From an uncultured bacterium (GTDB taxonomy: Bacteria; Babelota; Babeliae; Babelales; Vermiphilaceae), in the NCBI GenBank assembly GCA_963702025.1, contig OY969699.1, forward strand, positions 608,001 through 672,000: a stretch of DNA of 64,000 nt, in the 5' to 3' direction. The translations under genes and the position numbers were made by a program. The notes under the pieces are model-generated. The model was not told where the DNA came from. It saw only the letters and a list, made by a program, of their open reading frames with translations, and did no database searches. This document shows, piece after piece, positions 1-64,000 of this stretch (positions are counted from its first letter, which is position 1; each line of letters starts with the position of its first letter).

Positions 1-105
1 ATACTCTCTTATCAGCAGTGGAGTTGGCCAGCTTTTAATGTTGCTGATGTGGCTATTGTAACGGGCATTGGATTATTGTTGCTGGCAGCCATTAGGAACA
101 GATAA
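1..105 (+). CDS. lspA: Lipoprotein signal peptidase II, 3' end (partial)
   Basis: Frame 1 reads ILSYQQWSWPAFNVADVAIVTGIGLLLLAAIRNR*. WPAFNVAD is the LspA catalytic motif. Not in the ORF track. Confidence 0.9.
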   Translation: MLSYQQWSWPAFNVADVAIVTGIGLLLLAAIRNR

Positions 106-795
106 ATGCATCAAGAGTTTGCGCAGCGGGTTACCAAAAAAATATCACAGTTATATACCGGCGTTATCGATCACATTATTGCGCCGCCATTTTGCGCGTC
201 ATGCAAAAAATTTTTAACGCAGCGGATGATCTTTTGTTTGGAATGCCACGATTCAATTCAACCGATTGTCTCGGTGCAGCTGCAAGTTACCAAACTGCAT
301 GCCATAACAGTGATGGCGATTGCCGATTATCAAGAACCGCTTAAATCATTAATCTTGGCAAAAGCGTGGCACGACATTATTGCCGCCGATCAGCTTGGAC
401 AATTGATTTGGGATATGACCTGTTTTAAACATATGCCGTGCGATTATCTGGTACCTATTCCCCTGCACTGGATGCGGAGCATAAAACGGGGATACAACCA
501 AGCAGAAGAGATTGCCCGGGTATTGGCGCACAAGAAAAATGCGCAGGTTACGCCCATACTTGCACGCGTAAAAAATACACCATTTCAATCATCGCTTGCC
601 TTTGATAAACGTTTGGGCAACGTGAAGGATGCTTTTGTTTTAAAAAATGCCGATCGTGAAAAATATCAGAATAAACATATTGTTCTCGTTGATGATCTTA
701 TGACCACCGGCTCAACATTGGCTTCCGCGACAAAAATACTCCTACCATTAAAACCGGCATCAATTACTGCTGTGGTTGCGTGTCGGGTTTGTTGA
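106..795 (+). CDS. comF: ComF family double zinc-ribbon phosphoribosyltransferase-like protein
   Basis: CxxC..CxxC N-terminus, PIPLH, RGYNQ, LVDDLMTTGST PRPP-binding motif. Confidence 0.92.
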   Translation: MHQEFAQRVTKKISQLYTGVIDHIIAPPFCASCKKFLTQRMIFCLECHDSIQPIVSVQLQVTKLHAITVMAIADYQEPLKSLILAKAWHDIIAADQLGQLIWDMTCFKHMPCDYLVPIPLHWMRSIKRGYNQAEEIARVLAHKKNAQVTPILARVKNTPFQSSLAFDKRLGNVKDAFVLKNADREKYQNKHIVLVDDLMTTGSTLASATKILLPLKPASITAVVACRVC

Positions 796-2221
796 TTACG
801 TTATTTACTAACTTCTCATAATTTTCTTGCGGCGAATTTTTTTCATAGCCGAGTTCTTTATTAATCATTGGATTTTGAGTGGGATCATTTTGCTTAATGG
901 GTTTTGGTGGGATTGCCGGCAATGGTTTTAAAGCTGGTGTTTCGGTAGGTTTTAAAAGGTTTGAAACAAAAGAATTCTCTTCTTTTTCTTTTTTCTCTGA
1001 TTCGGCTTTTGCTGCGAAGCGTTGAGTGATTTCATCTTCTATTTTTTTACGAAGTGCATCTTCCTTTGCTTTTTCCTCAGCAAGTTTTTTTACGAGTTCT
1101 GCTGCGCGCTGCTCAATTTCTTCATCCATTTTCTTCTTATTTTCAACTTCGTTTTTTAACTTTTGCTCTTCGGCAAGCTTCCTTTGATTTTCTTCTTGGA
1201 TTCTTTGTTCTTCATGAGTCTTTGGATCATTGGGTAAATTGTTAATCTGATTAGCTTTGGAGAAGGCGAGAAAACCACTTGCCAATGAATCGGTAACTTC
1301 TGAGAAAATACCAACAGGGATTGTGGAGTTAGGAGTTTGGATTTTAGGTCTGCTTAGCTTCATAACCTGTTGAGGGTTATTTTTTATTAAATAAATATAT
1401 AGATTCCTGAGTAAAATATTTTCTCGATCAGTTACTTTTTTAACAAGCCAACGATGCCATTCTTTTTCAGGATCTAAAATCAGTTCTGGATCTGTATTAT
1501 GCTTGGGATGCATAGGATTAAAATAAAGCATTCCGGTACATAAATCGCGCGAGTCAGAACTAGTTAAATGATCAATAGGGAAAACATAGTGTTTACTTAG
1601 ATAATGTATTCCTTCCTTAAGAATTTCTAGAGGATTCCACCAATTATACTGTTTAAGAGCTAATGCTTTTAAATCTGCTACGCTTACTTCAAGCTTTGAC
1701 TGGTTATCTTTGATTTCTGATAATAACGATGCTGATTTATCTTTAGAAAGATTTTCATCAAACGCTTCATAATCTTCAAGATGTCTTTTATGAGTGTTAC
1801 GTTTCCAGTTTAATAATCCCAATAAAATTGCATCATCGCATTCTGAAAAAAGTTTTGGTATTTCATTTTTCGCTTTCAACATGGCGCGTAAATCAGGATG
1901 ATCAGGATTTTTTGATTCGACGATTTTATATAAGATGCTACGACTTGTTATCATGCGTGGTATAATTTTTTTTATAACTTTTTTAGAACGATCATCAAGG
2001 CAGAGTGGGTTTGTTTTAGAATGTGTGGAATTATAACTCAGGGCATCATGATAAACTTTTATGGCCTTATTATTTGTTGCATAGCCAACTTGATCAATAT
2101 GTTTATTCAGTTTATTTATTAATGCTGAGAGCAATGTATTCTCGTCCGGATCTTCCATTGATAAAGATACGCTTGGAATAGTGATTGTGAATAGGCAAAA
2201 TAATATTTTGTGAACACGCAT
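764..2221 (-). CDS. Secreted hypothetical protein with coiled coil and Pro-rich tail
   Basis: Signal peptide ending SLS|MED, E/K-rich coiled coil, KPLPAIPPKP, AGGA RBS; 3' end overlaps comF. Confidence 0.75.
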   Translation of the reverse strand: MRVHKILFCLFTITIPSVSLSMEDPDENTLLSALINKLNKHIDQVGYATNNKAIKVYHDALSYNSTHSKTNPLCLDDRSKKVIKKIIPRMITSRSILYKIVESKNPDHPDLRAMLKAKNEIPKLFSECDDAILLGLLNWKRNTHKRHLEDYEAFDENLSKDKSASLLSEIKDNQSKLEVSVADLKALALKQYNWWNPLEILKEGIHYLSKHYVFPIDHLTSSDSRDLCTGMLYFNPMHPKHNTDPELILDPEKEWHRWLVKKVTDRENILLRNLYIYLIKNNPQQVMKLSRPKIQTPNSTIPVGIFSEVTDSLASGFLAFSKANQINNLPNDPKTHEEQRIQEENQRKLAEEQKLKNEVENKKKMDEEIEQRAAELVKKLAEEKAKEDALRKKIEDEITQRFAAKAESEKKEKEENSFVSNLLKPTETPALKPLPAIPPKPIKQNDPTQNPMINKELGYEKNSPQENYEKLVNNVINKPDTQPQQ

Positions 2222-2414
2222 GGATTTCCTTTTCTCTAAATGCTCTAACTTTGTTTGTCCAGTAGTCTAAGCAACTGTTTTGACTAAATCAAATTTTTTC
2301 TTAAGAATTCGTTTCTCTATGCTAACTGGCTTGATAGGCTGCGCATTTTCGGGTATATCTAAGGTAACGGTTCTTAATTGTTCAACTTTATTTCTGCATA
2401 GAAGGATTAATGCT

Positions 2415-3443
2415 ATGAAGACATTTTCATCCAAAATTGGTGCGCTCGCAATGGTTGGTTCACTTGCTTTTTTACCAAGTTGCCAATGGTTAAAAGATAA
2501 ACTTGGAATTACTAATCAACAAACAACCATCATGGCAGATCAAGAGGCCGGCTCCGGTGAAAAAGCGCTTGCATCGGCAGGGGGCAAAACATTAATTACA
2601 GTCCCTGAGTTTCAAAAACAATTTAAAAATCTTATTGAAACACATCCGTATGGTGACATGCTTGCTCAGATGGAAGGTTTAGAAAGAAAGTTCCTTGAAG
2701 GTTTAGTAAGTCAAAAATTAATGACTCGCTATGTTATAGAAAAAGGCATTAGAGATACTGAAGAATACAAAAAACAACTTGAGCAAATGACGCAAATGCT
2801 TGATATGCGTTTCTATCAAATGCAACATCAACCAAAAGTTACCGAATCAGAAATGAGAGCATTCTTTGATCAAAATAAAGAAAATATACCGGAAGCGGCA
2901 GTTTCTCGCGGCGGCGTTCCGGTCACGGCAGTTTCATTTAGCACAGAAGCTGATGCAAAAGCATTCTTAGAAAAAGCAAAAGGTAAGGGTGCCCAGATGG
3001 AGCAAGTGGCAAAAGATGAAAAACTCGCCGATAAGTTCCGTGATTTCAAAGTGGTTAATGCAAACAGCATTGGTATCGATCCGGTGTTGCGTGATAAAGT
3101 GGTTACGTTTAAAAAACTTCCAACTCTTGAACTGGTAAAAGTAAATGATAACAGCTACTTTGTTGTCTATGCCGGCCCTAAAGAAGAGGCAAAATATCGT
3201 AGCTTTGATGAGCTGAAGGGTTCAATAGAGCAACGCTTGACGGCTAAAAAACAAGAAGAAGAGCTTGAAAAAGCAGTTGAAAAGCTCAAAAAAGATTACG
3301 ATGTGGTGATTGATGAAGAGTATTTTGCCAAAAAAGACGGTAAAGCTGGGCAAGAAGAGATTGGTGAAGAACAATTAGAAATGGTAATGCCTGAAGCGCC
3401 GGCGCAAGAAGCCCACGCAAAACCAACAGCACGTGCTGCCTAG
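2415..3443 (+). CDS. PrsA/PpiC-like chaperone lipoprotein
   Basis: Likely start ATG 2415 after GAAGGA. Lipobox-like FLPSC, SurA-like N-domain (ITVPEFQ; VTESEMRAFFDQNKE), C-terminal SFDELKGSIEQRL. Confidence 0.75.
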   Translation: MKTFSSKIGALAMVGSLAFLPSCQWLKDKLGITNQQTTIMADQEAGSGEKALASAGGKTLITVPEFQKQFKNLIETHPYGDMLAQMEGLERKFLEGLVSQKLMTRYVIEKGIRDTEEYKKQLEQMTQMLDMRFYQMQHQPKVTESEMRAFFDQNKENIPEAAVSRGGVPVTAVSFSTEADAKAFLEKAKGKGAQMEQVAKDEKLADKFRDFKVVNANSIGIDPVLRDKVVTFKKLPTLELVKVNDNSYFVVYAGPKEEAKYRSFDELKGSIEQRLTAKKQEEELEKAVEKLKKDYDVVIDEEYFAKKDGKAGQEEIGEEQLEMVMPEAPAQEAHAKPTARAA

Positions 3444-3472
3444 TATTTACACTAATAATTTTGTTATACTTA

Positions 3473-3496
3473 AAGGGGAACCATGAGGTTCCCCTT
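3473..3496. terminator. Stem-loop between the two chaperone genes
   Basis: aaggggaacc-atga-ggttcccctt. Confidence 0.5.
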
Positions 3497-3516
3497 ATTC
3501 ATTACTAGGAATTATC

Positions 3517-4416
3517 ATGAATACCATTAAATCAGCCGCTTTTTTCCTTTTTTTTCCCTTTTTGCTCATTGCTACTGGACCGCAAGATGTTAAGCCTAAA
3601 AAGCTCATTTTTTTGGATGGGATTGAAGTGGTGTTTCGTGGGTCGGAAGGCAACGTTGATTTGATTACTCATACGGAATTGCTGCGTATGGAACTGGATG
3701 GTTCTCGGCCGAATTTGGAAAAAAAGATTGCCGATTTAGCGTTTGCCCAAGAAGCCAAAAAATGGCGTTTATGGCCAAGCCCCGAAGAAATTGATAAACA
3801 AGTGCAGATGTTGGCAGAATCAAATAAGAAAACACCAGCTGAGTTTGATGATCTTTTGATGACGATAGGGTTCACTCCGCAAGAAGGCAGGATGGCTTTT
3901 GCCCAGCTAAATGCAGTTAATTCATTGATAAATTTCAAAGTTACGGCAAATCTTATTGTTCCTGAATCCCAAGTTATTGCCTACTATAATGATCACCCTG
4001 AAGTTGAGTTGGCCTCCTATTATGTCCAATATGTTTTTGTGCCATTTGCCCAAACCAAAACGCCGGATGAGCAGTTAAAAGCCCTTGAGCTTCTTGCCAA
4101 ATCAGGCGATCGCAATGATTCTCTTTCATGGGAAGATCCGTTTTGGATTAAAGAGGATCAGCTTGCGCAAGACAAACAATTTATCACGCAACTTGCCGTG
4201 GGCCAGATAAGTGAGCCCGTTAAAGTTTCGACCGGTTTTGAACTGTTTCGTCTAATGAATAAAAAAGAAGAGCGTCTTAAATCTCTTGATGAGCGTTACG
4301 GCGAAATTGCAACAATTTTGCGTAAGCCTAAATATTCCGAGCTGATGTCCAGTTTTCAAAAAGAACTATTGGATAACGCCTCAATTATCTATTTTGACCT
4401 TTCAAAATATCAATAG
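3517..4416 (+). CDS. SurA/parvulin-like periplasmic chaperone
   Basis: Signal peptide; SPEEIDKQVQML, VPESQVIAYY, LAVGQISEPVKVSTGFELF parvulin C-terminal pattern. Confidence 0.75.
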   Translation: MNTIKSAAFFLFFPFLLIATGPQDVKPKKLIFLDGIEVVFRGSEGNVDLITHTELLRMELDGSRPNLEKKIADLAFAQEAKKWRLWPSPEEIDKQVQMLAESNKKTPAEFDDLLMTIGFTPQEGRMAFAQLNAVNSLINFKVTANLIVPESQVIAYYNDHPEVELASYYVQYVFVPFAQTKTPDEQLKALELLAKSGDRNDSLSWEDPFWIKEDQLAQDKQFITQLAVGQISEPVKVSTGFELFRLMNKKEERLKSLDERYGEIATILRKPKYSELMSSFQKELLDNASIIYFDLSKYQ

Positions 4417-4620
4417 GGCATATAACGGCTTACTCAGCCTTAAATTTCTACCGTTTTTGAGCAACTTAAAGTGCCGTAAAAAGCCGTGAAATCAACGGTT
4501 TTTGCCCGCGCCGTGATATTTCTTTTTGAAAATATTGATTTTCAATTAGTAATTTTGTTATGGTGGAATTAGTAGGTATATGTTTAACCTTTCGTTCCGT
4601 CCTTAACTAAGGAGATTAGT

Positions 4621-4752
4621 ATGAAGAAAAGAACGACACGTAAAAAGGTAGCCGCTAAAAGAGGCCGCCGCAAATTCAGCCAAAAGCGTAATAAGCTTGG
4701 CCAATTTGCTTCCACAAAAAAACGTGGTAAATCAGCAAAACGTAGACGTTAA
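4621..4752 (+). CDS. 43-aa extremely basic protamine/histone-like microprotein
   Basis: MKKRTTRKKVAAKRGRRKFSQKRNKLGQFASTKKRGKSAKRRR*. TAAGGAG SD upstream, strong hairpin downstream; below ORF-track cutoff. Confidence 0.8.
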   Translation: MKKRTTRKKVAAKRGRRKFSQKRNKLGQFASTKKRGKSAKRRR

Positions 4753-4779
4753 TTTAACGCTCTATGTTTTGGTAGATTA

Positions 4780-4818
4780 ATTGATATCTAGGGTCAGTGT
4801 TTGGCCCTAGATATCAAT
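4780..4818 (+). terminator. Long stem-loop after the basic microprotein gene
   Basis: attgatatctagggtca-gtgtt-tggccctagatatcaat (17-bp stem, one G-U pair). Confidence 0.6.
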
Positions 4819-4869
4819 AGTATTGTGATTAAAAGAGTATTAACCAGTAATTGCTGAAAGTTTAATGGT

Positions 4870-5229
4870 ATGAGAATTACACTCAATAAAAAGGCATTCG
4901 AATTTGCCAAAAAAATGATTCATGAACATAAATTTTCTGATAAGCATGGCCGGGCAGATCAAAAACATGCTCTTCCTACAACTGGTCAAGAGGAAGAATA
5001 TTTAAAGACTCATTCGTGGGAAGATTTTGGCCATTGGTATTTAGGTGCTTATGCCGATCGGCCCGAAAACAAACGGGAGCGCTATGATTTTCCTATGGGT
5101 GATTTTTCACTGATCCATCGCTCCGATTTACTGCATATCAAAAAAAAGGCTCATGAATACAATTATGATGATATAGCCGATGCGGCACAGCAATTAGTTG
5201 ATTTGATTGATAAAAAGACTGCGCACTAA
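4870..5229 (+). CDS. Hypothetical protein
   Basis: 119-aa ORF with globular composition (WYLG, YDFPMGDF). Confidence 0.75.
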   Translation: MRITLNKKAFEFAKKMIHEHKFSDKHGRADQKHALPTTGQEEEYLKTHSWEDFGHWYLGAYADRPENKRERYDFPMGDFSLIHRSDLLHIKKKAHEYNYDDIADAAQQLVDLIDKKTAH

Positions 5230-5243
5230 AAAAGGAGAAGAGT

Positions 5244-5405
5244 ATGCCTCGCCGTGCAAGTATTAATAAAAGAAAAGGACGAATGTCCAAAAAACATAAC
5301 CGGCATGCGCGCAAAGCAACAAAAAAGGGCCTTGAAAAAGAAAATATGCCGATATTTATAATCACCTTAGAAGAATCACCACGAACCACCAAAAAGAAAA
5401 AGTAA
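5244..5405 (+). CDS. 53-aa basic microprotein
   Basis: MPRRASINKRKGRMSKKHNRHARKATKKGLEKENMPIFIITLEESPRTTKKKK*. AAGGAG SD upstream; not in the ORF track. Confidence 0.7.
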   Translation: MPRRASINKRKGRMSKKHNRHARKATKKGLEKENMPIFIITLEESPRTTKKKK

Positions 5406-5418
5406 AGCAGAATTGACT

Positions 5419-5507
5419 CATGGTGAGTGGCCCGGAGGGCCGTATCGAACCATGTTCAAATATCCTTCGATACGAAATCTTTCGATTTCTACTCAGGATG
5501 TGTAACT
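5419..5507. repeat. REP/RPE-like palindromic element, family A
   Basis: catggtgagt...gtatcgaaccat...tccttcgatac...ctactcaggatgtgt; near-identical to 30690 and 45181. Confidence 0.85.
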
Positions 5508-5553
5508 ATTCTATTAAATACATTTTTTTGTTTATTTGAGAAAGGTACTCAAG

Positions 5554-5946
5554 ATGATGACATATTGTGTTGTATTGGCAGGAATCGGTTTCGGAATTTC
5601 ATTATATATGTATTTGCTCGAGCAAAAAGTTAAAAATGAGCCCACCTATAAACCGGTCTGTGATATTGATGATCGTATTTCATGTACTAAGGCAATGAAA
5701 AGTAAATATGCCAATATCTTCTATTTTTCTAATGCATTAACCGGTATGGGGTACTATCTAGTGGTAGGGATTTTAGCACTATTTAGTGCCAGCCATTTAC
5801 TGTTAATTGCAACCATAGCTGGATGCATTTGCTCAGCTGTTCTAGCTTATTTTCTTATTTTTAAAGTTAAATCGCTCTGCATTTTGTGTACCACGTTATA
5901 TATAGTAAATATTTTACTTCTGATTTTTGCCATAATGATGCGATAG
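5554..5946 (+). CDS. Vitamin K epoxide reductase (VKOR) family protein
   Basis: CDIDDRISC loop cysteines, four TM segments, CILC redox motif. Confidence 0.9.
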   Translation: MMTYCVVLAGIGFGISLYMYLLEQKVKNEPTYKPVCDIDDRISCTKAMKSKYANIFYFSNALTGMGYYLVVGILALFSASHLLLIATIAGCICSAVLAYFLIFKVKSLCILCTTLYIVNILLLIFAIMMR

Positions 5947-6122
5947 GAACTTCTTTTATTTTTTTTAATTTTCTTAAAAAAAGATTATCTGGTACACCTC
6001 TTTCGGAGATCTCTTTCTTATTATATTCGATGAATGCTATATGTTTTTTAGACACGTTTTAGAAATATAATCGTGTCGGAACGCCAATGGTGCTGGTTGT
6101 CATTATAATAAGGGGGATACCA

Positions 6123-7427
6123 ATGACAGAAAGAGCCGTGCGCAATAATTCACTCGAATTTTTATGGGGAACAGCAATCAGTGAATATCAGGTATCGGGA
6201 GCCGTAGGGTGTCCTCACAGTAACTGGGCCGATTGGGAAATCTTACAACATATCAGTGATGGCCCGCAGGGTGCCGGTGGCCAATTTTCTGGTAGTGCCT
6301 GTGATTTTAAAAGCCGGTATCATGAATATATTGCTGTAATGAAAGAGTTAGGCACCAATGCATTTAGATTTTCTGTTGAATGGAGCAATGTTGAGCCACA
6401 AGAGGGAGTCTTTTGCGCAAAAGAACTTAATTATTATAGTGATTTTTGTGATGCATTAATTAATGCTGGTATTACCCCAATGATTACCTTGCATCATTTT
6501 ACCGATCCGCGGTGGTTTACCAAAAAAGGTGGTTTTGAAAAAGAAGAAAATATTCCCTACTTTGTGCGTTTCTCACAAAAAGTGTTTGAAAAGTTGGCAC
6601 ACAAAGTACATTTCTGGACAACTATAAATGAACCGAATATTTATATGTTCCAGGGATATTTACGCGGTGTTTTTCCTCCGGGCAAAAATAATCCATTTTT
6701 AGCGGTTAAAGTTATTAGAAATCTTTTGGAAGCCCATACCAACACATACAAAATTCTGAAAAATATGGCTTATGGTGTACAAGCACGTATTGGGATGGTG
6801 CACCAATATCTTATGTTTTATCCCTATACCTCTTGGAATTTAGTAGAGCGTATACCGGGTTTTATGTTTAATCATATTTTGAATGCCGCAATACTTAATT
6901 TTTTTAAAACGGGTGTATTCAAAATTAAAATTCCTTTTTTGATGAATTATGAATTTGCTGCGATAGAAGAGCAGCCATTAATCGATTTTGTTGGTTTGAA
7001 TTATTATTCTCGTGTGCTGGTAAAAGCGCAAATGAGTATAAAAAATCCTTTTGTTCCCTCCTGTTATCCAGGGGAAATTATGACCGACATGCCCTATGCA
7101 ATTTATCCTCAAGGTCTATATGATGCCATTGTGGAATTATCCGAACTCAATGTGCCCATTTACATTACTGAAAATGGAATACCTGATGAGAAAGATGATC
7201 GGCGGGAGAAATTTATAAAAGAGTATATCGCTGAAGTTCAGCGAGCTCTCAACCAAGGGTATGATGTGCGCGGTTATTTTTACTGGTCATTGATGGATAA
7301 TTTTGAATGGGATCTGGGTTATCTGAAAAAATTTGGACTGTGTCATGTCGATTTCGTCACAAAAAAAATAACTGTTCGCTCTGGTGCACGCCATTATGCA
7401 GAAATAATAAAAAAAAGCATCGCCTGA
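6123..7427 (+). CDS. Glycoside hydrolase family 1 (beta-glucosidase-like)
   Basis: FLWGTA, RFSVEWS, TINEP acid/base, ITENG nucleophile, WSLMDNFEW. Confidence 0.95.
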   Translation: MTERAVRNNSLEFLWGTAISEYQVSGAVGCPHSNWADWEILQHISDGPQGAGGQFSGSACDFKSRYHEYIAVMKELGTNAFRFSVEWSNVEPQEGVFCAKELNYYSDFCDALINAGITPMITLHHFTDPRWFTKKGGFEKEENIPYFVRFSQKVFEKLAHKVHFWTTINEPNIYMFQGYLRGVFPPGKNNPFLAVKVIRNLLEAHTNTYKILKNMAYGVQARIGMVHQYLMFYPYTSWNLVERIPGFMFNHILNAAILNFFKTGVFKIKIPFLMNYEFAAIEEQPLIDFVGLNYYSRVLVKAQMSIKNPFVPSCYPGEIMTDMPYAIYPQGLYDAIVELSELNVPIYITENGIPDEKDDRREKFIKEYIAEVQRALNQGYDVRGYFYWSLMDNFEWDLGYLKKFGLCHVDFVTKKITVRSGARHYAEIIKKSIA

Positions 7428-7495
7428 TTTTCTTTTTATTCGATAATCTTTTTTATTAGTCTTGATGAGTGGTATATTTTTTACCGTACTAAAAA
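7426..7495 (+). promoter_or_regulatory. Duplicated intergenic/promoter segment, copy 1
   Basis: ataatcttttttatta..gatgagTGGTATATTtttta.cgtactaaaaa, repeated at 9341-9408; extended -10-like TGgTATATT. Confidence 0.6.
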
Positions 7496-7519
7496 AATTA
7501 GTTGAAAGTAAGGCAAAGC

Positions 7520-8110
7520 ATGTTAAAAACGAATCGAAAAACGGCATATCCTGTTGAGCCGCTCATTCTCAATCGCTGGTCGGCGCGCGCATTTTCACAA
7601 GAACCAATTTCCGATGCTCAGTTGATGACAATCCTTGATGCCGCTCGCTGGGCGCAAAATTCTTTCAATAATCAACCGTGGCGCTTTATCTATTCACGTA
7701 ACGGTTCTGAATCTTGGAAAAAATTTCTCGATCTTTTAGAGCCCGGTAATAAAATATGGGCACAACAGGCGCGCGTTTTGGTTGTAGTAATTTCTAAAAA
7801 AACGTTTGATTATGATGGTAGTCCGAGTGTCACCCATACTTTTGATACTGGTGCTGCTGCACAAAATATGGCCCTGCAAGCTGCCAGTATGGATATTGTG
7901 TGCCATGGTATGGAAGGGTTTGATTATAGCAAAGCAAAAACGGTTCTTAAAATTCCTGATGATTATAAGGTTGAGGCGATGTTTGCAATTGGCAAGTTAG
8001 GTAATAAAGAAGGCTTACCGGAAAAACTGCGTGAGCGGGAAAAACCGTCTGATCGTAAACCGTTGCAAGATGTTGTTTTTGAAGGGGAATTTGGCACTCA
8101 CTCATCCTGA
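7520..8110 (+). CDS. Nitroreductase family protein
   Basis: RWSARAF, AARWAQNSFNNQPWRF, FDTGAA, DRKPL; stop codon supplied by a repeat. Confidence 0.93.
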   Translation: MLKTNRKTAYPVEPLILNRWSARAFSQEPISDAQLMTILDAARWAQNSFNNQPWRFIYSRNGSESWKKFLDLLEPGNKIWAQQARVLVVVISKKTFDYDGSPSVTHTFDTGAAAQNMALQAASMDIVCHGMEGFDYSKAKTVLKIPDDYKVEAMFAIGKLGNKEGLPEKLREREKPSDRKPLQDVVFEGEFGTHSS

Positions 8111-8164
8111 GCTGGTCGAAGGATGGTTCGATACGATGCCTTTGGCATCACTCACCATGAACGG
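8101..8164. repeat. Family A palindromic element flanked by a 16-bp direct repeat
   Basis: ctcatcctgagctggtcgaagga-tggttcgatac...actcaccatgaacgg; tttgaaggggaatttg at 8078-8093 and 8172-8187. Confidence 0.85.
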
Positions 8165-8188
8165 AAAGTTATTTGAAGGGGAATTTGT

Positions 8189-8380
8189 ATGATGGATAAC
8201 GCAAAATATAACAAAGTAAAAGTATTATATGATCTGAGCGCACTCTGCTGGTTCATTGAAAAGCACGCACTTGCGGATGCAAAAAAGGCAAATGATAGTG
8301 AATGCATTAAAATGCTTGAGGAACTCAAAAAGGATCTTGAAAAGCAGATTGCTGCATTTGATAAAAATGCCTGTAAGTAG
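8189..8380 (+). CDS. Small helical hypothetical protein
   Basis: 63 aa, GAAGGGG SD, amphipathic helical composition. Confidence 0.7.
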   Translation: MMDNAKYNKVKVLYDLSALCWFIEKHALADAKKANDSECIKMLEELKKDLEKQIAAFDKNACK

Positions 8381-9308
8381 TGGACATGAAAAGAAGTTCA
8401 TTTTTTTTGCATCTGTGCTCTTGCTCTTTCCTCATGCCGATCACGGCTACGGGCTTCCATTTGTAGCTCTTGGCTCATCAAGCTTCTTAGACGGCGGTCC
8501 ATTGCGGCAAATTCCCGGTTGGTATTTTCAATTTTTTAATCAAGTCTATACTACACATCGGTTTTTAAATGATGAAGGGGAGCCGCTGGGTGGTGTTCCT
8601 TCACCACGGTATACGGGTTGGTTAACTGCTTACCAGCTTATTTATCTTTCTAAAAAAGATTTTCTTGGTTTAGGAAATCTTGGTTTTGATATTGCGCTGC
8701 CAGTAGCATTTTATTCACGAGTTCAACCGAATCAGTTAGGCATAAAAAGCAGTGGCAGTGGATTTGGTGATTTGCTTGTTGGGGTGTTTGCGCAAGGACT
8801 GCCGATTTTTCGGGGTGATAAACCACTCTATGTGCAACGGCTTGAATTTTCTATCTCTATTCCATCCGGCAAGAATCAGCTACCAAGGTTTACGATCAAT
8901 CCAGGTAATGGTGTATTCTTTATGAATCCCTATTGGGCAGCAACGCTTTATCTTGATCGCTTTTCGGCATCATGGGAGATTCATTATCTGTGGGTAGCCT
9001 ATAACCATCGCATTAACTTAAAGGCCGGCGATGCGATTTATGGCAATTATGCCCTGGCATATCAAATGACTGAGCATCTATTTTTAGGCATTAACGGGTA
9101 TTTCTTGCAACAGATTAAAGATAACAAACTCAATAATATTATTATTCCTGATAGTCGCGAGCGAGTTTTTGCCACAGGGTTTGGCGGACTATATACTTTT
9201 AAGCGCCGTTTTGCAGAAGTTCTACTGGTTAACTTTTATTGGGAAATGGCTGTCAAAAACCGTCCACAGGGTTTCAGATTTCTCTTGCGCTACCTGAGAC
9301 ACTTTTAA
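8367..9308 (+). CDS. SphA/MetA-pathway-family outer-membrane channel, paralog 1
   Basis: LGSSSFLDGGP, SGFGDLLVG, INPGNG, GINGYFLQQI, RERVFATG, C-terminal F; start uncertain. Confidence 0.8.
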   Translation: MPVSSGHEKKFIFFASVLLLFPHADHGYGLPFVALGSSSFLDGGPLRQIPGWYFQFFNQVYTTHRFLNDEGEPLGGVPSPRYTGWLTAYQLIYLSKKDFLGLGNLGFDIALPVAFYSRVQPNQLGIKSSGSGFGDLLVGVFAQGLPIFRGDKPLYVQRLEFSISIPSGKNQLPRFTINPGNGVFFMNPYWAATLYLDRFSASWEIHYLWVAYNHRINLKAGDAIYGNYALAYQMTEHLFLGINGYFLQQIKDNKLNNIIIPDSRERVFATGFGGLYTFKRRFAEVLLVNFYWEMAVKNRPQGFRFLLRYLRHF

Positions 9309-9340
9309 TAATTTAAAATCGCTCAAAAATTACGCAAAGC

Positions 9341-9408
9341 GATTTTCATTTATCAATAATCTTTTTTATTATTCTCGATGAGTGGTATATTTTTTAGCGT
9401 ACTAAAAA
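9341..9408 (+). promoter_or_regulatory. Duplicated intergenic/promoter segment, copy 2
   Basis: Matches 7426-7495. Confidence 0.6.
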
Positions 9409-9425
9409 TAGGTCATTGATAAAAA

Positions 9426-10460
9426 ATGCTTGCGAATAAGAAATTCATGAAAATAATTTTAAAGTTTCTTCGAAAATTTTTAGCGGTTTGTTTTGGGCGC
9501 ACGGTTTTGCGAGTTGAGAAAGACAAAAGAAAGCGAACGGAGATCTCAATTTATTTTGCGACCCTGCTCATGCTTTCTCCTTGCGCAAATCACGGCTACA
9601 ATATTCCTTTTGTAGGGCTTGGTTCGTCAAGCTTCTTAGATGGTGGACCATTGCGGCAAATTCCCGGTTGGTATTTTGAGTTTTATAATTTTTTTTATAC
9701 CACGCATAGATTTTTAAATAATGAGGGAAAGCGGCTTGGTGGCATTCCCTCGCCACGCTACACGGCTTGGGGACCAGCCTTTGAACTTATCTACTATTCT
9801 CAAAAGGATTTTTTGGGGTTGGGCAACCTTGGTTTTGATATTACTCAGCCCGTAGTGTTTTATTCTCACATTCAACCAAATAAGCTTGGGATAAAAGACA
9901 GCGGTGGCGGATTGGGAGATTTGTTTGTTGGTGTTTTTGTGCAATCGCGCCCATTTTTTCGGAGCGATGGCGAACCATGGTATGTGAACCGGCTAGAATT
10001 CTCTGTTTCTTTACCGACGGGTAAATTTCGGGGTAGGGCAGACACTATCAATCCGGGCAACGGTGCATATTGGTTCACCCCGTATTGGGATGCAACGCTC
10101 TATCTCGGCAGATTTTCTGCTTCATGGGAACTTCATTATCTGTGGGTAGGCAAGAATCATCATACCCACATAAGGGCAGGCGATGCTTTTTATGGTAATT
10201 ATGCCTTTGCCTATGAGTTAACGGAAAAGCTATTTGTAGGTATCAATGGCTATTTTTTGAAACAGATTCACAATGATACATTGAATGGCGTCACTGTTCC
10301 GAGCAGCCGTGAACGCGTGTTTGCCACCGGAGTTGGCGGTCTTTATACATTTAATCCACATTTTACTGAAGTAATCTTGTGCAACTTTTTTTGGGAATTT
10401 GCAGTGAGAAACCGTCCACAGGGCTTTCAATTCTTGTTTCGGTATCTTAAGCACTTTTGA
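9426..10460 (+). CDS. SphA/MetA-pathway-family outer-membrane channel, paralog 2
   Basis: Colinear with 8367-9308 throughout; ends FRYLKHF; start uncertain. Confidence 0.8.
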   Translation: MLANKKFMKIILKFLRKFLAVCFGRTVLRVEKDKRKRTEISIYFATLLMLSPCANHGYNIPFVGLGSSSFLDGGPLRQIPGWYFEFYNFFYTTHRFLNNEGKRLGGIPSPRYTAWGPAFELIYYSQKDFLGLGNLGFDITQPVVFYSHIQPNKLGIKDSGGGLGDLFVGVFVQSRPFFRSDGEPWYVNRLEFSVSLPTGKFRGRADTINPGNGAYWFTPYWDATLYLGRFSASWELHYLWVGKNHHTHIRAGDAFYGNYAFAYELTEKLFVGINGYFLKQIHNDTLNGVTVPSSRERVFATGVGGLYTFNPHFTEVILCNFFWEFAVRNRPQGFQFLFRYLKHF

Positions 10461-10490
10461 TGAAAATAATAGCTTTTAAGCCGTTCCCCT

Positions 10491-10515
10491 GTTCATCCTG
10501 AGCTTGTCGAAGGAT
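10491..10515. repeat. Family A half element
   Basis: gttcatcctgagcttgtcgaaggat. Confidence 0.7.
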
Positions 10516-10658
10516 CGTAATCGTATTAGCGAAATAGAATAATTCAAAAAGAAATATGATATTGGAATTGTCTTTAAAAGTGGGCCTTTTGACCATTCTT
10601 CTTTTTTAGTTTATGGTAAAAGATGTACATCATCCCGTTATTCTAATTTGGAGGCAAC

Positions 10659-11432
10659 ATGCCCAAACGGCTTAAATTTTCTACTATTTTTGCAACGATC
10701 GCCCTCGGCATTTCTTTAATTCTGCCGGTAAATATCATTAATGCGTACCCCTTATCACCCGAATCAAAAAAATTCATTGCCATTATGGCTGCCCTTGGTG
10801 GCACTGCAGGCGGTTTGATCGGTTATCTTGCTTCAGATAAACCATACTATTATGATTACCAAAAACCAACAACTTTGTGGGGCAAAATAAAATCATTTTC
10901 CTGGAGTTCCGTGCTTATTCCAGCCGGATTTGGTGCCGCAGCCGCTGCTGGCATAAGTTATTTTTGTACGTATGAAAAAATTTTAGAGCGAGCAGTTACA
11001 GGTCTTGAAAATACCGAGCTTAAATTGGTAGTAGAAAGTTCCGATCTTGCTGAAGTAAAAAATTTGTCATTCAGAGAAAAATATTCAACGGCTGCTGCAT
11101 ACGATAGATTAAATCGCGTATATGACTCGCTGATATCGCTGAAAGATAGTTTGATTAAAGTAACTAAATCGGGTATTCCATTACTCGTTTCGGTGGCACA
11201 TGCATGTTTAGATCGTCTGGCCAATTACGAAGCTAAAGTAAGAGAATGGCTCATTGCGATGAAAAATGATCCGAAGTTGTTACAAGAAACAATGCAGAAA
11301 GCAACTATCGAGACACAACGGCAAATGGCATATGCCCAGCAACAACAAGCGTATGCACAACACCAATTAGCTACTGCAGCATTGGTCAATGCGTTTAAGC
11401 CAAATCAAGTTGTAGTTGTTCAAAACAAGTAA
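10659..11432 (+). CDS. Membrane-associated hypothetical protein with Q/A-rich tail
   Basis: GGAGG SD, signal peptide plus two Gly-rich hydrophobic segments. Confidence 0.75.
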   Translation: MPKRLKFSTIFATIALGISLILPVNIINAYPLSPESKKFIAIMAALGGTAGGLIGYLASDKPYYYDYQKPTTLWGKIKSFSWSSVLIPAGFGAAAAAGISYFCTYEKILERAVTGLENTELKLVVESSDLAEVKNLSFREKYSTAAAYDRLNRVYDSLISLKDSLIKVTKSGIPLLVSVAHACLDRLANYEAKVREWLIAMKNDPKLLQETMQKATIETQRQMAYAQQQQAYAQHQLATAALVNAFKPNQVVVVQNK

Positions 11433-11459
11433 AACAATATTTCGTATTTGGAGGAATTT

Positions 11460-11954
11460 ATGAAATTATTACGATACTTATTTATTTTTCTATTGGTGCC
11501 GTTAACCACTGCTTCGATGCAGGTTGCTCTCTCTACGCATCAAGAGCTGCCGGCTCTCTTAGACAACTATTACCAAGAGCATAAAACAACATTCGAATCA
11601 AAAATTTCAGCCTTTAAGCAAATGCTTGAAACACTAGACTTACTCTTAGAGAAGGATGTTGAGCTTGCTCTTCTTGATGAGCAAGAAATTCATTACCTGC
11701 AAATCTGTTTAAAATTTATCACTGAACTTGCGCAACAGTATCCACAATGGAATGCTCGGCAAACAGCAGAATGCAGCGAAGAAGAATTATTTGCTCTCTA
11801 TGATGCAGGCTTTATAGGAGCTATGAATTATCACCAATTTAGAATATTGTTTTCTCTTTCATCATTGTCTGATGACGAAAGAATTGCATTTGAAAAAGAT
11901 TTAGCTGACTTTCTTTATAAGAAACTGGCGCATGAACAAATATCAATAAACTAA
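11460..11954 (+). CDS. Secreted hypothetical protein (array type A)
   Basis: GGAGG SD, signal MKLLRYLFIFLLVPLTTAS|MQ; termini similar to 12707 gene. Confidence 0.75.
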   Translation: MKLLRYLFIFLLVPLTTASMQVALSTHQELPALLDNYYQEHKTTFESKISAFKQMLETLDLLLEKDVELALLDEQEIHYLQICLKFITELAQQYPQWNARQTAECSEEELFALYDAGFIGAMNYHQFRILFSLSSLSDDERIAFEKDLADFLYKKLAHEQISIN

Positions 11955-12000
11955 TCACTACTCTGAGGATTTATCTTCTACATACCAATAAAGGATCACC

Positions 12001-12681
12001 ATGAAAAAAACATTACTTTTATCACTGCTTATTTCTTTTTCAGCGTTAGCAAATGATAACTCCACGGTTCTCTATTTGAAAAATAATAAGCGATTTATCA
12101 CTAGCAATGAAGTGGCTCAGGTGCCGAAAGAATCTCTTTCAAAGTTGTTATTGTTTCCTGATGAGCTGAGCAAACAAGAAGCCTGTCTTTTTACTAAGCT
12201 CGTTGATCTTTATATGAATGATGAAGAGTGCGAAGAATCAATAATGGCTAAAGTTCTTGATACCTTAAATTCATTAAGTCTTCATACTTTAAATTCATTT
12301 TTAGCATTTAACAGTGCGTTTCTTATGCATTTTGCATTTAAAATGGATAGCGAGGACAAGCTTGATATTTCGGCATTTTGGGATTTATACCTCACGAGTG
12401 ATTCCGATATAGAAGAGAGTGAGTGTTGGCTACAAGAGATGGATATGGATATTTCAACAAGTCCAAATACTCCATTAATAGCTATTATTTCCTCATATAC
12501 GCCATTAATGGCTCGTTTTGATCCTGCATTGCCCGTAATACAAAAATATAAAGATTTTCATCGTAATGTAATGAGCTACGCCTTTGAATATTTAAAAACA
12601 AAGTATAACGTTCAAACGAAACCAGACGTGCCTAATTATCCTCCTGTTCGCACATATCATGATTTTGTTGTGCCAAAATAG
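12001..12681 (+). CDS. Secreted hypothetical protein (array type B tail)
   Basis: Signal ...SALA|ND; C-terminal KPDVPNYPPVR. Confidence 0.75.
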   Translation: MKKTLLLSLLISFSALANDNSTVLYLKNNKRFITSNEVAQVPKESLSKLLLFPDELSKQEACLFTKLVDLYMNDEECEESIMAKVLDTLNSLSLHTLNSFLAFNSAFLMHFAFKMDSEDKLDISAFWDLYLTSDSDIEESECWLQEMDMDISTSPNTPLIAIISSYTPLMARFDPALPVIQKYKDFHRNVMSYAFEYLKTKYNVQTKPDVPNYPPVRTYHDFVVPK

Positions 12682-12706
12682 AATCAAATATATCTAATGG
12701 AGACTT

Positions 12707-13252
12707 ATGAAATCATTAAAATATTCAGTTATTTTTCTATTGGTGCCATTGATGGCCATTGCGGTTAATAGTGATATACCTTCGAATGACGAAGAATTAT
12801 CTGCATTGCTTGAGCGGCATTATGAGGGCCAGATATACCAGCAATTAATTAATGATCATTACCCGCTCATAAAAGAATTTTATATTAAGCGCGAATTGTA
12901 TAAATCATGGCGGTGCATTATATGGCGCGGTGAAGATATTACTTTTAAGGTGTTGGCCCATTTTGCTCACTCATACGTTGAACAAGATTCCAAAGAGTTT
13001 CATCGCATGTTGCAAAGTGCAGATGGTGACTACATTCTTAAGCAAGCGGAAGCTATTTTTAACCAAGCTAAAGATTTATGGCTCTGGGGTTATCCAAAAG
13101 TTACCTTAATTGAAGCAAAAATATTGGCTTGTTTTGTAGAATCATATAATGCATTGCGGTACAAAGATACCAATCTGAAAGAAAAAGATACTGCGCATCA
13201 TTTTGCATTAGCCTTAACGGACTATATGTGCTCTCAATTAAATAAAATCTAG
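12707..13252 (+). CDS. Secreted hypothetical protein (array type A)
   Basis: Signal MKSLKYSVIFLLVPL; EELSALLE matches QELPALLD of 11460. Confidence 0.75.
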   Translation: MKSLKYSVIFLLVPLMAIAVNSDIPSNDEELSALLERHYEGQIYQQLINDHYPLIKEFYIKRELYKSWRCIIWRGEDITFKVLAHFAHSYVEQDSKEFHRMLQSADGDYILKQAEAIFNQAKDLWLWGYPKVTLIEAKILACFVESYNALRYKDTNLKEKDTAHHFALALTDYMCSQLNKI

Positions 13253-13261
13253 TTTTTAATC
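13163..13261 (+). repeat. 99-bp direct repeat, copy 1 (3' end of the 12707 gene)
   Basis: Two mismatches to 13711-13809. Confidence 0.9.
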
Positions 13262-13286
13262 TTAATTTAACCTCAAGGGGTTTACT

Positions 13287-13712
13287 ATGACTAAATTATT
13301 ATTACTTTCACTCTCACTGATTGCATTGCCAGCATTTGGCGATCCTTATAAAAAAATAGATTTAACATATACTGCACAAACCGAGTTGACTGTTGAAGAG
13401 AATGAAGTTTTTGAAATTTGCGGATCACAAGGAAATTCCCCATTTCATTGGGAGATTTATGAGATTCCAGAAAATTTTAAGATTTTAAGCTCAAGAGAAG
13501 AAAATGATGCTCGTGTTTGGACGATTATTCCTCAAAATGTTGGAACATTTAAAGTAGTTATAAGTCGAAATGAAAATGTTCATGATGCTGAAGGTTTTCT
13601 TGATGAAAATTATATAGAGGATAGAAGCATCAAAGTTGTGGTAAAGCCAAAGACTCCCGATTATGAACCCCTGAGAATTAATTATTATCGTAGTTGGTCA
13701 CAATATCCATAA
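13287..13712 (+). CDS. Secreted beta-sandwich protein, chagasin/I42-like topology, paralog 1
   Basis: TVEENEVFEI..PFHWEI..VWTIIPQNVGTFKVVI; canonical NPTTG absent. Confidence 0.55.
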   Translation: MTKLLLLSLSLIALPAFGDPYKKIDLTYTAQTELTVEENEVFEICGSQGNSPFHWEIYEIPENFKILSSREENDARVWTIIPQNVGTFKVVISRNENVHDAEGFLDENYIEDRSIKVVVKPKTPDYEPLRINYYRSWSQYP

Positions 13713-13809
13713 AGAGACCAATCTGAAAGAAAAAGGTACTGCGCATCATTTTGCATTAGCCTTAACGGACTATATGTGCTCTCAATTAAATAAAATCTAG
13801 TTTTTAATC
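13711..13809 (+). repeat. 99-bp direct repeat, copy 2 (non-coding)
   Basis: Copy of 13163-13261. Confidence 0.9.
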
Positions 13810-13836
13810 ATAATTTAACCTCAAAAGGGATTTACT

Positions 13837-14250
13837 ATGAATAAATTATTATTGCTTTCACTTTCATTAATTGCATTGCCAGCTTTTGGTGATCCTTATA
13901 AAAAAATAGATGTAACGCATCTTGAAAAAGCGTGCATATGTGTAGAAATAGATGAGCCATTTGAAATTTGCGCTTCAAAAGGAACCTGGCCATTCCATTG
14001 GTGGATAAATAAATTTTCTGAGGGTCTTGAGATTAATGGCTTAAGGGTAGAAAATGATGCTAAGGTATGGACCATAGTTCCTCAAGAATTAGGGACTTTT
14101 AAAATAGTTTTAGGTAATAAAACTCGTGATGCTGGAATCTGTGACGTGTATTATGAAACTATTATTAAAGAAATAAAGATCACTGTAAAACCAAGAGCAC
14201 CGCGCTATCACCCAGAATTCCCCGATAATAACCATATCAGACCTATGTAA
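13837..14250 (+). CDS. Secreted beta-sandwich protein, paralog 2
   Basis: Near-identical signal and GDPYKKID to 13287; PFHW, ENDAKVWTI, GTFK. Confidence 0.6.
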   Translation: MNKLLLLSLSLIALPAFGDPYKKIDVTHLEKACICVEIDEPFEICASKGTWPFHWWINKFSEGLEINGLRVENDAKVWTIVPQELGTFKIVLGNKTRDAGICDVYYETIIKEIKITVKPRAPRYHPEFPDNNHIRPM

Positions 14251-14279
14251 TTAAACGCATAGCAAGAAATAAGAATAAA

Positions 14280-14303
14280 GCCCGCGGATTATTTTCTGTG
14301 GGC
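14280..14303. terminator. Hairpin between convergent genes
   Basis: gcccgcgga-ttattt-tctgtgggc. Confidence 0.5.
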
Positions 14304-14462
14304 ATTATTTTGAATTGTGTTTGTGTTAGATAAATTCCTCAACCGAACTCTTACTTGCTAACCTGCTTATACTTCAGAAATCTATGGCCTTTAGGCCTTG
14401 TGTTTTAATAATTAAGTTTTTTTGTTAAAAATCTAATGATCCCAGCAATTTTTTGTCTACTC

Positions 14463-15935
14463 TTAAGCATTCTCTATTTTACTTCTGCACAAGGGGCATG
14501 GCTGCTTTACTTCCTTTATACGATCAAGGCAATCGGAGCAAAAGTTGTGTTTGCAATGTGTCTGGATATTCGCAAAATTGTCATTGCAAATGGGGCATTC
14601 TTCATAGCCCAATTTCTTATAATCAATAGAAAAGGTTTTAACCAGGTTTTGCTTGATGGTAGGGTTTGAAAAATTTTTAAAAATATTTACAAATGTTGGT
14701 GATGAAAAAACTTTTTCGGAGGGTTCATCTTCTAACCGTTTAATAAGAAGAAGCTCTAAGGCGCTAATTGAATGTTCAGTTTTTTTAATATTAATTATAT
14801 AAGCACCATTTTCAGTTCCTGCTGCAATAGTATTGCCATCACTGCTTATGGCAACGGATTGAACAGATTTATTTGCCGGTGAAAATAATTTAAAACATGA
14901 GTTTTTTGTACGATCGAATAAAACTATACCTATATTGGTTCCTAAAATAAGATTATTGTTATTCCATGGGCTTATTCTTGCTGCATTTATAGAGAATGGC
15001 GCTTCATTTCGAAATCTTACAGAAATTGTATCATCGCTTGTTTTTATAAGATAGGTCATAGTGCCATCGCTAGCCAAGAATCTATGATTACCATCGGGAG
15101 AAATATCTATATCGGCAATATTTTGAAGATCAGGATTAATTTCAATGGCCTTTGTTTTATAAGTGTTATCTTGAACCTTAAGGTACATAATGACTATTTT
15201 TGAATCGGATGCAAAAATAAAATTTTCTCCCGCTGCATCGGCTGCAAATCTTTTGATCTGAGTAACAGCCGGGGATAAATTAAGAGGGAATTCAAACTTC
15301 TTAGTGAGATCAACTAAGACGCATGAAATTTTATCACCATTTGTCTCCTCAGTGAATCGCCACTTGCCATTGGGTGAGATGGTTGAGAGTAATGCTGCTG
15401 TATCGCGAGGTAACAGGGTTAAATCTTTGGTCTTTAACGCTAATTGATAGAAACCTTTATTGTGGGCACATACAAGCATGTCATTGCCGCTAAAAGCTAT
15501 TCCATTAAGTGGAAGGGGATAGGTATTTTCATATACATCATCACCCCATCCTTGTTTCTTTTGTAGTACTTTTAATTTATTTCCATAAGCGATTGCCACT
15601 GCCGTGCCATCGTGATTCAAGGCAATGTGGTGTGCCGCTTCGGGCAATGTAACAACCGTAGAGTTATCTTTGGACACAATTCTTTGTGTTAAAGGTAATG
15701 GCTTTGCTGCTTGCACCAGATCATCATGATCAAGTCTATGACCGAGTTTGAATAAAAGAAGCTTATTTTCTGCAACCAGGGTTGATCGAGTTTTTTCTTG
15801 CGTTTCTTTATCAGCTTTAGTCAGTTCGGTAACTTTTGTTTCCCATGGATCTTTTTGTTCTAGATTCTTATCCATGGCAGTGAGAGAGCAAATAGAGAAT
15901 GTAGCAATAATTAGTGCATATTTTTTTGGTATCAT
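14463..15935 (-). CDS. Secreted WD40-like beta-propeller with C-terminal C3HC4 RING finger
   Basis: Signal ...SLTA|MD; repeats ISPDGNH, VAISSDGNTIAAG; CPIC..CKHNFCSDC..CPLCR. Confidence 0.85.
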   Translation of the reverse strand: MIPKKYALIIATFSICSLTAMDKNLEQKDPWETKVTELTKADKETQEKTRSTLVAENKLLLFKLGHRLDHDDLVQAAKPLPLTQRIVSKDNSTVVTLPEAAHHIALNHDGTAVAIAYGNKLKVLQKKQGWGDDVYENTYPLPLNGIAFSGNDMLVCAHNKGFYQLALKTKDLTLLPRDTAALLSTISPNGKWRFTEETNGDKISCVLVDLTKKFEFPLNLSPAVTQIKRFAADAAGENFIFASDSKIVIMYLKVQDNTYKTKAIEINPDLQNIADIDISPDGNHRFLASDGTMTYLIKTSDDTISVRFRNEAPFSINAARISPWNNNNLILGTNIGIVLFDRTKNSCFKLFSPANKSVQSVAISSDGNTIAAGTENGAYIINIKKTEHSISALELLLIKRLEDEPSEKVFSSPTFVNIFKNFSNPTIKQNLVKTFSIDYKKLGYEECPICNDNFANIQTHCKHNFCSDCLDRIKEVKQPCPLCRSKIENA

Positions 15936-16257
15936 AGAGTCTCTTTTATTGTTTTTAAATTTTTTTTATAAAATTAATTCTTGAATAGAAGTAAACACTT
16001 CAACAAAATTACAAATAAAATTATCATGTTAGATTGGATGAGTCAAATGCTTCCTTTGGTGTGTTAATTATGAGAAAAAAAATTTTGTTAAAATTTGATT
16101 TAAAGGGCTTAATGTTGTGTGCCCAATTTTTTTTGATGTTATTTTTTATCGATATTTTAGCTATCAATCTTATTTAAAATGAATTACAATAAACTAAACT
16201 TTCAATTTATCCAGAAATATAACTACTAAGCAAACATCTTTTTAAAGGAATTTTGCT

Positions 16258-16596
16258 ATGCACAAGAATTCACTATCATTGTTATTGCTTCTTGTTGGCT
16301 TATCATGCCAAATCTCTATGGTTGGTAATACATTTCAAATAAATACCAAATTTTATATCAATGATGGGACTATTAAGGCTAGCACGATAAACATTAACAC
16401 AGAAACTATAAGCGGTTCCGGGGTTATTGAGGGAAAAAAGATAACTATAACCTGCGATAAATTTGACTTTCAAGGTTCAATTGTTTGTACTGAAGAGTGT
16501 AACATCTATGCAAAAGAAACCTTCGATCCTGATAAAGTAAAATGTTCCGGCGGCGGTAAATTTACTGCTTACATTTCTAATCTTAATGCTCAGTAA
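16258..16596 (+). CDS. Small secreted beta-rich hypothetical protein
   Basis: AAGGA SD, signal peptide, alternating hydrophobic strands. Confidence 0.65.
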   Translation: MHKNSLSLLLLLVGLSCQISMVGNTFQINTKFYINDGTIKASTININTETISGSGVIEGKKITITCDKFDFQGSIVCTEECNIYAKETFDPDKVKCSGGGKFTAYISNLNAQ

Positions 16597-16614
16597 ATTA
16601 CGCATCAGAAATTA

Positions 16615-17007
16615 TTAACGAAAAAAGAGATTGCCCGCAGAAATATGCGGGCAGTTTTTTGAATTCTTCATGTGTTGCCAGGCATCATATATAACAACCA
16701 ATCCGGCGGCAATATTGAATGATCCATACAAAATAGCTGATGATCGTAAAGAAGACGCAATTTGTTGATATTCATCAGCTAACGTTGAACCTTTAACTGC
16801 ATTTGCTAGTACGTCAAAATGTTGCGAGTTAATATTCCTTTCTTTTATCGTTTTAATTCCTACGGCAATAAGAGCGATGCCACAAATGCCGGTAAATAGT
16901 GCACGCTTTGGCGGCAGTTTTGATTTGAGATATTCAAGTTTGCTTGGGGCATTATTTTCTGCAATGATAGGGAATATACAAAGAAAAAGTAGAATGTTTT
17001 TTTTCAT
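16615..17007 (-). CDS. Hypothetical membrane protein
   Basis: Signal peptide plus two hydrophobic segments; AAGGA SD. Confidence 0.65.
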   Translation of the reverse strand: MKKNILLFLCIFPIIAENNAPSKLEYLKSKLPPKRALFTGICGIALIAVGIKTIKERNINSQHFDVLANAVKGSTLADEYQQIASSLRSSAILYGSFNIAAGLVVIYDAWQHMKNSKNCPHISAGNLFFR

Positions 17008-17030
17008 ATAAGTCCTTAAGGAGAATAGTA

Positions 17031-17693
17031 ATGAATAGCAAATTTCTTCTCTGTCTTTTTTTTAGTATACCATTATGTGCCATGAAACAATCTGATAATT
17101 ACAACCTTGAACTGCTCACCGGTAAGGATTTAGAATCAATATTGCCATTTGTTGCGCAACAACGCATTGAGCTCTTTCGAGAGTATCCATACCTTTATGA
17201 AGGTAATCTTACCGAAGAAATGAATTATTTAGAATGGTTTGCCAAACTACCTCACACGGCAATGGCCGTTGCCTATCATGATAAACAACCGGTTGGCTTT
17301 GTAAGTGGCACATCGTTTAAAGATTTTGATACTCATTTTAAAGGTTCGTGCGATGTTTTTCTAAAAGCCGATTTAAAACCGGAAGAATATTATTATATCA
17401 CTGAAGGAATTGTGGTGCCTGAACATCGTGGCAATGCATTGGCCCTGAAGCTCTCTGCGTTGATAGAGGGATATGCAAAAAAAATAGGATTCACCAAAGG
17501 CTGTTTCGTTGATGAAAGTCATGACAAACATCCCCTTAAGCCGGCCAATTATTATTCTCTCGAAACTGCATTTAAAAAAGCAGGATATATCAAATCACCC
17601 TTAAGTATAAAATTTAACTGGGTTACTCGGCAAGTAGCTGGCCAAGCCAGAGATCAGGAACATGAACTGTACTATTGGATGAAGAATATTTAA
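17031..17693 (+). CDS. GNAT family N-acetyltransferase with signal peptide
   Basis: RIELFREYPYLYEG, VVPEHRGNALA acetyl-CoA motif A, HPLKPANY; signal ...PLCA|MK. Confidence 0.8.
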   Translation: MNSKFLLCLFFSIPLCAMKQSDNYNLELLTGKDLESILPFVAQQRIELFREYPYLYEGNLTEEMNYLEWFAKLPHTAMAVAYHDKQPVGFVSGTSFKDFDTHFKGSCDVFLKADLKPEEYYYITEGIVVPEHRGNALALKLSALIEGYAKKIGFTKGCFVDESHDKHPLKPANYYSLETAFKKAGYIKSPLSIKFNWVTRQVAGQARDQEHELYYWMKNI

Positions 17694-18931
17694 GAATCAC
17701 TCGATGTTTCCTTTTGTGATTCTTCATATAATCCGAGCGCTTTTTCAATCAGCTGATCTTTTTTATCTTTATATTCCGGTTTTGATAAAAAATAGGTGCC
17801 CAGCAATGTTGGCAGATCCATATCAACTTTGAGTGCCGAACGGCGGTCGCGCGATTCAGGTTTGCGAATCGGGATAATGGCAACCAGATACATTGCCTTG
17901 AGGCATGCGCGTTCGAGTGCTTTAATGTCAACGGTATCTTTTTTGCCTTGCGGCACGTGATAGACAATTTTTACCACCGCATCGGTAATATCATATTGTT
18001 CAAGTTCAGCAAGAATCTGTTGCGTTTGATCAAGGCCGGGCTGCAAATGCACCTCAATTTGAATAAATGGCCGCATTGGGACTTTAATAAACTGGTGCAT
18101 GGTGGTGCCTTTTTGTTCAATAGTTACTAAACAAAATCCTTTATCTTCTTTGCGTTCGCCAAAATCCACCCGCTCAATAGATCCCGAATAAATAATGGAT
18201 GGATAGCCATTGGGGTTTAAATCTTGATAGCGGTGCAAGTGGCCCAGGGCCACATAGTCAAATGGCTCAATTGCTAGTTGTGACGGTAAAAATGTAGGAT
18301 CATTGCCATAAATTGCCCGCTTTTCTGAACCGGAAAAAATACCGCTGCTCACGGTTAAATGCCCCGCGAGCACTGCGGGAATTTTTGGATCCAATTTTTT
18401 GGCAGCATCAGCAATAACGGCAGCAACAGCTTTTGAAATATGCGTGGTAATTTCTATGCCGGTTTTATACAGATGTTGATTAGAAATTGATATGGTGTTT
18501 CTGGTTGGCCAGGGAATACCAACAATATTAATCGGCCCATTTTTTGTAACGAGTGGCAGTATGGTTGGTTTTGCGATGACATAAAAACCGTCAAGCGGTA
18601 GATCTTGGAAGATATCAAGGCTGTTTGCTTTGCCAAAACTGAGCGGATTATCATGGTTGCCAACCACAATTACCACCGGAATTTTTGCCTGAAACAAGCG
18701 CATCAAGCAATTGAACAATAATTTCTGCTGCGTTGGACTTGGATGCGCCGTTTTATAGGCATCGCCTGAAAAAAGAAAAAAATCTACGTTGTGGCCGATT
18801 GCATGATCAATACAAAAATTGAATGCTTTTTGAAAATCGAGCAACCGGCTATGGATGCCGGTCTTTGGATCAATGCGGCCATAATTTTCCATGCCAAAGT
18901 GAATGTCGGCGGTATGTATAAATTTTATCAT
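17690..18931 (-). CDS. sbcD: SbcD/Mre11 exonuclease subunit
   Basis: HTADIHFG, GDAY, GNHD, DYVALGHLH, YSGS. Confidence 0.93.
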   Translation of the reverse strand: MIKFIHTADIHFGMENYGRIDPKTGIHSRLLDFQKAFNFCIDHAIGHNVDFFLFSGDAYKTAHPSPTQQKLLFNCLMRLFQAKIPVVIVVGNHDNPLSFGKANSLDIFQDLPLDGFYVIAKPTILPLVTKNGPINIVGIPWPTRNTISISNQHLYKTGIEITTHISKAVAAVIADAAKKLDPKIPAVLAGHLTVSSGIFSGSEKRAIYGNDPTFLPSQLAIEPFDYVALGHLHRYQDLNPNGYPSIIYSGSIERVDFGERKEDKGFCLVTIEQKGTTMHQFIKVPMRPFIQIEVHLQPGLDQTQQILAELEQYDITDAVVKIVYHVPQGKKDTVDIKALERACLKAMYLVAIIPIRKPESRDRRSALKVDMDLPTLLGTYFLSKPEYKDKKDQLIEKALGLYEESQKETSSDS

Positions 18932-20409
18932 TATGTTGGCTCTGATGTCTCGCTCGGTTTGGATTTTAATGCACCGATAAATGAATGCAAGGTGGAGTTG
19001 GCATGTCGTGCCGCTTCAGCTGTTTTAATATCACGCAATTGGTTGGCGTATCCTTCTTTATTCACTTGGCGTGCACGGGCGATTGCCAAAGCATTAGCGG
19101 GCACATTTTCACTAATTACTGATCCTGCTGCCGTATAGGCATTTTGTTCAATAGTAACGGGTGCTATGAGCGTGTTATTGCTCCCGATAAACGCATTATC
19201 ATGAATAACAGTTTGATGTTTTCCCGATCCGCTATAATTGCACGTGATTGTGCCGGCGCCGATGTTAACATTTGCGCCAATACGTGCATCACCCAGATAA
19301 GCCAAATGTTTTGCTTTGGTGCCGTCACCAATGGTGCTTTTTTTAACCTCAACAAAGTTGCCGAGTGTCACATTTTGGCCAATGTGTGAATTCTCTTTAA
19401 CATGAGCAAATGGGCCAACACTTGAATTAGAACCAATCGTTGAATCTTTAATAATCGAATGGGGCAAAATTTCACACTCATCCCCAAGCCGGCTGTTTTC
19501 GAGTGATGCAAATTCATGAATTTTGCTATTTTTGCCGATTACCGTACCGGTTAAAATATGCGCGCCACAGCCAATATAAGTGCCGCTGCCGATAATTACA
19601 TCCAAATCAAGATGCACATTTTGCGCAACAGAAAAATGTACGCCTCTTTCCATCCAATATTTAATCAGTTCTGCTCGTTTTATCTGTTCGGCGACCCATA
19701 ATTCTTGCAATGTATTAATGCCACGAACGCGATCAAAGGGTGCAGAAAACATGGCGATGGTTTTTGATTTATCGCTGGCAATTTTCACCAGATCGGTAAT
19801 AAAAAATTCTTTTGCAGCTGCGTGCATGGAAACGCTATCGATGCATTCTTGCAAAAACTGTTTGCGGATTAAATAGATGCCGGCATTGATGCAACAATGT
19901 TCATTTGCATCACCGTCAAAATCCCGTGCTTCAACAATTTTAATAGAGCTATCATTTTTAACCACACGGCCGTAGCTGCCGCAGGCCGGATCGGCGTTAT
20001 GGGCAGTAACAAAACTAATGTCAGCATTTTTTGCAGTATGTGTTTCAAACAAACCATGAATGATATCTGTGGTAACCAGTGGCACATCGCCATTGAGAAT
20101 CAAAATATGATCACGTTCCCAAATGAGTTTGGTGCACATTAAGGCATGACCCGTGCCACATTGTTCTTCTTGTACCACAAATTTGATGCTATTGGTGTTG
20201 TGATGACGTTGTGAAATAGTTTGTTGAATTGCATCTTTTTGATAACCGACAACCACGGTAATAGGAACGCTCAATTGTTCTAATACGCGGGTGGTGTATA
20301 AAATCATTTCTTGGCCACAAATTTTTTCTAATAGTTTAGTACGTCCGGTATTAAACCGGGTCGATTTTCCGGCTGCAAGCACAATAGCTTGTACTCTATT
20401 GGAAAACAT
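18931..20409 (-). CDS. glmU: Bifunctional UDP-GlcNAc pyrophosphorylase/GlcN-1-P acetyltransferase
   Basis: LAAGKSTR, GTGHA, GNFVEVK, HLAYLGDA, NIGAGTITCNY hexapeptide domain. Confidence 0.97.
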   Translation of the reverse strand: MFSNRVQAIVLAAGKSTRFNTGRTKLLEKICGQEMILYTTRVLEQLSVPITVVVGYQKDAIQQTISQRHHNTNSIKFVVQEEQCGTGHALMCTKLIWERDHILILNGDVPLVTTDIIHGLFETHTAKNADISFVTAHNADPACGSYGRVVKNDSSIKIVEARDFDGDANEHCCINAGIYLIRKQFLQECIDSVSMHAAAKEFFITDLVKIASDKSKTIAMFSAPFDRVRGINTLQELWVAEQIKRAELIKYWMERGVHFSVAQNVHLDLDVIIGSGTYIGCGAHILTGTVIGKNSKIHEFASLENSRLGDECEILPHSIIKDSTIGSNSSVGPFAHVKENSHIGQNVTLGNFVEVKKSTIGDGTKAKHLAYLGDARIGANVNIGAGTITCNYSGSGKHQTVIHDNAFIGSNNTLIAPVTIEQNAYTAAGSVISENVPANALAIARARQVNKEGYANQLRDIKTAEAARHANSTLHSFIGALKSKPSETSEPT

Positions 20410-20505
20410 AAATCTCTCTCCTTGGTTATTAAAAGGAATTTCTCAGAAGATGGTGAAGGGGGGCAGAAAAATTCTATCACATATCGAGGCGAAGTCTATC
20501 TTGCT

Positions 20506-20614
20506 CATGGTTCGATACCCAGCCGTCGCTCTTCGAGCTATGGCGGGCAAGCAATTGCGGAGCTCGTCCTGAGCGAGCGCAGTGAGTCGAGGGGCAATCA
20601 CTCACCACGAATGG
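20506..20614. repeat. Composite nested palindromic element (A host containing B and a second A half)
   Basis: tggttcgatac[ccagccgtcgctcttcgagctatggcgggcaag]caattgc[ggagctcgtcctgagcg...gtcgaggg]gcaatcactcaccacgaatgg; compare the simple copy at 58739. Confidence 0.75.
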
Positions 20615-20734
20615 ACCCCTGCCGGATGTTGATTTGGTTGCGATGAAAATGAATATAGATTTTGCAAAAAAATGAATGACTTATACACTATATAGAACAC
20701 AAACAGTGTAAATAATACGTATATGAATGTTTTT

Positions 20735-20826
20735 GGAGAGATGGCTGAGTGGTCGAAAGCGGCCGCCTCGAAAGCGGCTATTCCATGAAAATGGGATCGT
20801 GGGTTCGAATCCCACTCTCTCCTCCA
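20735..20826 (+). tRNA. tRNA-Ser(CGA)
   Basis: GGAGAGA/TCTCTCC acceptor stem, gccgc-CT-CGA-AA-gcggc anticodon arm, long variable arm, GGTTCGAATCC, encoded CCA. Confidence 0.96.
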
Positions 20827-20853
20827 ACCTTCGCTCTTACGAGCTACGGTTGG
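20824..20853. repeat. Family B palindromic element abutting the tRNA CCA
   Basis: ccaaccttcgctcttacgagctacggttgg; similar to the insert at 20519-20551. Confidence 0.65.
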
Positions 20854-20963
20854 CACGGCCAGTACATTTAGGATTGATATTAAATAAAATTTTGGTAGAA
20901 AAAGCGTAGGCTGGGGGTATCCTACAACTGGCACGCTAACAAAAACTTAGAATTAAGCATAGG

Positions 20964-22259
20964 ATGCGCGCATCAACAATGTTAAGAAATCTAAAAATAT
21001 CTCACAGTATCATTCTCTTACTCATGGTTGGTGTTGCAGCATCAGGAATGGTATACGATAATCGCTACCTTCCCCTCATGCAATATCCTTATATTTCCGT
21101 TCCCGGTCGAGAATCTCATCTGACCGGTGACTTTTTTGTAACAACAGCCAGTAGAGCCATAGATGATCGTGAGCGAGAAATTGGCATTATCGAACTTGCC
21201 GGGCCACTTGACCAAGCGCAGCTGGCATACTCTTTTGTATTGGATGGAAAGCCAGACCCTCTTGATCCGGGCCTCTTGGCCGGAGAATTACCCTGGACCA
21301 TCAGAGGAAAATTGCAAACACAGGGTTTTGCGTTTTCCTATCGCCAATATCTGGGATGCGGTTTTTCTGCTGGTGTTTTAACATTGGCTATGCGATCCAA
21401 TTCGTACCTCGATTTTTTCTTTAATCCTCCCAAAACGTCATCAGAAACACCACCATTTTCTCCCGGTGAAGTTGAGGAGCTAGGGCGCGTGTTGCGCGGC
21501 ATGTTTGCCGATTTGGGACTTTCATGCAATCATGTGCAGCAGGGTGGTATGGGTGATATTGAGGCATACCTACGATGGGCAAATCGCTGTGAATATTCTT
21601 ATAAATTGCGATCGCTTGAATATGCCGGGCGTTTGGGAGTGCTTATTCCTACTGGAGTTACTCGTAATATTTTTCACCCTGCTTCTATTCCATTTGGTGG
21701 CAATGGGCACTGGGGAGTGTATGCAAGCGGCGATGCGGAACTTGAGGTAAAGGAAGATTGGAAAATTGGCGTGTTGTTGCGTTTGAGTAAACGATTTGCA
21801 CGCACAAGAATTGAACGAATGCCGGTCGCGCGTCCTTTGCTGCCGGGCCAAGCGTATCCTTCTCCCAGCGAGCCACAGGTATTTGGTGTTTTGGTGGGTC
21901 CAGCCCGAGTAAATCCCGGCTTATCTGAAATTTTTTCGATGTATGCTCAATGGGAAGGTATCCGTGAAGGGCTGGGTGTTCGTTTGCAATATACGCTCGT
22001 GAATCACAATCAAGATCATTGGACTGATCTTCGCGTGGATCAAACAGTAAAAGCTAATCTTGAGCAAGTTGAAAAACTTTCATCATGGGCATCAGAATAT
22101 GTAACACTGAGTGCTTTTTATGATTTTGACAAAGTTGCACCTATTCGTGGCTATAATCCTATTGTTCGTGTAGCTTGGGATATACCATATACTTTATTAG
22201 TGGCACATAAATCGGTGCATTCATATAAAGTAGTTTTAGGTTTGGAATTTAATTTTTAA
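20964..22259 (+). CDS. Probable outer-membrane beta-barrel protein
   Basis: Signal ...AASG|MV, amphipathic strands, C-terminal VVLGLEFNF beta-signal. Confidence 0.7.
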   Translation: MRASTMLRNLKISHSIILLLMVGVAASGMVYDNRYLPLMQYPYISVPGRESHLTGDFFVTTASRAIDDREREIGIIELAGPLDQAQLAYSFVLDGKPDPLDPGLLAGELPWTIRGKLQTQGFAFSYRQYLGCGFSAGVLTLAMRSNSYLDFFFNPPKTSSETPPFSPGEVEELGRVLRGMFADLGLSCNHVQQGGMGDIEAYLRWANRCEYSYKLRSLEYAGRLGVLIPTGVTRNIFHPASIPFGGNGHWGVYASGDAELEVKEDWKIGVLLRLSKRFARTRIERMPVARPLLPGQAYPSPSEPQVFGVLVGPARVNPGLSEIFSMYAQWEGIREGLGVRLQYTLVNHNQDHWTDLRVDQTVKANLEQVEKLSSWASEYVTLSAFYDFDKVAPIRGYNPIVRVAWDIPYTLLVAHKSVHSYKVVLGLEFNF

Positions 22260-23327
<1,068 letters not shown>

Positions 23328-23329
23328 CT

Positions 23330-24109
23330 ATGGCGCAGTCTCACGGTATTCCCATCAAAAAAAGATATGGGCAACATTTTTTACGCGACCAACAAGTTGT
23401 TGAGCATATGCTTGATAATGTGAGTTTATCTGCAAATAGCAGTGTTTTTGAGATCGGTTGCGGTGATGGATTTTTAACGCAAGAAATTGTAAAGCATCCG
23501 CTTGCCCGTTTTTGGGTTTTTGAAATCGATCCACAATGGGCAGGTTTTGTTAAAAACAGCATCCCGGACAAACGGATGACGATCTTTGAAGATAATATTC
23601 TTGATGTTGATTTTTCCCGATTTGAGCCGTATAAGCCGTGGACACTCTTATCTAATTTACCCTATCAAATTACGTTCCCCATTTTGCATTTGTTGCAAAA
23701 AAATAGACACCTCTTAAAAGAGGGTGTGGTGATGATGCAAGAAGAGGTTGCGCAAAAAATAATGAAAACATCCGGTAGGGGTTATGGCTATCCTTCATTA
23801 TTTTTTAACTATTATTTTGAGTGGAAATTGTTGCAAAAAGTACCGCCAGGCGCATTCTTGCCACCACCTAAAGTCTATTCACGATTACTCTATTTCAAAC
23901 CAAAAAAAGATGTTTCTACGATTCCTGATGAGCCAAAGTTTTGGGAATTTATCAAGCATTGTTTTGCCCAACCACGGCGCACGTTGCGAAACAACTTGAT
24001 GTCCACTCATTATGATTTAACCAAAATTTCGGCAGAAACTTTGGCACTGCGTGCGCAACAGATAAGTATGCAAGATTTTCTTGAACTTTGGAAATTAGTG
24101 AAAAGGTAA
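23330..24109 (+). CDS. rsmA: 16S rRNA m6,2A dimethyltransferase
   Basis: KKRYGQHFL, EIGCGDG, SNLPYQI, FLPPPKVYS, RRTLRNN. Confidence 0.95.
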   Translation: MAQSHGIPIKKRYGQHFLRDQQVVEHMLDNVSLSANSSVFEIGCGDGFLTQEIVKHPLARFWVFEIDPQWAGFVKNSIPDKRMTIFEDNILDVDFSRFEPYKPWTLLSNLPYQITFPILHLLQKNRHLLKEGVVMMQEEVAQKIMKTSGRGYGYPSLFFNYYFEWKLLQKVPPGAFLPPPKVYSRLLYFKPKKDVSTIPDEPKFWEFIKHCFAQPRRTLRNNLMSTHYDLTKISAETLALRAQQISMQDFLELWKLVKR

Positions 24110-24116
24110 AATACTC

Positions 24117-24500
24117 ATGAAGTTTTTTGTATCTTTCCTTATAGTTTCACTTTGTTTATCCAACGCTGCATCCGGCATGCATGTATTTGCTGAACTTTTG
24201 AACAAGAAAGTGAAGCAAAGTAAAAATGGCAATCACAAATCAACTCGAATCATTAATAAAACGTTGAGAGAATTGAATGTTCCTTTAAATCCGGATCATG
24301 TTATTGGATTTAGCGTGGGATCATCACCAAACCATTTTAATGTTTATTTTCTTATCCAACATTGGCAAGGTGTTATTCCGGTGGTTTTAAAAAAGAAAGG
24401 CTGGAGGCCAAAGTGCCAAGAAAATAGGAATCAAGAAAGTAACGATAAGCAAGAGTCACTTGAAGAAAAAAATCCCCGTTTAAAACGGGGATTTTCGTGA
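24117..24500 (+). CDS. Secreted hypothetical protein
   Basis: Signal ...AASG|MH; terminator-like hairpin inside the 3' end. Confidence 0.6.
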   Translation: MKFFVSFLIVSLCLSNAASGMHVFAELLNKKVKQSKNGNHKSTRIINKTLRELNVPLNPDHVIGFSVGSSPNHFNVYFLIQHWQGVIPVVLKKKGWRPKCQENRNQESNDKQESLEEKNPRLKRGFS

Positions 24501-24521
24501 AAAATAGTATCGATTAAATAT

Positions 24522-24654
24522 TAGACTTCTTCTGAAACTCGCTCGAATGGTTCGACAAGCTCACCACGAGCGGACAAAATAACTTCTCTACCGCTCGCCC
24601 TGAGCTTGTCGAAGGGTGCGAGTGGTAAAAAAATCTAGTTTCAGAAGAGATCTA
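24522..24654. mobile_element. MITE-like element: 18-bp terminal inverted repeats enclosing a family A doublet
   Basis: tagacttcttctgaaact ... agtttcagaagagatcta (16/18 match); core ggttcgacaagctcaccacgagcgg...ccgctcgccctgagcttgtcgaaggg. Confidence 0.75.
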
Positions 24655-25329
24655 TTACTTATTTTCTAAATTAGCTTCGGGAATACCCAGATGATATGCA
24701 ACTATTTTTAAGTCATCCATATCAAGCGATTTATTGAGTGGTGCTGCTTCAGTAAGTTTCGCGGAAAGATTTTTTTGTATTTGGGTAATCCGTGTCTGTA
24801 AATGGGCCTGTTTTGTTAAGTGGAGTGCCATCTCTTGATTAATAATCTCTTTATTTCTGCTGTAGCATGCTTGAAGGCATAATAATAGTTCATCCGTTTC
24901 TGCGTATGAACGCTCTTCTAAAGGTATTTTTTCATTAGCAATAAGTGTTTCATAATCGTTAATTTCTTGCTCAGCATCAGCAACTCTCTCTTTATTTTTA
25001 TCTAATACTGATTTGAGTATTTTTTCTTCTTGGGTGGATGTGACCCAGGGTGCTTTTGAAAAATCGGTGTTTATAAAAAATACTCTAATAGCTTCTTCGA
25101 ACACCATATTATTCTTGTGTGCTTCTTGGACCAATTGTTTTAATTTTTCTGTGCGCTCTGGAGTGAGTTCGCGGTTTGGACCATTAAAAAGAGTAGGTTC
25201 AATAGGGCATATCACTGGACTTGTTTGGCACTTTCCATCCTTAACGGAAATAAGATGTGGTAATTCCATAGCAGGGAGTGCACTTATGGATAATGCACAT
25301 AAAGTTGAACAGGCTATTATTTTGTTCAT
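24655..25329 (-). CDS. Secreted coiled-coil hypothetical protein, paralog 2
   Basis: Start MNKII after AAGGA; signal ...ALPA|ME; PVICPI, EKLKQL, EMALHL shared with 25373 gene. Confidence 0.75.
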   Translation of the reverse strand: MNKIIACSTLCALSISALPAMELPHLISVKDGKCQTSPVICPIEPTLFNGPNRELTPERTEKLKQLVQEAHKNNMVFEEAIRVFFINTDFSKAPWVTSTQEEKILKSVLDKNKERVADAEQEINDYETLIANEKIPLEERSYAETDELLLCLQACYSRNKEIINQEMALHLTKQAHLQTRITQIQKNLSAKLTEAAPLNKSLDMDDLKIVAYHLGIPEANLENK

Positions 25330-25372
25330 GCATGGATCCTTTTTTTTAAAATGAAAAAATTGTTTTTTAGTT

Positions 25373-26020
25373 CTATGGCTTACTATTACTCGCTTCATCA
25401 GAGTTTTTCTGAATGTGACGCTCCTTAAATTTTTTTTCAAGTTCATTGTGTGTGGTATGTAATTCTGATTGTGTTTCTAAATAGAGCGCCATTTGCAATG
25501 TGATAACCTCTTGGCTTGTATTGCGTAGCACATTGAGGAGATTAATTATGGTTAATTCTTCTTCATCGCGTGTTTCTTGTAATTCAGTATTGGCTATGCG
25601 ATTGTTACGCTGTGCAATATCATTCTCAATTGTAGCGACATTATTTTGTGCTTCCTTTAAAAATTTTTTAGCTACTTGCGCACACGACAATCCTGCATAT
25701 AAAGGAATGCCTCTCTTTGGAAGATCATCCATAAAAATACATTCTTGAATTGCAGCATTAAATAAATTGTCACAACGGTATGCGTGATGAGCAAGTTGCT
25801 TTAATTTTTCAATTTGTTCTTTAGTGAGCGTGCGATCAGAAAGATCAATAGGGCATGTTACCGGTTTTAACGCTGTCTCAGGCGGTTCGCGGAATATAAT
25901 TTTGGCAGGCATTGGCGGTTCGAGCAGTTTAAGGGCGTCAGGAGCTTGAGCTTTGTTCATGGTCAGGAGACTATTCATTTGAACTGTGCACAAGATTGAA
26001 TAAAAAACTATTTTGCTCAC
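25373..26020 (-). CDS. Secreted coiled-coil hypothetical protein, paralog 1
   Basis: GTG start after AAGGA; PVTCPI, EKLKQL, QMALYL. Confidence 0.75.
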   Translation of the reverse strand: MSKIVFYSILCTVQMNSLLTMNKAQAPDALKLLEPPMPAKIIFREPPETALKPVTCPIDLSDRTLTKEQIEKLKQLAHHAYRCDNLFNAAIQECIFMDDLPKRGIPLYAGLSCAQVAKKFLKEAQNNVATIENDIAQRNNRIANTELQETRDEEELTIINLLNVLRNTSQEVITLQMALYLETQSELHTTHNELEKKFKERHIQKNSDEASNSKP

Positions 26021-26085
26021 CGGTATTCCTTTTATTACGAGAGAGATTGCCGTTAGATTATTCCACTTATTTTATAAAAACAAGA

Positions 26086-26637
26086 TTATTTGTTGGTTCG
26101 TTTTTGCCGCTTATTTGGGGCATTATTTTCTGCCGGCGTTAAATCGAGGGTTTTCACACTAATGGGAACAGTATCAATTTGTTTTTGAAGTGTAGCAATT
26201 TGCACTAAACCTAGATTTGCTCGAGCAGACAATAACTGTTTAGTGACTTCTAGTTTTCTTACCAGCGGCGCTATTTCTTTATGAGCAATCTGTTCAACTG
26301 TTTGGCTTTTTTTGGGGCGCAAGTAGAGATCGGTGTCGCAGTCTTCTAATTCATATTCTAGTTTTGTAATTCTTTCAATCAAGAATTTCTCACAATTTTG
26401 TAGAGTATTATTTAAAAGATAAGGTTGTAACAGGTGTGGAAGGCTATTTAGTATGTCACTTGATTCTTGGTTACGTGCTTTATCGATACTATTATTTATG
26501 CCGTCTATCACAAATTGGCAGAATCTAACTTTTTTTGATTCACGTTCAATGAAGGAAGCTCGTTTCATGCCGTGTGCGGTGACTACTAGAGAACAAAAAA
26601 GAATTATTGTTGCATATCGTAGGGAGATCATTATCAT
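26086..26637 (-). CDS. Secreted hypothetical protein with basic C-terminus
   Basis: Signal ...TAHG|MKR; ends PNKRQKRTNK. Confidence 0.65.
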   Translation of the reverse strand: MIMISLRYATIILFCSLVVTAHGMKRASFIERESKKVRFCQFVIDGINNSIDKARNQESSDILNSLPHLLQPYLLNNTLQNCEKFLIERITKLEYELEDCDTDLYLRPKKSQTVEQIAHKEIAPLVRKLEVTKQLLSARANLGLVQIATLQKQIDTVPISVKTLDLTPAENNAPNKRQKRTNK

Positions 26638-26687
26638 ATCCGTGATGTTAGTGATATAAATATTATTGAACGTATATTAGTATATAA

Positions 26688-28007
26688 CTACTTTTTTGCG
26701 CAAACAATGGATTCATCAAGCTTTTTGCTGCATTTCTTTTCTTTGATGATAGCCACTGCCTGATCATAGGCTCGCGTAATATGTTTATGATATTCTTCTT
26801 GATTATAAGTTGCCTGGATGGGTTGATAATCAAGCGCCTGTTTTTGCAAAGATGCAAGATTGTTTAACCCGATGAAGGGGAATTGATAGGCTTCCGGACA
26901 TAAAAAATTATTTTTTATGATCATTGAATTGCGCTGGGCGTCAATAGTAACAACAAAGGGTGTTTTTGGATCACTGTGTGCCAACGAGTTAACCGAACTT
27001 AAAATATAAGGTAGAAAGCCGACAATTGGCAGCGGATATAAAGGGAAGGTTGCGCGATAATGGCGCGGCGTCCAACCAAAAAACCAGAGTTCCATGTGTC
27101 CGGGTGACACATTTCTGATTAACCGGGAACATCGCTTTCCGTCATAAAGCAAAGGTTCTTGATTATTGGCCACGCACACTGTTGTGCATTTCTCGCCTCG
27201 TTTTCGTATTACCCGTATTTCCACTTGTGTTAATTTATCGGGCAATTTCTCAAATCCACAGTGAGGTTTGAAGATTTGTTCCGAGAAAAATTCGCCACAG
27301 GAGAAAAAGTCCAATTTTTGTACGCGGTCGCCGCGAGAAAAAATATTATATACTTTTTCAAAGAGAGGATCATCGATAAGGTAATCGGTATCAAATTGGA
27401 TTGGCGTACCGATTAGAATTGCTTCATTAATCGTAAATTGTGGATTGAGCTGTTCATTTCGTTTTGCCATTGCCATTTTAAGAACAATTGTGCCGCCATG
27501 ACTATACCCTATAAGGCGCACTTTGGGATTTATCCCAAGGCTTCTGAGGCGTAACACTTCTTTTTCGATATCAAGCAAGCATTGTTTGGCGTCACAATAT
27601 CGCTCAGATCTACTAAGTAATCCCGACCAGCCATAGGTATAATACAAATTTTGTGTTGCCTGAGTGTCTTTTAGTTGATTTATTTGTTCATAAACGTTTG
27701 CCATGAGGCTGGCAGAAGCACCAGGTTTTTGTAAAGGATTGAGTTGAATAGGAATGAGACCGCGGCCTTGCATAGTTTGATTTTGATAAAAGAAAGGATC
27801 ATCGCGCATGCCTAAGACTGTTTCAGCATAGATTGATTCTTTTACGTTGTCAGTTAAAAATCTTATAAAATTGGTAACGGTAATATGAGGTTTTATACTG
27901 ATAATGCCATGAATATAGACATTCATCCATACTTGTGTGGCTTGCGTAGAAAAAGGCAGAGCTGCAAAGATGAAAAATATGGATAATCGAATTCGTGATG
28001 TTTTCAC
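26688..28007 (-). CDS. Secreted alpha/beta-hydrolase-fold protein
   Basis: Signal peptide, YIHG, WSGLLS, GYSHGG nucleophile elbow, GTP, GH. Confidence 0.7.
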   Translation of the reverse strand: MKTSRIRLSIFFIFAALPFSTQATQVWMNVYIHGIISIKPHITVTNFIRFLTDNVKESIYAETVLGMRDDPFFYQNQTMQGRGLIPIQLNPLQKPGASASLMANVYEQINQLKDTQATQNLYYTYGWSGLLSRSERYCDAKQCLLDIEKEVLRLRSLGINPKVRLIGYSHGGTIVLKMAMAKRNEQLNPQFTINEAILIGTPIQFDTDYLIDDPLFEKVYNIFSRGDRVQKLDFFSCGEFFSEQIFKPHCGFEKLPDKLTQVEIRVIRKRGEKCTTVCVANNQEPLLYDGKRCSRLIRNVSPGHMELWFFGWTPRHYRATFPLYPLPIVGFLPYILSSVNSLAHSDPKTPFVVTIDAQRNSMIIKNNFLCPEAYQFPFIGLNNLASLQKQALDYQPIQATYNQEEYHKHITRAYDQAVAIIKEKKCSKKLDESIVCAKK

Positions 28008-28260
28008 GATACAGCCCTTTATCTTAGCCCTTTAACGTACTTTTCTAGTATACCATGCTCTTTATAAATGAGATGGTACATTTATTTTCCTTCTTAAATT
28101 CTAGCATATTTGTATATAAATTTCAAACTGAAAAATATTATTATATTAAAAACCTTGTATTTTAAATAAGAATTGCATGTATAGTATTGTTTTTGTGTAT
28201 TCCGAAATTATTTACATTCGGCCCCCTTGCAAGGCTATTCTGATAAAAAAGGAGATTTAT

Positions 28261-28935
28261 ATGATGTTTTTTTCGCGGGTGCGACGGTTTTTGATTCTAT
28301 TTTTTCATCTTTTTCATACTACGTTACAGATGCTCTATGGTGGATGGCGTATTTCTAAGCTTAAAGGGCATATTATTACTATTTTTGGCAGCTCTCGCTT
28401 AAAGCTTGATACTCCTTATGCAAAAAAAGCGCATGAGATCAGCACTAAATTTATACAGATGGGTGTTAGCGTATTAACCGGCGGCGGTACAGGAATTATG
28501 CAAGCAGCCGGGTGTGATCTTCCCCAAGGAAAGAATGCAGGCAAAAGTATTGGTATCGGGGTAAAAGGGCTTGAAGATAAACCCGAATGTATGCAAGAAT
28601 TCTTTGAACTGGATTATTTTTTTTCAAGAAAATGGTTGCTTACCGAGTTTTCTACAGGATTTGTTATATTTCCTGGGGGATTTGGGACACTTGATGAAAT
28701 GGCTGGGGTTTTAACACTAATTCAAACAAAAAAATTAAAACGGGTGCCGGTGGTGCTTATCGGCAAAGAATTTTGGGCTCCGTTGGTTGAATGGATAACC
28801 AAAGAAGCATTGGGGCATGGCACAATAGTAGCAGATGAACTGGAATTTTTTTATGTCACCGACGATCTTGATGAAGCTATTTGTTGGGTGTTGGGAAAAT
28901 GTGATTTATTGCCCCGGAATAAATCCGCTTATTAG
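28261..28935 (+). CDS. LOG family (TIGR00730-like) nucleotide phosphoribohydrolase
   Basis: IFGSSR, TGGGTGIM, SRK, PGGFGTLDE. Confidence 0.9.
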   Translation: MMFFSRVRRFLILFFHLFHTTLQMLYGGWRISKLKGHIITIFGSSRLKLDTPYAKKAHEISTKFIQMGVSVLTGGGTGIMQAAGCDLPQGKNAGKSIGIGVKGLEDKPECMQEFFELDYFFSRKWLLTEFSTGFVIFPGGFGTLDEMAGVLTLIQTKKLKRVPVVLIGKEFWAPLVEWITKEALGHGTIVADELEFFYVTDDLDEAICWVLGKCDLLPRNKSAY

Positions 28936-30329
28936 ACATTTCCGCAGTGTGCGGACTTTGAGGGTTTAAATACAACGAATTTTTTGAATGCCGTTTCGGC
29001 TATGCCACCAATATAAAAACCAATGCCCGAAAGTGCAAATGAAGCAATTTGCCCCGAAACAGGAAGCGATATGGTGTGAACGAGAATAAAGCCAGTAAGT
29101 CCCAGTAAAATAGCCCCGATTGCCGATCCTTTTTTTAAATCTGTCTGGAAATAGCTCATGAGTAACGGAACAATCAGGCAACTATCGTATAACTCGTAGC
29201 TATACAGTAAGACTTGCATAGCATTGGATGTTGTGCAATAACTGCCAAATGTTGCTACTAATCCCACAAAAACAAGCATGATTTTATCGATGGTTGAATT
29301 ATTTTTGAACAGACTATAACTTAACCCAAGCTCTTGGGTGATGCTCAAGCTAACCGACCATAAATAATAATCGATCATGGCAATTAAGGCTGCCGCCATC
29401 CCCAGTACTGCCAAAAATACCACCAGTTCATTGGTAAGTATTCGTAGCACAGGAATTAGCGGACTAATTGAATCGGGAACCGCCAAGTTAAGGGCTTTTG
29501 CTTTAATGCCAAAATAGATGGGCACCAGTGAAAAAATGAGCATAAAAGCGCTCGCGCCTGCGGCACACGCAGCGGCGGTATATCGATTAGAAACATTAAA
29601 TAAGGGACGAGCAAATTCTTGGTCGGTTAAATAATAGAGTGCTGGCATTACCAAGAGATTAAAAACAGTTGAGAAAGAAAGATCGGTTTTGGGAAAAGCA
29701 AAGGGATTATTTAACAATTGGGTAAAAAAAGAGGGAGGCTCCTTGAAAAGACAAAATCCAAAAATGCCACCAAAGACAATAACAGTGTAAACAAGTTGGA
29801 CGCTATAGGTTATACCGGCTGTGCGTAGACCGCCCAGTACGGCGTACAAAATAGCGCATATACTCAGAAACACAAAGAAAATTTCATTGGTAATCCCTAA
29901 GGCATGAATTAGGGACTTGCCGGCTATAATTTGACCCAACAATAAACCCCACGTGGTCAAAATTGATAGCAGCGAGGCGCATACGCGAATTAATGGGGAT
30001 TTATAGCGTATTTCAAATAAATCAATGGTACTTTCAACGTTCATGGCTTTTATTTTTTTTGCAAAACCCAATCCGAGTAAAATAAAGCCGATGCTAATGC
30101 CCACAACGTATAAAAGGCCATATATTCCTGTTGTATAAGCCTCTTCACAAGTGCCAAGCATCATGCTGCCACCTAATTCCAACGCAATAAGTGCAAACAC
30201 TATACTGGCAAACGTAAAACTTTTTTTAACGAAGACAGCAGCGGATGCTTTTTTGCGCAAAAAGCTGTTAACGCCATTTGCTACCACCCATGCAACAACA
30301 AGCGATGAAACATACAAGGGCATGCTCAT
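28932..30329 (-). CDS. Sodium:solute symporter family transporter
   Basis: About 12-13 TM segments, ELGG..LGTCEEAY, YAVLGGL. Confidence 0.85.
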   Translation of the reverse strand: MSMPLYVSSLVVAWVVANGVNSFLRKKASAAVFVKKSFTFASIVFALIALELGGSMMLGTCEEAYTTGIYGLLYVVGISIGFILLGLGFAKKIKAMNVESTIDLFEIRYKSPLIRVCASLLSILTTWGLLLGQIIAGKSLIHALGITNEIFFVFLSICAILYAVLGGLRTAGITYSVQLVYTVIVFGGIFGFCLFKEPPSFFTQLLNNPFAFPKTDLSFSTVFNLLVMPALYYLTDQEFARPLFNVSNRYTAAACAAGASAFMLIFSLVPIYFGIKAKALNLAVPDSISPLIPVLRILTNELVVFLAVLGMAAALIAMIDYYLWSVSLSITQELGLSYSLFKNNSTIDKIMLVFVGLVATFGSYCTTSNAMQVLLYSYELYDSCLIVPLLMSYFQTDLKKGSAIGAILLGLTGFILVHTISLPVSGQIASFALSGIGFYIGGIAETAFKKFVVFKPSKSAHCGNV

Positions 30330-30455
30330 ACTTTTATCCTTCGCAATTTAAACACAATGGTACTGAGCATCGTATACAAGCTGGGGGGCTGTTTTGCAAG
30401 CATATTATAATTAAAACGCCTTTTAAGGATTTTAAAACTGTTTCCATTCTACTTC

Positions 30456-30585
30456 GCAAGGAAACCACAGTTTTTAAACTGTGGATGAATTGCAAGTAGC
30501 CCTTCGAAGCTTTAGCGAAGTAGGGTTTTTTGCTTCGAAGAATTTCAGCGCGATACAACGGCTTTTAAGCCGTTGTGCGCTTCAT
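30456..30585. mobile_element. Possible non-autonomous IS200/IS605-type remnant with a family B insert
   Basis: Hairpins ccacagtttttaaactgtgg (30465-30484) and acaacggcttttaagccgttgt (30555-30576); B copy at 30496-30525. Confidence 0.45.
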
Positions 30586-30689
30586 TTAATTGTATTGAGT
30601 GATAATCAAAGTAATAAAATATAAATATAAATCAAGATAAATATTATAATTGCGAAATACAAAACTGCTTGAATATTTATTGATTTACA

Positions 30690-30770
30690 CATGGTGAGTA
30701 GCCCGAAGGGCATATCGAACCATTTCAGTATCCTTCGATACGAAATCTCCGATTTCTACTCAGGATGTGT
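30690..30770. repeat. Family A palindromic element supplying the HAD gene C-terminus
   Basis: Near-identical to 5419; minus strand encodes THPE-stop. Confidence 0.85.
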
Positions 30771-31448
30771 GGCATTAGTTTCATAACTATAAAGAAGTTC
30801 ATCAAGAATTATCTCATGATAACCATTCACCTTGATATCCGCTTTTTGTATTTGCTCGGGCTTTCCACCACTATTGATGCCAATACAAAGCATGCCCGCC
30901 GATTGAGCGGCAAGAATGCCATGCGCCGAATCTTCAATAGCGATGCATTCCTTTGGGTCAACTTGAAGCTGTTTTGCAGCATATAAATAGATTGCTGGAT
31001 TTGGTTTTCCTATATTGTTTACGTGATTGATCGTATACACATGATGTTCAAAGTAATGGGTGAGGTTAAGATTTTTGTCAGTAACGATAACTGTTTGCAG
31101 GTTGGCATTGGTGGCGACTCCCATTTTGAGGGGAATGGCGCGTGCCTTTGCATGAAATTCGGTAAAGCCATCAATAAAACGAATGCCCCTTTCATAGAGC
31201 TGGCACGCTAGTGCCGTTTTTTCTTTCATCAATATTTCTATGCTGTCATCTGTTTGAATTAAATCTTTAATAATTTGGCAGCTTTTTAAAGTATCCAGGC
31301 CAGCCAATTGCTGATCGAGGTAGGCTTCATCTTCCAGAGTTAGTTGATAGCCCCTATTAATAATGATTTGTTTGCGTGCTTGGTGCCAGACATGGTTGGT
31401 ATCAATAATAGTGCCATCCATATCAAAAATTATAGCCTTGTATTTCAT
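30756..31448 (-). CDS. HAD-superfamily phosphatase (beta-PGM-like)
   Basis: FDMDGT, ATN, KPNPAIY, IEDSAHG. Confidence 0.92.
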   Translation of the reverse strand: MKYKAIIFDMDGTIIDTNHVWHQARKQIIINRGYQLTLEDEAYLDQQLAGLDTLKSCQIIKDLIQTDDSIEILMKEKTALACQLYERGIRFIDGFTEFHAKARAIPLKMGVATNANLQTVIVTDKNLNLTHYFEHHVYTINHVNNIGKPNPAIYLYAAKQLQVDPKECIAIEDSAHGILAAQSAGMLCIGINSGGKPEQIQKADIKVNGYHEIILDELLYSYETNATHPE

Positions 31449-31566
31449 AAATTCCCTTTTGACTCCCTCTAACTTTGGTTGCGAAATCCATTATTATGAG
31501 TAACCTTATACCATGAGATTACTCTCACAATTCAGAAAATAACAGATTTATTCATTAATTTTCACG

Positions 31567-32238
31567 GTGGTTACGATGACCAAAAAGAATTTATTACGTC
31601 CAATGCATAATGCAATTCTTTTTAACCTTATTATAAAAATATGTGCTTTTGCAAAAGTCAGCTTTATTGTGGGCTCCCAGTTTGCATTCTTTTCATTGGC
31701 GCAGACAATCACTCCCCTTGCGGGTGCCTTTGCCGGTATTGCTGGCTGTTTTGCTTTTTTTGGGGCTAAAGTAGCGATTACTTTGATGCTTTCATCACAG
31801 ATTCCTTTTCATTTTCTTGCCTATCATATACCCGGTCTTTTTGCATCTTTATATTGGGCAACTTCTTCACGATGGCTTAAGGCAAGCATTCCCTTGATTT
31901 GTATGGCATTGTTTCTTGTCCATCCTACCGGAAGTGGTGCTGCATTGTATTGTCTATTTTGGCTGATCCCCGTTGTGGCGACCTCTTTTATGAAAGAAAA
32001 TCTATTTGCTCGATCAATGGGAAGCACCTTCACTGCCCATGCTGTTGGCTCGGTAATTTGGTTGTACACGGTTCCTATGAGTGCAGATAAATGGCTCATG
32101 CTTATTCCAGTAGTCATTGTTGAACGGGCATTATTTGTTATTGGCATGATGGTAGCGTATCATATTCTTTGTCGGCTTATGAACTTGCTGACTGTACATG
32201 ATAACCAAAAAATTCTTGGATCGGCGCGTAAGGTATAA
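31567..32238 (+). CDS. Integral membrane protein, possibly an ECF S-component
   Basis: About 6-7 TM segments, GSTFTAHAVGS; start uncertain. Confidence 0.55.
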   Translation: MVTMTKKNLLRPMHNAILFNLIIKICAFAKVSFIVGSQFAFFSLAQTITPLAGAFAGIAGCFAFFGAKVAITLMLSSQIPFHFLAYHIPGLFASLYWATSSRWLKASIPLICMALFLVHPTGSGAALYCLFWLIPVVATSFMKENLFARSMGSTFTAHAVGSVIWLYTVPMSADKWLMLIPVVIVERALFVIGMMVAYHILCRLMNLLTVHDNQKILGSARKV

Positions 32239-33089
32239 TGCATATGAAAACTCGTATTGTCTTCGGCATTATTGGTATCCCCTTTTTTCTGATTTTATGT
32301 ACGACCATTGTAAAAAATGACTGGTCCGGAAAAACTGATACAATGCTCAAAACCAATATTGATATTCCCGAAGCGAGTGCGGTTCATGAAGGCGAAAAGC
32401 CGGTGCAGCATCTTGCCTGTATTATGGATGGCAATCGCCGGTGGGCAAAAAAAAATGGATTAAAACCATGGTATGGCCATCGCGAAGGGGTAGAAGCGGT
32501 ACGCAGAGTGGTTCAATTTTGCGTGGAAAAGAAAATTAAATATCTTTCTTTGTACACCTTTTCTTTAGAAAACTTTAAGCGTTCCTATGAAGAAAATAGT
32601 TATTTATTTAGCCTTATGGTGCAAGAGGCGCAAAAAGGGGTGAGTGAATTTAGGAAGCATGGCATCCGATTACGCTTTAGAGGGGATCGGAGTCTTTTCC
32701 CGCAAGAGCTTTGCCCATTGCTTGATAAAGTAGAAAAAGAAACAGAAGATTTAGATACGCTCCATGTTACCTTTCTCTTTTGCTACGGTGGCCGCCAAGA
32801 AATAGCCAATGCAACAAAAAATATAGCGCTTGATCTGAAAAATGGAAAACTTACGGCAGATGCAATTACTCCCGAACTTATAAGCAGTTATTTATGGACG
32901 CACGATTTGCCTGATCCCGATCTTATTATTCGCACCGGTGGTTTTTCACGATTAAGTAACTTCTTGCTCTATCAAGCAGCATATAGTGAAATTTATGTGC
33001 TCGATTGCATGTGGCCCGACATTACCACCGAGCATCTGCAAGAAGCATACGACTCTTTTGTGCATGTGTCGCGCAATTTTGGTGCATAA
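32238..33089 (+). CDS. uppS: Undecaprenyl diphosphate synthase with N-terminal hydrophobic extension
   Basis: IMDGNRRWA, FSLENFKR, YGGRQEI, DLIIRTGG, RLSNFLLYQ, RNFGA. Confidence 0.95.
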   Translation: MHMKTRIVFGIIGIPFFLILCTTIVKNDWSGKTDTMLKTNIDIPEASAVHEGEKPVQHLACIMDGNRRWAKKNGLKPWYGHREGVEAVRRVVQFCVEKKIKYLSLYTFSLENFKRSYEENSYLFSLMVQEAQKGVSEFRKHGIRLRFRGDRSLFPQELCPLLDKVEKETEDLDTLHVTFLFCYGGRQEIANATKNIALDLKNGKLTADAITPELISSYLWTHDLPDPDLIIRTGGFSRLSNFLLYQAAYSEIYVLDCMWPDITTEHLQEAYDSFVHVSRNFGA

Positions 33090-33176
33090 TTTTTGGACTT
33101 TCTCAACTTTACAATCATTTCTATTTGTTTATACTTTCTCCAACTATTTTTTTATTACTATTTCAAAAGGGACGCT

Positions 33177-33695
33177 ATGAAACAGATAGCACATAAAATT
33201 ATGATAGGAATTCTTCTTACGCAAACTCTATCGCTTTCAGCCATGGACTGGTGGTACAGAATTCAGGCAAAATATCCAGAAATTGAAATAAATATAAATA
33301 ATAATTCAAATGATACAAAGCCGGATATAGCATTTGAGATGCACAGGGGCGAATTTAAAGTGCAATGGGACAATCAAACACCGTATGATGTTGTTGTGTA
33401 TCAAAAAGATTCCGAGAACGCGCCCGAAAAAGTAGTTGCTGAAGTTTCTGCACATAGTAAAACAGATTCTTCTATTAAAATTGATTTTGAAAAGACACAA
33501 TTTTCATCAGGTTTATTCACCGCGCTTATTAAATCAGAAAAACCAGTTAAAGTTCCTGTTGAGACAATGTTTACCCAGCCAACCGGGGCAATGTTGAAAA
33601 GTATTTTGAGCACACTAGGAACCAGCAATATGTCTTTACGGCATTATGAGTTTCGTGATTTATATCAAAAGATAATGATAAAACTGCCCCAATAG
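33177..33695 (+). CDS. Secreted hypothetical protein, paralog 1
   Basis: Signal ...SLSA|MD; NQTP, FTALIKSEKPVKVPVETMFTQP. Confidence 0.75.
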   Translation: MKQIAHKIMIGILLTQTLSLSAMDWWYRIQAKYPEIEININNNSNDTKPDIAFEMHRGEFKVQWDNQTPYDVVVYQKDSENAPEKVVAEVSAHSKTDSSIKIDFEKTQFSSGLFTALIKSEKPVKVPVETMFTQPTGAMLKSILSTLGTSNMSLRHYEFRDLYQKIMIKLPQ

Positions 33696-33714
33696 TTTTT
33701 AAAAGGAAAAAGCT

Positions 33715-34293
33715 ATGAGACAAATCAAAACAAAAATAGTAGTTGCCGGTATTCTTTGCATGCAGATGTTAGCGCTCTCTGCGATGCGGGGAGAGCTTGG
33801 TCATGCCCTTTTGAATCAAATTAAGGCCGAGCATTATTCCCGCCATGATAGGATTTTATATGTATTTCCAAATTCTACTATCGAGGAAAAAACTGATGCC
33901 ACTTTAAGATCATACGCTCTGGGTTTCTTAAGATCAATGGAAGCAGGAACCTTTACCATGCAATGTGAAAATTTGACTCCGCATGAAATAATTTTGTACC
34001 AAAAAAATCAGCTTAATGAAGATAAACAGATTGCAGAAATTGCCGCTGGAAAAGCAGCATTTGTACAAATTTCACGGCCTTTGGAAAGTATTAGTTCCGA
34101 TACATTTAGCGCATTGATTAAAGCAGAAGAGCCAATCAAAATACCCGTAGAGACAAATTTTACCAAGCCGGCTGCTCTTATTAAGACTTTCTGCAATATT
34201 TTAAGAGATAATGAGGGCCAAGAACTTGCAACTCAAGTTGAGGATTTAAAAGAGCTTTTAACACGCGTAGTGGTAGAATTGCCAAAATTGTAA
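33715..34293 (+). CDS. Secreted hypothetical protein, paralog 2
   Basis: Signal ...ALSA|MR; NLTP, FSALIKAEEPIKIPVETNFTKP. Confidence 0.75.
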   Translation: MRQIKTKIVVAGILCMQMLALSAMRGELGHALLNQIKAEHYSRHDRILYVFPNSTIEEKTDATLRSYALGFLRSMEAGTFTMQCENLTPHEIILYQKNQLNEDKQIAEIAAGKAAFVQISRPLESISSDTFSALIKAEEPIKIPVETNFTKPAALIKTFCNILRDNEGQELATQVEDLKELLTRVVVELPKL

Positions 34294-34309
34294 AAATAAT
34301 TTTTATAGA

Positions 34310-35026
34310 CTACTCAACTTGAAGTTGAACCGGCAATGGTTTATCCGAGCCCAAAGTAACCAGTGTTCCGGGCAGCGGGCGTTGATCAACAACCATGCAT
34401 TGTGTACATTGATGGTTTGCGTCATTTTCATAGTGTCGCGTGTGTACGATGGTCGGCACAATATCGTGCAATGACAAGAACGCTACTATTTCATCAAGAG
34501 ATTTTCCAATAAAGCTTGGCATAAGAACCGGTTTGGTGTTGGCGCGGGCCACATAGACAATGATCGGTTTTTCAGAACATAAAGTTCCCGGTTGGGGAAA
34601 CTGTGCAATGCAACTATTATCCGGCGCATCAGCAGGGATACTGTATGTAAGTAATTTTTGCATTTGTTGTTCAACGAGCGCCTGTGCCTCATACTGTGAT
34701 TTTCCCCGTAGATTTGGCGTAACGCTGCCACATTTTTTTTGTGAAATAGTGATATAGATTGTTTGATTTGTTTTAATAATCGTTCCGGGAACCGGTACTT
34801 GAGCTAAAATAGTACCTTCGGGCAGATCAGCATCGTCACGTTTATCAATAATGCGTGCAGTGAGATTTTGTTCATTAAGGGTAATCAGTGCCTTATCAAC
34901 TGTTTTGCCTATAATAGTGGGTGTTGCTATTTTTTTATTGTGATGGAAAAAATTGATAGCCGCATAACCAAGAAGAAAGCTGATAAACGGTGTTACCCAG
35001 AGATATGGTGAAATGCGCGAAAGCAT
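34310..35026 (-). CDS. PASTA-domain protein (three repeats, N-terminal TM)
   Basis: PTIIGK/PNLRGK/PSFIGK repeats, each followed by Q.P.PGT. Confidence 0.85.
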   Translation of the reverse strand: MLSRISPYLWVTPFISFLLGYAAINFFHHNKKIATPTIIGKTVDKALITLNEQNLTARIIDKRDDADLPEGTILAQVPVPGTIIKTNQTIYITISQKKCGSVTPNLRGKSQYEAQALVEQQMQKLLTYSIPADAPDNSCIAQFPQPGTLCSEKPIIVYVARANTKPVLMPSFIGKSLDEIVAFLSLHDIVPTIVHTRHYENDANHQCTQCMVVDQRPLPGTLVTLGSDKPLPVQLQVE

Positions 35027-35058
35027 AAGTTCCTTTTGAAAGGGATTGGATAAGTAAG

Positions 35059-35408
35059 ACTAAGGCAAATTATAAGCCGGATTCTGTAGATGCTTACGCA
35101 TCTGACAATCATTTATCTAAGCGACATACCCGCACGTTTTAACCGAAACGAATGATCGAACGTGCCTATTTTGTCTTGCTCCAAGAGGGGCTTGCCCATG
35201 CATGGCATTACTACCTTGCATTGTGCGCTCTTACCGCACTTTTTCACCCTTACCCTAAGCTAGGAATTTAGGGCGGTTATTTTCTGTGGCGCTCTCCGTC
35301 AATCTGTTGCCAAATTGCCCTGGCTTGATCATATCTCTTGCCAGGCTCTTTATTCGTTGGGAGTCCGGACTTTCCTCTGCAAAGCAGCGATTGTCCATTT
35401 GCCTTAGT
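35059..35408 (-). ncRNA. rnpB: RNase P RNA (bacterial)
   Basis: Minus strand has GAGGAAAGTCCGGACTCC and ACAGAATCCGGCTTAT; P1 helix actaaggcaaat/atttgccttagt. Confidence 0.95.
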
Positions 35409-35850
35409 TGTACGATTTCAAACTCATTATCCATATCACTAGTATATTAACAAATAGAATTGAAATTGTATAGGAAATGCTCCAAGAGAGGCCTAGAATC
35501 CAATATTCTACCAGGAATACCTGCGCTAAAAGACAAGCAGCCAAGAGCAGGTAATATTGCCAGTATGAACCATACAGCATATGTTTTATGGAAATCCCTA
35601 TGGCTGTTGCCGGGATCAGGTAGAGTAGGCAGATCCCAAAGTGCCCATTTTGAATAAGAGAGGCAAGGGACAGCAAAAAGTTGGCAAAAAGAATACGCGG
35701 AATAGTTACAATTCCTGAAAGGCTGAGGATATAAAAACATAAAAGACTATACAAAAGGGTGCGTTCAAAGAATGAAAAAGCTGCCAAATCCAACAAGAAA
35801 AAGGTTGCTGCCAAGATATAGAAGAAAATAGGGGAAATATGTTTTGTCAT
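35404..35850 (-). CDS. Small polytopic membrane protein (MreD-like size and topology)
   Basis: 148 aa, about 5 hydrophobic segments; no diagnostic motif recognised. Confidence 0.5.
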   Translation of the reverse strand: MTKHISPIFFYILAATFFLLDLAAFSFFERTLLYSLLCFYILSLSGIVTIPRILFANFLLSLASLIQNGHFGICLLYLIPATAIGISIKHMLYGSYWQYYLLLAACLLAQVFLVEYWILGLSWSISYTISILFVNILVIWIMSLKSYN

Positions 35851-35895
35851 TGTTTTTTTAATAAGATACTTTTTGTTATTCTTTTTTTATGATCG

Positions 35896-35925
35896 TTGAC
35901 AGTGTATAATGAGCATACATATGAT
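35896..35925 (+). promoter_or_regulatory. Sigma70-like promoter of the MNT-HEPN pair
   Basis: TTGACA-18 nt-TATGAT; short inverted repeat tgtat/ataca in the spacer. Confidence 0.55.
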
Positions 35926-35951
35926 TCAAGTAACTCAGATAACTGGTAATT

Positions 35952-36260
35952 ATGGACGCTATGACTCACGATATTGAAGAAGAATATAAAGCTAAAATTA
36001 TTGCACTTCTTTCTGCATTATTACCGAATGCAAAAATATACCTTTTTGGTTCGCGGGCACGTAAAACACATAAACCATTTTCAGATATAGACCTTGCCGT
36101 TGAAGAGACTCAAAAAATTCCTTTTGAAAAAATCGGGGAATTAAAATCGATTATGGAAGCAACAAATATTCCCTATAAAATTGATATTGTTGATATCAAT
36201 GCGGTATCACCAGAGATGCGAGCTGCCATAGTAAAAGATAGACAATCATGGAAAAGTTAG
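35952..36260 (+). CDS. Minimal nucleotidyltransferase (MNT) antitoxin
   Basis: LFGSRARKTHKPFSDIDL = GSx10DxD. Confidence 0.9.
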   Translation: MDAMTHDIEEEYKAKIIALLSALLPNAKIYLFGSRARKTHKPFSDIDLAVEETQKIPFEKIGELKSIMEATNIPYKIDIVDINAVSPEMRAAIVKDRQSWKS

Positions 36261-36646
36261 TTCAACGGAGAACGATGCTTCTTAATGCATTAAAGACACT
36301 CGATGAGGTAATTATCCGAATAAAAGAGGTTGATAATAAGAGCGACTATAAAATACTGCGCGATTCTGAAATTCAACGTTTTGAATATAGTGTTGATACA
36401 TTTTGGAAATATTTAAAAGAGATTTTGGAAGTAAAATACGGCATTATAAGTGCCACTCCCAAGACAGTGATTCGTGAATATGCAATCATTTCAGGATTAT
36501 CACAGAGTGAAACAAATAATCTTCTAATGATGGTAGATGATCGTAATATGACTTCCCACGCTTATAATGAAAGCGTAGCAGAAGAAATTAGCAAGCGCAT
36601 TGAGACCTTTTATCTTGTAATGAAAAAAATTTCTCAAAATATCTAA
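36248..36646 (+). CDS. HEPN/HI0074-family RNase toxin
   Basis: IQRFEY, RNMTSHAY = Rx4HxY; overlaps the MNT gene. Confidence 0.9.
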   Translation: MEKLVQRRTMLLNALKTLDEVIIRIKEVDNKSDYKILRDSEIQRFEYSVDTFWKYLKEILEVKYGIISATPKTVIREYAIISGLSQSETNNLLMMVDDRNMTSHAYNESVAEEISKRIETFYLVMKKISQNI

Positions 36647-36664
36647 AAAATTACCCATTATACT

Positions 36665-38548
36665 ATGCCGCGATTAATACAGATTTCTTTTTTTATTTTA
36701 TTTGTTCTGGGAGCATTTGGCTGTGGCGCCGTTTGCTATATTTTTTCTCATCACTCGGTTGATTTTGAGCCGCTTGCCCATTATAATCCCGGCAAGCCGT
36801 CCATTCTTCTGGATGACGAAGGGCATGAGTGGGGAAGATTTCAATTGGATTGGCGTGAACCGATACTGCTGGAAAAAATGCCTCTCCCTTTGCGTAATGC
36901 ATTTATTGCTGCTGAAGATTGGCAATTTTTTTCACATGCGGGAATTTCGTGGAAGGGGATCATTCGATCGCTTATTACCAATATTATCCATATAAAAAAA
37001 GTGCAGGGAGCCAGCACGATTACGCAGCAGCTGATCAAACTCTTATTTTTCGATTCAAATAAGACCTTTACCAGAAAAATTAAAGAACAAATTTACGCGG
37101 TGCTTGCCGAACGGCAATTCACTAAAGAGCAGATTTTACAGACCTATTTAAATCACGTTTATTTTGGTCATGGTATTTATGGTGTTGAAGCAGCGAGTCA
37201 GCGCTTTTGGGGCAAGCACGCGCAGGAATTAACTATCGATGAATCAGCCACCTTGGCAGCGGTGATTCGCTCACCGGGCAATTACACTCCCATTTTATAT
37301 CCGTTATCGGCGCAACGGCGGCGTAATATTATTCTTGGATCCATGAAAAGGTTGGGTTTTATCACTAGTGAAGAATATGAGCAGGCGATTGCGGTGAGCG
37401 TTCAGGTAAAAGAAATTGAAACCACATCATTTGCACCACACTTAAAAGAACTCATTCGCATGCAACTGGAAGATGAGCTGGGCAAAGAACAATTGTATAA
37501 GGGCGGTCTTGTTATTCAAACAACCGTTAATCGTGCCATGCAAGAGCAGGCCCAAAAAGCTTTTAATAAACAGATGCTGGAACTTAAAAAAGAGATTAAT
37601 CCGCAGGTTGACGGCGCGTTGATCACCATGGAAAGTGCAACGGGGAAAGTAAAAGCACTGGTGGGCGGTTTCGATTTTAATCAATCAAAATTTAACCGTG
37701 CGTGGCATACTAAGCGGCAAATGGGCTCCGTATTTAAACCATTACTTTATGCTATTGCCGCGGCGCAAGGCATTAGTTTTGCAAGCACCGAAATTGATGA
37801 GCCGATTACCATCGCGCAACACAATGCCTTGTGGCAACCGAACAATTATAATAATAGATTTGAAGGGCAAATGTCATTAGCTTATGCGCTGCTGCGATCA
37901 AATAATATTATTTCGATTAAAACATTACTCAAAACGGGCGCACAACCGGTTGCCGCATTAGCCAAAGCGTGTCACATTTCTGAGCCTGTTTATCCTTATC
38001 CCTCATTGGCCCTGGGCTGCGTTGACGCATCATTAAAAGAGGTAATAGGAATGTTTAATATTTTTGCAAACCGCGGAATATATGTAGAGCCGCAGGTAAT
38101 CTCTTGGGTCAAAGATAGCTGGGGCGCTAAACTCTACAAATCAAATACTGTGCAAGAACGGCTGATACCCGGGATAATTACCGGTAAAGTTACCAAAGTA
38201 CTTGAACTTGGCATCAAGCGGTGGCGCAAGGCATATAATGAAGAGCTGGTGAGTGATGACGTGATATGCAAAACGGGCACCACCAATGATTGCCGCACCT
38301 GTTGGTTTGCGGGTGCTACGCCGGAATTGACCACGGCAGTTTATGTTGGTTGTGATGACAACCGCTCAATGGGTGATGTCTATCCCATTCATACCGCCTT
38401 TCCTATTTGGTTGGGATTGCATAAATCTCTGCCGCCGACCGGTAAAAAATTTGTCTACGATTCTTCTTTGCGAACTATCTTTATTAATCAGTGGACGGGT
38501 CAATTAACTGATCGTAATGATCCGGATGGCATCGAAATATTTGCATAA
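36665..38548 (+). CDS. Class A penicillin-binding protein (PBP1A family)
   Basis: AEDWQFFSH, GASTITQQL, RKIKE; transpeptidase SVFK, SNN, KTGT. Confidence 0.95.
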   Translation: MPRLIQISFFILFVLGAFGCGAVCYIFSHHSVDFEPLAHYNPGKPSILLDDEGHEWGRFQLDWREPILLEKMPLPLRNAFIAAEDWQFFSHAGISWKGIIRSLITNIIHIKKVQGASTITQQLIKLLFFDSNKTFTRKIKEQIYAVLAERQFTKEQILQTYLNHVYFGHGIYGVEAASQRFWGKHAQELTIDESATLAAVIRSPGNYTPILYPLSAQRRRNIILGSMKRLGFITSEEYEQAIAVSVQVKEIETTSFAPHLKELIRMQLEDELGKEQLYKGGLVIQTTVNRAMQEQAQKAFNKQMLELKKEINPQVDGALITMESATGKVKALVGGFDFNQSKFNRAWHTKRQMGSVFKPLLYAIAAAQGISFASTEIDEPITIAQHNALWQPNNYNNRFEGQMSLAYALLRSNNIISIKTLLKTGAQPVAALAKACHISEPVYPYPSLALGCVDASLKEVIGMFNIFANRGIYVEPQVISWVKDSWGAKLYKSNTVQERLIPGIITGKVTKVLELGIKRWRKAYNEELVSDDVICKTGTTNDCRTCWFAGATPELTTAVYVGCDDNRSMGDVYPIHTAFPIWLGLHKSLPPTGKKFVYDSSLRTIFINQWTGQLTDRNDPDGIEIFA

Positions 38549-38551
38549 AAA

Positions 38552-38575
38552 AAGGCAGCCGTTGCCGACTGCCTT
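38552..38575. terminator. Hairpin between convergent genes
   Basis: aaggcagccg-ttgc-cgactgcctt preceded by an A run. Confidence 0.55.
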
Positions 38576-39487
38576 GAAATAAGTAGAGGTTTTAGATTAG
38601 CTATTTAAAAAGTTTAAAACGATTGAATCAAAGTTGCTCACTTCCGGAAGCTGACTGCTTTCTAAACTGCCATATTGATGTTTAGTGACTGCTTGTTGGG
38701 CATAGGTCTTAGAATTATTTACCGCTTTTTTTACTTCTTCTCGTAACGGTTGCAGTTGTTCTCCAATTGCTTTTTTTTGTTCTTTCATTTGTTGTAAAAA
38801 AGCTGGCGCATTTTTGGGTGAATAATCATTATTAAATTTAACAACTGTTTGATGAGCGCCTCTCATTGATTCCCTTGCTTTGCAGAAATCTGAGTTATTG
38901 TTCATCAGTGCATCAATATCACCTAATGTTCTTAAGCCATTATCAAAAGCGTTTTCTAGTTCCTTGAGCTCAACTTTGGTTTGTATGAGTTCTTTCTCTT
39001 CTTGATTTAATTCAATAACACTGCCATTGAGCGAGCTTGGTTCGCTGATAGCATTATTATTTTCTTCTTGAACAAGTGCTAACTGCATTCTTGGTTCTGC
39101 TTGCAATCGATTTTGTGGAGCTTCAGGTTCTTGAGAAAGCTGAGCAATTTGTTTCTTCAATTCTTCATTTTCTTTGTTTGCCTTAGCCAAATTGCTTTGA
39201 AGCATTGAGATAGTGTCAGCCTGAGTCTTGAATTGAATAGAAGTTAGTTTTGAACGGTTTTCACTTTCTTTTCGCATGAGTTCATTTTCATATTGAGCAT
39301 TGGCAAGCTGATTTGTTAAGAGAATAATAGTTCCTTCGTTTCTTATAAGCTGATCTCCTAACTGCTCTTTTTGCATTTGAAATTTTTGCTCACAAGTGCC
39401 ATGGACTTTGCCATAGAGCCAGTTTTTGCAGCCATCCCAACCGGTGCCGGCGGCAGACTTGATGCCTTCAACGCCATAGGTTTGATA

Positions 39488-40444
39488 TAGCGAGCTTCAC
39501 TAGGCCTCACACATTTCTCCCAATGTTTTGACTGCGGCCTCATAAAAATCTTTTATTCCCTCTGCGGCCTTTCGAATCGCATTTTTGACAGTAGCCCATC
39601 GATGTTCTATTGGGTTAAAATCTGGAGAATATGGTGGTAAAAAAATGATTCTACAACCAACTGCTTCAATGAGTTCAACTACTTTTTTAGATTTGTGGAA
39701 GCTGGCATTATCGATTACAACAACCATTCCAGGCTTTAATGCAGGAGCTAAAACTTGTTCCACGTAAGTTTCATAAGTATCAGCAGTTGAATATCCTTCA
39801 AATAAAAATGGCGCAAATAATAAATTTAAATTCAGCGCAGCGGTGATATTATAGCGCGTTATTCTCTCAGCTTTTTTTATTGCATGGCATCGCTCGCCCT
39901 CTGGCGCCCAGCCAGCATTTGGCACTTCATTATCGTCGATTCCCGTTTCATCAGAATAGACAATGAGCGCAGGATCGATATTTTCTATTTCTTCTAAAAA
40001 TTGTTTGCGTTTATCTGCATTCGCTTCGATGTAACCAAAAGTTTTTTTTTGATGTGTAACCAATTTTTTTAAGTGCTCGTTGTATCGTGATATCCGATAT
40101 GCAAACATTTGTAATTTTTTCCCACTCAATCGCCATTTTTAATGAAGTAAAATGTTGGTTTTCTTTTGCAAATTCTTTAAATTTTTCCCAATCAGTAATT
40201 TTATGACTGTGTCCATTCTGATAGCCGGATTTTGGCGCAAGGCTATTCACTTCTTGGCGCAACTTAAGCCAGTTATAAATTGCGTTTCGCCCAACTTTGA
40301 ATAATTTAGCCACATCAGTTATACGCATTCCATCATCTACTGCAGCTATTACTCGTTTTCTTAAATCTATGCCAAGTGCCATACTTTCTCCTTAAGTTTG
40401 AAGAAATCTTAGCATATCTGTTTGTTATTTAAAGAAGTTTGCTA
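39488..40444 (-). mobile_element. IS630-family insertion sequence (957 bp, TA target duplication)
   Basis: Ends TAGCgAgCTTC / TAGCaAaCTTC; TA at 39486-87 and 40445-46; split transposase. Confidence 0.92.
39500..40382 (-). CDS. IS630 transposase, two frames joined at an A9 run
   Basis: HTH ORF 40382-40011; DDE ORF with YSDETG, VIDNASFH, YSPDFNPIE; T9 on + strand at 40042-40050. Confidence 0.9.
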
Positions 40445-40779
40445 TAGGTTTTATAGCCCAGGTAACCAAGGGTAGCCACTGCAGAAAGAGCAGCAGCCTT
40501 TTTTAAGGTTGGTTTCCACCAGGGATTAGGGTGTGATTTACTTGCAAAAACGAGTGGTAAGAGTGCTACAAGCAGCATTTTATTTGATAATTTCATAGGT
40601 ATAACCTCCATCTATGATTCAATTTAAGTATAGTTTTATGATACCACAATAAGCCTGTTTGTCAATAAACGCGACGCGCCCGTCGAATTGTTACAAATAG
40701 AAAATTTGACCCAAAAGGGTTGCTTGTTTACACTAAAAGGCATTATTTAGGATTTCGCTGATAATTTTAGGAGAAAAAG

Positions 40780-41238
40780 ATGTATCTTTCACGATATAAT
40801 AGGGTTATTTTATTGAGTCTTTTGGTCACAGGTTATCAAGTAAAAGGCATGCAATCTCCCAGCAATGAGGAAAAAGAGAAAATTGAGGCTGAATTCAGTA
40901 AAGAATTTGAAAGGCTTGCGGTCCTAGTGCGCCAACGATCAGGATCTTCATTTATTGAAGGAGCTATTGGTAAAATTAAAGAGATCGCATCCAGAGGTGC
41001 CTTAACAAACGATATCTATCGCCGGGAATCAATCGCTCATCAAAGATGTCGGGTGTTAGGAATTGCTGAGGCTACTATAGATAGAGTTAAATCTGCAATT
41101 AGTGCTGAAATTGCGGTTCATGGAGCGGAATTTGCTTGGGATTCTAATGATGTTCATTCTCTGCCAATGCATTTGGAACGTGCATGCATCAATAAAAATT
41201 ATATCGAATATCATTTTGGTAACGGGATAACAAAATAG
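40780..41238 (+). CDS. Secreted hypothetical protein, paralog 1
   Basis: AGGAG SD; signal ...VKG|MQ; RVLGIAE, LERACINK. Confidence 0.75.
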   Translation: MYLSRYNRVILLSLLVTGYQVKGMQSPSNEEKEKIEAEFSKEFERLAVLVRQRSGSSFIEGAIGKIKEIASRGALTNDIYRRESIAHQRCRVLGIAEATIDRVKSAISAEIAVHGAEFAWDSNDVHSLPMHLERACINKNYIEYHFGNGITK

Positions 41239-41246
41239 GATTTCTC

Positions 41247-41672
41247 ATGATACAACTTCGTTATTGGGTACTCATAGTACCAACTATTTTTACCATGCAT
41301 GTAATGCAACCGTCTCAAGAGTATGAACAATTCGTTGAGAAAAGTGATGCTGCCATAGAAAAGCTTGAATTTTATGTACGCAGGTATGGAATATATTCGG
41401 CAATTGAAAGCGAGATAGCTACTGTCAAAGCTATTTCTAGCAAAAACCCACAATTTAATGAAATGGATCGAGCTCGCAGAATGAGTGCGCGCCGGCGGTT
41501 ATTAGGTATAGCCGAGGCAATAAAAATCGTGGCTCAGGTAGAAATGCAAATCAACGAAGGTTTGGGGGAACAAAAAATTTTGCTCGAACGGTTAGAACGT
41601 GCTTGCATTAATAAACGGTGTATCAAAAAATTGTTTTTTGCAAAAGATGGTAAAAAACCGGTAAAGTCATAA
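41247..41672 (+). CDS. Secreted hypothetical protein, paralog 2
   Basis: RLLGIAE, LERACINK shared with 40780. Confidence 0.75.
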   Translation: MIQLRYWVLIVPTIFTMHVMQPSQEYEQFVEKSDAAIEKLEFYVRRYGIYSAIESEIATVKAISSKNPQFNEMDRARRMSARRRLLGIAEAIKIVAQVEMQINEGLGEQKILLERLERACINKRCIKKLFFAKDGKKPVKS

Positions 41673-41687
41673 AATAAATATACAAAA

Positions 41688-41782
41688 GATCCTTCGATAC
41701 GCAGTAAACTGCTACTCAGGACGAACGGGGATAGATAGGTCCGTTCGTGGTGAGTAACGAGCGAAGCGAGTGTATCGAACCA
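41688..41782. repeat. Family A palindromic doublet
   Basis: gatccttcgatacg...ctactcaggacgaacgg...ccgttcgtggtgagt...gtatcgaacca. Confidence 0.85.
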
Positions 41783-41901
41783 GGTTTAACCATTTCAAAA
41801 ATATTGAATTTCACAATCTAACTTCCTTTAAATAATTTTCTAGCAATTGTTTGCCATTTTTGGCTAAGGTAAAAATAAAAAGTTATCTAAGGGGGAATTT
41901 T

Positions 41902-42315
41902 ATGAAAAATCATATGACGCCCAGCCAAGTGCAAGCCTGTCGCCGTTGCATAGATCTTTGTGAACAAGGGATCGATATTTGTCAGAAGCTTATCGATATG
42001 TGCAGCATTAGTCTCACCAAAGAATGTGCTGCTAATTGTGGCAAATGTGTTAGAATCTGCACTCAAATTCAAGCCGCTTGCCAAGAATGCATCGAAGAAT
42101 GTAAACGGCATCTTCAAGTATGTGATAGCCAAGCATGTAAAAAAGCATGTCATGATTGCATAAAGGCGTGCCAAGACTGCAGTAAACAGTGTACCGAATC
42201 TATCCCTGCATGCCGTGCGGAAGATGTTAAGTGCATCAAAGAATGCTTAAAATGTATTGAGCGGTTTAATGCCTGCGCGCAAGCATGTCAAAAGTGTATC
42301 GGCTTTTCTCAATAA
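41902..42315 (+). CDS. Cys-rich four-helix-bundle metal storage protein (Csp3/DUF326-like)
   Basis: 26 Cys in 137 aa in CxxC/CxxxC helical spacing; no signal peptide; AGGGGG SD. Confidence 0.75.
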   Translation: MKNHMTPSQVQACRRCIDLCEQGIDICQKLIDMCSISLTKECAANCGKCVRICTQIQAACQECIEECKRHLQVCDSQACKKACHDCIKACQDCSKQCTESIPACRAEDVKCIKECLKCIERFNACAQACQKCIGFSQ

Positions 42316-42341
42316 GTTATTACTGCATTAGCGATGCGACT

Positions 42342-42434
42342 GATCCTTCGATACGAAATCTACGATTTCTACTCAGGACGAACGGGTGAGAGTCCGCTCG
42401 TGGTGAGTGCGAACGTAGTGAGCGTATCGAACCA
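42342..42434. repeat. Family A palindromic doublet
   Basis: Same architecture and orientation as 41688. Confidence 0.85.
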
Positions 42435-42442
42435 TTTTTCTA

Positions 42443-43519
42443 TTACCGCAAGTTCAGCGAACTGGCCAATCCTTTATTGAGTACATTCTGCGGATAAATA
42501 TAACGATTTAACAAACGGAACAATATCATGTTGTCCGATTTTATCTCGTGCTCAGTGGCCATTGTCATAAGCTCAGGGTATTTTTGGCTTATTGCACGGG
42601 CATTATCTTTTTGATGCGAAGTGGAAGAGGCTTCGAGCGGAATAATAATGCATGGCTTTTTAAAAAAGAGCGATTCGAATAGAGTGCCTGCGCCGGCCCG
42701 GCAAATTACCACATCGGCGGCCGCATAGCACAATGATAAATCTTCTTTATAACTAAATACATGCGCAGGGATTTCTAAATCGTTATACAGCGATTGCCAG
42801 TTGGTGGGATCCGCGGTACCCGTCTGATGAATGATTTGTATCAAAGAATAAATATGCGGATTTAAATTGAGCCAGTCTTTAACGCAATTGTTAATAAATA
42901 CTGATCCTTGCGACCCGCCATTAATAAAAATGGTTTTTTTGCTCGGGGACAGCCGTAATTGCAATAATGCTGCTTCAGGTTTTATCAAAGCTACTTGCGG
43001 TTCAAAGCGAATAGGGTAGGGAACAAGTTCACATTTTGCCGCGGGCAGAAACTCTTTAGCTTGTTCAAAACAGATGTTGATTTTTTGTGCGTATTTTGCC
43101 AAAAATCGTGTTGCCTTACCCGGTTTTGCATCAAGATCGTATAAATGAATGGGAATATGCAAAACGCGCGCGGCTAAGCAGACGGGTATTGATATATATC
43201 CGCCCATGCCAATCATTTTTTCAGGCCTATTTGCCCGCAGCGCCGAAAGACTCTTAAAGAAGGCGCGCGTAAAAAAAATGAGAAAAAAGAATATTTTGAA
43301 GATATTAAAAAATGGCACATTGCCCAGCTTTAACGGAATATGTCTGGTGATAAATGTTCCGTGCTTTTTAATGATGGCAGCATCCAGCGGATAGTGCGTG
43401 GTAAAAAACAGAATTTGAAGATTCGGATCTGCTGCTTTATAGGATTGAGCGAGGGTGAGGGCAGGGATAATATGCCCGCCCGATCGGCCAGCTACAAAAG
43501 CAATAGTTTGCTTATTCAT
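42443..43519 (-). CDS. murG: Lipid II GlcNAc transferase
   Basis: GRSGGHIIPA, GMGGYISIP, GGSQGS, HQTG, RAGAGT, HQKDNA. Confidence 0.93.
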   Translation of the reverse strand: MNKQTIAFVAGRSGGHIIPALTLAQSYKAADPNLQILFFTTHYPLDAAIIKKHGTFITRHIPLKLGNVPFFNIFKIFFFLIFFTRAFFKSLSALRANRPEKMIGMGGYISIPVCLAARVLHIPIHLYDLDAKPGKATRFLAKYAQKINICFEQAKEFLPAAKCELVPYPIRFEPQVALIKPEAALLQLRLSPSKKTIFINGGSQGSVFINNCVKDWLNLNPHIYSLIQIIHQTGTADPTNWQSLYNDLEIPAHVFSYKEDLSLCYAAADVVICRAGAGTLFESLFFKKPCIIIPLEASSTSHQKDNARAISQKYPELMTMATEHEIKSDNMILFRLLNRYIYPQNVLNKGLASSLNLR

Positions 43520-43537
43520 AACAATTTTCTCAGGTTA

Positions 43538-45082
43538 TTATTTTTTAGTGGTCCATTGGGAAAGTAATAGTTCGGCTTTTTGTTTTTCATGATCATTTTT
43601 TGCAACATAAATTGAAGCTTGGATAGATTTAACGGCTGCTTGCATATCCCCTTTTTTGGCATAACATTTTCCTAGGTGGTGCAAAATAGTGTAATCGGTT
43701 GGACACGATTGGGCAATTTTTTGCAAAATTTTGAGTGCCTCATCATATTTTTCTTCTTGGTAATAAATAAATGCTTGTGTGTCTAAAAAATGAGGATTTT
43801 CGCTATCCTGTTTAAGGGATTGCGCAATATGCTCCTTTGCCTTGGCAAGATTATTCTTTTTTGACGCATAATAATAGGCTAACAAATTATTAAGCGGTGG
43901 ATAATCCGGATCAAGTTTATGTGCTTGCTCCAATATTGTTTGAGTAAGTTTCCACTCTTCTTGTTCATAATACAATATACCGATCTGAAATTTTATTTTT
44001 GCTTTGAGCAACGGGTTGCTAATCACTTTATCTGCCTTTTTTAAAAGTTCAAGACTCAGTATCGAATCATTATTGCGTAAGGCTAAGTCCGCTTGATAAA
44101 GTGCAAGCAGTGGGCTGGAACCTTTTTGTTTTTCTATGATATGCAACATATCGAGTGCCTTTTTATATGGCGTGCCAACAAAGCAAATGAGATGCACTAT
44201 TTTGAGCCATAATTCTGGATTTTTATCGCTGATTATCCAATCGCCTAGTAATTGGAGAGCACGGTCAAACTCTTTTTTTTGAACTAGCTCTTCTATGGTG
44301 CTCATGCGAGATTCAGTACTGTCTTCTTTGATAAATGTTTTTTGTTGCAGCAGTTTTTGACGGAATGCGAGCGTGGTTACATGTCGTTCAATTTCCGCAT
44401 TCGTTTCGGGTGTGATTTCTAAAAAGGTGGTATAGCTTTGCAATGCTTCGGATAATTTGCCTGCTTGTTCTTGCAAAATGGCGTAAAAAAGCCAGCTTTT
44501 ATCAAATTTTGGATATGCTTCGATCGATTTTTGAATAGCAGCCAGCGCTTCTGGACGCTTATTGAGTTGCAGGTAAATTTGTGCCGCCATAAAATGAAAA
44601 ATATAATTATTCGGTCTGCGGGGAGCATTATTGAGAAAACTGCGCAGTGTCGCCAGTGCATTTTCTAATTCTGCCCGCTCCATGTACATTTGAGTTACTT
44701 TGAAGGTAAGTTCTTGATCGGTTTTATATTGTTCGGCTAAGAGCACAAGCCGGCTGCGCGCATCATTTTTTCTACCAACATTTTCGAGCGCCACGGCGAA
44801 AGCCATCTGAATTTCGCGATTTGCTTTAAAGAATTCATCGAGCTGAGGAATAAGGTTCACAATTTCATGATATGATTTATTTGCAGCCAGAAAGGGGATA
44901 TAGCCTAAATAGACATATTTATAATCAGATTCGGGACTAATTTTTTTATACCATTCGGCCGCTTTGGCAAGTTGGTCACCAAAGTGATAATAATTGGCAA
45001 GAAAATAACGGTGAAGATTTTGTATCGATTCATTCGCTTGTATGCCGTAAAAAGATAGCAACAACAATAATAATTTTTTCAT
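43538..45082 (-). CDS. Secreted tetratricopeptide-repeat protein
   Basis: GGAG SD, signal ...IQA|NE, TPR patterns (LNNLLAYYYA, HFLDTQAFIYY, ILHHLGKCY). Confidence 0.85.
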   Translation of the reverse strand: MKKLLLLLLSFYGIQANESIQNLHRYFLANYYHFGDQLAKAAEWYKKISPESDYKYVYLGYIPFLAANKSYHEIVNLIPQLDEFFKANREIQMAFAVALENVGRKNDARSRLVLLAEQYKTDQELTFKVTQMYMERAELENALATLRSFLNNAPRRPNNYIFHFMAAQIYLQLNKRPEALAAIQKSIEAYPKFDKSWLFYAILQEQAGKLSEALQSYTTFLEITPETNAEIERHVTTLAFRQKLLQQKTFIKEDSTESRMSTIEELVQKKEFDRALQLLGDWIISDKNPELWLKIVHLICFVGTPYKKALDMLHIIEKQKGSSPLLALYQADLALRNNDSILSLELLKKADKVISNPLLKAKIKFQIGILYYEQEEWKLTQTILEQAHKLDPDYPPLNNLLAYYYASKKNNLAKAKEHIAQSLKQDSENPHFLDTQAFIYYQEEKYDEALKILQKIAQSCPTDYTILHHLGKCYAKKGDMQAAVKSIQASIYVAKNDHEKQKAELLLSQWTTKK

Positions 45083-45180
45083 AGCTACTCCAAAAAAATT
45101 AGGGATTAATTTTAGAATAGTTTTTTTGGATGCTAAAGATCCAGAATTATTCAAAGTTAGCCGAAGATAATATATTTATA

Positions 45181-45336
45181 CATGGTGAGTGGCCCGAAGG
45201 GCCGTATCCGGCCTTCGTAGCCCCCTTCGTATAAGCAAAATATGCTATGCATAGGACTACGGCGGAGTAGGCTCGAACCATATTCGAATATCCTTCGATA
45301 CAAAAATCTTCGATTTTTTACTCAGGATGTGTAACT
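45181..45336. repeat. Family A element with nested 66-bp family B insert
   Basis: Matches 5419 except for the insert at 45209-45274 with a TC duplication. Confidence 0.85.
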
Positions 45337-45348
45337 TCGTAATTTAGC

Positions 45349-45780
45349 TTATCGTTCTCGATAAATACGCATTAAATAGTCTTGCAACACCGCCGCAAGC
45401 TGTTCATCTTTTATCGATGCGAGCGCCTGTTTTTCCTGCAGGCTCAGTTGAATATTTTTGAGCAAACATGCTCGTTTCAGGCTATTTTTTTGTATCTTTT
45501 TTTCCGGTGGAGCGGCCGACTTGAAACGTAAATGTTTGATGCGCGGTGAATCTAACTTTTCATTAATCTTTTTGAGCAATAATGGCGAAAGAAGATACAA
45601 TTCTTGTATCCAGCAACTATCAAGTACACCGATTACGAGTGTATCTTCGTAGATTTTAAGTAGCTGCACTTTTGTTTGCATGGTGCCCATAATCTGTTGC
45701 CAGTTATTAAGCAATTGCAGCTGCCAATTGTTTTGTTGACTGAGTAAAGTATCTAAAATATTTTTTACCGGTATTGCCAT
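45349..45780 (-). CDS. dciA: DUF721/DciA family protein
   Basis: NWQQIMG, LVIGVLDSCWIQEL, LLKKINE..IKHLRF. Confidence 0.75.
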   Translation of the reverse strand: MAIPVKNILDTLLSQQNNWQLQLLNNWQQIMGTMQTKVQLLKIYEDTLVIGVLDSCWIQELYLLSPLLLKKINEKLDSPRIKHLRFKSAAPPEKKIQKNSLKRACLLKNIQLSLQEKQALASIKDEQLAAVLQDYLMRIYRER

Positions 45781-45842
45781 AGTAATAGATAAGTATGTGC
45801 TTTAAAAAAAAATTTGTTAGTGTTTTTTTGTAAAAAAGTCCT

Positions 45843-47897
45843 TTATTTTTTGAGCATCTTTTGTATGGCCGCTTTTGCAATTTCAGGTTTTTTGTTGCTC
45901 AACGCCATGAAATAGAGCAATCGGGGATTAATGTCACCTTTTTCCAATGCGGCAAGTATGGCATCCGTTTGTCCATTTTTAAACATTTGATCCAATGCAG
46001 TGTGAGAGATTGGGCCGGGCAGAACTGGAGTGGCCGGTATTTCAATTTTAGTAGGAGCAGGTTTTATGGTTATTGCGGCAGGTTTTGCAGCCGTAGGGAC
46101 TGCTGGTTTTATGATAACCGGTGCTGTTGCGGAAGTTTGTATTTGGGTTCCCGTTTCTAAAAAGGCATTTTTATTACCTAAAATAAATTCTTTTGCTGCT
46201 TCGAAAAGTTTTTTTAGAATCGGCAGATATTTAGTGTTTAATGTGGCAATTTCTTGCGGGCTTAAAATTGATGTCTCTTCAAGCGGTTTGAGTTTTTTGA
46301 GCTCAAGAAGTGAGCTTTGTATTTTTGAAATATCTTTATCAACTTTTTCTATGTCAGCTGCAGGAGAATTAGATTGCACCATAAATTCACGCTGCTTTTT
46401 AAGTTTTTGTAATTCTAATTCAAGCTCTTCTTTTTGTTCATTATATTCTTCAAGTGTTACGGGTAATGCATGAGTTTGTTTTCTGCATACTTCTTGTTTC
46501 TTAAAACGAAGACCAATAAGATAATTCATAGTATCAACCAATTGATCGCTCAGTTGTTTGCTCATGAGGCCTTTGCGGGCTAATTCTTGCGCTATTTTTG
46601 TGGTATTTTGAACGCCAAGATCATTCCAAAAACCAAGATTGGTAAGAATTTGTTCGGGGAACCGATATAACTCTCGTTTGATATCAACTTCTTTGCCTAA
46701 TTTACCGGTTACAATAGGCGATTCCGGTTTGTTCATATGTTTTATAAGATCTTTTTTCATCTCGAGGAATGCAATTTCTTGGCGGCGGGTGGTGTAAAAT
46801 GGATTTTTGTTTTTCGGTTCTCCCTGTAAATACACTTCTCGCAATTTTAAATACTCGTCAAATAGACGCTCATCACCATACAGATAGCGAATGTTTCTGA
46901 CTAGCGATTCCACCGACCCGGAAATTTGTTTCTCGCGTGGGTTGAGGGGCTTTAACAAAATATGTACTTGTTCTTTTGTTTCGTTGGCAATCTCAGATTC
47001 ATCCCGGCCCCTATTTGCTGGATTTTTTAAGGCTTTTGCAAACTCTTCTTGCACCATTGCATCTTCAATATTAGCAGGAACTTTTTCTTGTTCGGTTAAA
47101 AAATCGGGATTAACATGCTGGGCAAATTCTGCAGGAGTTGCTATAAAAATACGGCTCCCTTCAAAAGGTATTTTATCAAAATCTCGCTTTTCTAATGCGC
47201 TTTTAAGCAATGATTTTGCTTGTTCTTCACAGGCATACCGCGCGAAAAATTTTAAGTGTGCGGGTGAATTATCTGCTTCATCCATGCGCAATCCTTTGCC
47301 CCCAACATCTGGATGTTCGCCCAGCAAAAAGAATCGATCGGAAAGCTTTTGAGCAAATTTCTGAAAATATTTAATTACTTCAACATTTTTTTCCTTAACC
47401 AGAACGCCAATTTCAAGGTCGGTATAAAAACCGCTTTCTTGCCGGGCCATCGATCCCATAGTGATAATACTAAAATCAGTTGGTGGCGGACCGAGTTCTG
47501 TTATTGTTTGAGTAACTCTTTTTTTGATGTAATCGATAGTTTCTTCAGTTATATCGCGGGCCAAATCAGCGAACTTTGGGTTTTGTGTATCGCGGATCGC
47601 CAGATAGCGTTCTATATTCCTTTGTCGCAAATCATTCAATTCTTTTCTATCTTGGGTAGCGCACCCAAAAAGATTTTCTAAAGATTTAAATTCTGGTCCC
47701 CATTCTCTTGTTTTAACTTTGAATGGATTTGGGGAGAGTTGTTTTGCTGGATTGGCTCCATTCCCGAGAGGTTTAACAAGGAATGTTTTTCCCGGGGTTA
47801 CTTGGGCTGTTGCCAGGGGAGATGCTGAATTTGTCAGCAATGGTGCCCCTAAGGCACTAATAGCTATAAAAAATAACAACGATATATGCTTCTTCAT
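45843..47897 (-). CDS. Secreted DUF294/GlnE-like nucleotidyltransferase
   Basis: Signal peptide; PPTDFSIITMGSMARQESGFYTDLE; DIKRELYRF; LIGLR. Confidence 0.75.
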   Translation of the reverse strand: MKKHISLLFFIAISALGAPLLTNSASPLATAQVTPGKTFLVKPLGNGANPAKQLSPNPFKVKTREWGPEFKSLENLFGCATQDRKELNDLRQRNIERYLAIRDTQNPKFADLARDITEETIDYIKKRVTQTITELGPPPTDFSIITMGSMARQESGFYTDLEIGVLVKEKNVEVIKYFQKFAQKLSDRFFLLGEHPDVGGKGLRMDEADNSPAHLKFFARYACEEQAKSLLKSALEKRDFDKIPFEGSRIFIATPAEFAQHVNPDFLTEQEKVPANIEDAMVQEEFAKALKNPANRGRDESEIANETKEQVHILLKPLNPREKQISGSVESLVRNIRYLYGDERLFDEYLKLREVYLQGEPKNKNPFYTTRRQEIAFLEMKKDLIKHMNKPESPIVTGKLGKEVDIKRELYRFPEQILTNLGFWNDLGVQNTTKIAQELARKGLMSKQLSDQLVDTMNYLIGLRFKKQEVCRKQTHALPVTLEEYNEQKEELELELQKLKKQREFMVQSNSPAADIEKVDKDISKIQSSLLELKKLKPLEETSILSPQEIATLNTKYLPILKKLFEAAKEFILGNKNAFLETGTQIQTSATAPVIIKPAVPTAAKPAAITIKPAPTKIEIPATPVLPGPISHTALDQMFKNGQTDAILAALEKGDINPRLLYFMALSNKKPEIAKAAIQKMLKK

Positions 47898-48069
47898 ACT
47901 ACTCTCTTGTGCCATATTTCTAATAGTCAATTATAATAATAGCTGTTATAATTTCTACTTGTCAATACTAAGAGAGATTTTTACTTTGCTTTATTCGTAG
48001 GCGATAAGAAAACCTGATTCAATAAGGCTTTTTTTACGTTGAGCCATCAATCTGCTTTAGGGCAAAAAT

Positions 48070-48090
48070 AAGCCGGCTATTAACCGGCTT
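48070..48090 (-). terminator. Terminator after the 48109 gene
   Basis: aagccgg-ctattaa-ccggctt with T-rich tails. Confidence 0.55.
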
Positions 48091-48108
48091 TTGAATCAAA
48101 AGAATTCT

Positions 48109-48630
48109 TTACTCGTGATAGAGGATCCATGCTACCGTTTTAGGCTTGATCCCTAATGACTCATCATAGCAAGTAACTCGATAATTAACTGATGAGCCTA
48201 AATAGCCCTTTAAATATTTTTCGGTATAAAATTGAATTAAAATCGGTTTTTGTTTGCATTTAAAATAGTCTAAGGTTACTTCTCCAAGACTAATTTTATA
48301 TGTTGCAGTGCCATATGTTGCGCCTTTATAACTATAGGTAATCTCATAGGCGCTATTACTTGTTTTGTAATTTTGTCCCATTTCCATTATCTCTTTTTCT
48401 GTACCAGGCAATAAATCAAAATTTATCGTGTCTGATATTAAACCATTTGCCAGCTCAACTTTTTTGCTATAAAGCTGATTACCTTTAGTGATAAAAGAAT
48501 GGTCTTTATATTCTTTTGTCTGTATTTCAATTGGTTGGCCGGTATTATTTACAAAATAAACAGGTCCGATTCCCCAAGATGTGGTAGCCGTTAATGCTAA
48601 AATTAGTAGATAATTATAAGACATTTTCAT
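48109..48630 (-). CDS. Secreted hypothetical protein, paralog 2
   Basis: VYFVNNTGQPIEI, YSKKVEL, SVNYRVTC match the 48643 gene. Confidence 0.7.
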   Translation of the reverse strand: MKMSYNYLLILALTATTSWGIGPVYFVNNTGQPIEIQTKEYKDHSFITKGNQLYSKKVELANGLISDTINFDLLPGTEKEIMEMGQNYKTSNSAYEITYSYKGATYGTATYKISLGEVTLDYFKCKQKPILIQFYTEKYLKGYLGSSVNYRVTCYDESLGIKPKTVAWILYHE

Positions 48631-48642
48631 ATTTGGATCTCT

Positions 48643-49188
48643 TTATTCATTAAAATTCTGCCATGCGGGGATAGCAAATGAACCTGCTTCTTTTATTTCT
48701 TTTTCACACTTTACATCATAGGTAAGCGTAGAACCATAGACTTTTCCTGGTATTTCTAGAATTTCAACAACGATTTTATTTGGTTTGGGACATTTTTTAG
48801 ATGCGAAGAATTCAACAAGGCGGTGAATGTCTATTTCCTGTCCTGGTTTGTTAGGGTGCCCAAAGCCGATTTTAAATGCTTTGCTGCCATAATTTGATTC
48901 TTTATATGAAAGGGTTTTTTCAAGCGCCTCCATATCTTTTTGACTCAAATTATTCGGAAGTTTGGTAAAGTATAATTCTTGTGATACCTGACCGGGTTTT
49001 AGAGATACCTTTTTGGTGTAGTTTTTATCAAAATATTTACTTACGTCTTTTGCGTAAATGTCTATAGGGTTTTTGGTTTTATTTATAAAATAAGCCGGGG
49101 AATATTCCTCACCTCCTGGGGTCATCCCAAAAGATGCTGCAGTACTTATTAAAGCTAGGGCTATCGGGCATTTGTTAAATATTTTCAT
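48643..49188 (-). CDS. Secreted hypothetical protein, paralog 1
   Basis: AAGGAG SD; signal ...SFG|MT; AYFINKTKNPIDI, YTKKVSL, TLTYDVKC. Confidence 0.7.
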   Translation of the reverse strand: MKIFNKCPIALALISTAASFGMTPGGEEYSPAYFINKTKNPIDIYAKDVSKYFDKNYTKKVSLKPGQVSQELYFTKLPNNLSQKDMEALEKTLSYKESNYGSKAFKIGFGHPNKPGQEIDIHRLVEFFASKKCPKPNKIVVEILEIPGKVYGSTLTYDVKCEKEIKEAGSFAIPAWQNFNE

Positions 49189-49337
49189 GTTTTTCTCCTT
49201 ATTTACAAATAGAAAATATTAAAACAGCTAAATTTCCTCTTTATTTATATTATAAATTATGATAATCTGAAAAACAATAGAATGTATAAAATTGATAAAA
49301 TTAAGGTAAATTACCTATTTTAAGAAAGGATAAAAAT

Positions 49338-51182
49338 ATGAACTCTAACTATTTTTTACTGTTTTTTGGCTTTGCAAGTATCTTGAACTATGGGATGGAA
49401 ATGCCCGAAAAACCCAAAGAAAAGCCCAAAATAACGGTTATTTCTGATCAAAAGAGCTGGGAACTGGAACAAGACATTGTTTTTCAGGCCAAAACCCTTG
49501 CTCACCAGGTTAAAGATGTAAATCAGGCATATTTGCCCCCTTCAATATCTGCTGATTCCTTTGATCTTGCGATCCCCTTTCTGGACCTTGTCAACAAAAT
49601 TAAGAATAATGAAGCAGAAAAAGAAGAATTATCGGCAAAACTTAAGGAATGTGCGGATAATAATAAACTGGTTACTCTGGCCATTATGGCAGATTATGCT
49701 GATGCGCCAATTCTCAATCAATCTTGTATTCAAGAAATTGCCGGGCGTTTTACTGATAGTCGACTAATAAAGGACATGCTCAAATCCAAAGATTCCGAAT
49801 ATCATACGCTTCCCCAGACATTGCAATACAATGTAGCAGATGAAAGCACAAAAAAAAATAAACTTCTGCAGAGATTATTTTTTGCTCAAAATAGGCCACT
49901 TTTTAAAGCAGAATCGGTTCCTCTTAATAATGTAGAGATGAATGGCAAGACGGGGCATGTGGCAGCAAGAGGAGCAGATGGTGCGGTATATTTTTGGAAC
50001 CTTGCCACCGGGGCCTTTTATGGGCGATTGGTAAATACAAATCCACGCAATTATGTGCGTGCGGTCGCATTCAATAAAAAAGGAACGGCTCTTCTTACCG
50101 GTAATGATAATAGAACTATTGGTATATGGAACTTTGGCCCATTTCAAGAAACTAAATATGATGGTATCCGTAAAACAGCCGGTTCGAATATACTTTTTTT
50201 AAAACTTGGCTTTTTGGATAACGATACCAAGTTTTTTTCCTTTGATAACAACTATGATATTCATATCTGGGATCTGTCAGGAAAACTCCTAAAAAAATGG
50301 CAGCATGCTGACGATATTAAACAACTTGAACATTATTCCCATGCGGATAACTGGTTGGTAACGGCTGATAAATCAACGGTAAATCTCTTTAATTTCCTGA
50401 CGCAAAAACAAACGCAGTTAACCACGCAAGCCAAGACCACGATATATGCCGGTCATCGGGGAACTCAGTATATGCTATCAAACGTTAGCGCCATACAGGT
50501 TAATCCCAATGGCAAACAACTGGCTGTTGGATTTGGCAATGGCCAAATCGCTCATTTTGATTTGACTAAACCGGTGATCGACGGTGAATATGCTCCCGAA
50601 ACGATAGATTTGCACTCTGAAGTAAAGGCAATCGCCTGTGATCCGATTGATGGCACAATCGCGGCCGGTTATACCGGAAGTATCGATGGACGTGGCTCAA
50701 TTATAGTATGGAACCCCCGATCAAAAGAAACATATCGTCTGAATAATGAGGAAGAAGTAAAAGCTCTTTCTTTTAATGCCAACGGAAATTTGCTTGCTGC
50801 TACTTCAGGGAAGCAGATAAAAATATGGAACCTTCCCCTCAAGCAGTGTGTGCAAATTTTAACCAATGATTGCAATGAAGGAATACATAAAGCAGTGTTC
50901 GTGGATGATCATCATATTTGCGCAACAGATTACGGTTGTAATTTTATAACCTGGAAAACACATGATCCGCAAAGAATCAAGCAGGTAAAAGATCTTACCA
51001 TCTCTCAGCTTGCCTGTTTACTCTATTTCTTGGATGCGGCAGAAAACAAATCTCCTATGGAAATCACCGATTCAATAAGGGAGATATTGGTAAATCTTCC
51101 TAATTGGGCAAAAGATTATATACATCATTTATTGCCGGTGAAGGAACGTGTTGGTTTATACAAGAGTGCCATTAAAAAATAA
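49338..51182 (+). CDS. Secreted Skp1/BTB-like plus WD40-repeat protein
   Basis: Signal ...NYG|ME; KTLAHQVKD, LVTLAIMADYADAPIL..SC; WD repeats ending YFWN, GIWN, HIWD, IVWN, KIWN. Confidence 0.8.
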   Translation: MNSNYFLLFFGFASILNYGMEMPEKPKEKPKITVISDQKSWELEQDIVFQAKTLAHQVKDVNQAYLPPSISADSFDLAIPFLDLVNKIKNNEAEKEELSAKLKECADNNKLVTLAIMADYADAPILNQSCIQEIAGRFTDSRLIKDMLKSKDSEYHTLPQTLQYNVADESTKKNKLLQRLFFAQNRPLFKAESVPLNNVEMNGKTGHVAARGADGAVYFWNLATGAFYGRLVNTNPRNYVRAVAFNKKGTALLTGNDNRTIGIWNFGPFQETKYDGIRKTAGSNILFLKLGFLDNDTKFFSFDNNYDIHIWDLSGKLLKKWQHADDIKQLEHYSHADNWLVTADKSTVNLFNFLTQKQTQLTTQAKTTIYAGHRGTQYMLSNVSAIQVNPNGKQLAVGFGNGQIAHFDLTKPVIDGEYAPETIDLHSEVKAIACDPIDGTIAAGYTGSIDGRGSIIVWNPRSKETYRLNNEEEVKALSFNANGNLLAATSGKQIKIWNLPLKQCVQILTNDCNEGIHKAVFVDDHHICATDYGCNFITWKTHDPQRIKQVKDLTISQLACLLYFLDAAENKSPMEITDSIREILVNLPNWAKDYIHHLLPVKERVGLYKSAIKK

Positions 51183-51244
51183 TAATCTTTACCTTGTGCC
51201 ATCCTTTTTTTTACCATTACTGAGTAATAATAAAAAAGGCGCGC

Positions 51245-53791
51245 ATGCAGATCCAAAACAATGAATCGTATATCTATTGTACTTTAACAGTTGAACAGGT
51301 AGTTGAGAAATTACGGACCTCGCTTACCAGTGGGTTGTCAGAGAGTGAGGCAAGAGATCGGTGCAAAAGCTATGGGTTGAATGAACTGGGTGTTCAGCGC
51401 GCCTCTTGGTTTTCTATTTTGATTGCACAATTCACTTCTCCGTTTGTTTATCTATTGCTTATTATCGCGGCGGCAACTTTTGCATTGCAAGATTTTAGCA
51501 ACGGAGTAATTATTTGCGCATGCATTCTGCTGAACACTGCTGTTGGATTTTATCAGGAATATAAAGCCGATAAATCGTTGGTACTTCTGAAGAAATATTT
51601 AGTGGCAAAGGTTTTTGTTTTACGCGCAGGCAAACAAGAAGAAATTCCCAGTTCGCAACTTGTACCGGGCGATATTCTCTTATTATATCCCGGTGACGTT
51701 ATTCCCGCCGATGTGCGCTTTGCACAAACTGAACATCTGAGTGTGGATGAATCACTGTTAACGGGTGAATCAATAGAAATTCCTAAGAGTGCTGAAACTT
51801 TACCCAAAGTACCGGAAAATATTTTTGCGGCGCATAATATCGGATTTTCCGGTACCGCCGTTGCGCGAGGAAAGGGTATAGGCATTGTGATTGCTACCGG
51901 TGTTCATGGTGCGTTGGGCCAAATAAATTCTTTAACCGCGCAGATACAAAAAGTAAGCGGCTTTTCTGAAAAGATTAACCGGTTCAGTAATTTTATTTGT
52001 CTTCTTATTTTTTTAATTGTGGCATTGGTATTTGGCATACACCTTTTATTTGCATTTGATAGGTTTGAAATTATAAATCTGGCAATTTTTTCTATTGCTT
52101 TAGGAATTACTATTGTACCCGAGGCATTGCCGGTGGTAACTACTTTTGGATTCACCCGCGGTGCGCTACGGCTTGCGCAGCATGAGGTGGTGGTTAAGCG
52201 GCTTTCTGCCATTGAAGATTTAGGAAGCATCGAGATATTGTGCACCGATAAAACTGGCACGCTTACTGAAAATAAGTTGCAAATAGCTTCAGTATATGGA
52301 CCTGAACGGGAAGTTTTGCTTTGGGCGGCACTGAGTGCGGGCATGACCGAGCGAAATCTTTCGGTCGCAAAAGGTTTTGACTCGGTAATTTGGCAGGCGC
52401 TTTCTGCACAAGAGCAAGAACTGGTAGGGCAGTATGAAAAAGTGGCTGAAATTCCTTTTGATTCAAATCGCCGAAGAAGTTTGGTTTTGTTAAAGCACTG
52501 TCACCAACATGTTCTTGCCGTGCGCGGCTCTGCCCAAGATGTTCTGGGTATTTGTGATGGCCTTGATGCTGATCAAAAAGCATCGATTGAGCAATGGATA
52601 GGAAATCAAGGAGAAAATGGTAATCGGGTTATTGCCGTTGCCACAAAAGAGACACCGCAAGTTGATACACAGACGATTGATTTGAAAACAGAAGAACAGG
52701 GATTCAATCTTGTTGGGCTCATTGCGTTTGAGGATCCATTAAAACCAACTTCGCGCGGCGCAATAGTGAAAGCGGGAAAGCTTGGTATTCAGATTAAAAT
52801 TTTGAGTGGTGATAGCCCGGAAGTATGCGCGGCTATTGGTAAAAAGGTTGGGCTTTTACAAAATTCATCACAAGTAATAACCGGCGATTATTTTGCCCAA
52901 CAAAATCAAGAAGAAAAGGAAACATTAGTAGAAAATGGCATAGTGTTTGCGCGCGTGAGCCCTGAACAAAAATATGAAATTATACAATTACTGCAAAAAA
53001 ACTATAAAGTCGGTTATATGGGTGACGGTATCAATGATGCGCCGGCATTAAAAATTGCTCATGTTGCTTTGGCCGTAGATGACGCGGCTGATATTGCACG
53101 CAATGCTGCCGACATAATTTTATTCAAGCAAAGCTTGAGCGTTATCATTAATGGCATTGAAGAAGGACGTATCATTTTTGCCAACACACTGAAATATATT
53201 AAAATCACACTTGCGGCAGGATTTGGTCATTTTTATGCCCTGGCAGTTGCCTCACTGCTCATAGACTTTTTACCTATGTTGCCCTCACAACTTTTGGTGC
53301 TTAATTTGTTAACCGATGTTCCCCTTATTGCGCTTTCTACTGATTCAATGAGTATGCAAGAAGTTAGGTCACCACAAAAATATGATTTTAAAGCGATCAT
53401 AATTATGGCAACCATTTTGGGGCTGGTGATTTCAACATTTGATTTTATTGTATTTGCTCTTTTTTATCATCGCTCGCCGGCCGTTTTGCAAACGAATTGG
53501 TTTATCAGTTGCATACTTACTGAGACAATGTTTACTCTTTCAACCCGTTCAACATTGCCGTTTTATAAAGCCAAGCGCCCGTCAAAAACTCTGGTCGCTT
53601 CGTTAGCGTGTGTTGTTCTTCTTGCGCTTGTAATTCCCTTCACCTCATTTGGACAGGATTGGCTGCATTTTGTAAAACCAACGGGAGCTGACATACTATT
53701 AATTGTTATGCTTTCTGTTGGGTGTTTTATGGCAACCGAATTAATGAAATTTTTATACACTACATTTTATAAGGGTTCCGGAGCGTCATAA
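51245..53791 (+). CDS. mgtA: P-type ATPase, Mg2+-importer type
   Basis: TGES, VPEALP, DKTGTLT, GDGINDAPAL, FLPMLPSQLL, QTNWF. Confidence 0.8.
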   Translation: MQIQNNESYIYCTLTVEQVVEKLRTSLTSGLSESEARDRCKSYGLNELGVQRASWFSILIAQFTSPFVYLLLIIAAATFALQDFSNGVIICACILLNTAVGFYQEYKADKSLVLLKKYLVAKVFVLRAGKQEEIPSSQLVPGDILLLYPGDVIPADVRFAQTEHLSVDESLLTGESIEIPKSAETLPKVPENIFAAHNIGFSGTAVARGKGIGIVIATGVHGALGQINSLTAQIQKVSGFSEKINRFSNFICLLIFLIVALVFGIHLLFAFDRFEIINLAIFSIALGITIVPEALPVVTTFGFTRGALRLAQHEVVVKRLSAIEDLGSIEILCTDKTGTLTENKLQIASVYGPEREVLLWAALSAGMTERNLSVAKGFDSVIWQALSAQEQELVGQYEKVAEIPFDSNRRRSLVLLKHCHQHVLAVRGSAQDVLGICDGLDADQKASIEQWIGNQGENGNRVIAVATKETPQVDTQTIDLKTEEQGFNLVGLIAFEDPLKPTSRGAIVKAGKLGIQIKILSGDSPEVCAAIGKKVGLLQNSSQVITGDYFAQQNQEEKETLVENGIVFARVSPEQKYEIIQLLQKNYKVGYMGDGINDAPALKIAHVALAVDDAADIARNAADIILFKQSLSVIINGIEEGRIIFANTLKYIKITLAAGFGHFYALAVASLLIDFLPMLPSQLLVLNLLTDVPLIALSTDSMSMQEVRSPQKYDFKAIIIMATILGLVISTFDFIVFALFYHRSPAVLQTNWFISCILTETMFTLSTRSTLPFYKAKRPSKTLVASLACVVLLALVIPFTSFGQDWLHFVKPTGADILLIVMLSVGCFMATELMKFLYTTFYKGSGAS

Positions 53792-53793
53792 TT

Positions 53794-54231
53794 ATGGACT
53801 TTGAAATAATTTCCCATACTGCTGATCTTAAAATTCATGTGTACGGTACAACAAAACAAGAACTCTTTAAAAATGCATTGTGCGGCATGTTCCAAGCAAT
53901 GCGTCCAATAAGCTCCTCCTGCCATTATGAAAATGAGCGAATGGTGTGTGATCAGTTACCCATAGTGCGCGATTTTGGTGTTGATTCGCCTGACTTGGAT
54001 TCTTTATTAGTCGATTTTCTTTCAAATGCGCTCTATTTGGGCGCTATTCATCATGAAGCATATTTAGATGTTACTTTAATAACTTTTGATGACATGCGAG
54101 TGCTAGGATGTTTAAAGGGAGTTGCTATTACCGGGCTACAAGAATCTGAAGTGAAAGCGGTCACGTATCATGATTTGGGCATTATACAAAAAGATGGGCT
54201 CTGGCAAACTGATATTGTTTTTGATGTTTGA
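53794..54231 (+). CDS. Archease
   Basis: FEIISHTAD, EVKAVTYH, C-terminal FDV. Confidence 0.93.
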   Translation: MDFEIISHTADLKIHVYGTTKQELFKNALCGMFQAMRPISSSCHYENERMVCDQLPIVRDFGVDSPDLDSLLVDFLSNALYLGAIHHEAYLDVTLITFDDMRVLGCLKGVAITGLQESEVKAVTYHDLGIIQKDGLWQTDIVFDV

Positions 54232-54258
54232 TTAGGCAGAAAATTAGTAAGGAAACTA

Positions 54259-55722
54259 ATGGCAGAAGTTCGCTTGCCTCAATGGGAAGATCTTATAAAA
54301 ATTAATGACAATCTCTTCGAAATTCCGCAAAATTTCAGATCCGACATGCGCGTTCCCGCGCGCATCTATATGACCGAAGCGATGTTTGAGGATATAAAAG
54401 AAGATCGATCATTGGAACAATTAGTGAATGTTGCATCATTGCCCGGCATTCAAAAGTATGCGCTTGCGATGCCTGATATTCATCAAGGATACGGTTTCCC
54501 CATTGGCGGGGTTGCCGCAACATCGATAGCGGATGGCGGTGTGATTTCGCCGGGCGGCATCGGCTATGATATTAATTGTGGCGTTCGTCTTTTGGCGGCA
54601 AATATCAAAAGAGATGAGATAAAACCATATTTAGAAAATATTGCAACGGCACTATTCCATGTAATTCCATCAGGCGTTGGGCGCGGTGGCAAATTATCAT
54701 TGCATACCAAAGAGCTCGATACTATTTTGGCGCAGGGGGCCCAGGCCATGGTGCGCATGGGATATGGCACCGAATCTGATCTTGAACATTGCGAAGAAAA
54801 TGGCAATATGCCCGGTGCCAATCCGGATCTTATTTCAAAAGAAGCAAAAACAAGAGGACACGATCAATTGGGGACACTTGGCTCGGGAAATCATTTTCTT
54901 GAGGTGCAAGCGGTAGAAGAAATTTATGATGAAAAAGTGGCCCAAGCATTTGGCTTATCAAAGGATCAAGTGACGGTGATGATTCACTGTGGATCGCGTG
55001 GTCTTGGGCATCAAACATGCACCGATTATGTGCGTATTTTGATGAAAGAGTTACCCAAATGGGGATATCAGTTGCCTGATCGTGAATTGGTCTGCGCGCC
55101 ATTTAGTTCCCCACATGGGCAAGATTATTTTGCGGCTATGATTGCAGCGGCAAATTTTGCATGGGCAAATCGCCATTTGATTGGCCATTGGGTGCGTGAA
55201 GCATGGATAAATCAACTGGGCCCAACGGCTGCTTTACGCACGGTATATGATGTTTCTCATAACATTGGCAAACGTGAAAAGCATATGGTGAATGGAAAGC
55301 CGATGGATTTGCTGGTGCATCGCAAGGGCGCAACCCGTTCATTTGGGTCAAGCAGACCGGAAGTGCCGGCCGCTTATAAAAATGTTGGTCAACCGGTGCT
55401 GATTCCGGGCACCATGGGAACCGCTTCATATGTTTTAGTGGGCACCGATAGCTCTTTGGAGCAGGCATTTGGCTCATCGTGCCACGGTGCGGGAAGAACT
55501 ATGTCACGCATGAAGGCAAAAAAATTAATTCAAGGGAATGTGCTGCGCAAAGAGCTTGAAAGCGCGGGCATTATTGTTCGGTGTGATTCGAATGTTGGAC
55601 TGGCCGAAGAAGCGCCGCGCGCTTATAAAGATGTTGACATGGTGGTAAACGTTATTGCCAACGCTGGTCTTGCGCGTAAAGTTGCGCGACTGGTGCCGTT
55701 GGCAGTAGTAAAGGGTGGATAA
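54259..55722 (+). CDS. rtcB: RNA 2',3'-cyclic phosphate/5'-OH ligase
   Basis: MPDIHQGYGFPIG, GYDINCG, GSGNHFLE, HCGSRG, SCHGAGR, EEAP.AYKD, KG end. Confidence 0.97.
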   Translation: MAEVRLPQWEDLIKINDNLFEIPQNFRSDMRVPARIYMTEAMFEDIKEDRSLEQLVNVASLPGIQKYALAMPDIHQGYGFPIGGVAATSIADGGVISPGGIGYDINCGVRLLAANIKRDEIKPYLENIATALFHVIPSGVGRGGKLSLHTKELDTILAQGAQAMVRMGYGTESDLEHCEENGNMPGANPDLISKEAKTRGHDQLGTLGSGNHFLEVQAVEEIYDEKVAQAFGLSKDQVTVMIHCGSRGLGHQTCTDYVRILMKELPKWGYQLPDRELVCAPFSSPHGQDYFAAMIAAANFAWANRHLIGHWVREAWINQLGPTAALRTVYDVSHNIGKREKHMVNGKPMDLLVHRKGATRSFGSSRPEVPAAYKNVGQPVLIPGTMGTASYVLVGTDSSLEQAFGSSCHGAGRTMSRMKAKKLIQGNVLRKELESAGIIVRCDSNVGLAEEAPRAYKDVDMVVNVIANAGLARKVARLVPLAVVKGG

Positions 55723-55768
55723 TTAAGTTAAGAATTGAGATTAATGGTATTTTTTCGAAGGGGGCATT

Positions 55769-56188
55769 ATGAGCGCTGCTATATATCGCATATACGTCTG
55801 TTTGGTATTAGAAAAAGATAATAACGTTCTGTTATCAAAACGCCTCAACACCGGCTGGATGGACGGGTTTTGGCATATTCCCGGTGGCGGCTTGGAAGAA
55901 AATGAATCACTTATTCATGCCGTAACGCGCGAGGCAAAAGAAGAGCTGGATGTGGATGTTGATCCTGCTGATGTAAAATTGCTCTATATTTTACATCTGA
56001 ATAAGCAAACGCTCGGCTTTTATTTTATTACCACCAAATGGCAGGGCGAACCGAAAAATAATGAACCCAATGAATGCAGTGAAGTTGCCTGGTTCTCCAT
56101 GGATCAATTGCCCGAAGAGATGAGCCCCTTTGCGCAGCGGGTTATTGAAGGGCGTAAAAGCGGTAAGAATTATTTTTACATAGAATAA
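55769..56188 (+). CDS. NUDIX hydrolase
   Basis: PGGGLEENESLIHAVTREAKEEL Nudix box; WQGEPKNNEP. Confidence 0.92.
   Translation: MSAAIYRIYVCLVLEKDNNVLLSKRLNTGWMDGFWHIPGGGLEENESLIHAVTREAKEELDVDVDPADVKLLYILHLNKQTLGFYFITTKWQGEPKNNEPNECSEVAWFSMDQLPEEMSPFAQRVIEGRKSGKNYFYIE
56120..56188 (+). repeat. Degenerate direct repeat, copy 1 (NUDIX 3' end)
   Basis: gggttattgaagggcgtaaaagcggtaagaattattttt; echoed at 57661-57730. Confidence 0.7.
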
Positions 56189-56190
56189 AA

Positions 56191-56220
56191 AAAACCCCAG
56201 CTTTTTAAAGCTGAGGTTTT
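56191..56220. terminator. Bidirectional terminator
   Basis: aaaaccccagcttt-tt-aaagctgaggtttt between convergent genes. Confidence 0.65.
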
Positions 56221-56240
56221 ATTATTTTAAAAATGAGATC

Positions 56241-57446
56241 TTATTCCCACAGAACACTTTGTTTTATTTTTTCCTTTAATAAGTTGTTTATAAACTTAAT
56301 ATCAAAGTCAAGTTGTTCTGATTTTCCTTTCTGCAGTTGAATAAGGAGGCGTTGTTTTTCTTTATATAGATCATCATAATTCATCTCTTGCCAAGCTTGC
56401 TCTCTTGAAGGCTTAAGCGCTACTTGAGGAGCTTTTTCAGTTTTTGCTTTTGCTTCTATTTCTGCAATCCTTTTTTGTAGCTCTTCTGGAGTTGTTTTTG
56501 CTTCTCTTTCTGCAATCCTTTTTTGTAACTCTTCTGGAGTAATTGTCCCCAACGGAGATACTTTTGCGGCAACTATTGGCAGTAGTAGTTTTTTGAGGCT
56601 TTCAAGTAAGGTGTTTTCTTTCATGCGTAAGCCTCGTAATGCAAGTTTTATTTCTTCTCGTTGTGCAGCTTCTTTTTTACCCTCACCAAGTTCTCTTTCT
56701 TTCTCAGCTAACGGTTGCCGTTCGGCATCAATTTGTTTCAATTGTTCTATTATTTCCGCTTGTTCTTTTGAAGGTATTTGCGCTGGCCATTCAACTCCTT
56801 TTCTTGCTAAAAGTTCTGTAATTTCTTTAATTCTTTCTTGTTGAACCGATTCTCCTAAGATTACCGGAAGAACCACGGATGCAATACCTTTTGGAGCAGG
56901 AGGAGCCGGTGGTGCTGGCGGAACTGGCGGTTTAACAGGTTCTTGCACTGGAGCCTTTGGTTGTGCAGGTGCAGGTTTTATTACTGGTACTAATCGAACT
57001 GGTGTCACTTTTACCTGTTCTCGTGGCGGAACAGCTGGTGGTGTCTTTTTGATAGGTTCTTCGCGTGCTGGAACGGGTGGAGCTTTAGGTTTTGGTTGAG
57101 GTAATGTTGGCAATGGTCGCGCTGCCATCGGCTGTTGTGCTAATGAAGCTTTGATTGCCTTTTCTATTTCCGCTTGTTCTTGCGCAGCGATTATTTCCTT
57201 CTTTTCTTGTTCTAAATTTTCCCACAAAGAAAGCAATGATCCAACAGTGGCTTCTCGCTCTTGCTCACTAATATTTGGATTTTGATAAATCTGCCCCAGT
57301 GAGTTTTGAATTCTGGTGATTTCATCATCTATATTTTCAATTGAAGGTTTTACTCTCAGTCGGGGAAGCTCAGGAAGTTCCATCCCACTACTCAAGCAAG
57401 TGATGCCTATGAGGGCTAAGGCAAGTAATAGTAAATTTTTCTTCAT
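56241..57446 (-). CDS. Secreted Pro-rich coiled-coil protein with UIM-like and SH3-ligand motifs
   Basis: AAGGAG SD; signal ...LSSG|ME; EIEKAIKASL; RPLPTLP, PPVPAR, PAVPPR; TPEELQKRIAE twice. Confidence 0.8.
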   Translation of the reverse strand: MKKNLLLLALALIGITCLSSGMELPELPRLRVKPSIENIDDEITRIQNSLGQIYQNPNISEQEREATVGSLLSLWENLEQEKKEIIAAQEQAEIEKAIKASLAQQPMAARPLPTLPQPKPKAPPVPAREEPIKKTPPAVPPREQVKVTPVRLVPVIKPAPAQPKAPVQEPVKPPVPPAPPAPPAPKGIASVVLPVILGESVQQERIKEITELLARKGVEWPAQIPSKEQAEIIEQLKQIDAERQPLAEKERELGEGKKEAAQREEIKLALRGLRMKENTLLESLKKLLLPIVAAKVSPLGTITPEELQKRIAEREAKTTPEELQKRIAEIEAKAKTEKAPQVALKPSREQAWQEMNYDDLYKEKQRLLIQLQKGKSEQLDFDIKFINNLLKEKIKQSVLWE

Positions 57447-57660
57447 AATCAATACTCCTTTTGAGGTCTCTAAATTATAAATAATTAAATATATTTCTAA
57501 TTGTAATTTTAACACAATAAAGGCGTGTTTGCAAGGTTTTTGAAAGGAAAGGGGTGTTTCTTGAAAAAAGGCTATAAAATCAGGAGGTTTCCTGGTTTTT
57601 GCCGTTTTGGCGAGCGCCTTTTATCACTCTAATTCCTGAAAAAATTCGGGAGGTAAGATG

Positions 57661-57730
57661 GTGAGTCCGTTTGCCCCAAAGGGTTATTGAAGGGTGCAAA
57701 AGCGGTAAAAACTATTTTTTATATTGAGTA
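57661..57730 (+). repeat. Degenerate direct repeat, copy 2 (non-coding NUDIX 3' remnant)
   Basis: gggttattgaagggtgcaaaagcggtaaaaactatttttt. Confidence 0.7.
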
Positions 57731-57801
57731 TTGATTTACCCTTTTAAAAATTGCTAATATAAAAATAGAATTAAATTTTGTTGTTAAAAAAGGGAAAATT
57801 A

Positions 57802-58107
57802 ATGAAGTTAAATTATATTATAGTAATCTTGTGCCTTATGAGTAGCCCACTCTTTGGTTATTGGGCGAATCGCAATTTTGCTGCAACGTTAATACAAAGA
57901 TATCCATCTTATGGGCAAAAAATAGAGCAGTTAAATAAAGAACTCATCGCTGCATGGGATCGTTTAGAGCGGAATGATAAAGATAAAGAAGCGCTTACAA
58001 TATTGGAAAGAAAATCAAAAGAGCTTGCGGACACTATTTGCGAAGCAGCCCGGAGAGAAATTAAAGAACAGATAACCGAAGAAAAAGAGTTTGTCATAAT
58101 TCAATAA
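57802..58107 (+). CDS. Small secreted helical hypothetical protein
   Basis: AAGGG SD, signal peptide, coiled-coil composition. Confidence 0.6.
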   Translation: MKLNYIIVILCLMSSPLFGYWANRNFAATLIQRYPSYGQKIEQLNKELIAAWDRLERNDKDKEALTILERKSKELADTICEAARREIKEQITEEKEFVIIQ

Positions 58108-58955
58108 TTACCTTCTTTAATCTGCAAAAATAGATTTTTCCAAAATATCTTGCTGCTGCCGGGCATTGGTGGTTGAGTGAGTGCGTTCTTTAAGTGTGCA
58201 ATTACCTGTTCTGCCAGCTGCGCTTTTGTTTTATTGTTATCACGGATATTTTTTTTATACTCATCGGCCCAATAAATAATAAGTTGATCAACAAGCGTGA
58301 GTGTTTCCCATTCATTAACAGTGGATGCATCTAATTCTTTGCTAAATGCCAGAGGATCTTGGAATGCGGTGGTGGTAAAAAATGAGAGTAGTGGATGCGA
58401 AAGCGGTTGGGTGCTGCTGCCAAGGTTCTCAATAAGACACCGCGATAGTATCGTGGGCAAAATAAATTCGGCACGTTGGGCAAGAAGAAGAAAATGGTAT
58501 CCTTCAGGCGGTTCTTCTAATGATTTGAGCAAAGCGTTGGCGCAGGCGGGCGAAAGTAAATCAGCTTTTTGCAGCACAAAGTAAAAGTGCTGATTTGGTT
58601 CGAGCGCGTAGGAAATTGTTGAAAAAATAACCTTTAGATCATCAACCACATACTGCTTTTCCGGGCACAACCAAATAATTGATTCGTGGCATTGTTCGCG
58701 AACTTTGCGGCAGTTGGTGCATACGGAGCAGGGTTGGGCATGGTTCGATACGATTGCTTCGCAATCACTCACCACGAGCGGATTAGTTTTCCGCTCATCC
58801 TGAGCTTGCCGAAGGACGGCGGACAAGCAAAAATTCTTTTGCAGCAAATAGATTGCATGCTCGAGTGTCTTTTGTTCATCGCCGATGCACAAATAGGCCG
58901 GATGATCTTTAGATAAGCGTGCTGTTTGATAAGAAGTTGATTGTGCCGTGTTCAT
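58101..58955 (-). CDS. holB: DNA polymerase III delta-prime subunit with in-frame repeat insert
   Basis: C..PCSVCTNC Zn module, ANALLKSLEEPP, LPTILSRC; directly downstream of tmk. Confidence 0.88.
   Translation of the reverse strand: MNTAQSTSYQTARLSKDHPAYLCIGDEQKTLEHAIYLLQKNFCLSAVLRQAQDERKTNPLVVSDCEAIVSNHAQPCSVCTNCRKVREQCHESIIWLCPEKQYVVDDLKVIFSTISYALEPNQHFYFVLQKADLLSPACANALLKSLEEPPEGYHFLLLAQRAEFILPTILSRCLIENLGSSTQPLSHPLLSFFTTTAFQDPLAFSKELDASTVNEWETLTLVDQLIIYWADEYKKNIRDNNKTKAQLAEQVIAHLKNALTQPPMPGSSKIFWKNLFLQIKEGNY
58739..58818. repeat. Family A palindromic doublet inside holB coding sequence
   Basis: catggttcgatacgattgcttcgcaatcactcaccacgagcgg...ccgctcatcctgagcttgccgaaggac. Confidence 0.9.
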
Positions 58956-58959
58956 GGGA

Positions 58960-59598
58960 TCAATTGGTGCTTTGGAGTTTTGATACAATTTCCTGTAGAG
59001 CCTGTTCAGTTACTTTTTCAGGCGATTGAGTGCCATCAACAATAATAACATCTTTACGATCTTTATACAGTGTATCAAAACCGTGCATCAGCTTTTGGAT
59101 AAATTCCTGTTTTTCTTTTTCAAATGAGGTGAGTTCCACGTTGCGCTGTAAGATGCGTTCGGTTGCAATTTCGGCAGAAACATGTACATAGATTGTGATG
59201 TCGGGCCTACTATTTTGCATTACCCATTCATTGATCATGGTAATTTTAGCAGTGTCAAGGCCGCGCCCATACCCTTGATATACTATTGATGAATCGGCCA
59301 TGCGATCAGAAATAATTATTTTATTTTGTTGCAAGTTTGGCAGTATAACATCGGCAAAATGTTGCGCGCGATCAGCAGCAAAGAGTAAAAATTCTGCTTT
59401 TGCAGTTATGGGCACTCTTTTTTCTTGCACCAAGATGCGTAAATATTGCCCGAGCGGGGTGGCGCCGGGCTCTTTGGTGAGCAGCACCGGATATTGCTGC
59501 TTGTTCAGTTGGTCATAGAGATTTTTGGCGAGGGTGCTTTTGCCCGATCCATCGATTCCCTCGATAGCGATTAAAATACCTTTTTTTAATTGAGGCAT
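58960..59598 (-). CDS. tmk: Thymidylate kinase
   Basis: EGIDGSGKST, KEPG, FAADRAQH, SDR, YQGYGRG. Confidence 0.96.
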   Translation of the reverse strand: MPQLKKGILIAIEGIDGSGKSTLAKNLYDQLNKQQYPVLLTKEPGATPLGQYLRILVQEKRVPITAKAEFLLFAADRAQHFADVILPNLQQNKIIISDRMADSSIVYQGYGRGLDTAKITMINEWVMQNSRPDITIYVHVSAEIATERILQRNVELTSFEKEKQEFIQKLMHGFDTLYKDRKDVIIVDGTQSPEKVTEQALQEIVSKLQSTN

Positions 59599-59666
59599 GA
59601 AAAATCCTGTATTATTGCTTTGGTGTCCAATATATGGCACAATCGTTAATAATCAATGAGGTAATA

Positions 59667-60029
59667 ATGTATAAAATATCTAAAACTAAAGAATACCAGG
59701 AATGGTTTGAAGAAGAAACTGAAAAATCCAAAAAAAAATCGAAACTTAAAATTAAGAAAAACGCTGAAGTTGTTGCATTTAGTCCAACTCGTGAATTATT
59801 AAATGAAAATTTTTTAGGAAGAGCAATTATTGAATGTTTAAAGAACAATGACCCAGAAGGTGTTATAGAAATTATTAGTACATATTTAGAAACAATTAAT
59901 AAAATGCAATCTGCCCAGCAGGTGAGCCTTTCCCGTTCCACATTGTATCATAGTTTGAAAGGTAAAAATCCTACGCTTAAAACACTAGCGAAGCTGATGC
60001 ATGCAAGTGCTTTGGAAATGCGTAAGTAG
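59667..60029 (+). CDS. HTH addiction-module antitoxin fused to a RelE/HigB-like toxin N-terminal stub
   Basis: GAGGT SD; MYKISKTKEYQEWF start; ECLKNNDPEG, SRSTLYHSLKGKNPTLKTLAKL HTH. Confidence 0.65.
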   Translation: MYKISKTKEYQEWFEEETEKSKKKSKLKIKKNAEVVAFSPTRELLNENFLGRAIIECLKNNDPEGVIEIISTYLETINKMQSAQQVSLSRSTLYHSLKGKNPTLKTLAKLMHASALEMRK

Positions 60030-60046
60030 TATTTTCTAAGAAAGGA

Positions 60047-61603
60047 ATGAGAATGGTCTCTATTTCTGCGCACGAGCAACAATTTTATAATCAGTTACGT
60101 TCATTTATAACCAATGAAGATGGCGCTCTTATGAATTTGGGGCAGCTGCTTGCCTTTGCTGCTAAAAAATATCCGGATCGGGTGGCGCTGATATACCATG
60201 ATCAAAAAGTTACCTATCAAGAGCTTTTTTATCGCGCAAGTTTATTTACGCGCAAGTTAAAAGAAAATGGAGTGAAGCCTCGTGATCGCGTTTTACTCTT
60301 TTTTGAAAATTCTATTGAATTTTATATTGGTTATTATGGCATTGCTCAAACCGGAGCGGTGGTTGCGCCATTAAATATTTATTTAAAAGAACGCGAGCTG
60401 ACTCATATTGTTGCCGATTCACAGCCGGCCTTTTTAGTTGCTTCAACAATATTACTTAAAAAAATGGAAGAGGAACATATTGATATAAAAGTTCCTCTTC
60501 TTACTGAACAGGATATGGATTTGGCTAGTCCAATTGACATAGCGGTCTTGCAGCCGGTCCCCGCATTGTTACAACCGAATGAAATGGCTCTATTATTGTA
60601 TACCTCAGGTACCACAGGCTTGCCAAAAGGGGTGATGCTGAGTTCCAAAAATGCATTAATCAATTGCATTCAATATCTTTCTCGCTTGGGATTTGTTGAA
60701 GATGAGCGCGTTTTTGGGGTGTTGCCTTTTTTTCATAGCTTCGCCCAAAGTACCTGCGTCTGGGGAACTCTCTTAATGGGCTGTGCGGTGATTATTGTGC
60801 CACGCATTGAGCGCCGCTATATCCTTGAAGGGCTGATGCATGGGCCGACGATTTTTTTGGGTGTGCCGGCATTGTTTGGTCTTATGTGCCTTATGAAAAA
60901 TGCTGATCTTGCGTCAGTTAACTATTTTGCCAGTGGTGGCGATGCAATGCCTGATAAAATTCGGGGAACATTTGAAATGATTTATGGTCGCAAAATTGCT
61001 GCCGGCTATGGGTTAACTGAAACATCGCCAGTGCTTACTGCCGATCTTGATGACACCACAGAGCCAACAGAAAATGTTGGAAAACCCTTAATTGGGGTGA
61101 CTGTTCAAATTCGTGATGAGAAGGGGGGTGTTTTGCCAGATGGATTAATAGGCGAAATTTGGGTTGCCGGCGACAATGTTATGTTGGGATATTATAATGA
61201 GCCGGAAAAAACTGCGCAAACAATTATCAATGGCTGGCTGGATACAGGAGACCTTGGCTATATTGGTCCTCAGGGAAAACTGGTAATAACCGGGCGATTA
61301 AAAGATGTTATTGCTAATAAGGGGTTTAAAATTTACCCGCAAGAAATTGAGAATGTGATCCTTATGTATCCCAATGTGGTGCGCGCGGCAGTTATTGGGG
61401 AGGTTGATGAATCGGTAGGCGAGATAGCAGTTGCCTATGTGCAACTTAGGCATGCTGAACAAGAGGCTGAGCAAAAGGTTCGGGAGCTTTGTGAGCGCAA
61501 TCTGGCTGCCTATAAAGTTCCCCGTAAATTCATCTTTGTGACGCATAATTTGCCCATGACCGGGACAGGCAAAGTTGACAAGAAAGAGTTGAGAAAGAAA
61601 TAA
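60047..61603 (+). CDS. fadD: Long-chain-fatty-acid--CoA ligase
   Basis: YTSGTTGLPKG, LPFFHSF, GYGLTETSP, TGDLG, GRLKD, TGKVDK. Confidence 0.85.
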   Translation: MRMVSISAHEQQFYNQLRSFITNEDGALMNLGQLLAFAAKKYPDRVALIYHDQKVTYQELFYRASLFTRKLKENGVKPRDRVLLFFENSIEFYIGYYGIAQTGAVVAPLNIYLKERELTHIVADSQPAFLVASTILLKKMEEEHIDIKVPLLTEQDMDLASPIDIAVLQPVPALLQPNEMALLLYTSGTTGLPKGVMLSSKNALINCIQYLSRLGFVEDERVFGVLPFFHSFAQSTCVWGTLLMGCAVIIVPRIERRYILEGLMHGPTIFLGVPALFGLMCLMKNADLASVNYFASGGDAMPDKIRGTFEMIYGRKIAAGYGLTETSPVLTADLDDTTEPTENVGKPLIGVTVQIRDEKGGVLPDGLIGEIWVAGDNVMLGYYNEPEKTAQTIINGWLDTGDLGYIGPQGKLVITGRLKDVIANKGFKIYPQEIENVILMYPNVVRAAVIGEVDESVGEIAVAYVQLRHAEQEAEQKVRELCERNLAAYKVPRKFIFVTHNLPMTGTGKVDKKELRKK

Positions 61604-61726
61604 TTTGATTTTTAATCAAAGCTCGGTTAAAGTAATAATCAGTTAAGTAATTAACACATTAAATCTCGATAACCTCCATTTCCCCTATCCGTGACGTTCT
61701 GTCTGGATGGGGGTAAAATTTTTTAA

Positions 61727-62704
61727 ATGAATACTAAAAATACAAATCGTCTTTTTCCATTTATAAAAAAGAACCGTTTTTATAATAGTTCTACAGAGAA
61801 ACCGGAAAGTTTTTTATTTCAAACAATGCCGACTTTTCTTAGTTCGCTGTATAACAGAAAAAAAAGACTACCTGAAAATAAGGCCGATTGGATTGTTGCT
61901 CATGAGCCACTCCCAAAGAGTATAGAGCCGGCTATCACCTGGATTGGGCATGCGACCTTTTTAATTCAAGTTAATGGGGTTAATATACTCACTGACCCTA
62001 TATTTGGGCCAGCTTCCGCATTTTTTCCTCGTATTTTACCCCCAGGTATTCCAATTCATCAACTTCCCGGCATTGATTTAGTGTTACTTTCCCATAATCA
62101 TCGTGATCATTGTGATTTGGCAACCCTTGGCGAGCTTAAAAAAAATAATCCTCAGATGACTCTTTTAGTACCCTCAGGCGACAAAGTCTGGCTGGAAAAA
62201 AAGGGCTTTGTTGCTGTTGAACATCATTGGGGTGATACCTACATTCATGGGGAAACGAAGACTACCTGCACCTTTTTGCCTGCCCATCACTGGTCAGCGC
62301 AAGGGATTTTTGATCGCAATAAATCACTGTGGGGAAGCTGGATGATCGAATCTCCCGTATCCTCAAAGACAATCTATTTTGCCGGTGATACTGCGTATAG
62401 CAAACATTTTTCTTATATTGGCGCGCAGTTTCCTAACATTGGCGCTGCATTGATGCCCATAGCTCCCGAAACGCCCCATCCATGGATGCGCAAATCCCAT
62501 CTGGATACCCATCAGGCGGTACAGGCATTTGCCGATTTGAAGGCGGATCATTTTATTCCCATGCACTGGGGCACATTTCAATTTGGCCTGGATACATTCC
62601 AAGGACCTATCGATCGATTGCAAAATGCCTGGCACGCTCGGCAACTTGATCAAAAAAATAAAAAACTGACTATTGCTAAAGTGGGCCAGCGGTTGCTAGT
62701 GTAA
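61727..62704 (+). CDS. MBL-fold hydrolase, NAPE-PLD/RomA-like
   Basis: WIGHATF, TDPIF, SHNHRDH, PAHHWS, FAGDT, PMHWGTF. Confidence 0.88.
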   Translation: MNTKNTNRLFPFIKKNRFYNSSTEKPESFLFQTMPTFLSSLYNRKKRLPENKADWIVAHEPLPKSIEPAITWIGHATFLIQVNGVNILTDPIFGPASAFFPRILPPGIPIHQLPGIDLVLLSHNHRDHCDLATLGELKKNNPQMTLLVPSGDKVWLEKKGFVAVEHHWGDTYIHGETKTTCTFLPAHHWSAQGIFDRNKSLWGSWMIESPVSSKTIYFAGDTAYSKHFSYIGAQFPNIGAALMPIAPETPHPWMRKSHLDTHQAVQAFADLKADHFIPMHWGTFQFGLDTFQGPIDRLQNAWHARQLDQKNKKLTIAKVGQRLLV

Positions 62705-62718
62705 AGCTGGTTTTAGTT
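62668..62718 (+). repeat. 51-bp direct repeat, copy 1
   Basis: gactattgctaaagtgggccagcggttgctagtgtaaagctggttttagtt. Confidence 0.92.
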
Positions 62719-62741
62719 ATTCTGAACCAATTTTCGACAAA

Positions 62742-63122
62742 CTACTGCATTTTACTTTTTATAAAATCAAATGCTTCTTTAGTTTGTTGTAAAGTGATTT
62801 TTGCGGTTGTGAGGTCGGGCATAATATATGTTGAATCAGGATAGCGGCTGTAGGTTATATGGGGATCAAGATCTAAAGAGATTGAGTTTAATGTGAAAAA
62901 TTCTTCATCAAACTGAGTGCAGAGTCTCATTAGTTTTATTAAATCATGAGTTTTTGGTTTTGCTTGTTTTTTAAACGATAAATATGCTTTTAAGGCTTTT
63001 TCAATGCATTGTTGGCAGTGATAGAAAACTCCGGAGGCTGTAACTTCAGGATGGTTGATAAGAATTGATGCAATTCTAAGATCATTTTCAGCCCATAGGA
63101 GCCATGTTTCATGCTCGAGCAT
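62742..63122 (-). CDS. HEPN domain protein
   Basis: WLLWAENDL, YHCQQCIEKALKAYL, KTHDL, YSRYP. Confidence 0.9.
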   Translation of the reverse strand: MLEHETWLLWAENDLRIASILINHPEVTASGVFYHCQQCIEKALKAYLSFKKQAKPKTHDLIKLMRLCTQFDEEFFTLNSISLDLDPHITYSRYPDSTYIMPDLTTAKITLQQTKEAFDFIKSKMQ

Positions 63123-63432
63123 AGATTTTTTTGCCTTTGCGTTTTATAGAGTAAAAAACTCGGGTTTTATCTTCCGAAGCAATATCAAATTCTGCTTTAC
63201 CTAAGACTAGAATATCTTTTGAAATATCTAAGCCTAACAATGCTCTATGGCCTTCAGACATAGCTTTAAACAGATTTTTAGGGTCACATTTATCTACAAT
63301 GATAAGCAGATCAAGATCACTTTCCTCATCCGCGGTGCCACGCGCATAAGATCCAAAGATATATATCTCAACTGGGTTAAATGTCTCAATAAGCCGTTTT
63401 TTTATCTCTTCTATCATCTTTGCGTCAATCAT
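63109..63432 (-). CDS. Minimal nucleotidyltransferase (MNT)
   Basis: IFGSYARGTADEESDLDL; GGAG SD; overlaps the HEPN start. Confidence 0.9.
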   Translation of the reverse strand: MIDAKMIEEIKKRLIETFNPVEIYIFGSYARGTADEESDLDLLIIVDKCDPKNLFKAMSEGHRALLGLDISKDILVLGKAEFDIASEDKTRVFYSIKRKGKKIYARA

Positions 63433-63503
63433 TGGATACTCCAAAGGTTAGTAAAACTAAGTTTATCAAATCTGGATGATACAAGTAAATAATGAAATAT
63501 GCC

Positions 63504-63554
63504 GACTATTGCTAAAGTGGGTCAGCGGTTGCTAGTGTAAAGCTGGTTTTAGTT
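63504..63554 (+). repeat. 51-bp direct repeat, copy 2
   Basis: One mismatch to 62668-62718. Confidence 0.92.
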
Positions 63555-63577
63555 CCTTTAGCTTGTAAACGGTAACT

Positions 63578-64000
63578 ATGGTTTACATTAGTATCGTTGT
63601 GGCGTTTTTTTTAGTTGGAATGAATAGTAATGCCATGGAGTTGAGTGACCAAGAGTTACTTGAGCATTGTGGTGCTACAACACAAGCGCCGCTTTTGGAA
63701 TTTCCTTTTCAGCTAGTTCAGCTTATGCCGATTGTTATTTATAGATGGAATGGCAAATATGCTATTCATCGAATGACCGCTTATAAAAAAAGTAATTTGT
63801 ATGGGTTGTCTGAAAAAGATTTGCAATGCATTAAAAATGAAAATTTTGTCATAACTGATAATTTTACCATTATTAAAGATCCATCCGACAAAAGTTCAGT
63901 GCTGGCAGGAGCCATCATATTAAACACCAAGGATAACTCATTGTTCTGCAAATTAAAATGCGCTAATTTGTGGGCCTGTGATTATCTTGATAAAATGATG
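63578..64000 (+). CDS. Secreted hypothetical protein, 5' part (runs off the window)
   Basis: MVYISIVVAFFLVGMNSNA|MELSDQELL..., open for 141 codons to the window end. Confidence 0.7.
   Translation, partial: MVYISIVVAFFLVGMNSNAMELSDQELLEHCGATTQAPLLEFPFQLVQLMPIVIYRWNGKYAIHRMTAYKKSNLYGLSEKDLQCIKNENFVITDNFTIIKDPSDKSSVLAGAIILNTKDNSLFCKLKCANLWACDYLDKMM

Follow-up and report, generated by a model that had tools for sequence, protein, structure and literature searches.

About one-fifth of all genes in the genome studied here encode an export signal that is predicted to end directly before a methionine, which is usually followed by glutamate. The genome, from the Babeliales (Dependentiae), an order of protist parasites, comprises 1,596,033 bp in one contig, on which a greedy caller yielded 1,670 open reading frames (ORFs). 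An n-h-c signal peptide with [L/A/S]-x-[A/G/S] at its end, right before Met, was found in 269 to 412 of these ORFs, the number varying with the rule (strict rule, 269; relaxed rule, 300; rule ignoring positions -1 and -3, 368; union, 412). Cleavage sites were predicted with our own loose rule (h-region plus -3/-1), by which 931 of the 1,670 ORFs were signal peptide-like, with at least one -3/-1 site in 787. At the weighted predicted +1 positions genome-wide, Met reached 19.6% versus a background of 1.9%, i.e., a 10.6-fold enrichment, which bears out the excess suspected in a first-pass annotation; Cys came next at 1.5-fold, and no residue besides Met exceeded that value. The annotation had counted about 18 unrelated proteins: the carriers are indeed broadly unrelated (191 sequence clusters, 166 of them singletons, and one 68-member ankyrin cluster), while the scale was far too low. 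Our literature searches found no published description of such a Met-first rule.

The 18 cases lie in the window, the whole 64,000-nt stretch of DNA that was analyzed, and all of them (15 strong, 3 weak) read in the sequence as had been claimed, the coordinates listed for them being signal peptide start codons (17 ATG, 1 GTG) with the Met codons 17 to 28 codons downstream. The 15 strong cases show an uncharged hydrophobic core, then A/G/S at -1 and Met immediately after; their n-regions are basic, except for the very short ones at 49338 and 63578, which have no basic residue. The strict rule flagged 11 of the 36 signal peptide-like ORFs in the window, where fewer than 1 of 36 would be expected at 1.9% background Met, and missed five strong cases on technical grounds (a start over 25 codons in, an n-region lacking K/R, or an ORF that runs past the end of the window). 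The ORF at 28932-30329, flagged by the strict rule, was rejected as a false positive, a multi-pass transporter.

Some of the window carriers have Pfam matches (↓, predicted cut). The beta-propeller protein at 14463..15935 (minus strand; ...SICSLTA↓MDKN, +1 Met codon 15873-15875) carries a C-terminal RING (zf-C3HC4_3, E = 3.6e-8; zf-RING_2, E = 4.1e-7), as labeled earlier. The "Skp1-like" label of 49338..51182 (plus; MNSNYFLLFFGFASILNYG↓MEMPEKP, Met codon 49395-49397) was not confirmed, since only WD40-type propeller matches were found (E = 4.9e-16), nor was "UIM" for the proline-rich ORFan at 56241..57446 (minus; MKKNLLLLALALIGITCLSSG↓MELPELP, Met codon 57381-57383), which has no Pfam match at E ≤ 0.001. 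An exported GNAT acetyltransferase lies at 17031..17693 (plus; MNSKFLLCLFFSIPLCA↓MKQS, Met codon 17082-17084; Acetyltransf_1, E = 5.5e-7). We read the protein at 20964..22259 (plus; ...MVGVAASG↓MVYDNRY, Met codon 21048-21050) as outer membrane protein-like from its end (...LGLEFNF), no Pfam family being matched; it would be an envelope-type exception with Met-Val, and all five of its MAG homologues keep x-x-A/G followed by MV[YF]DNRY.

The remaining strong cases are ORFans, among them a 485-residue one without a Pfam family at 764..2221 (minus; MRVHKILFCLFTITIPSVSLS↓MEDPD, Met codon 2156-2158). The others are 11460..11954 (plus; MKLLRYLFIFLLVPLTTAS↓MQVA, 11517-11519), 24117..24500 (plus; ...LSNAASG↓MHVF, 24177-24179), 24655..25329 (minus, ORF open upstream to 25446; MNKIIACSTLCALSISALPA↓MELP, 25267-25269), 26086..26637 (minus; ...SLVVTAHG↓MKRA, 26566-26568), 33177..33695 (plus; MKQIAHKIMIGILLTQTLSLSA↓MDWW, 33243-33245), 33715..34293 (plus; ...CMQMLALSA↓MRGE, 33784-33786), 40780..41238 (plus; ...LLVTGYQVKG↓MQSP, 40849-40851), 48643..49188 (minus; ...LISTAASFG↓MTPG, 49123-49125) and 63578..64000 (plus, open at the window end; MVYISIVVAFFLVGMNSNA↓MELSD, 63635-63637). 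Less canonical are the three weak cases: an ORFan at 16258..16596 (plus; ...GLSCQIS↓MVGN, 16318-16320), the GTG-started 25373..26020 (minus; ...VQMNSLLT↓MNKA, 25958-25960) and 41247..41672 (plus; ...PTIFTMHV↓MQPS, 41304-41306). From reading the translations, 25373..26020 looks like a paralogue of 24655-25329, 33715..34293 of 33177-33695, and 41247..41672 of 40780-41238. Two relatives of carriers lack the Met: 12707-13252, a paralogue of 11460..11954 (...MAIA↓VNSD), and 48109-48630, which on the same kind of reading looks like a paralogue of its neighbor 48643..49188 (...TTSWG↓IGPV). As the annotation had stated, Met is also absent from the SurA-like/PPIase (3517), TPR (43538) and DUF294 nucleotidyltransferase (45843) proteins and from the protein at 26688.

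The residues around the junction are strongly biased. A/G/S preceded 64.8% of the Mets located within +2 to +10 of the h-region end versus 20.5% of Mets elsewhere, and Glu followed 38% versus 5.1%. With -1 left unconstrained, A/G/S still preceded 265 of the 368 junction Mets, which couples the Met to the predicted -3/-1 cleavage site. At +2, E/D/N/Q occupied 205 of 300 carriers (68%; background 21%), compared to 18% for small residues that permit Met-aminopeptidase (background 37%) and 7% for L/I/F/Y/W (background 27%). Among the 269 strict-rule carriers, Glu stood at +2 in 137, Lys at +3 in 64 and Pro at +4 in 66, and at +2 Glu was about eight times as frequent as Asp. The codons used at -1, +2 and +3 matched genome usage, and the constraint thus acts on the amino acid.

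The carriers are enriched in ankyrin, RING, UCH and SET proteins. Ankyrin matches occurred in 27 of 104 sampled carriers versus 6 of 150 sampled non-carriers (Fisher p = 5e-7), at unequal Pfam cutoffs of 1e-5 and 1e-8, respectively; at 1e-8, the carrier count is 24-25 of 104, and three or four of the 6 ankyrin non-carriers have the Met on inspection. Viewed from the domain side, 65 of 88 ankyrin genes have the Met by rule (about 73 by eye), as do six of seven RING matches and the single F-box-like match; UCH, SET, IBR, PTP and chagasin-type inhibitors occur among the sampled carriers. The sampled non-carriers included two secretins, OmpA, M23, Amidase_3, MreC, SpoIID, a DegP-like protease and many alpha/beta and other hydrolases. 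The Met is thus missing from classical envelope proteins (secretins, OmpA, MreC, amidase), and proteins expected to exit the periplasm or to stay in the envelope manage without it. Some carriers nevertheless resemble envelope or housekeeping proteins (the outer membrane protein-like MVYDNRY family, an S49 peptidase, a beta-lactamase-fold protein, GH1, a MutS-like protein). No Pfam family was matched by about 55% of the carriers sampled and by two-thirds of the non-carriers, so this contrast in function is drawn from the annotated minority.

With ankyrin- and ubiquitin-type proteins, which likely act inside the host cell, as its main bearers, the Met probably serves as a tag for protection or as an address. 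Our best reading, to which we assign a probability of about 0.35, is that the Met-Glu N-terminus is a host-compatible protection tag for effectors in the host cytosol. A Sec-type signal peptide would be cut by SPase I, for which a single gene was found, at the predicted site directly before the conserved Met, leaving Met-Glu (or Met-Asp/Asn/Gln) at the N-terminus of the exported protein. The tagged cargo would then reach the host cytosol, where such an N-terminus may be favored because its Met is retained, is non-destabilizing and belongs to the NatB class. Met before E/D/N/Q is no Met-aminopeptidase substrate, the Arg/N-degron pathway does not count it among its primary, secondary or tertiary destabilizing residues, and native eukaryotic N-termini of the NatB class begin with the same Met-[E/D/N/Q]. 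Aminopeptidases could in addition be slowed by the Pro that is common at +4. As NatB usually modifies nascent chains on the ribosome, a delivered protein would not be acetylated by default. N-degron avoidance alone leaves the Glu-over-Asp preference and the +4 Pro unexplained. The earlier suggestion of a host-like N-terminus or a mark for a further step withstood all tests run, with its function something that we infer.

The marked Glu preference and the +4 Pro suggest a specific reader, and it is possible, if tentative, that an exposed Met-Glu-x-Pro is read after SPase I cleavage and directs a periplasmic subset to leave the bacterium and enter the host. The reader could be bacterial machinery, such as a T2SS-like secretin pathway, the loading of vesicles or some unknown translocator; reading could also occur at the vacuole membrane. 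The logic would resemble that of lipoprotein sorting, with its +2/+3 rules, and of the Plasmodium PEXEL motif; known N-terminal sorting rules likewise sit in the first mature residues, and here the information lies in the first two to four (+2 E, +3 K, +4 P) and the tag is carried only by an effector-like subset of exported proteins. Sec plus a T2SS-type system (two T2SSE ATPases, two secretins) is the sole export route detected, a search for T3SS (FHIPEP) and T4SS (VirB4) having found neither. However, no candidate reader follows the rule. All 21 genomes searched have the tandem secretin pair, rule or no rule, and there is one copy of SPase I, whose catalytic boxes do not differ. Moreover, the +2 residue drifts among lineages inside the E/D/N/Q class, and secreted-type hydrolases, which we infer to leave the cell, lack the tag. 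Alternatively, the lineage's SPase I might simply cleave best before Met-Glu, with fast-evolving genes adapted to it and no role for the residue after cleavage. The rule is lineage-specific, and the one SPase I of f1 genomes has, in genera g1 and g4, an insertion of roughly 40 residues that other families lack; the Bacteroidetes Q-rule provides a precedent for lineage-wide +1 preferences (PMC5837995). Yet Met is used by just a quarter to a third or so of the signal peptide-like proteins, envelope housekeeping proteins, whose leaders evolve fast too, do not use it, and the window pairs 11460/12707 and 48643/48109 disagree. The catalytic Ser and Lys boxes of SPase I also match those of families without the rule, and the f1 genome G012 lacks the insertion (insertion status alone compared). 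We consider such a preference improbable.

Two further proposals of the annotation fared worse. An in-frame ATG exactly where the mature part begins could be a second initiation site giving a leaderless cytoplasmic isoform, which might suit exported copies of cytoplasm-type enzymes, and some carriers do need cytoplasmic substrates (LigD-like, MutS-like, PPDK_N). About half of the true starts lack a clear Shine-Dalgarno (SD) sequence, so SD-independent initiation exists. Nevertheless, GGA/AGG within -18 to -4 preceded only 2.2%/2.6% of +1 Met codons, compared to 49%/48% for the true starts of these genes and 14%/11% for their other internal ATGs, and the mRNA is more structured there (mean minimum free energy in a ±30-nt window, -10.5 kcal/mol; true starts average -5.5, other internal ATGs -9.05 and Met-less junctions -9.5). 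A start codon would need no tight A/G/S coupling at -1, and residue usage differs as well: position 2 is Lys in 25-32% and Glu in 5-6% after true starts, while after the +1 Met Glu reaches about 50% and Lys is rare. An internal start is thus very unlikely. The Met might also be a relic: captured or re-targeted genes may have gained a leader ahead of their old start codon, whose Met persists, or a common leader cassette may have spread among genes. Many carriers have eukaryotic-type domains, and in the enzymes the Met lies only 4 to 8 residues upstream of the start of signal-less homologues (GNAT, 4; SDR, 8). That is nonetheless out of register, and in neither family is the Met their start. Among 108 anchored SDR homologues, only P0001, P0002, P0004 and P0006 have the Met, whereas about 100 Dependentiae homologues have a signal peptide without it, so the Met would have arisen after the leader; in the GNAT alignment, it likewise occurs only in the three closest homologues. 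For these two families, the alignments largely refute a relic. Nucleotide similarity between leaders of unrelated carriers was found in only 18 of 44,850 pairs, paralogues and homologues that share only 30-40% identity still have the Met, and the Glu preference is unlike the genome's own starts, all of which makes this origin very improbable. From the 191 unrelated clusters and the late gain in both families, the Met appears to be a product of selection rather than a relic.

Run with the same pipeline, the rule was present in some Babeliales lineages and absent in others: in four other families, the same script gave 0.6- to 1.3-fold for +1 Met. Ankyrin proteins there also have signal peptides, yet without a Met rule, and the protection tag that we favor would thus be no general requirement. 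G017 gave 13 of 189, none with Met-[E/D/N/Q], and G013, G015 and G018 gave 1 each. Elsewhere, +2 was E/D/N/Q in 28 of 46 (G006), 20 of 41 (G009), 7 of 11 (G025, no Glu) and 7 of 9 (G021); what recurs across lineages is the E/D/N/Q class at +2, not Glu alone.

G000, the genome to which the window belongs, is from the order Babeliales (Babelales in GTDB) of the phylum Dependentiae, formerly TM6, and consists of one contig of 1,596,033 bp with 39% G+C (the relatives used for comparison measure 0.8-1.8 Mb). The first-pass annotation had described 18 ORFs of the window in which a signal peptide ends directly before a Met, and all 18 translate to exactly the leader strings that it quoted; the positions by which it listed them mark leader start codons, and the Met codons lie 17-28 codons downstream. 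In the strong window cases, a short and mostly basic n-region was followed by an uncharged hydrophobic core, by Ala, Gly, or Ser at -1, and then by Met; in the cases at window positions 49338 and 63578, the n-region carried no basic residue. To count such sites genome-wide, ORFs were called greedily by length (1,670 in G000), and a loose leader rule (K/R in the n-region, an uncharged 8-residue window with a Kyte-Doolittle value of at least 1.9, and a start within 25 codons of the first start) marked 931 of them as signal peptide-like, a set that is too wide, as it takes in membrane proteins and some cytoplasmic ones. Candidate cleavage sites had A/G/S at -1, a permitted residue at -3, and a distance of at most 9 residues from the end of the h-region, and were weighted per protein. 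The proposed enrichment of +1 Met over background was clearly borne out: Met occupied 19.6% of the weighted +1 positions versus 1.9% in mature regions, a 10.6-fold excess, and the runners-up were Cys (1.5-fold), Tyr (1.4-fold), and Ser (1.4-fold).

This candidate-site rule yielded 269 ORFs with a predicted Met-first site. Their logo displays a preference for L/A/S/I at -3, Ala (130), Gly (85), or Ser (54) at -1, Glu (137), Gln (27), or Asp (13) at +2, Lys (64), Leu (31), or Met (18) at +3, and Pro (66) at +4, and typical junctions read A↓MEKPE, A↓MEMP, and G↓MELP (the arrow marking the predicted cut). A rule blind to -1 and -3 returned 368 ORFs, of which 265 still had A/G/S at -1 (A 131, G 77, S 57), with L 91, A 65, S 46, I 43, T 32, and V 27 at -3. 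The union of the rules, including a relaxed one with 300 carriers, comprised 412 of the 1,670 ORFs; these rules under-count, as some cases visible by eye escape all of them. Because codon usage at -1, +2, and +3 is the same as genomic usage, the constraint acts on the protein.

The leaders fit the Sec/SPase I type. Among the 300 relaxed-rule carriers, the n-region had a net charge of at least 1 in 277 (partly built in, since K/R was required for detection), the mean Kyte-Doolittle value over the h- and c-regions was 1.8, the -1 and -3 residues were small and neutral, and leader length (median 22, 5-95% range 17-30) lay within the type I expectation of about 15-30, followed by 20 hydrophilic residues after the Met (mean Kyte-Doolittle -0.62). 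One Peptidase_S26 gene for SPase I is present (G000:C1:839975-840799, 119.5 bits). Other classes did not fit: an SPase II lipoprotein leader, since +1 is Met and not Cys and a lipobox-like string occurred in only 10 of the 300; a Tat leader, with RR-x-[FGAVML]-[LITMVF] in 0/300 and any RR in 3/300; and a type IV prepilin (class III) leader, because the hydrophobic stretch precedes the cut instead of following it (of 300, only 7 had a Kyte-Doolittle value above 1.0 over +1 to +20, 38 had Glu at +5, and 79 had Gly at -1). A true lipoprotein of the window, at 2280-3443 (...LPS↓C), is without the Met. The carriers thus resemble classical Sec/SPase I signal peptides in their n-h-c regions, leader length, and small -3/-1 residues, but the classical rule has no near-fixed Met at +1 with E/D/N/Q at +2. 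The resulting class of N-terminus, Met followed by Asp, Glu, Asn, or Gln, which is the NatB class, accounted for 205 of the 300 predicted mature N-termini (68%) versus 21% in the background. BLAST clustering of the mature parts (E < 1e-5) divided the 300 carriers into 191 clusters, 166 of them singletons and the largest one made up of 68 ankyrin proteins; the cluster representatives had Glu at +2 in 87/191, Gln in 17/191, and Asp in 12/191.

The relatives were scored with the same script, the 100-kb samples being small and kin not independent. Enrichment of +1 Met was 6.1-fold in G006 (same genus, 400 kb; 46 tagged of 173 signal peptide-like ORFs), 6.9-fold in G009 (same family, other genus, 400 kb; 41/172), 7.4-fold in G025 (family f1, genus g15, 100 kb; 11/54, with Met-Asp/Gln/Asn and no Glu), 6.8-fold in G035 (f1, g19, 100 kb; 5/42), and 6.2-fold in G021 (f10, 100 kb; 9/58, with Met-[E/D/N/Q] in 7/9). 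Two further f1 genomes reached 2.4-fold (G041, g22, 100 kb; 4/51) and 1.3-fold (G036, g20, 100 kb; 1/28), and G016 (f5, 100 kb) reached 4.8-fold with 5 of 50 tagged, none of them Met-[E/D/N/Q]. Four other Babeliales families did not display the rule with this script: f6 (G017, 400 kb, 1.3-fold; 13/189, no Met-[E/D/N/Q]), f2 (G013, 100 kb, 0.7-fold; 1/44), f4 (G015, 100 kb, 0.8-fold; 1/31), and f7 (G018, 100 kb, 0.6-fold; 1/39). Since the same script gives little or no enrichment in some relatives, the signal is not made by the pipeline. The Met rule is a lineage trait that is patchily distributed in a single order. Conservation between orthologues was weak, with even "same genus" best matches being 30-40% identical and often paralogues: the best matches in G006 were 23 tagged, 9 untagged, and 2 without a leader for tagged queries, and 14 tagged, 50 untagged, and 18 without a leader for untagged ones.

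To see what the tagged leaders carry, Pfam families were sought in two 400-kb samples of G000, in those ORFs that fit entirely within a single 20-kb stretch; this covered 104 of the 234 carriers and 150 of the 284 non-carriers left after filtering. Ankyrin proteins made up 27/104 carriers (one also with an IBR/RBR domain) versus 6/150 non-carriers (Fisher p = 5e-7), and 3-4 of these six are tagged by eye (C↓ME, FHA↓ME, FLA↓MS or SP↓MG). Classical envelope families displayed the opposite tendency (1/104 versus 8/150, p = 0.09), the envelope side of the non-carriers holding two secretins, OmpA, M23, Amidase_3, MreC, SpoIID, and a DegP-like protease, next to one RING protein, one Sel1 protein, and a series of hydrolases. 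The scanned carriers also included a UCH deubiquitinase, a SET domain protein, a tyrosine phosphatase, PLD, HD_4, four GNATs, two chagasin-type inhibitors, a beta-lactamase-fold protein, GH1, S49, and PT-HINT; 57 of them, and about 100 scanned non-carriers, matched no Pfam family. Across all of G000, the junction Met was found in 65 of 88 Ank_2 genes by rule (about 73 by eye), in 6 of 7 RING matches, and in the single F-box-like match, and U-box had no match in G000 or in the control genomes. Of the 18 window carriers, 14 are ORFans, and the others are a GNAT, a RING protein, a WD40 protein, and an OMP-like protein; exported window proteins without the tag include several ORFans, a TPR protein, a DUF294 nucleotidyltransferase, a PPIase, the lipoprotein, and two MetA-type porins.

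Several side observations concern these proteins. Four scanned carriers are enzymes that are normally cytoplasmic and here have signal peptide-like leaders: a LigD primase-polymerase/phosphoesterase (G000:C1:107859-109478, minus strand), whose leader may be a lipobox (VVGC↓S), a MutS-like protein (G000:C1:386285-388363, plus strand), a PPDK_N protein of 1,144 aa (G000:C1:329141-332572, plus strand), and an SDR (G000:C1:53876-54718, plus strand). Two pairs of window neighbors that are paralogue-like by reading differ at the junction, namely 11460-11954 (TAS↓MQ) versus 12707-13252 (AIA↓VN) and 48643-49188 (SFG↓MT) versus 48109-48630 (SWG↓IG). A dense ankyrin island at G000:C1:1351889-1366721 holds >30 Ank_2 matches in 15 kb. 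Cysteine content and even/odd Cys counts were the same in tagged, untagged, and cytoplasmic proteins; the window encodes a VKOR homologue (DsbB-type periplasmic disulfide oxidase; 5536-5946, plus strand, E = 9e-27), yet the exported proteins have no even-Cys bias.

Dependentiae are widespread, almost uncultured protist parasites in which about half of the proteins bear a signal peptide, and we know of no dedicated effector injection system in them. G000 has two T2SSE-type ATPases above cut-off and a tandem pair of secretins, and profile searches of this genome for VirB4 and FHIPEP found none. This gene set agrees with Babela massiliensis, for which the available text of the genome paper gives the type II system as the sole secretion system, reports signal peptides on 79 of 126 ankyrin proteins, and proposes that leader-bearing ankyrins reach the amoeba cytoplasm (PMC4378268). 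For Chromulinavorax destructans, signal peptides on 44% of CDS are stated in the corresponding excerpt (PMC6561590). Both organisms belong to the same order as G000, and the features shared with it, taken over these portions of the two papers, are leader-bearing ankyrin effectors, a very high signal peptide share, and a T2SS only. Secretin copy number did not correlate with the rule, as the tandem pair occurs in 21/21 relatives and a third copy in some rule-less families. An exported RimL-like GNAT (G000:C1:997016-997609) was rejected as a candidate N-terminal acetylase, not being found in the rule-bearing G006 or G009, and three exported GNATs compared with PDB sequences gave 0, 7, and 0 matches, none to an N-terminal acetyltransferase (the seven were PA3944-type and spermidine acetyltransferases).

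Judged from these sequence patterns, a Met-[E/D/N/Q] N-terminus that works after the cut and is specific to cargo bound for the host would be the most likely explanation. SPase I, cutting at the predicted site directly before the Met, would expose such an N-terminus. We rank first, at a probability of roughly one in three, that this end is made to be compatible with the host, because the +2 class that is interchangeable across lineages is the Met-retaining class native to eukaryotic cytosolic proteins, because small and hydrophobic +2 residues are depleted, and because the cargo would act on cytosolic or nuclear host systems while secreted-type hydrolases are untagged. Eukaryotic N-termini of Met-Asp/Glu/Asn/Gln keep their Met and are NatB substrates, and the 68% of predicted mature N-termini found here belong to exactly that class, although these proteins are synthesized in the bacterium and would be exposed to host enzymes only once delivered. 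Nearly as likely, and likewise tentative, is a sorting signal for a second translocation step, which accounts for the strong Glu preference and the +4 Pro better than host compatibility does. The two functions can be joined by analogy to the Plasmodium PEXEL motif (RxLxE/Q/D), which is cut after Leu by plasmepsin V and whose new x-E/Q/D N-terminus becomes acetylated and is required for export to the host cell. PEXEL and, by prediction, the present motif are parasite motifs that span the processing site of host-directed cargo, with E/Q/D in position 2 after the cut; PEXEL, however, belongs to a eukaryotic ER pathway with another protease and another upstream motif, so the likeness is a functional analogy only. 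At less than even odds, SPase I would unmask a two-residue code, Met-[Glu/Asp/Asn/Gln], that acts as a bacterial counterpart of PEXEL and directs some 300-400 Sec-exported proteins (a fifth of the proteome) out of the periplasm or vacuole and into the host cytosol, where their N-terminus may pass for that of a native host protein. If so, these bacteria, which are not known to possess a type III, IV, or VI system, would have a novel class of signal for effector delivery. A cleavage preference of SPase I alone ranks after sorting and is unlikely. In an alignment of 12 SPase I sequences (6 of 18 loci, G008 and G009 among them, were left out), the catalytic boxes are alike, and an insertion of about 40 residues between them occurs in genera g1 and g4 and is absent from G012 (same family) and from most other families. 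Among secretins, the RimL-like GNAT, and SPase I, we found no component whose presence tracks the rule.

Two further options of the first-pass annotation place the origin of the Met in translation or in gene history. As a second initiation site, the +1 Met is improbable: in the carriers, GGA/AGG occurred 4-18 nt ahead of 49%/48% of true starts, whereas the +1 Mets had it in just 2.2%/2.6%, even below the 14%/11% before other internal ATGs of the same genes, and the mean folding energy (±30 nt) was -10.5 kcal/mol at the +1 Met versus -5.5 at true starts (other internal ATGs -9.05, junctions without Met -9.5). True starts are followed by Lys in 25-32%, commonly by Asn, and by Glu in only 5-6% (the general tally takes in leader-bearing ORFs too, covering all 1,258 of 150 aa or longer). 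The scarce SD-like motif, the greater mRNA structure, and a position 2 unlike that of true starts thus disfavor internal initiation. More improbable still is that an old start Met was kept behind an added leader. In the SDR family (120 homologues listed, 108 anchored on the Rossmann motif), nearly all anchored homologues have a leader, and the source names given are Dependentiae, TM6, or Babeliales, but leader and Met are combined only in P0001, P0002, P0004, and P0006 (64-100% identity to the query), with Ile in place of the +1 Met in homologue P0003. A leaderless Omnitrophica SDR (P0115) starts MKKAIVIG, aligned 8 residues downstream of the +1 Met. Similarly, the window GNAT family has the Met only in its three closest homologues, and the start of the leaderless GNAT homologue P0135 aligns 4 residues downstream. 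Grafted leaders find no support in this misalignment, seen in both families. On this evidence, proteins with an existing leader acquired the Met repeatedly, and such gain, together with retention among very divergent paralogues, points to selection. A shared leader cassette was ruled out as well, inter-cluster nucleotide similarity of carrier leaders occurring in 18 of 44,850 pairs. The public protein entries for P0001 and the homologue P0121, both cases checked, give the long form; for annotation, an in-frame ATG at the mature start may matter.

Residues read after cleavage are familiar from lipoproteins, in the +2 Asp for Lol avoidance in E. coli and in the Bacteroidetes lipoprotein export signal, which follow SPase II and a lipidated Cys. 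There, as may be the case here, the 1-4 residues past the cleavage site set the further fate of an exported protein; the present proteins have no such Cys, and any reader is hypothetical. The closest known phenomenon is the Bacteroidetes Q-rule, where, according to the parts available of two papers, Gln at +1 of SPase I substrates is cyclised to pyroglutamate by glutaminyl cyclase (PMC5837995, PMC10653852). Under both rules, a high proportion of exported proteins has a lineage-specific, strongly preferred residue right behind the SPase I site, and in those excerpts protection of the new N-terminus is proposed. The residue here is Met, however, with Gln at only 5.3% of weighted +1 positions (1.17-fold), and the Q-rule as portrayed there covers most SPI substrates phylum-wide, whereas the Met rule concerns an effector-like subset and is patchy in one order. 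The residue, the restriction to a cargo class, the patchy distribution, and the lack, to our knowledge, of any modifying enzyme set the Met rule apart. We found no description of it in the literature, including the available portions of PMC6561590, PMC4378268, and PMC5837995; in the passages on signal peptides, secretion, motifs, and cleavage, the Babela and Chromulinavorax papers (PMC4378268, PMC6561590) give no residue rule at the cleavage site. Together with the earlier Q-rule, the Met rule would bring to two the lineage-specific +1 rules known for the Sec pathway.

These data bear on the question of how the ankyrin, RING, deubiquitinase, and SET proteins of Dependentiae reach and survive in the host. 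A mark by which host-directed cargo can be told from envelope proteins would offer a direct, testable handle on effector delivery and make it possible to predict effectors in hundreds of metagenome-assembled genomes from their sequence alone. Because it is spread patchily among sister families, these form natural contrasts in which the underlying machinery or host trait can be sought.

The window also contains features unrelated to leaders. A tRNA-Ser(CGA) lies at 20735-20826 (plus strand), and the ORF at 20602-20934 (minus strand), which overlaps it, was dismissed as spurious; a class A RNase P RNA is located at 35057-35406 (minus strand, 231 bits). Two tandem paralogues of a Phenol_MetA_deg outer-membrane channel occupy 8256-9308 (plus strand, E = 3e-35) and 9426-10460 (plus strand, E = 9e-37). 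Toxin-antitoxin-like pairs of a nucleotidyltransferase and a HEPN/substrate-binding protein occur at 35952-36646 (plus strand) and 62742-63444 (minus strand), and an antidote-like ORF at 59634-60029. A DDE_3 transposase at 39500-40382 (minus strand, E = 3.6e-36) is overlapped in another frame by a preceding helix-turn-helix-like ORF, and the element looks like an IS630-type one with a programmed or accidental frameshift. Adjoining genes for archease and the RtcB RNA ligase lie at 53794-55722 (plus strand; E = 1e-25 and 5e-172).
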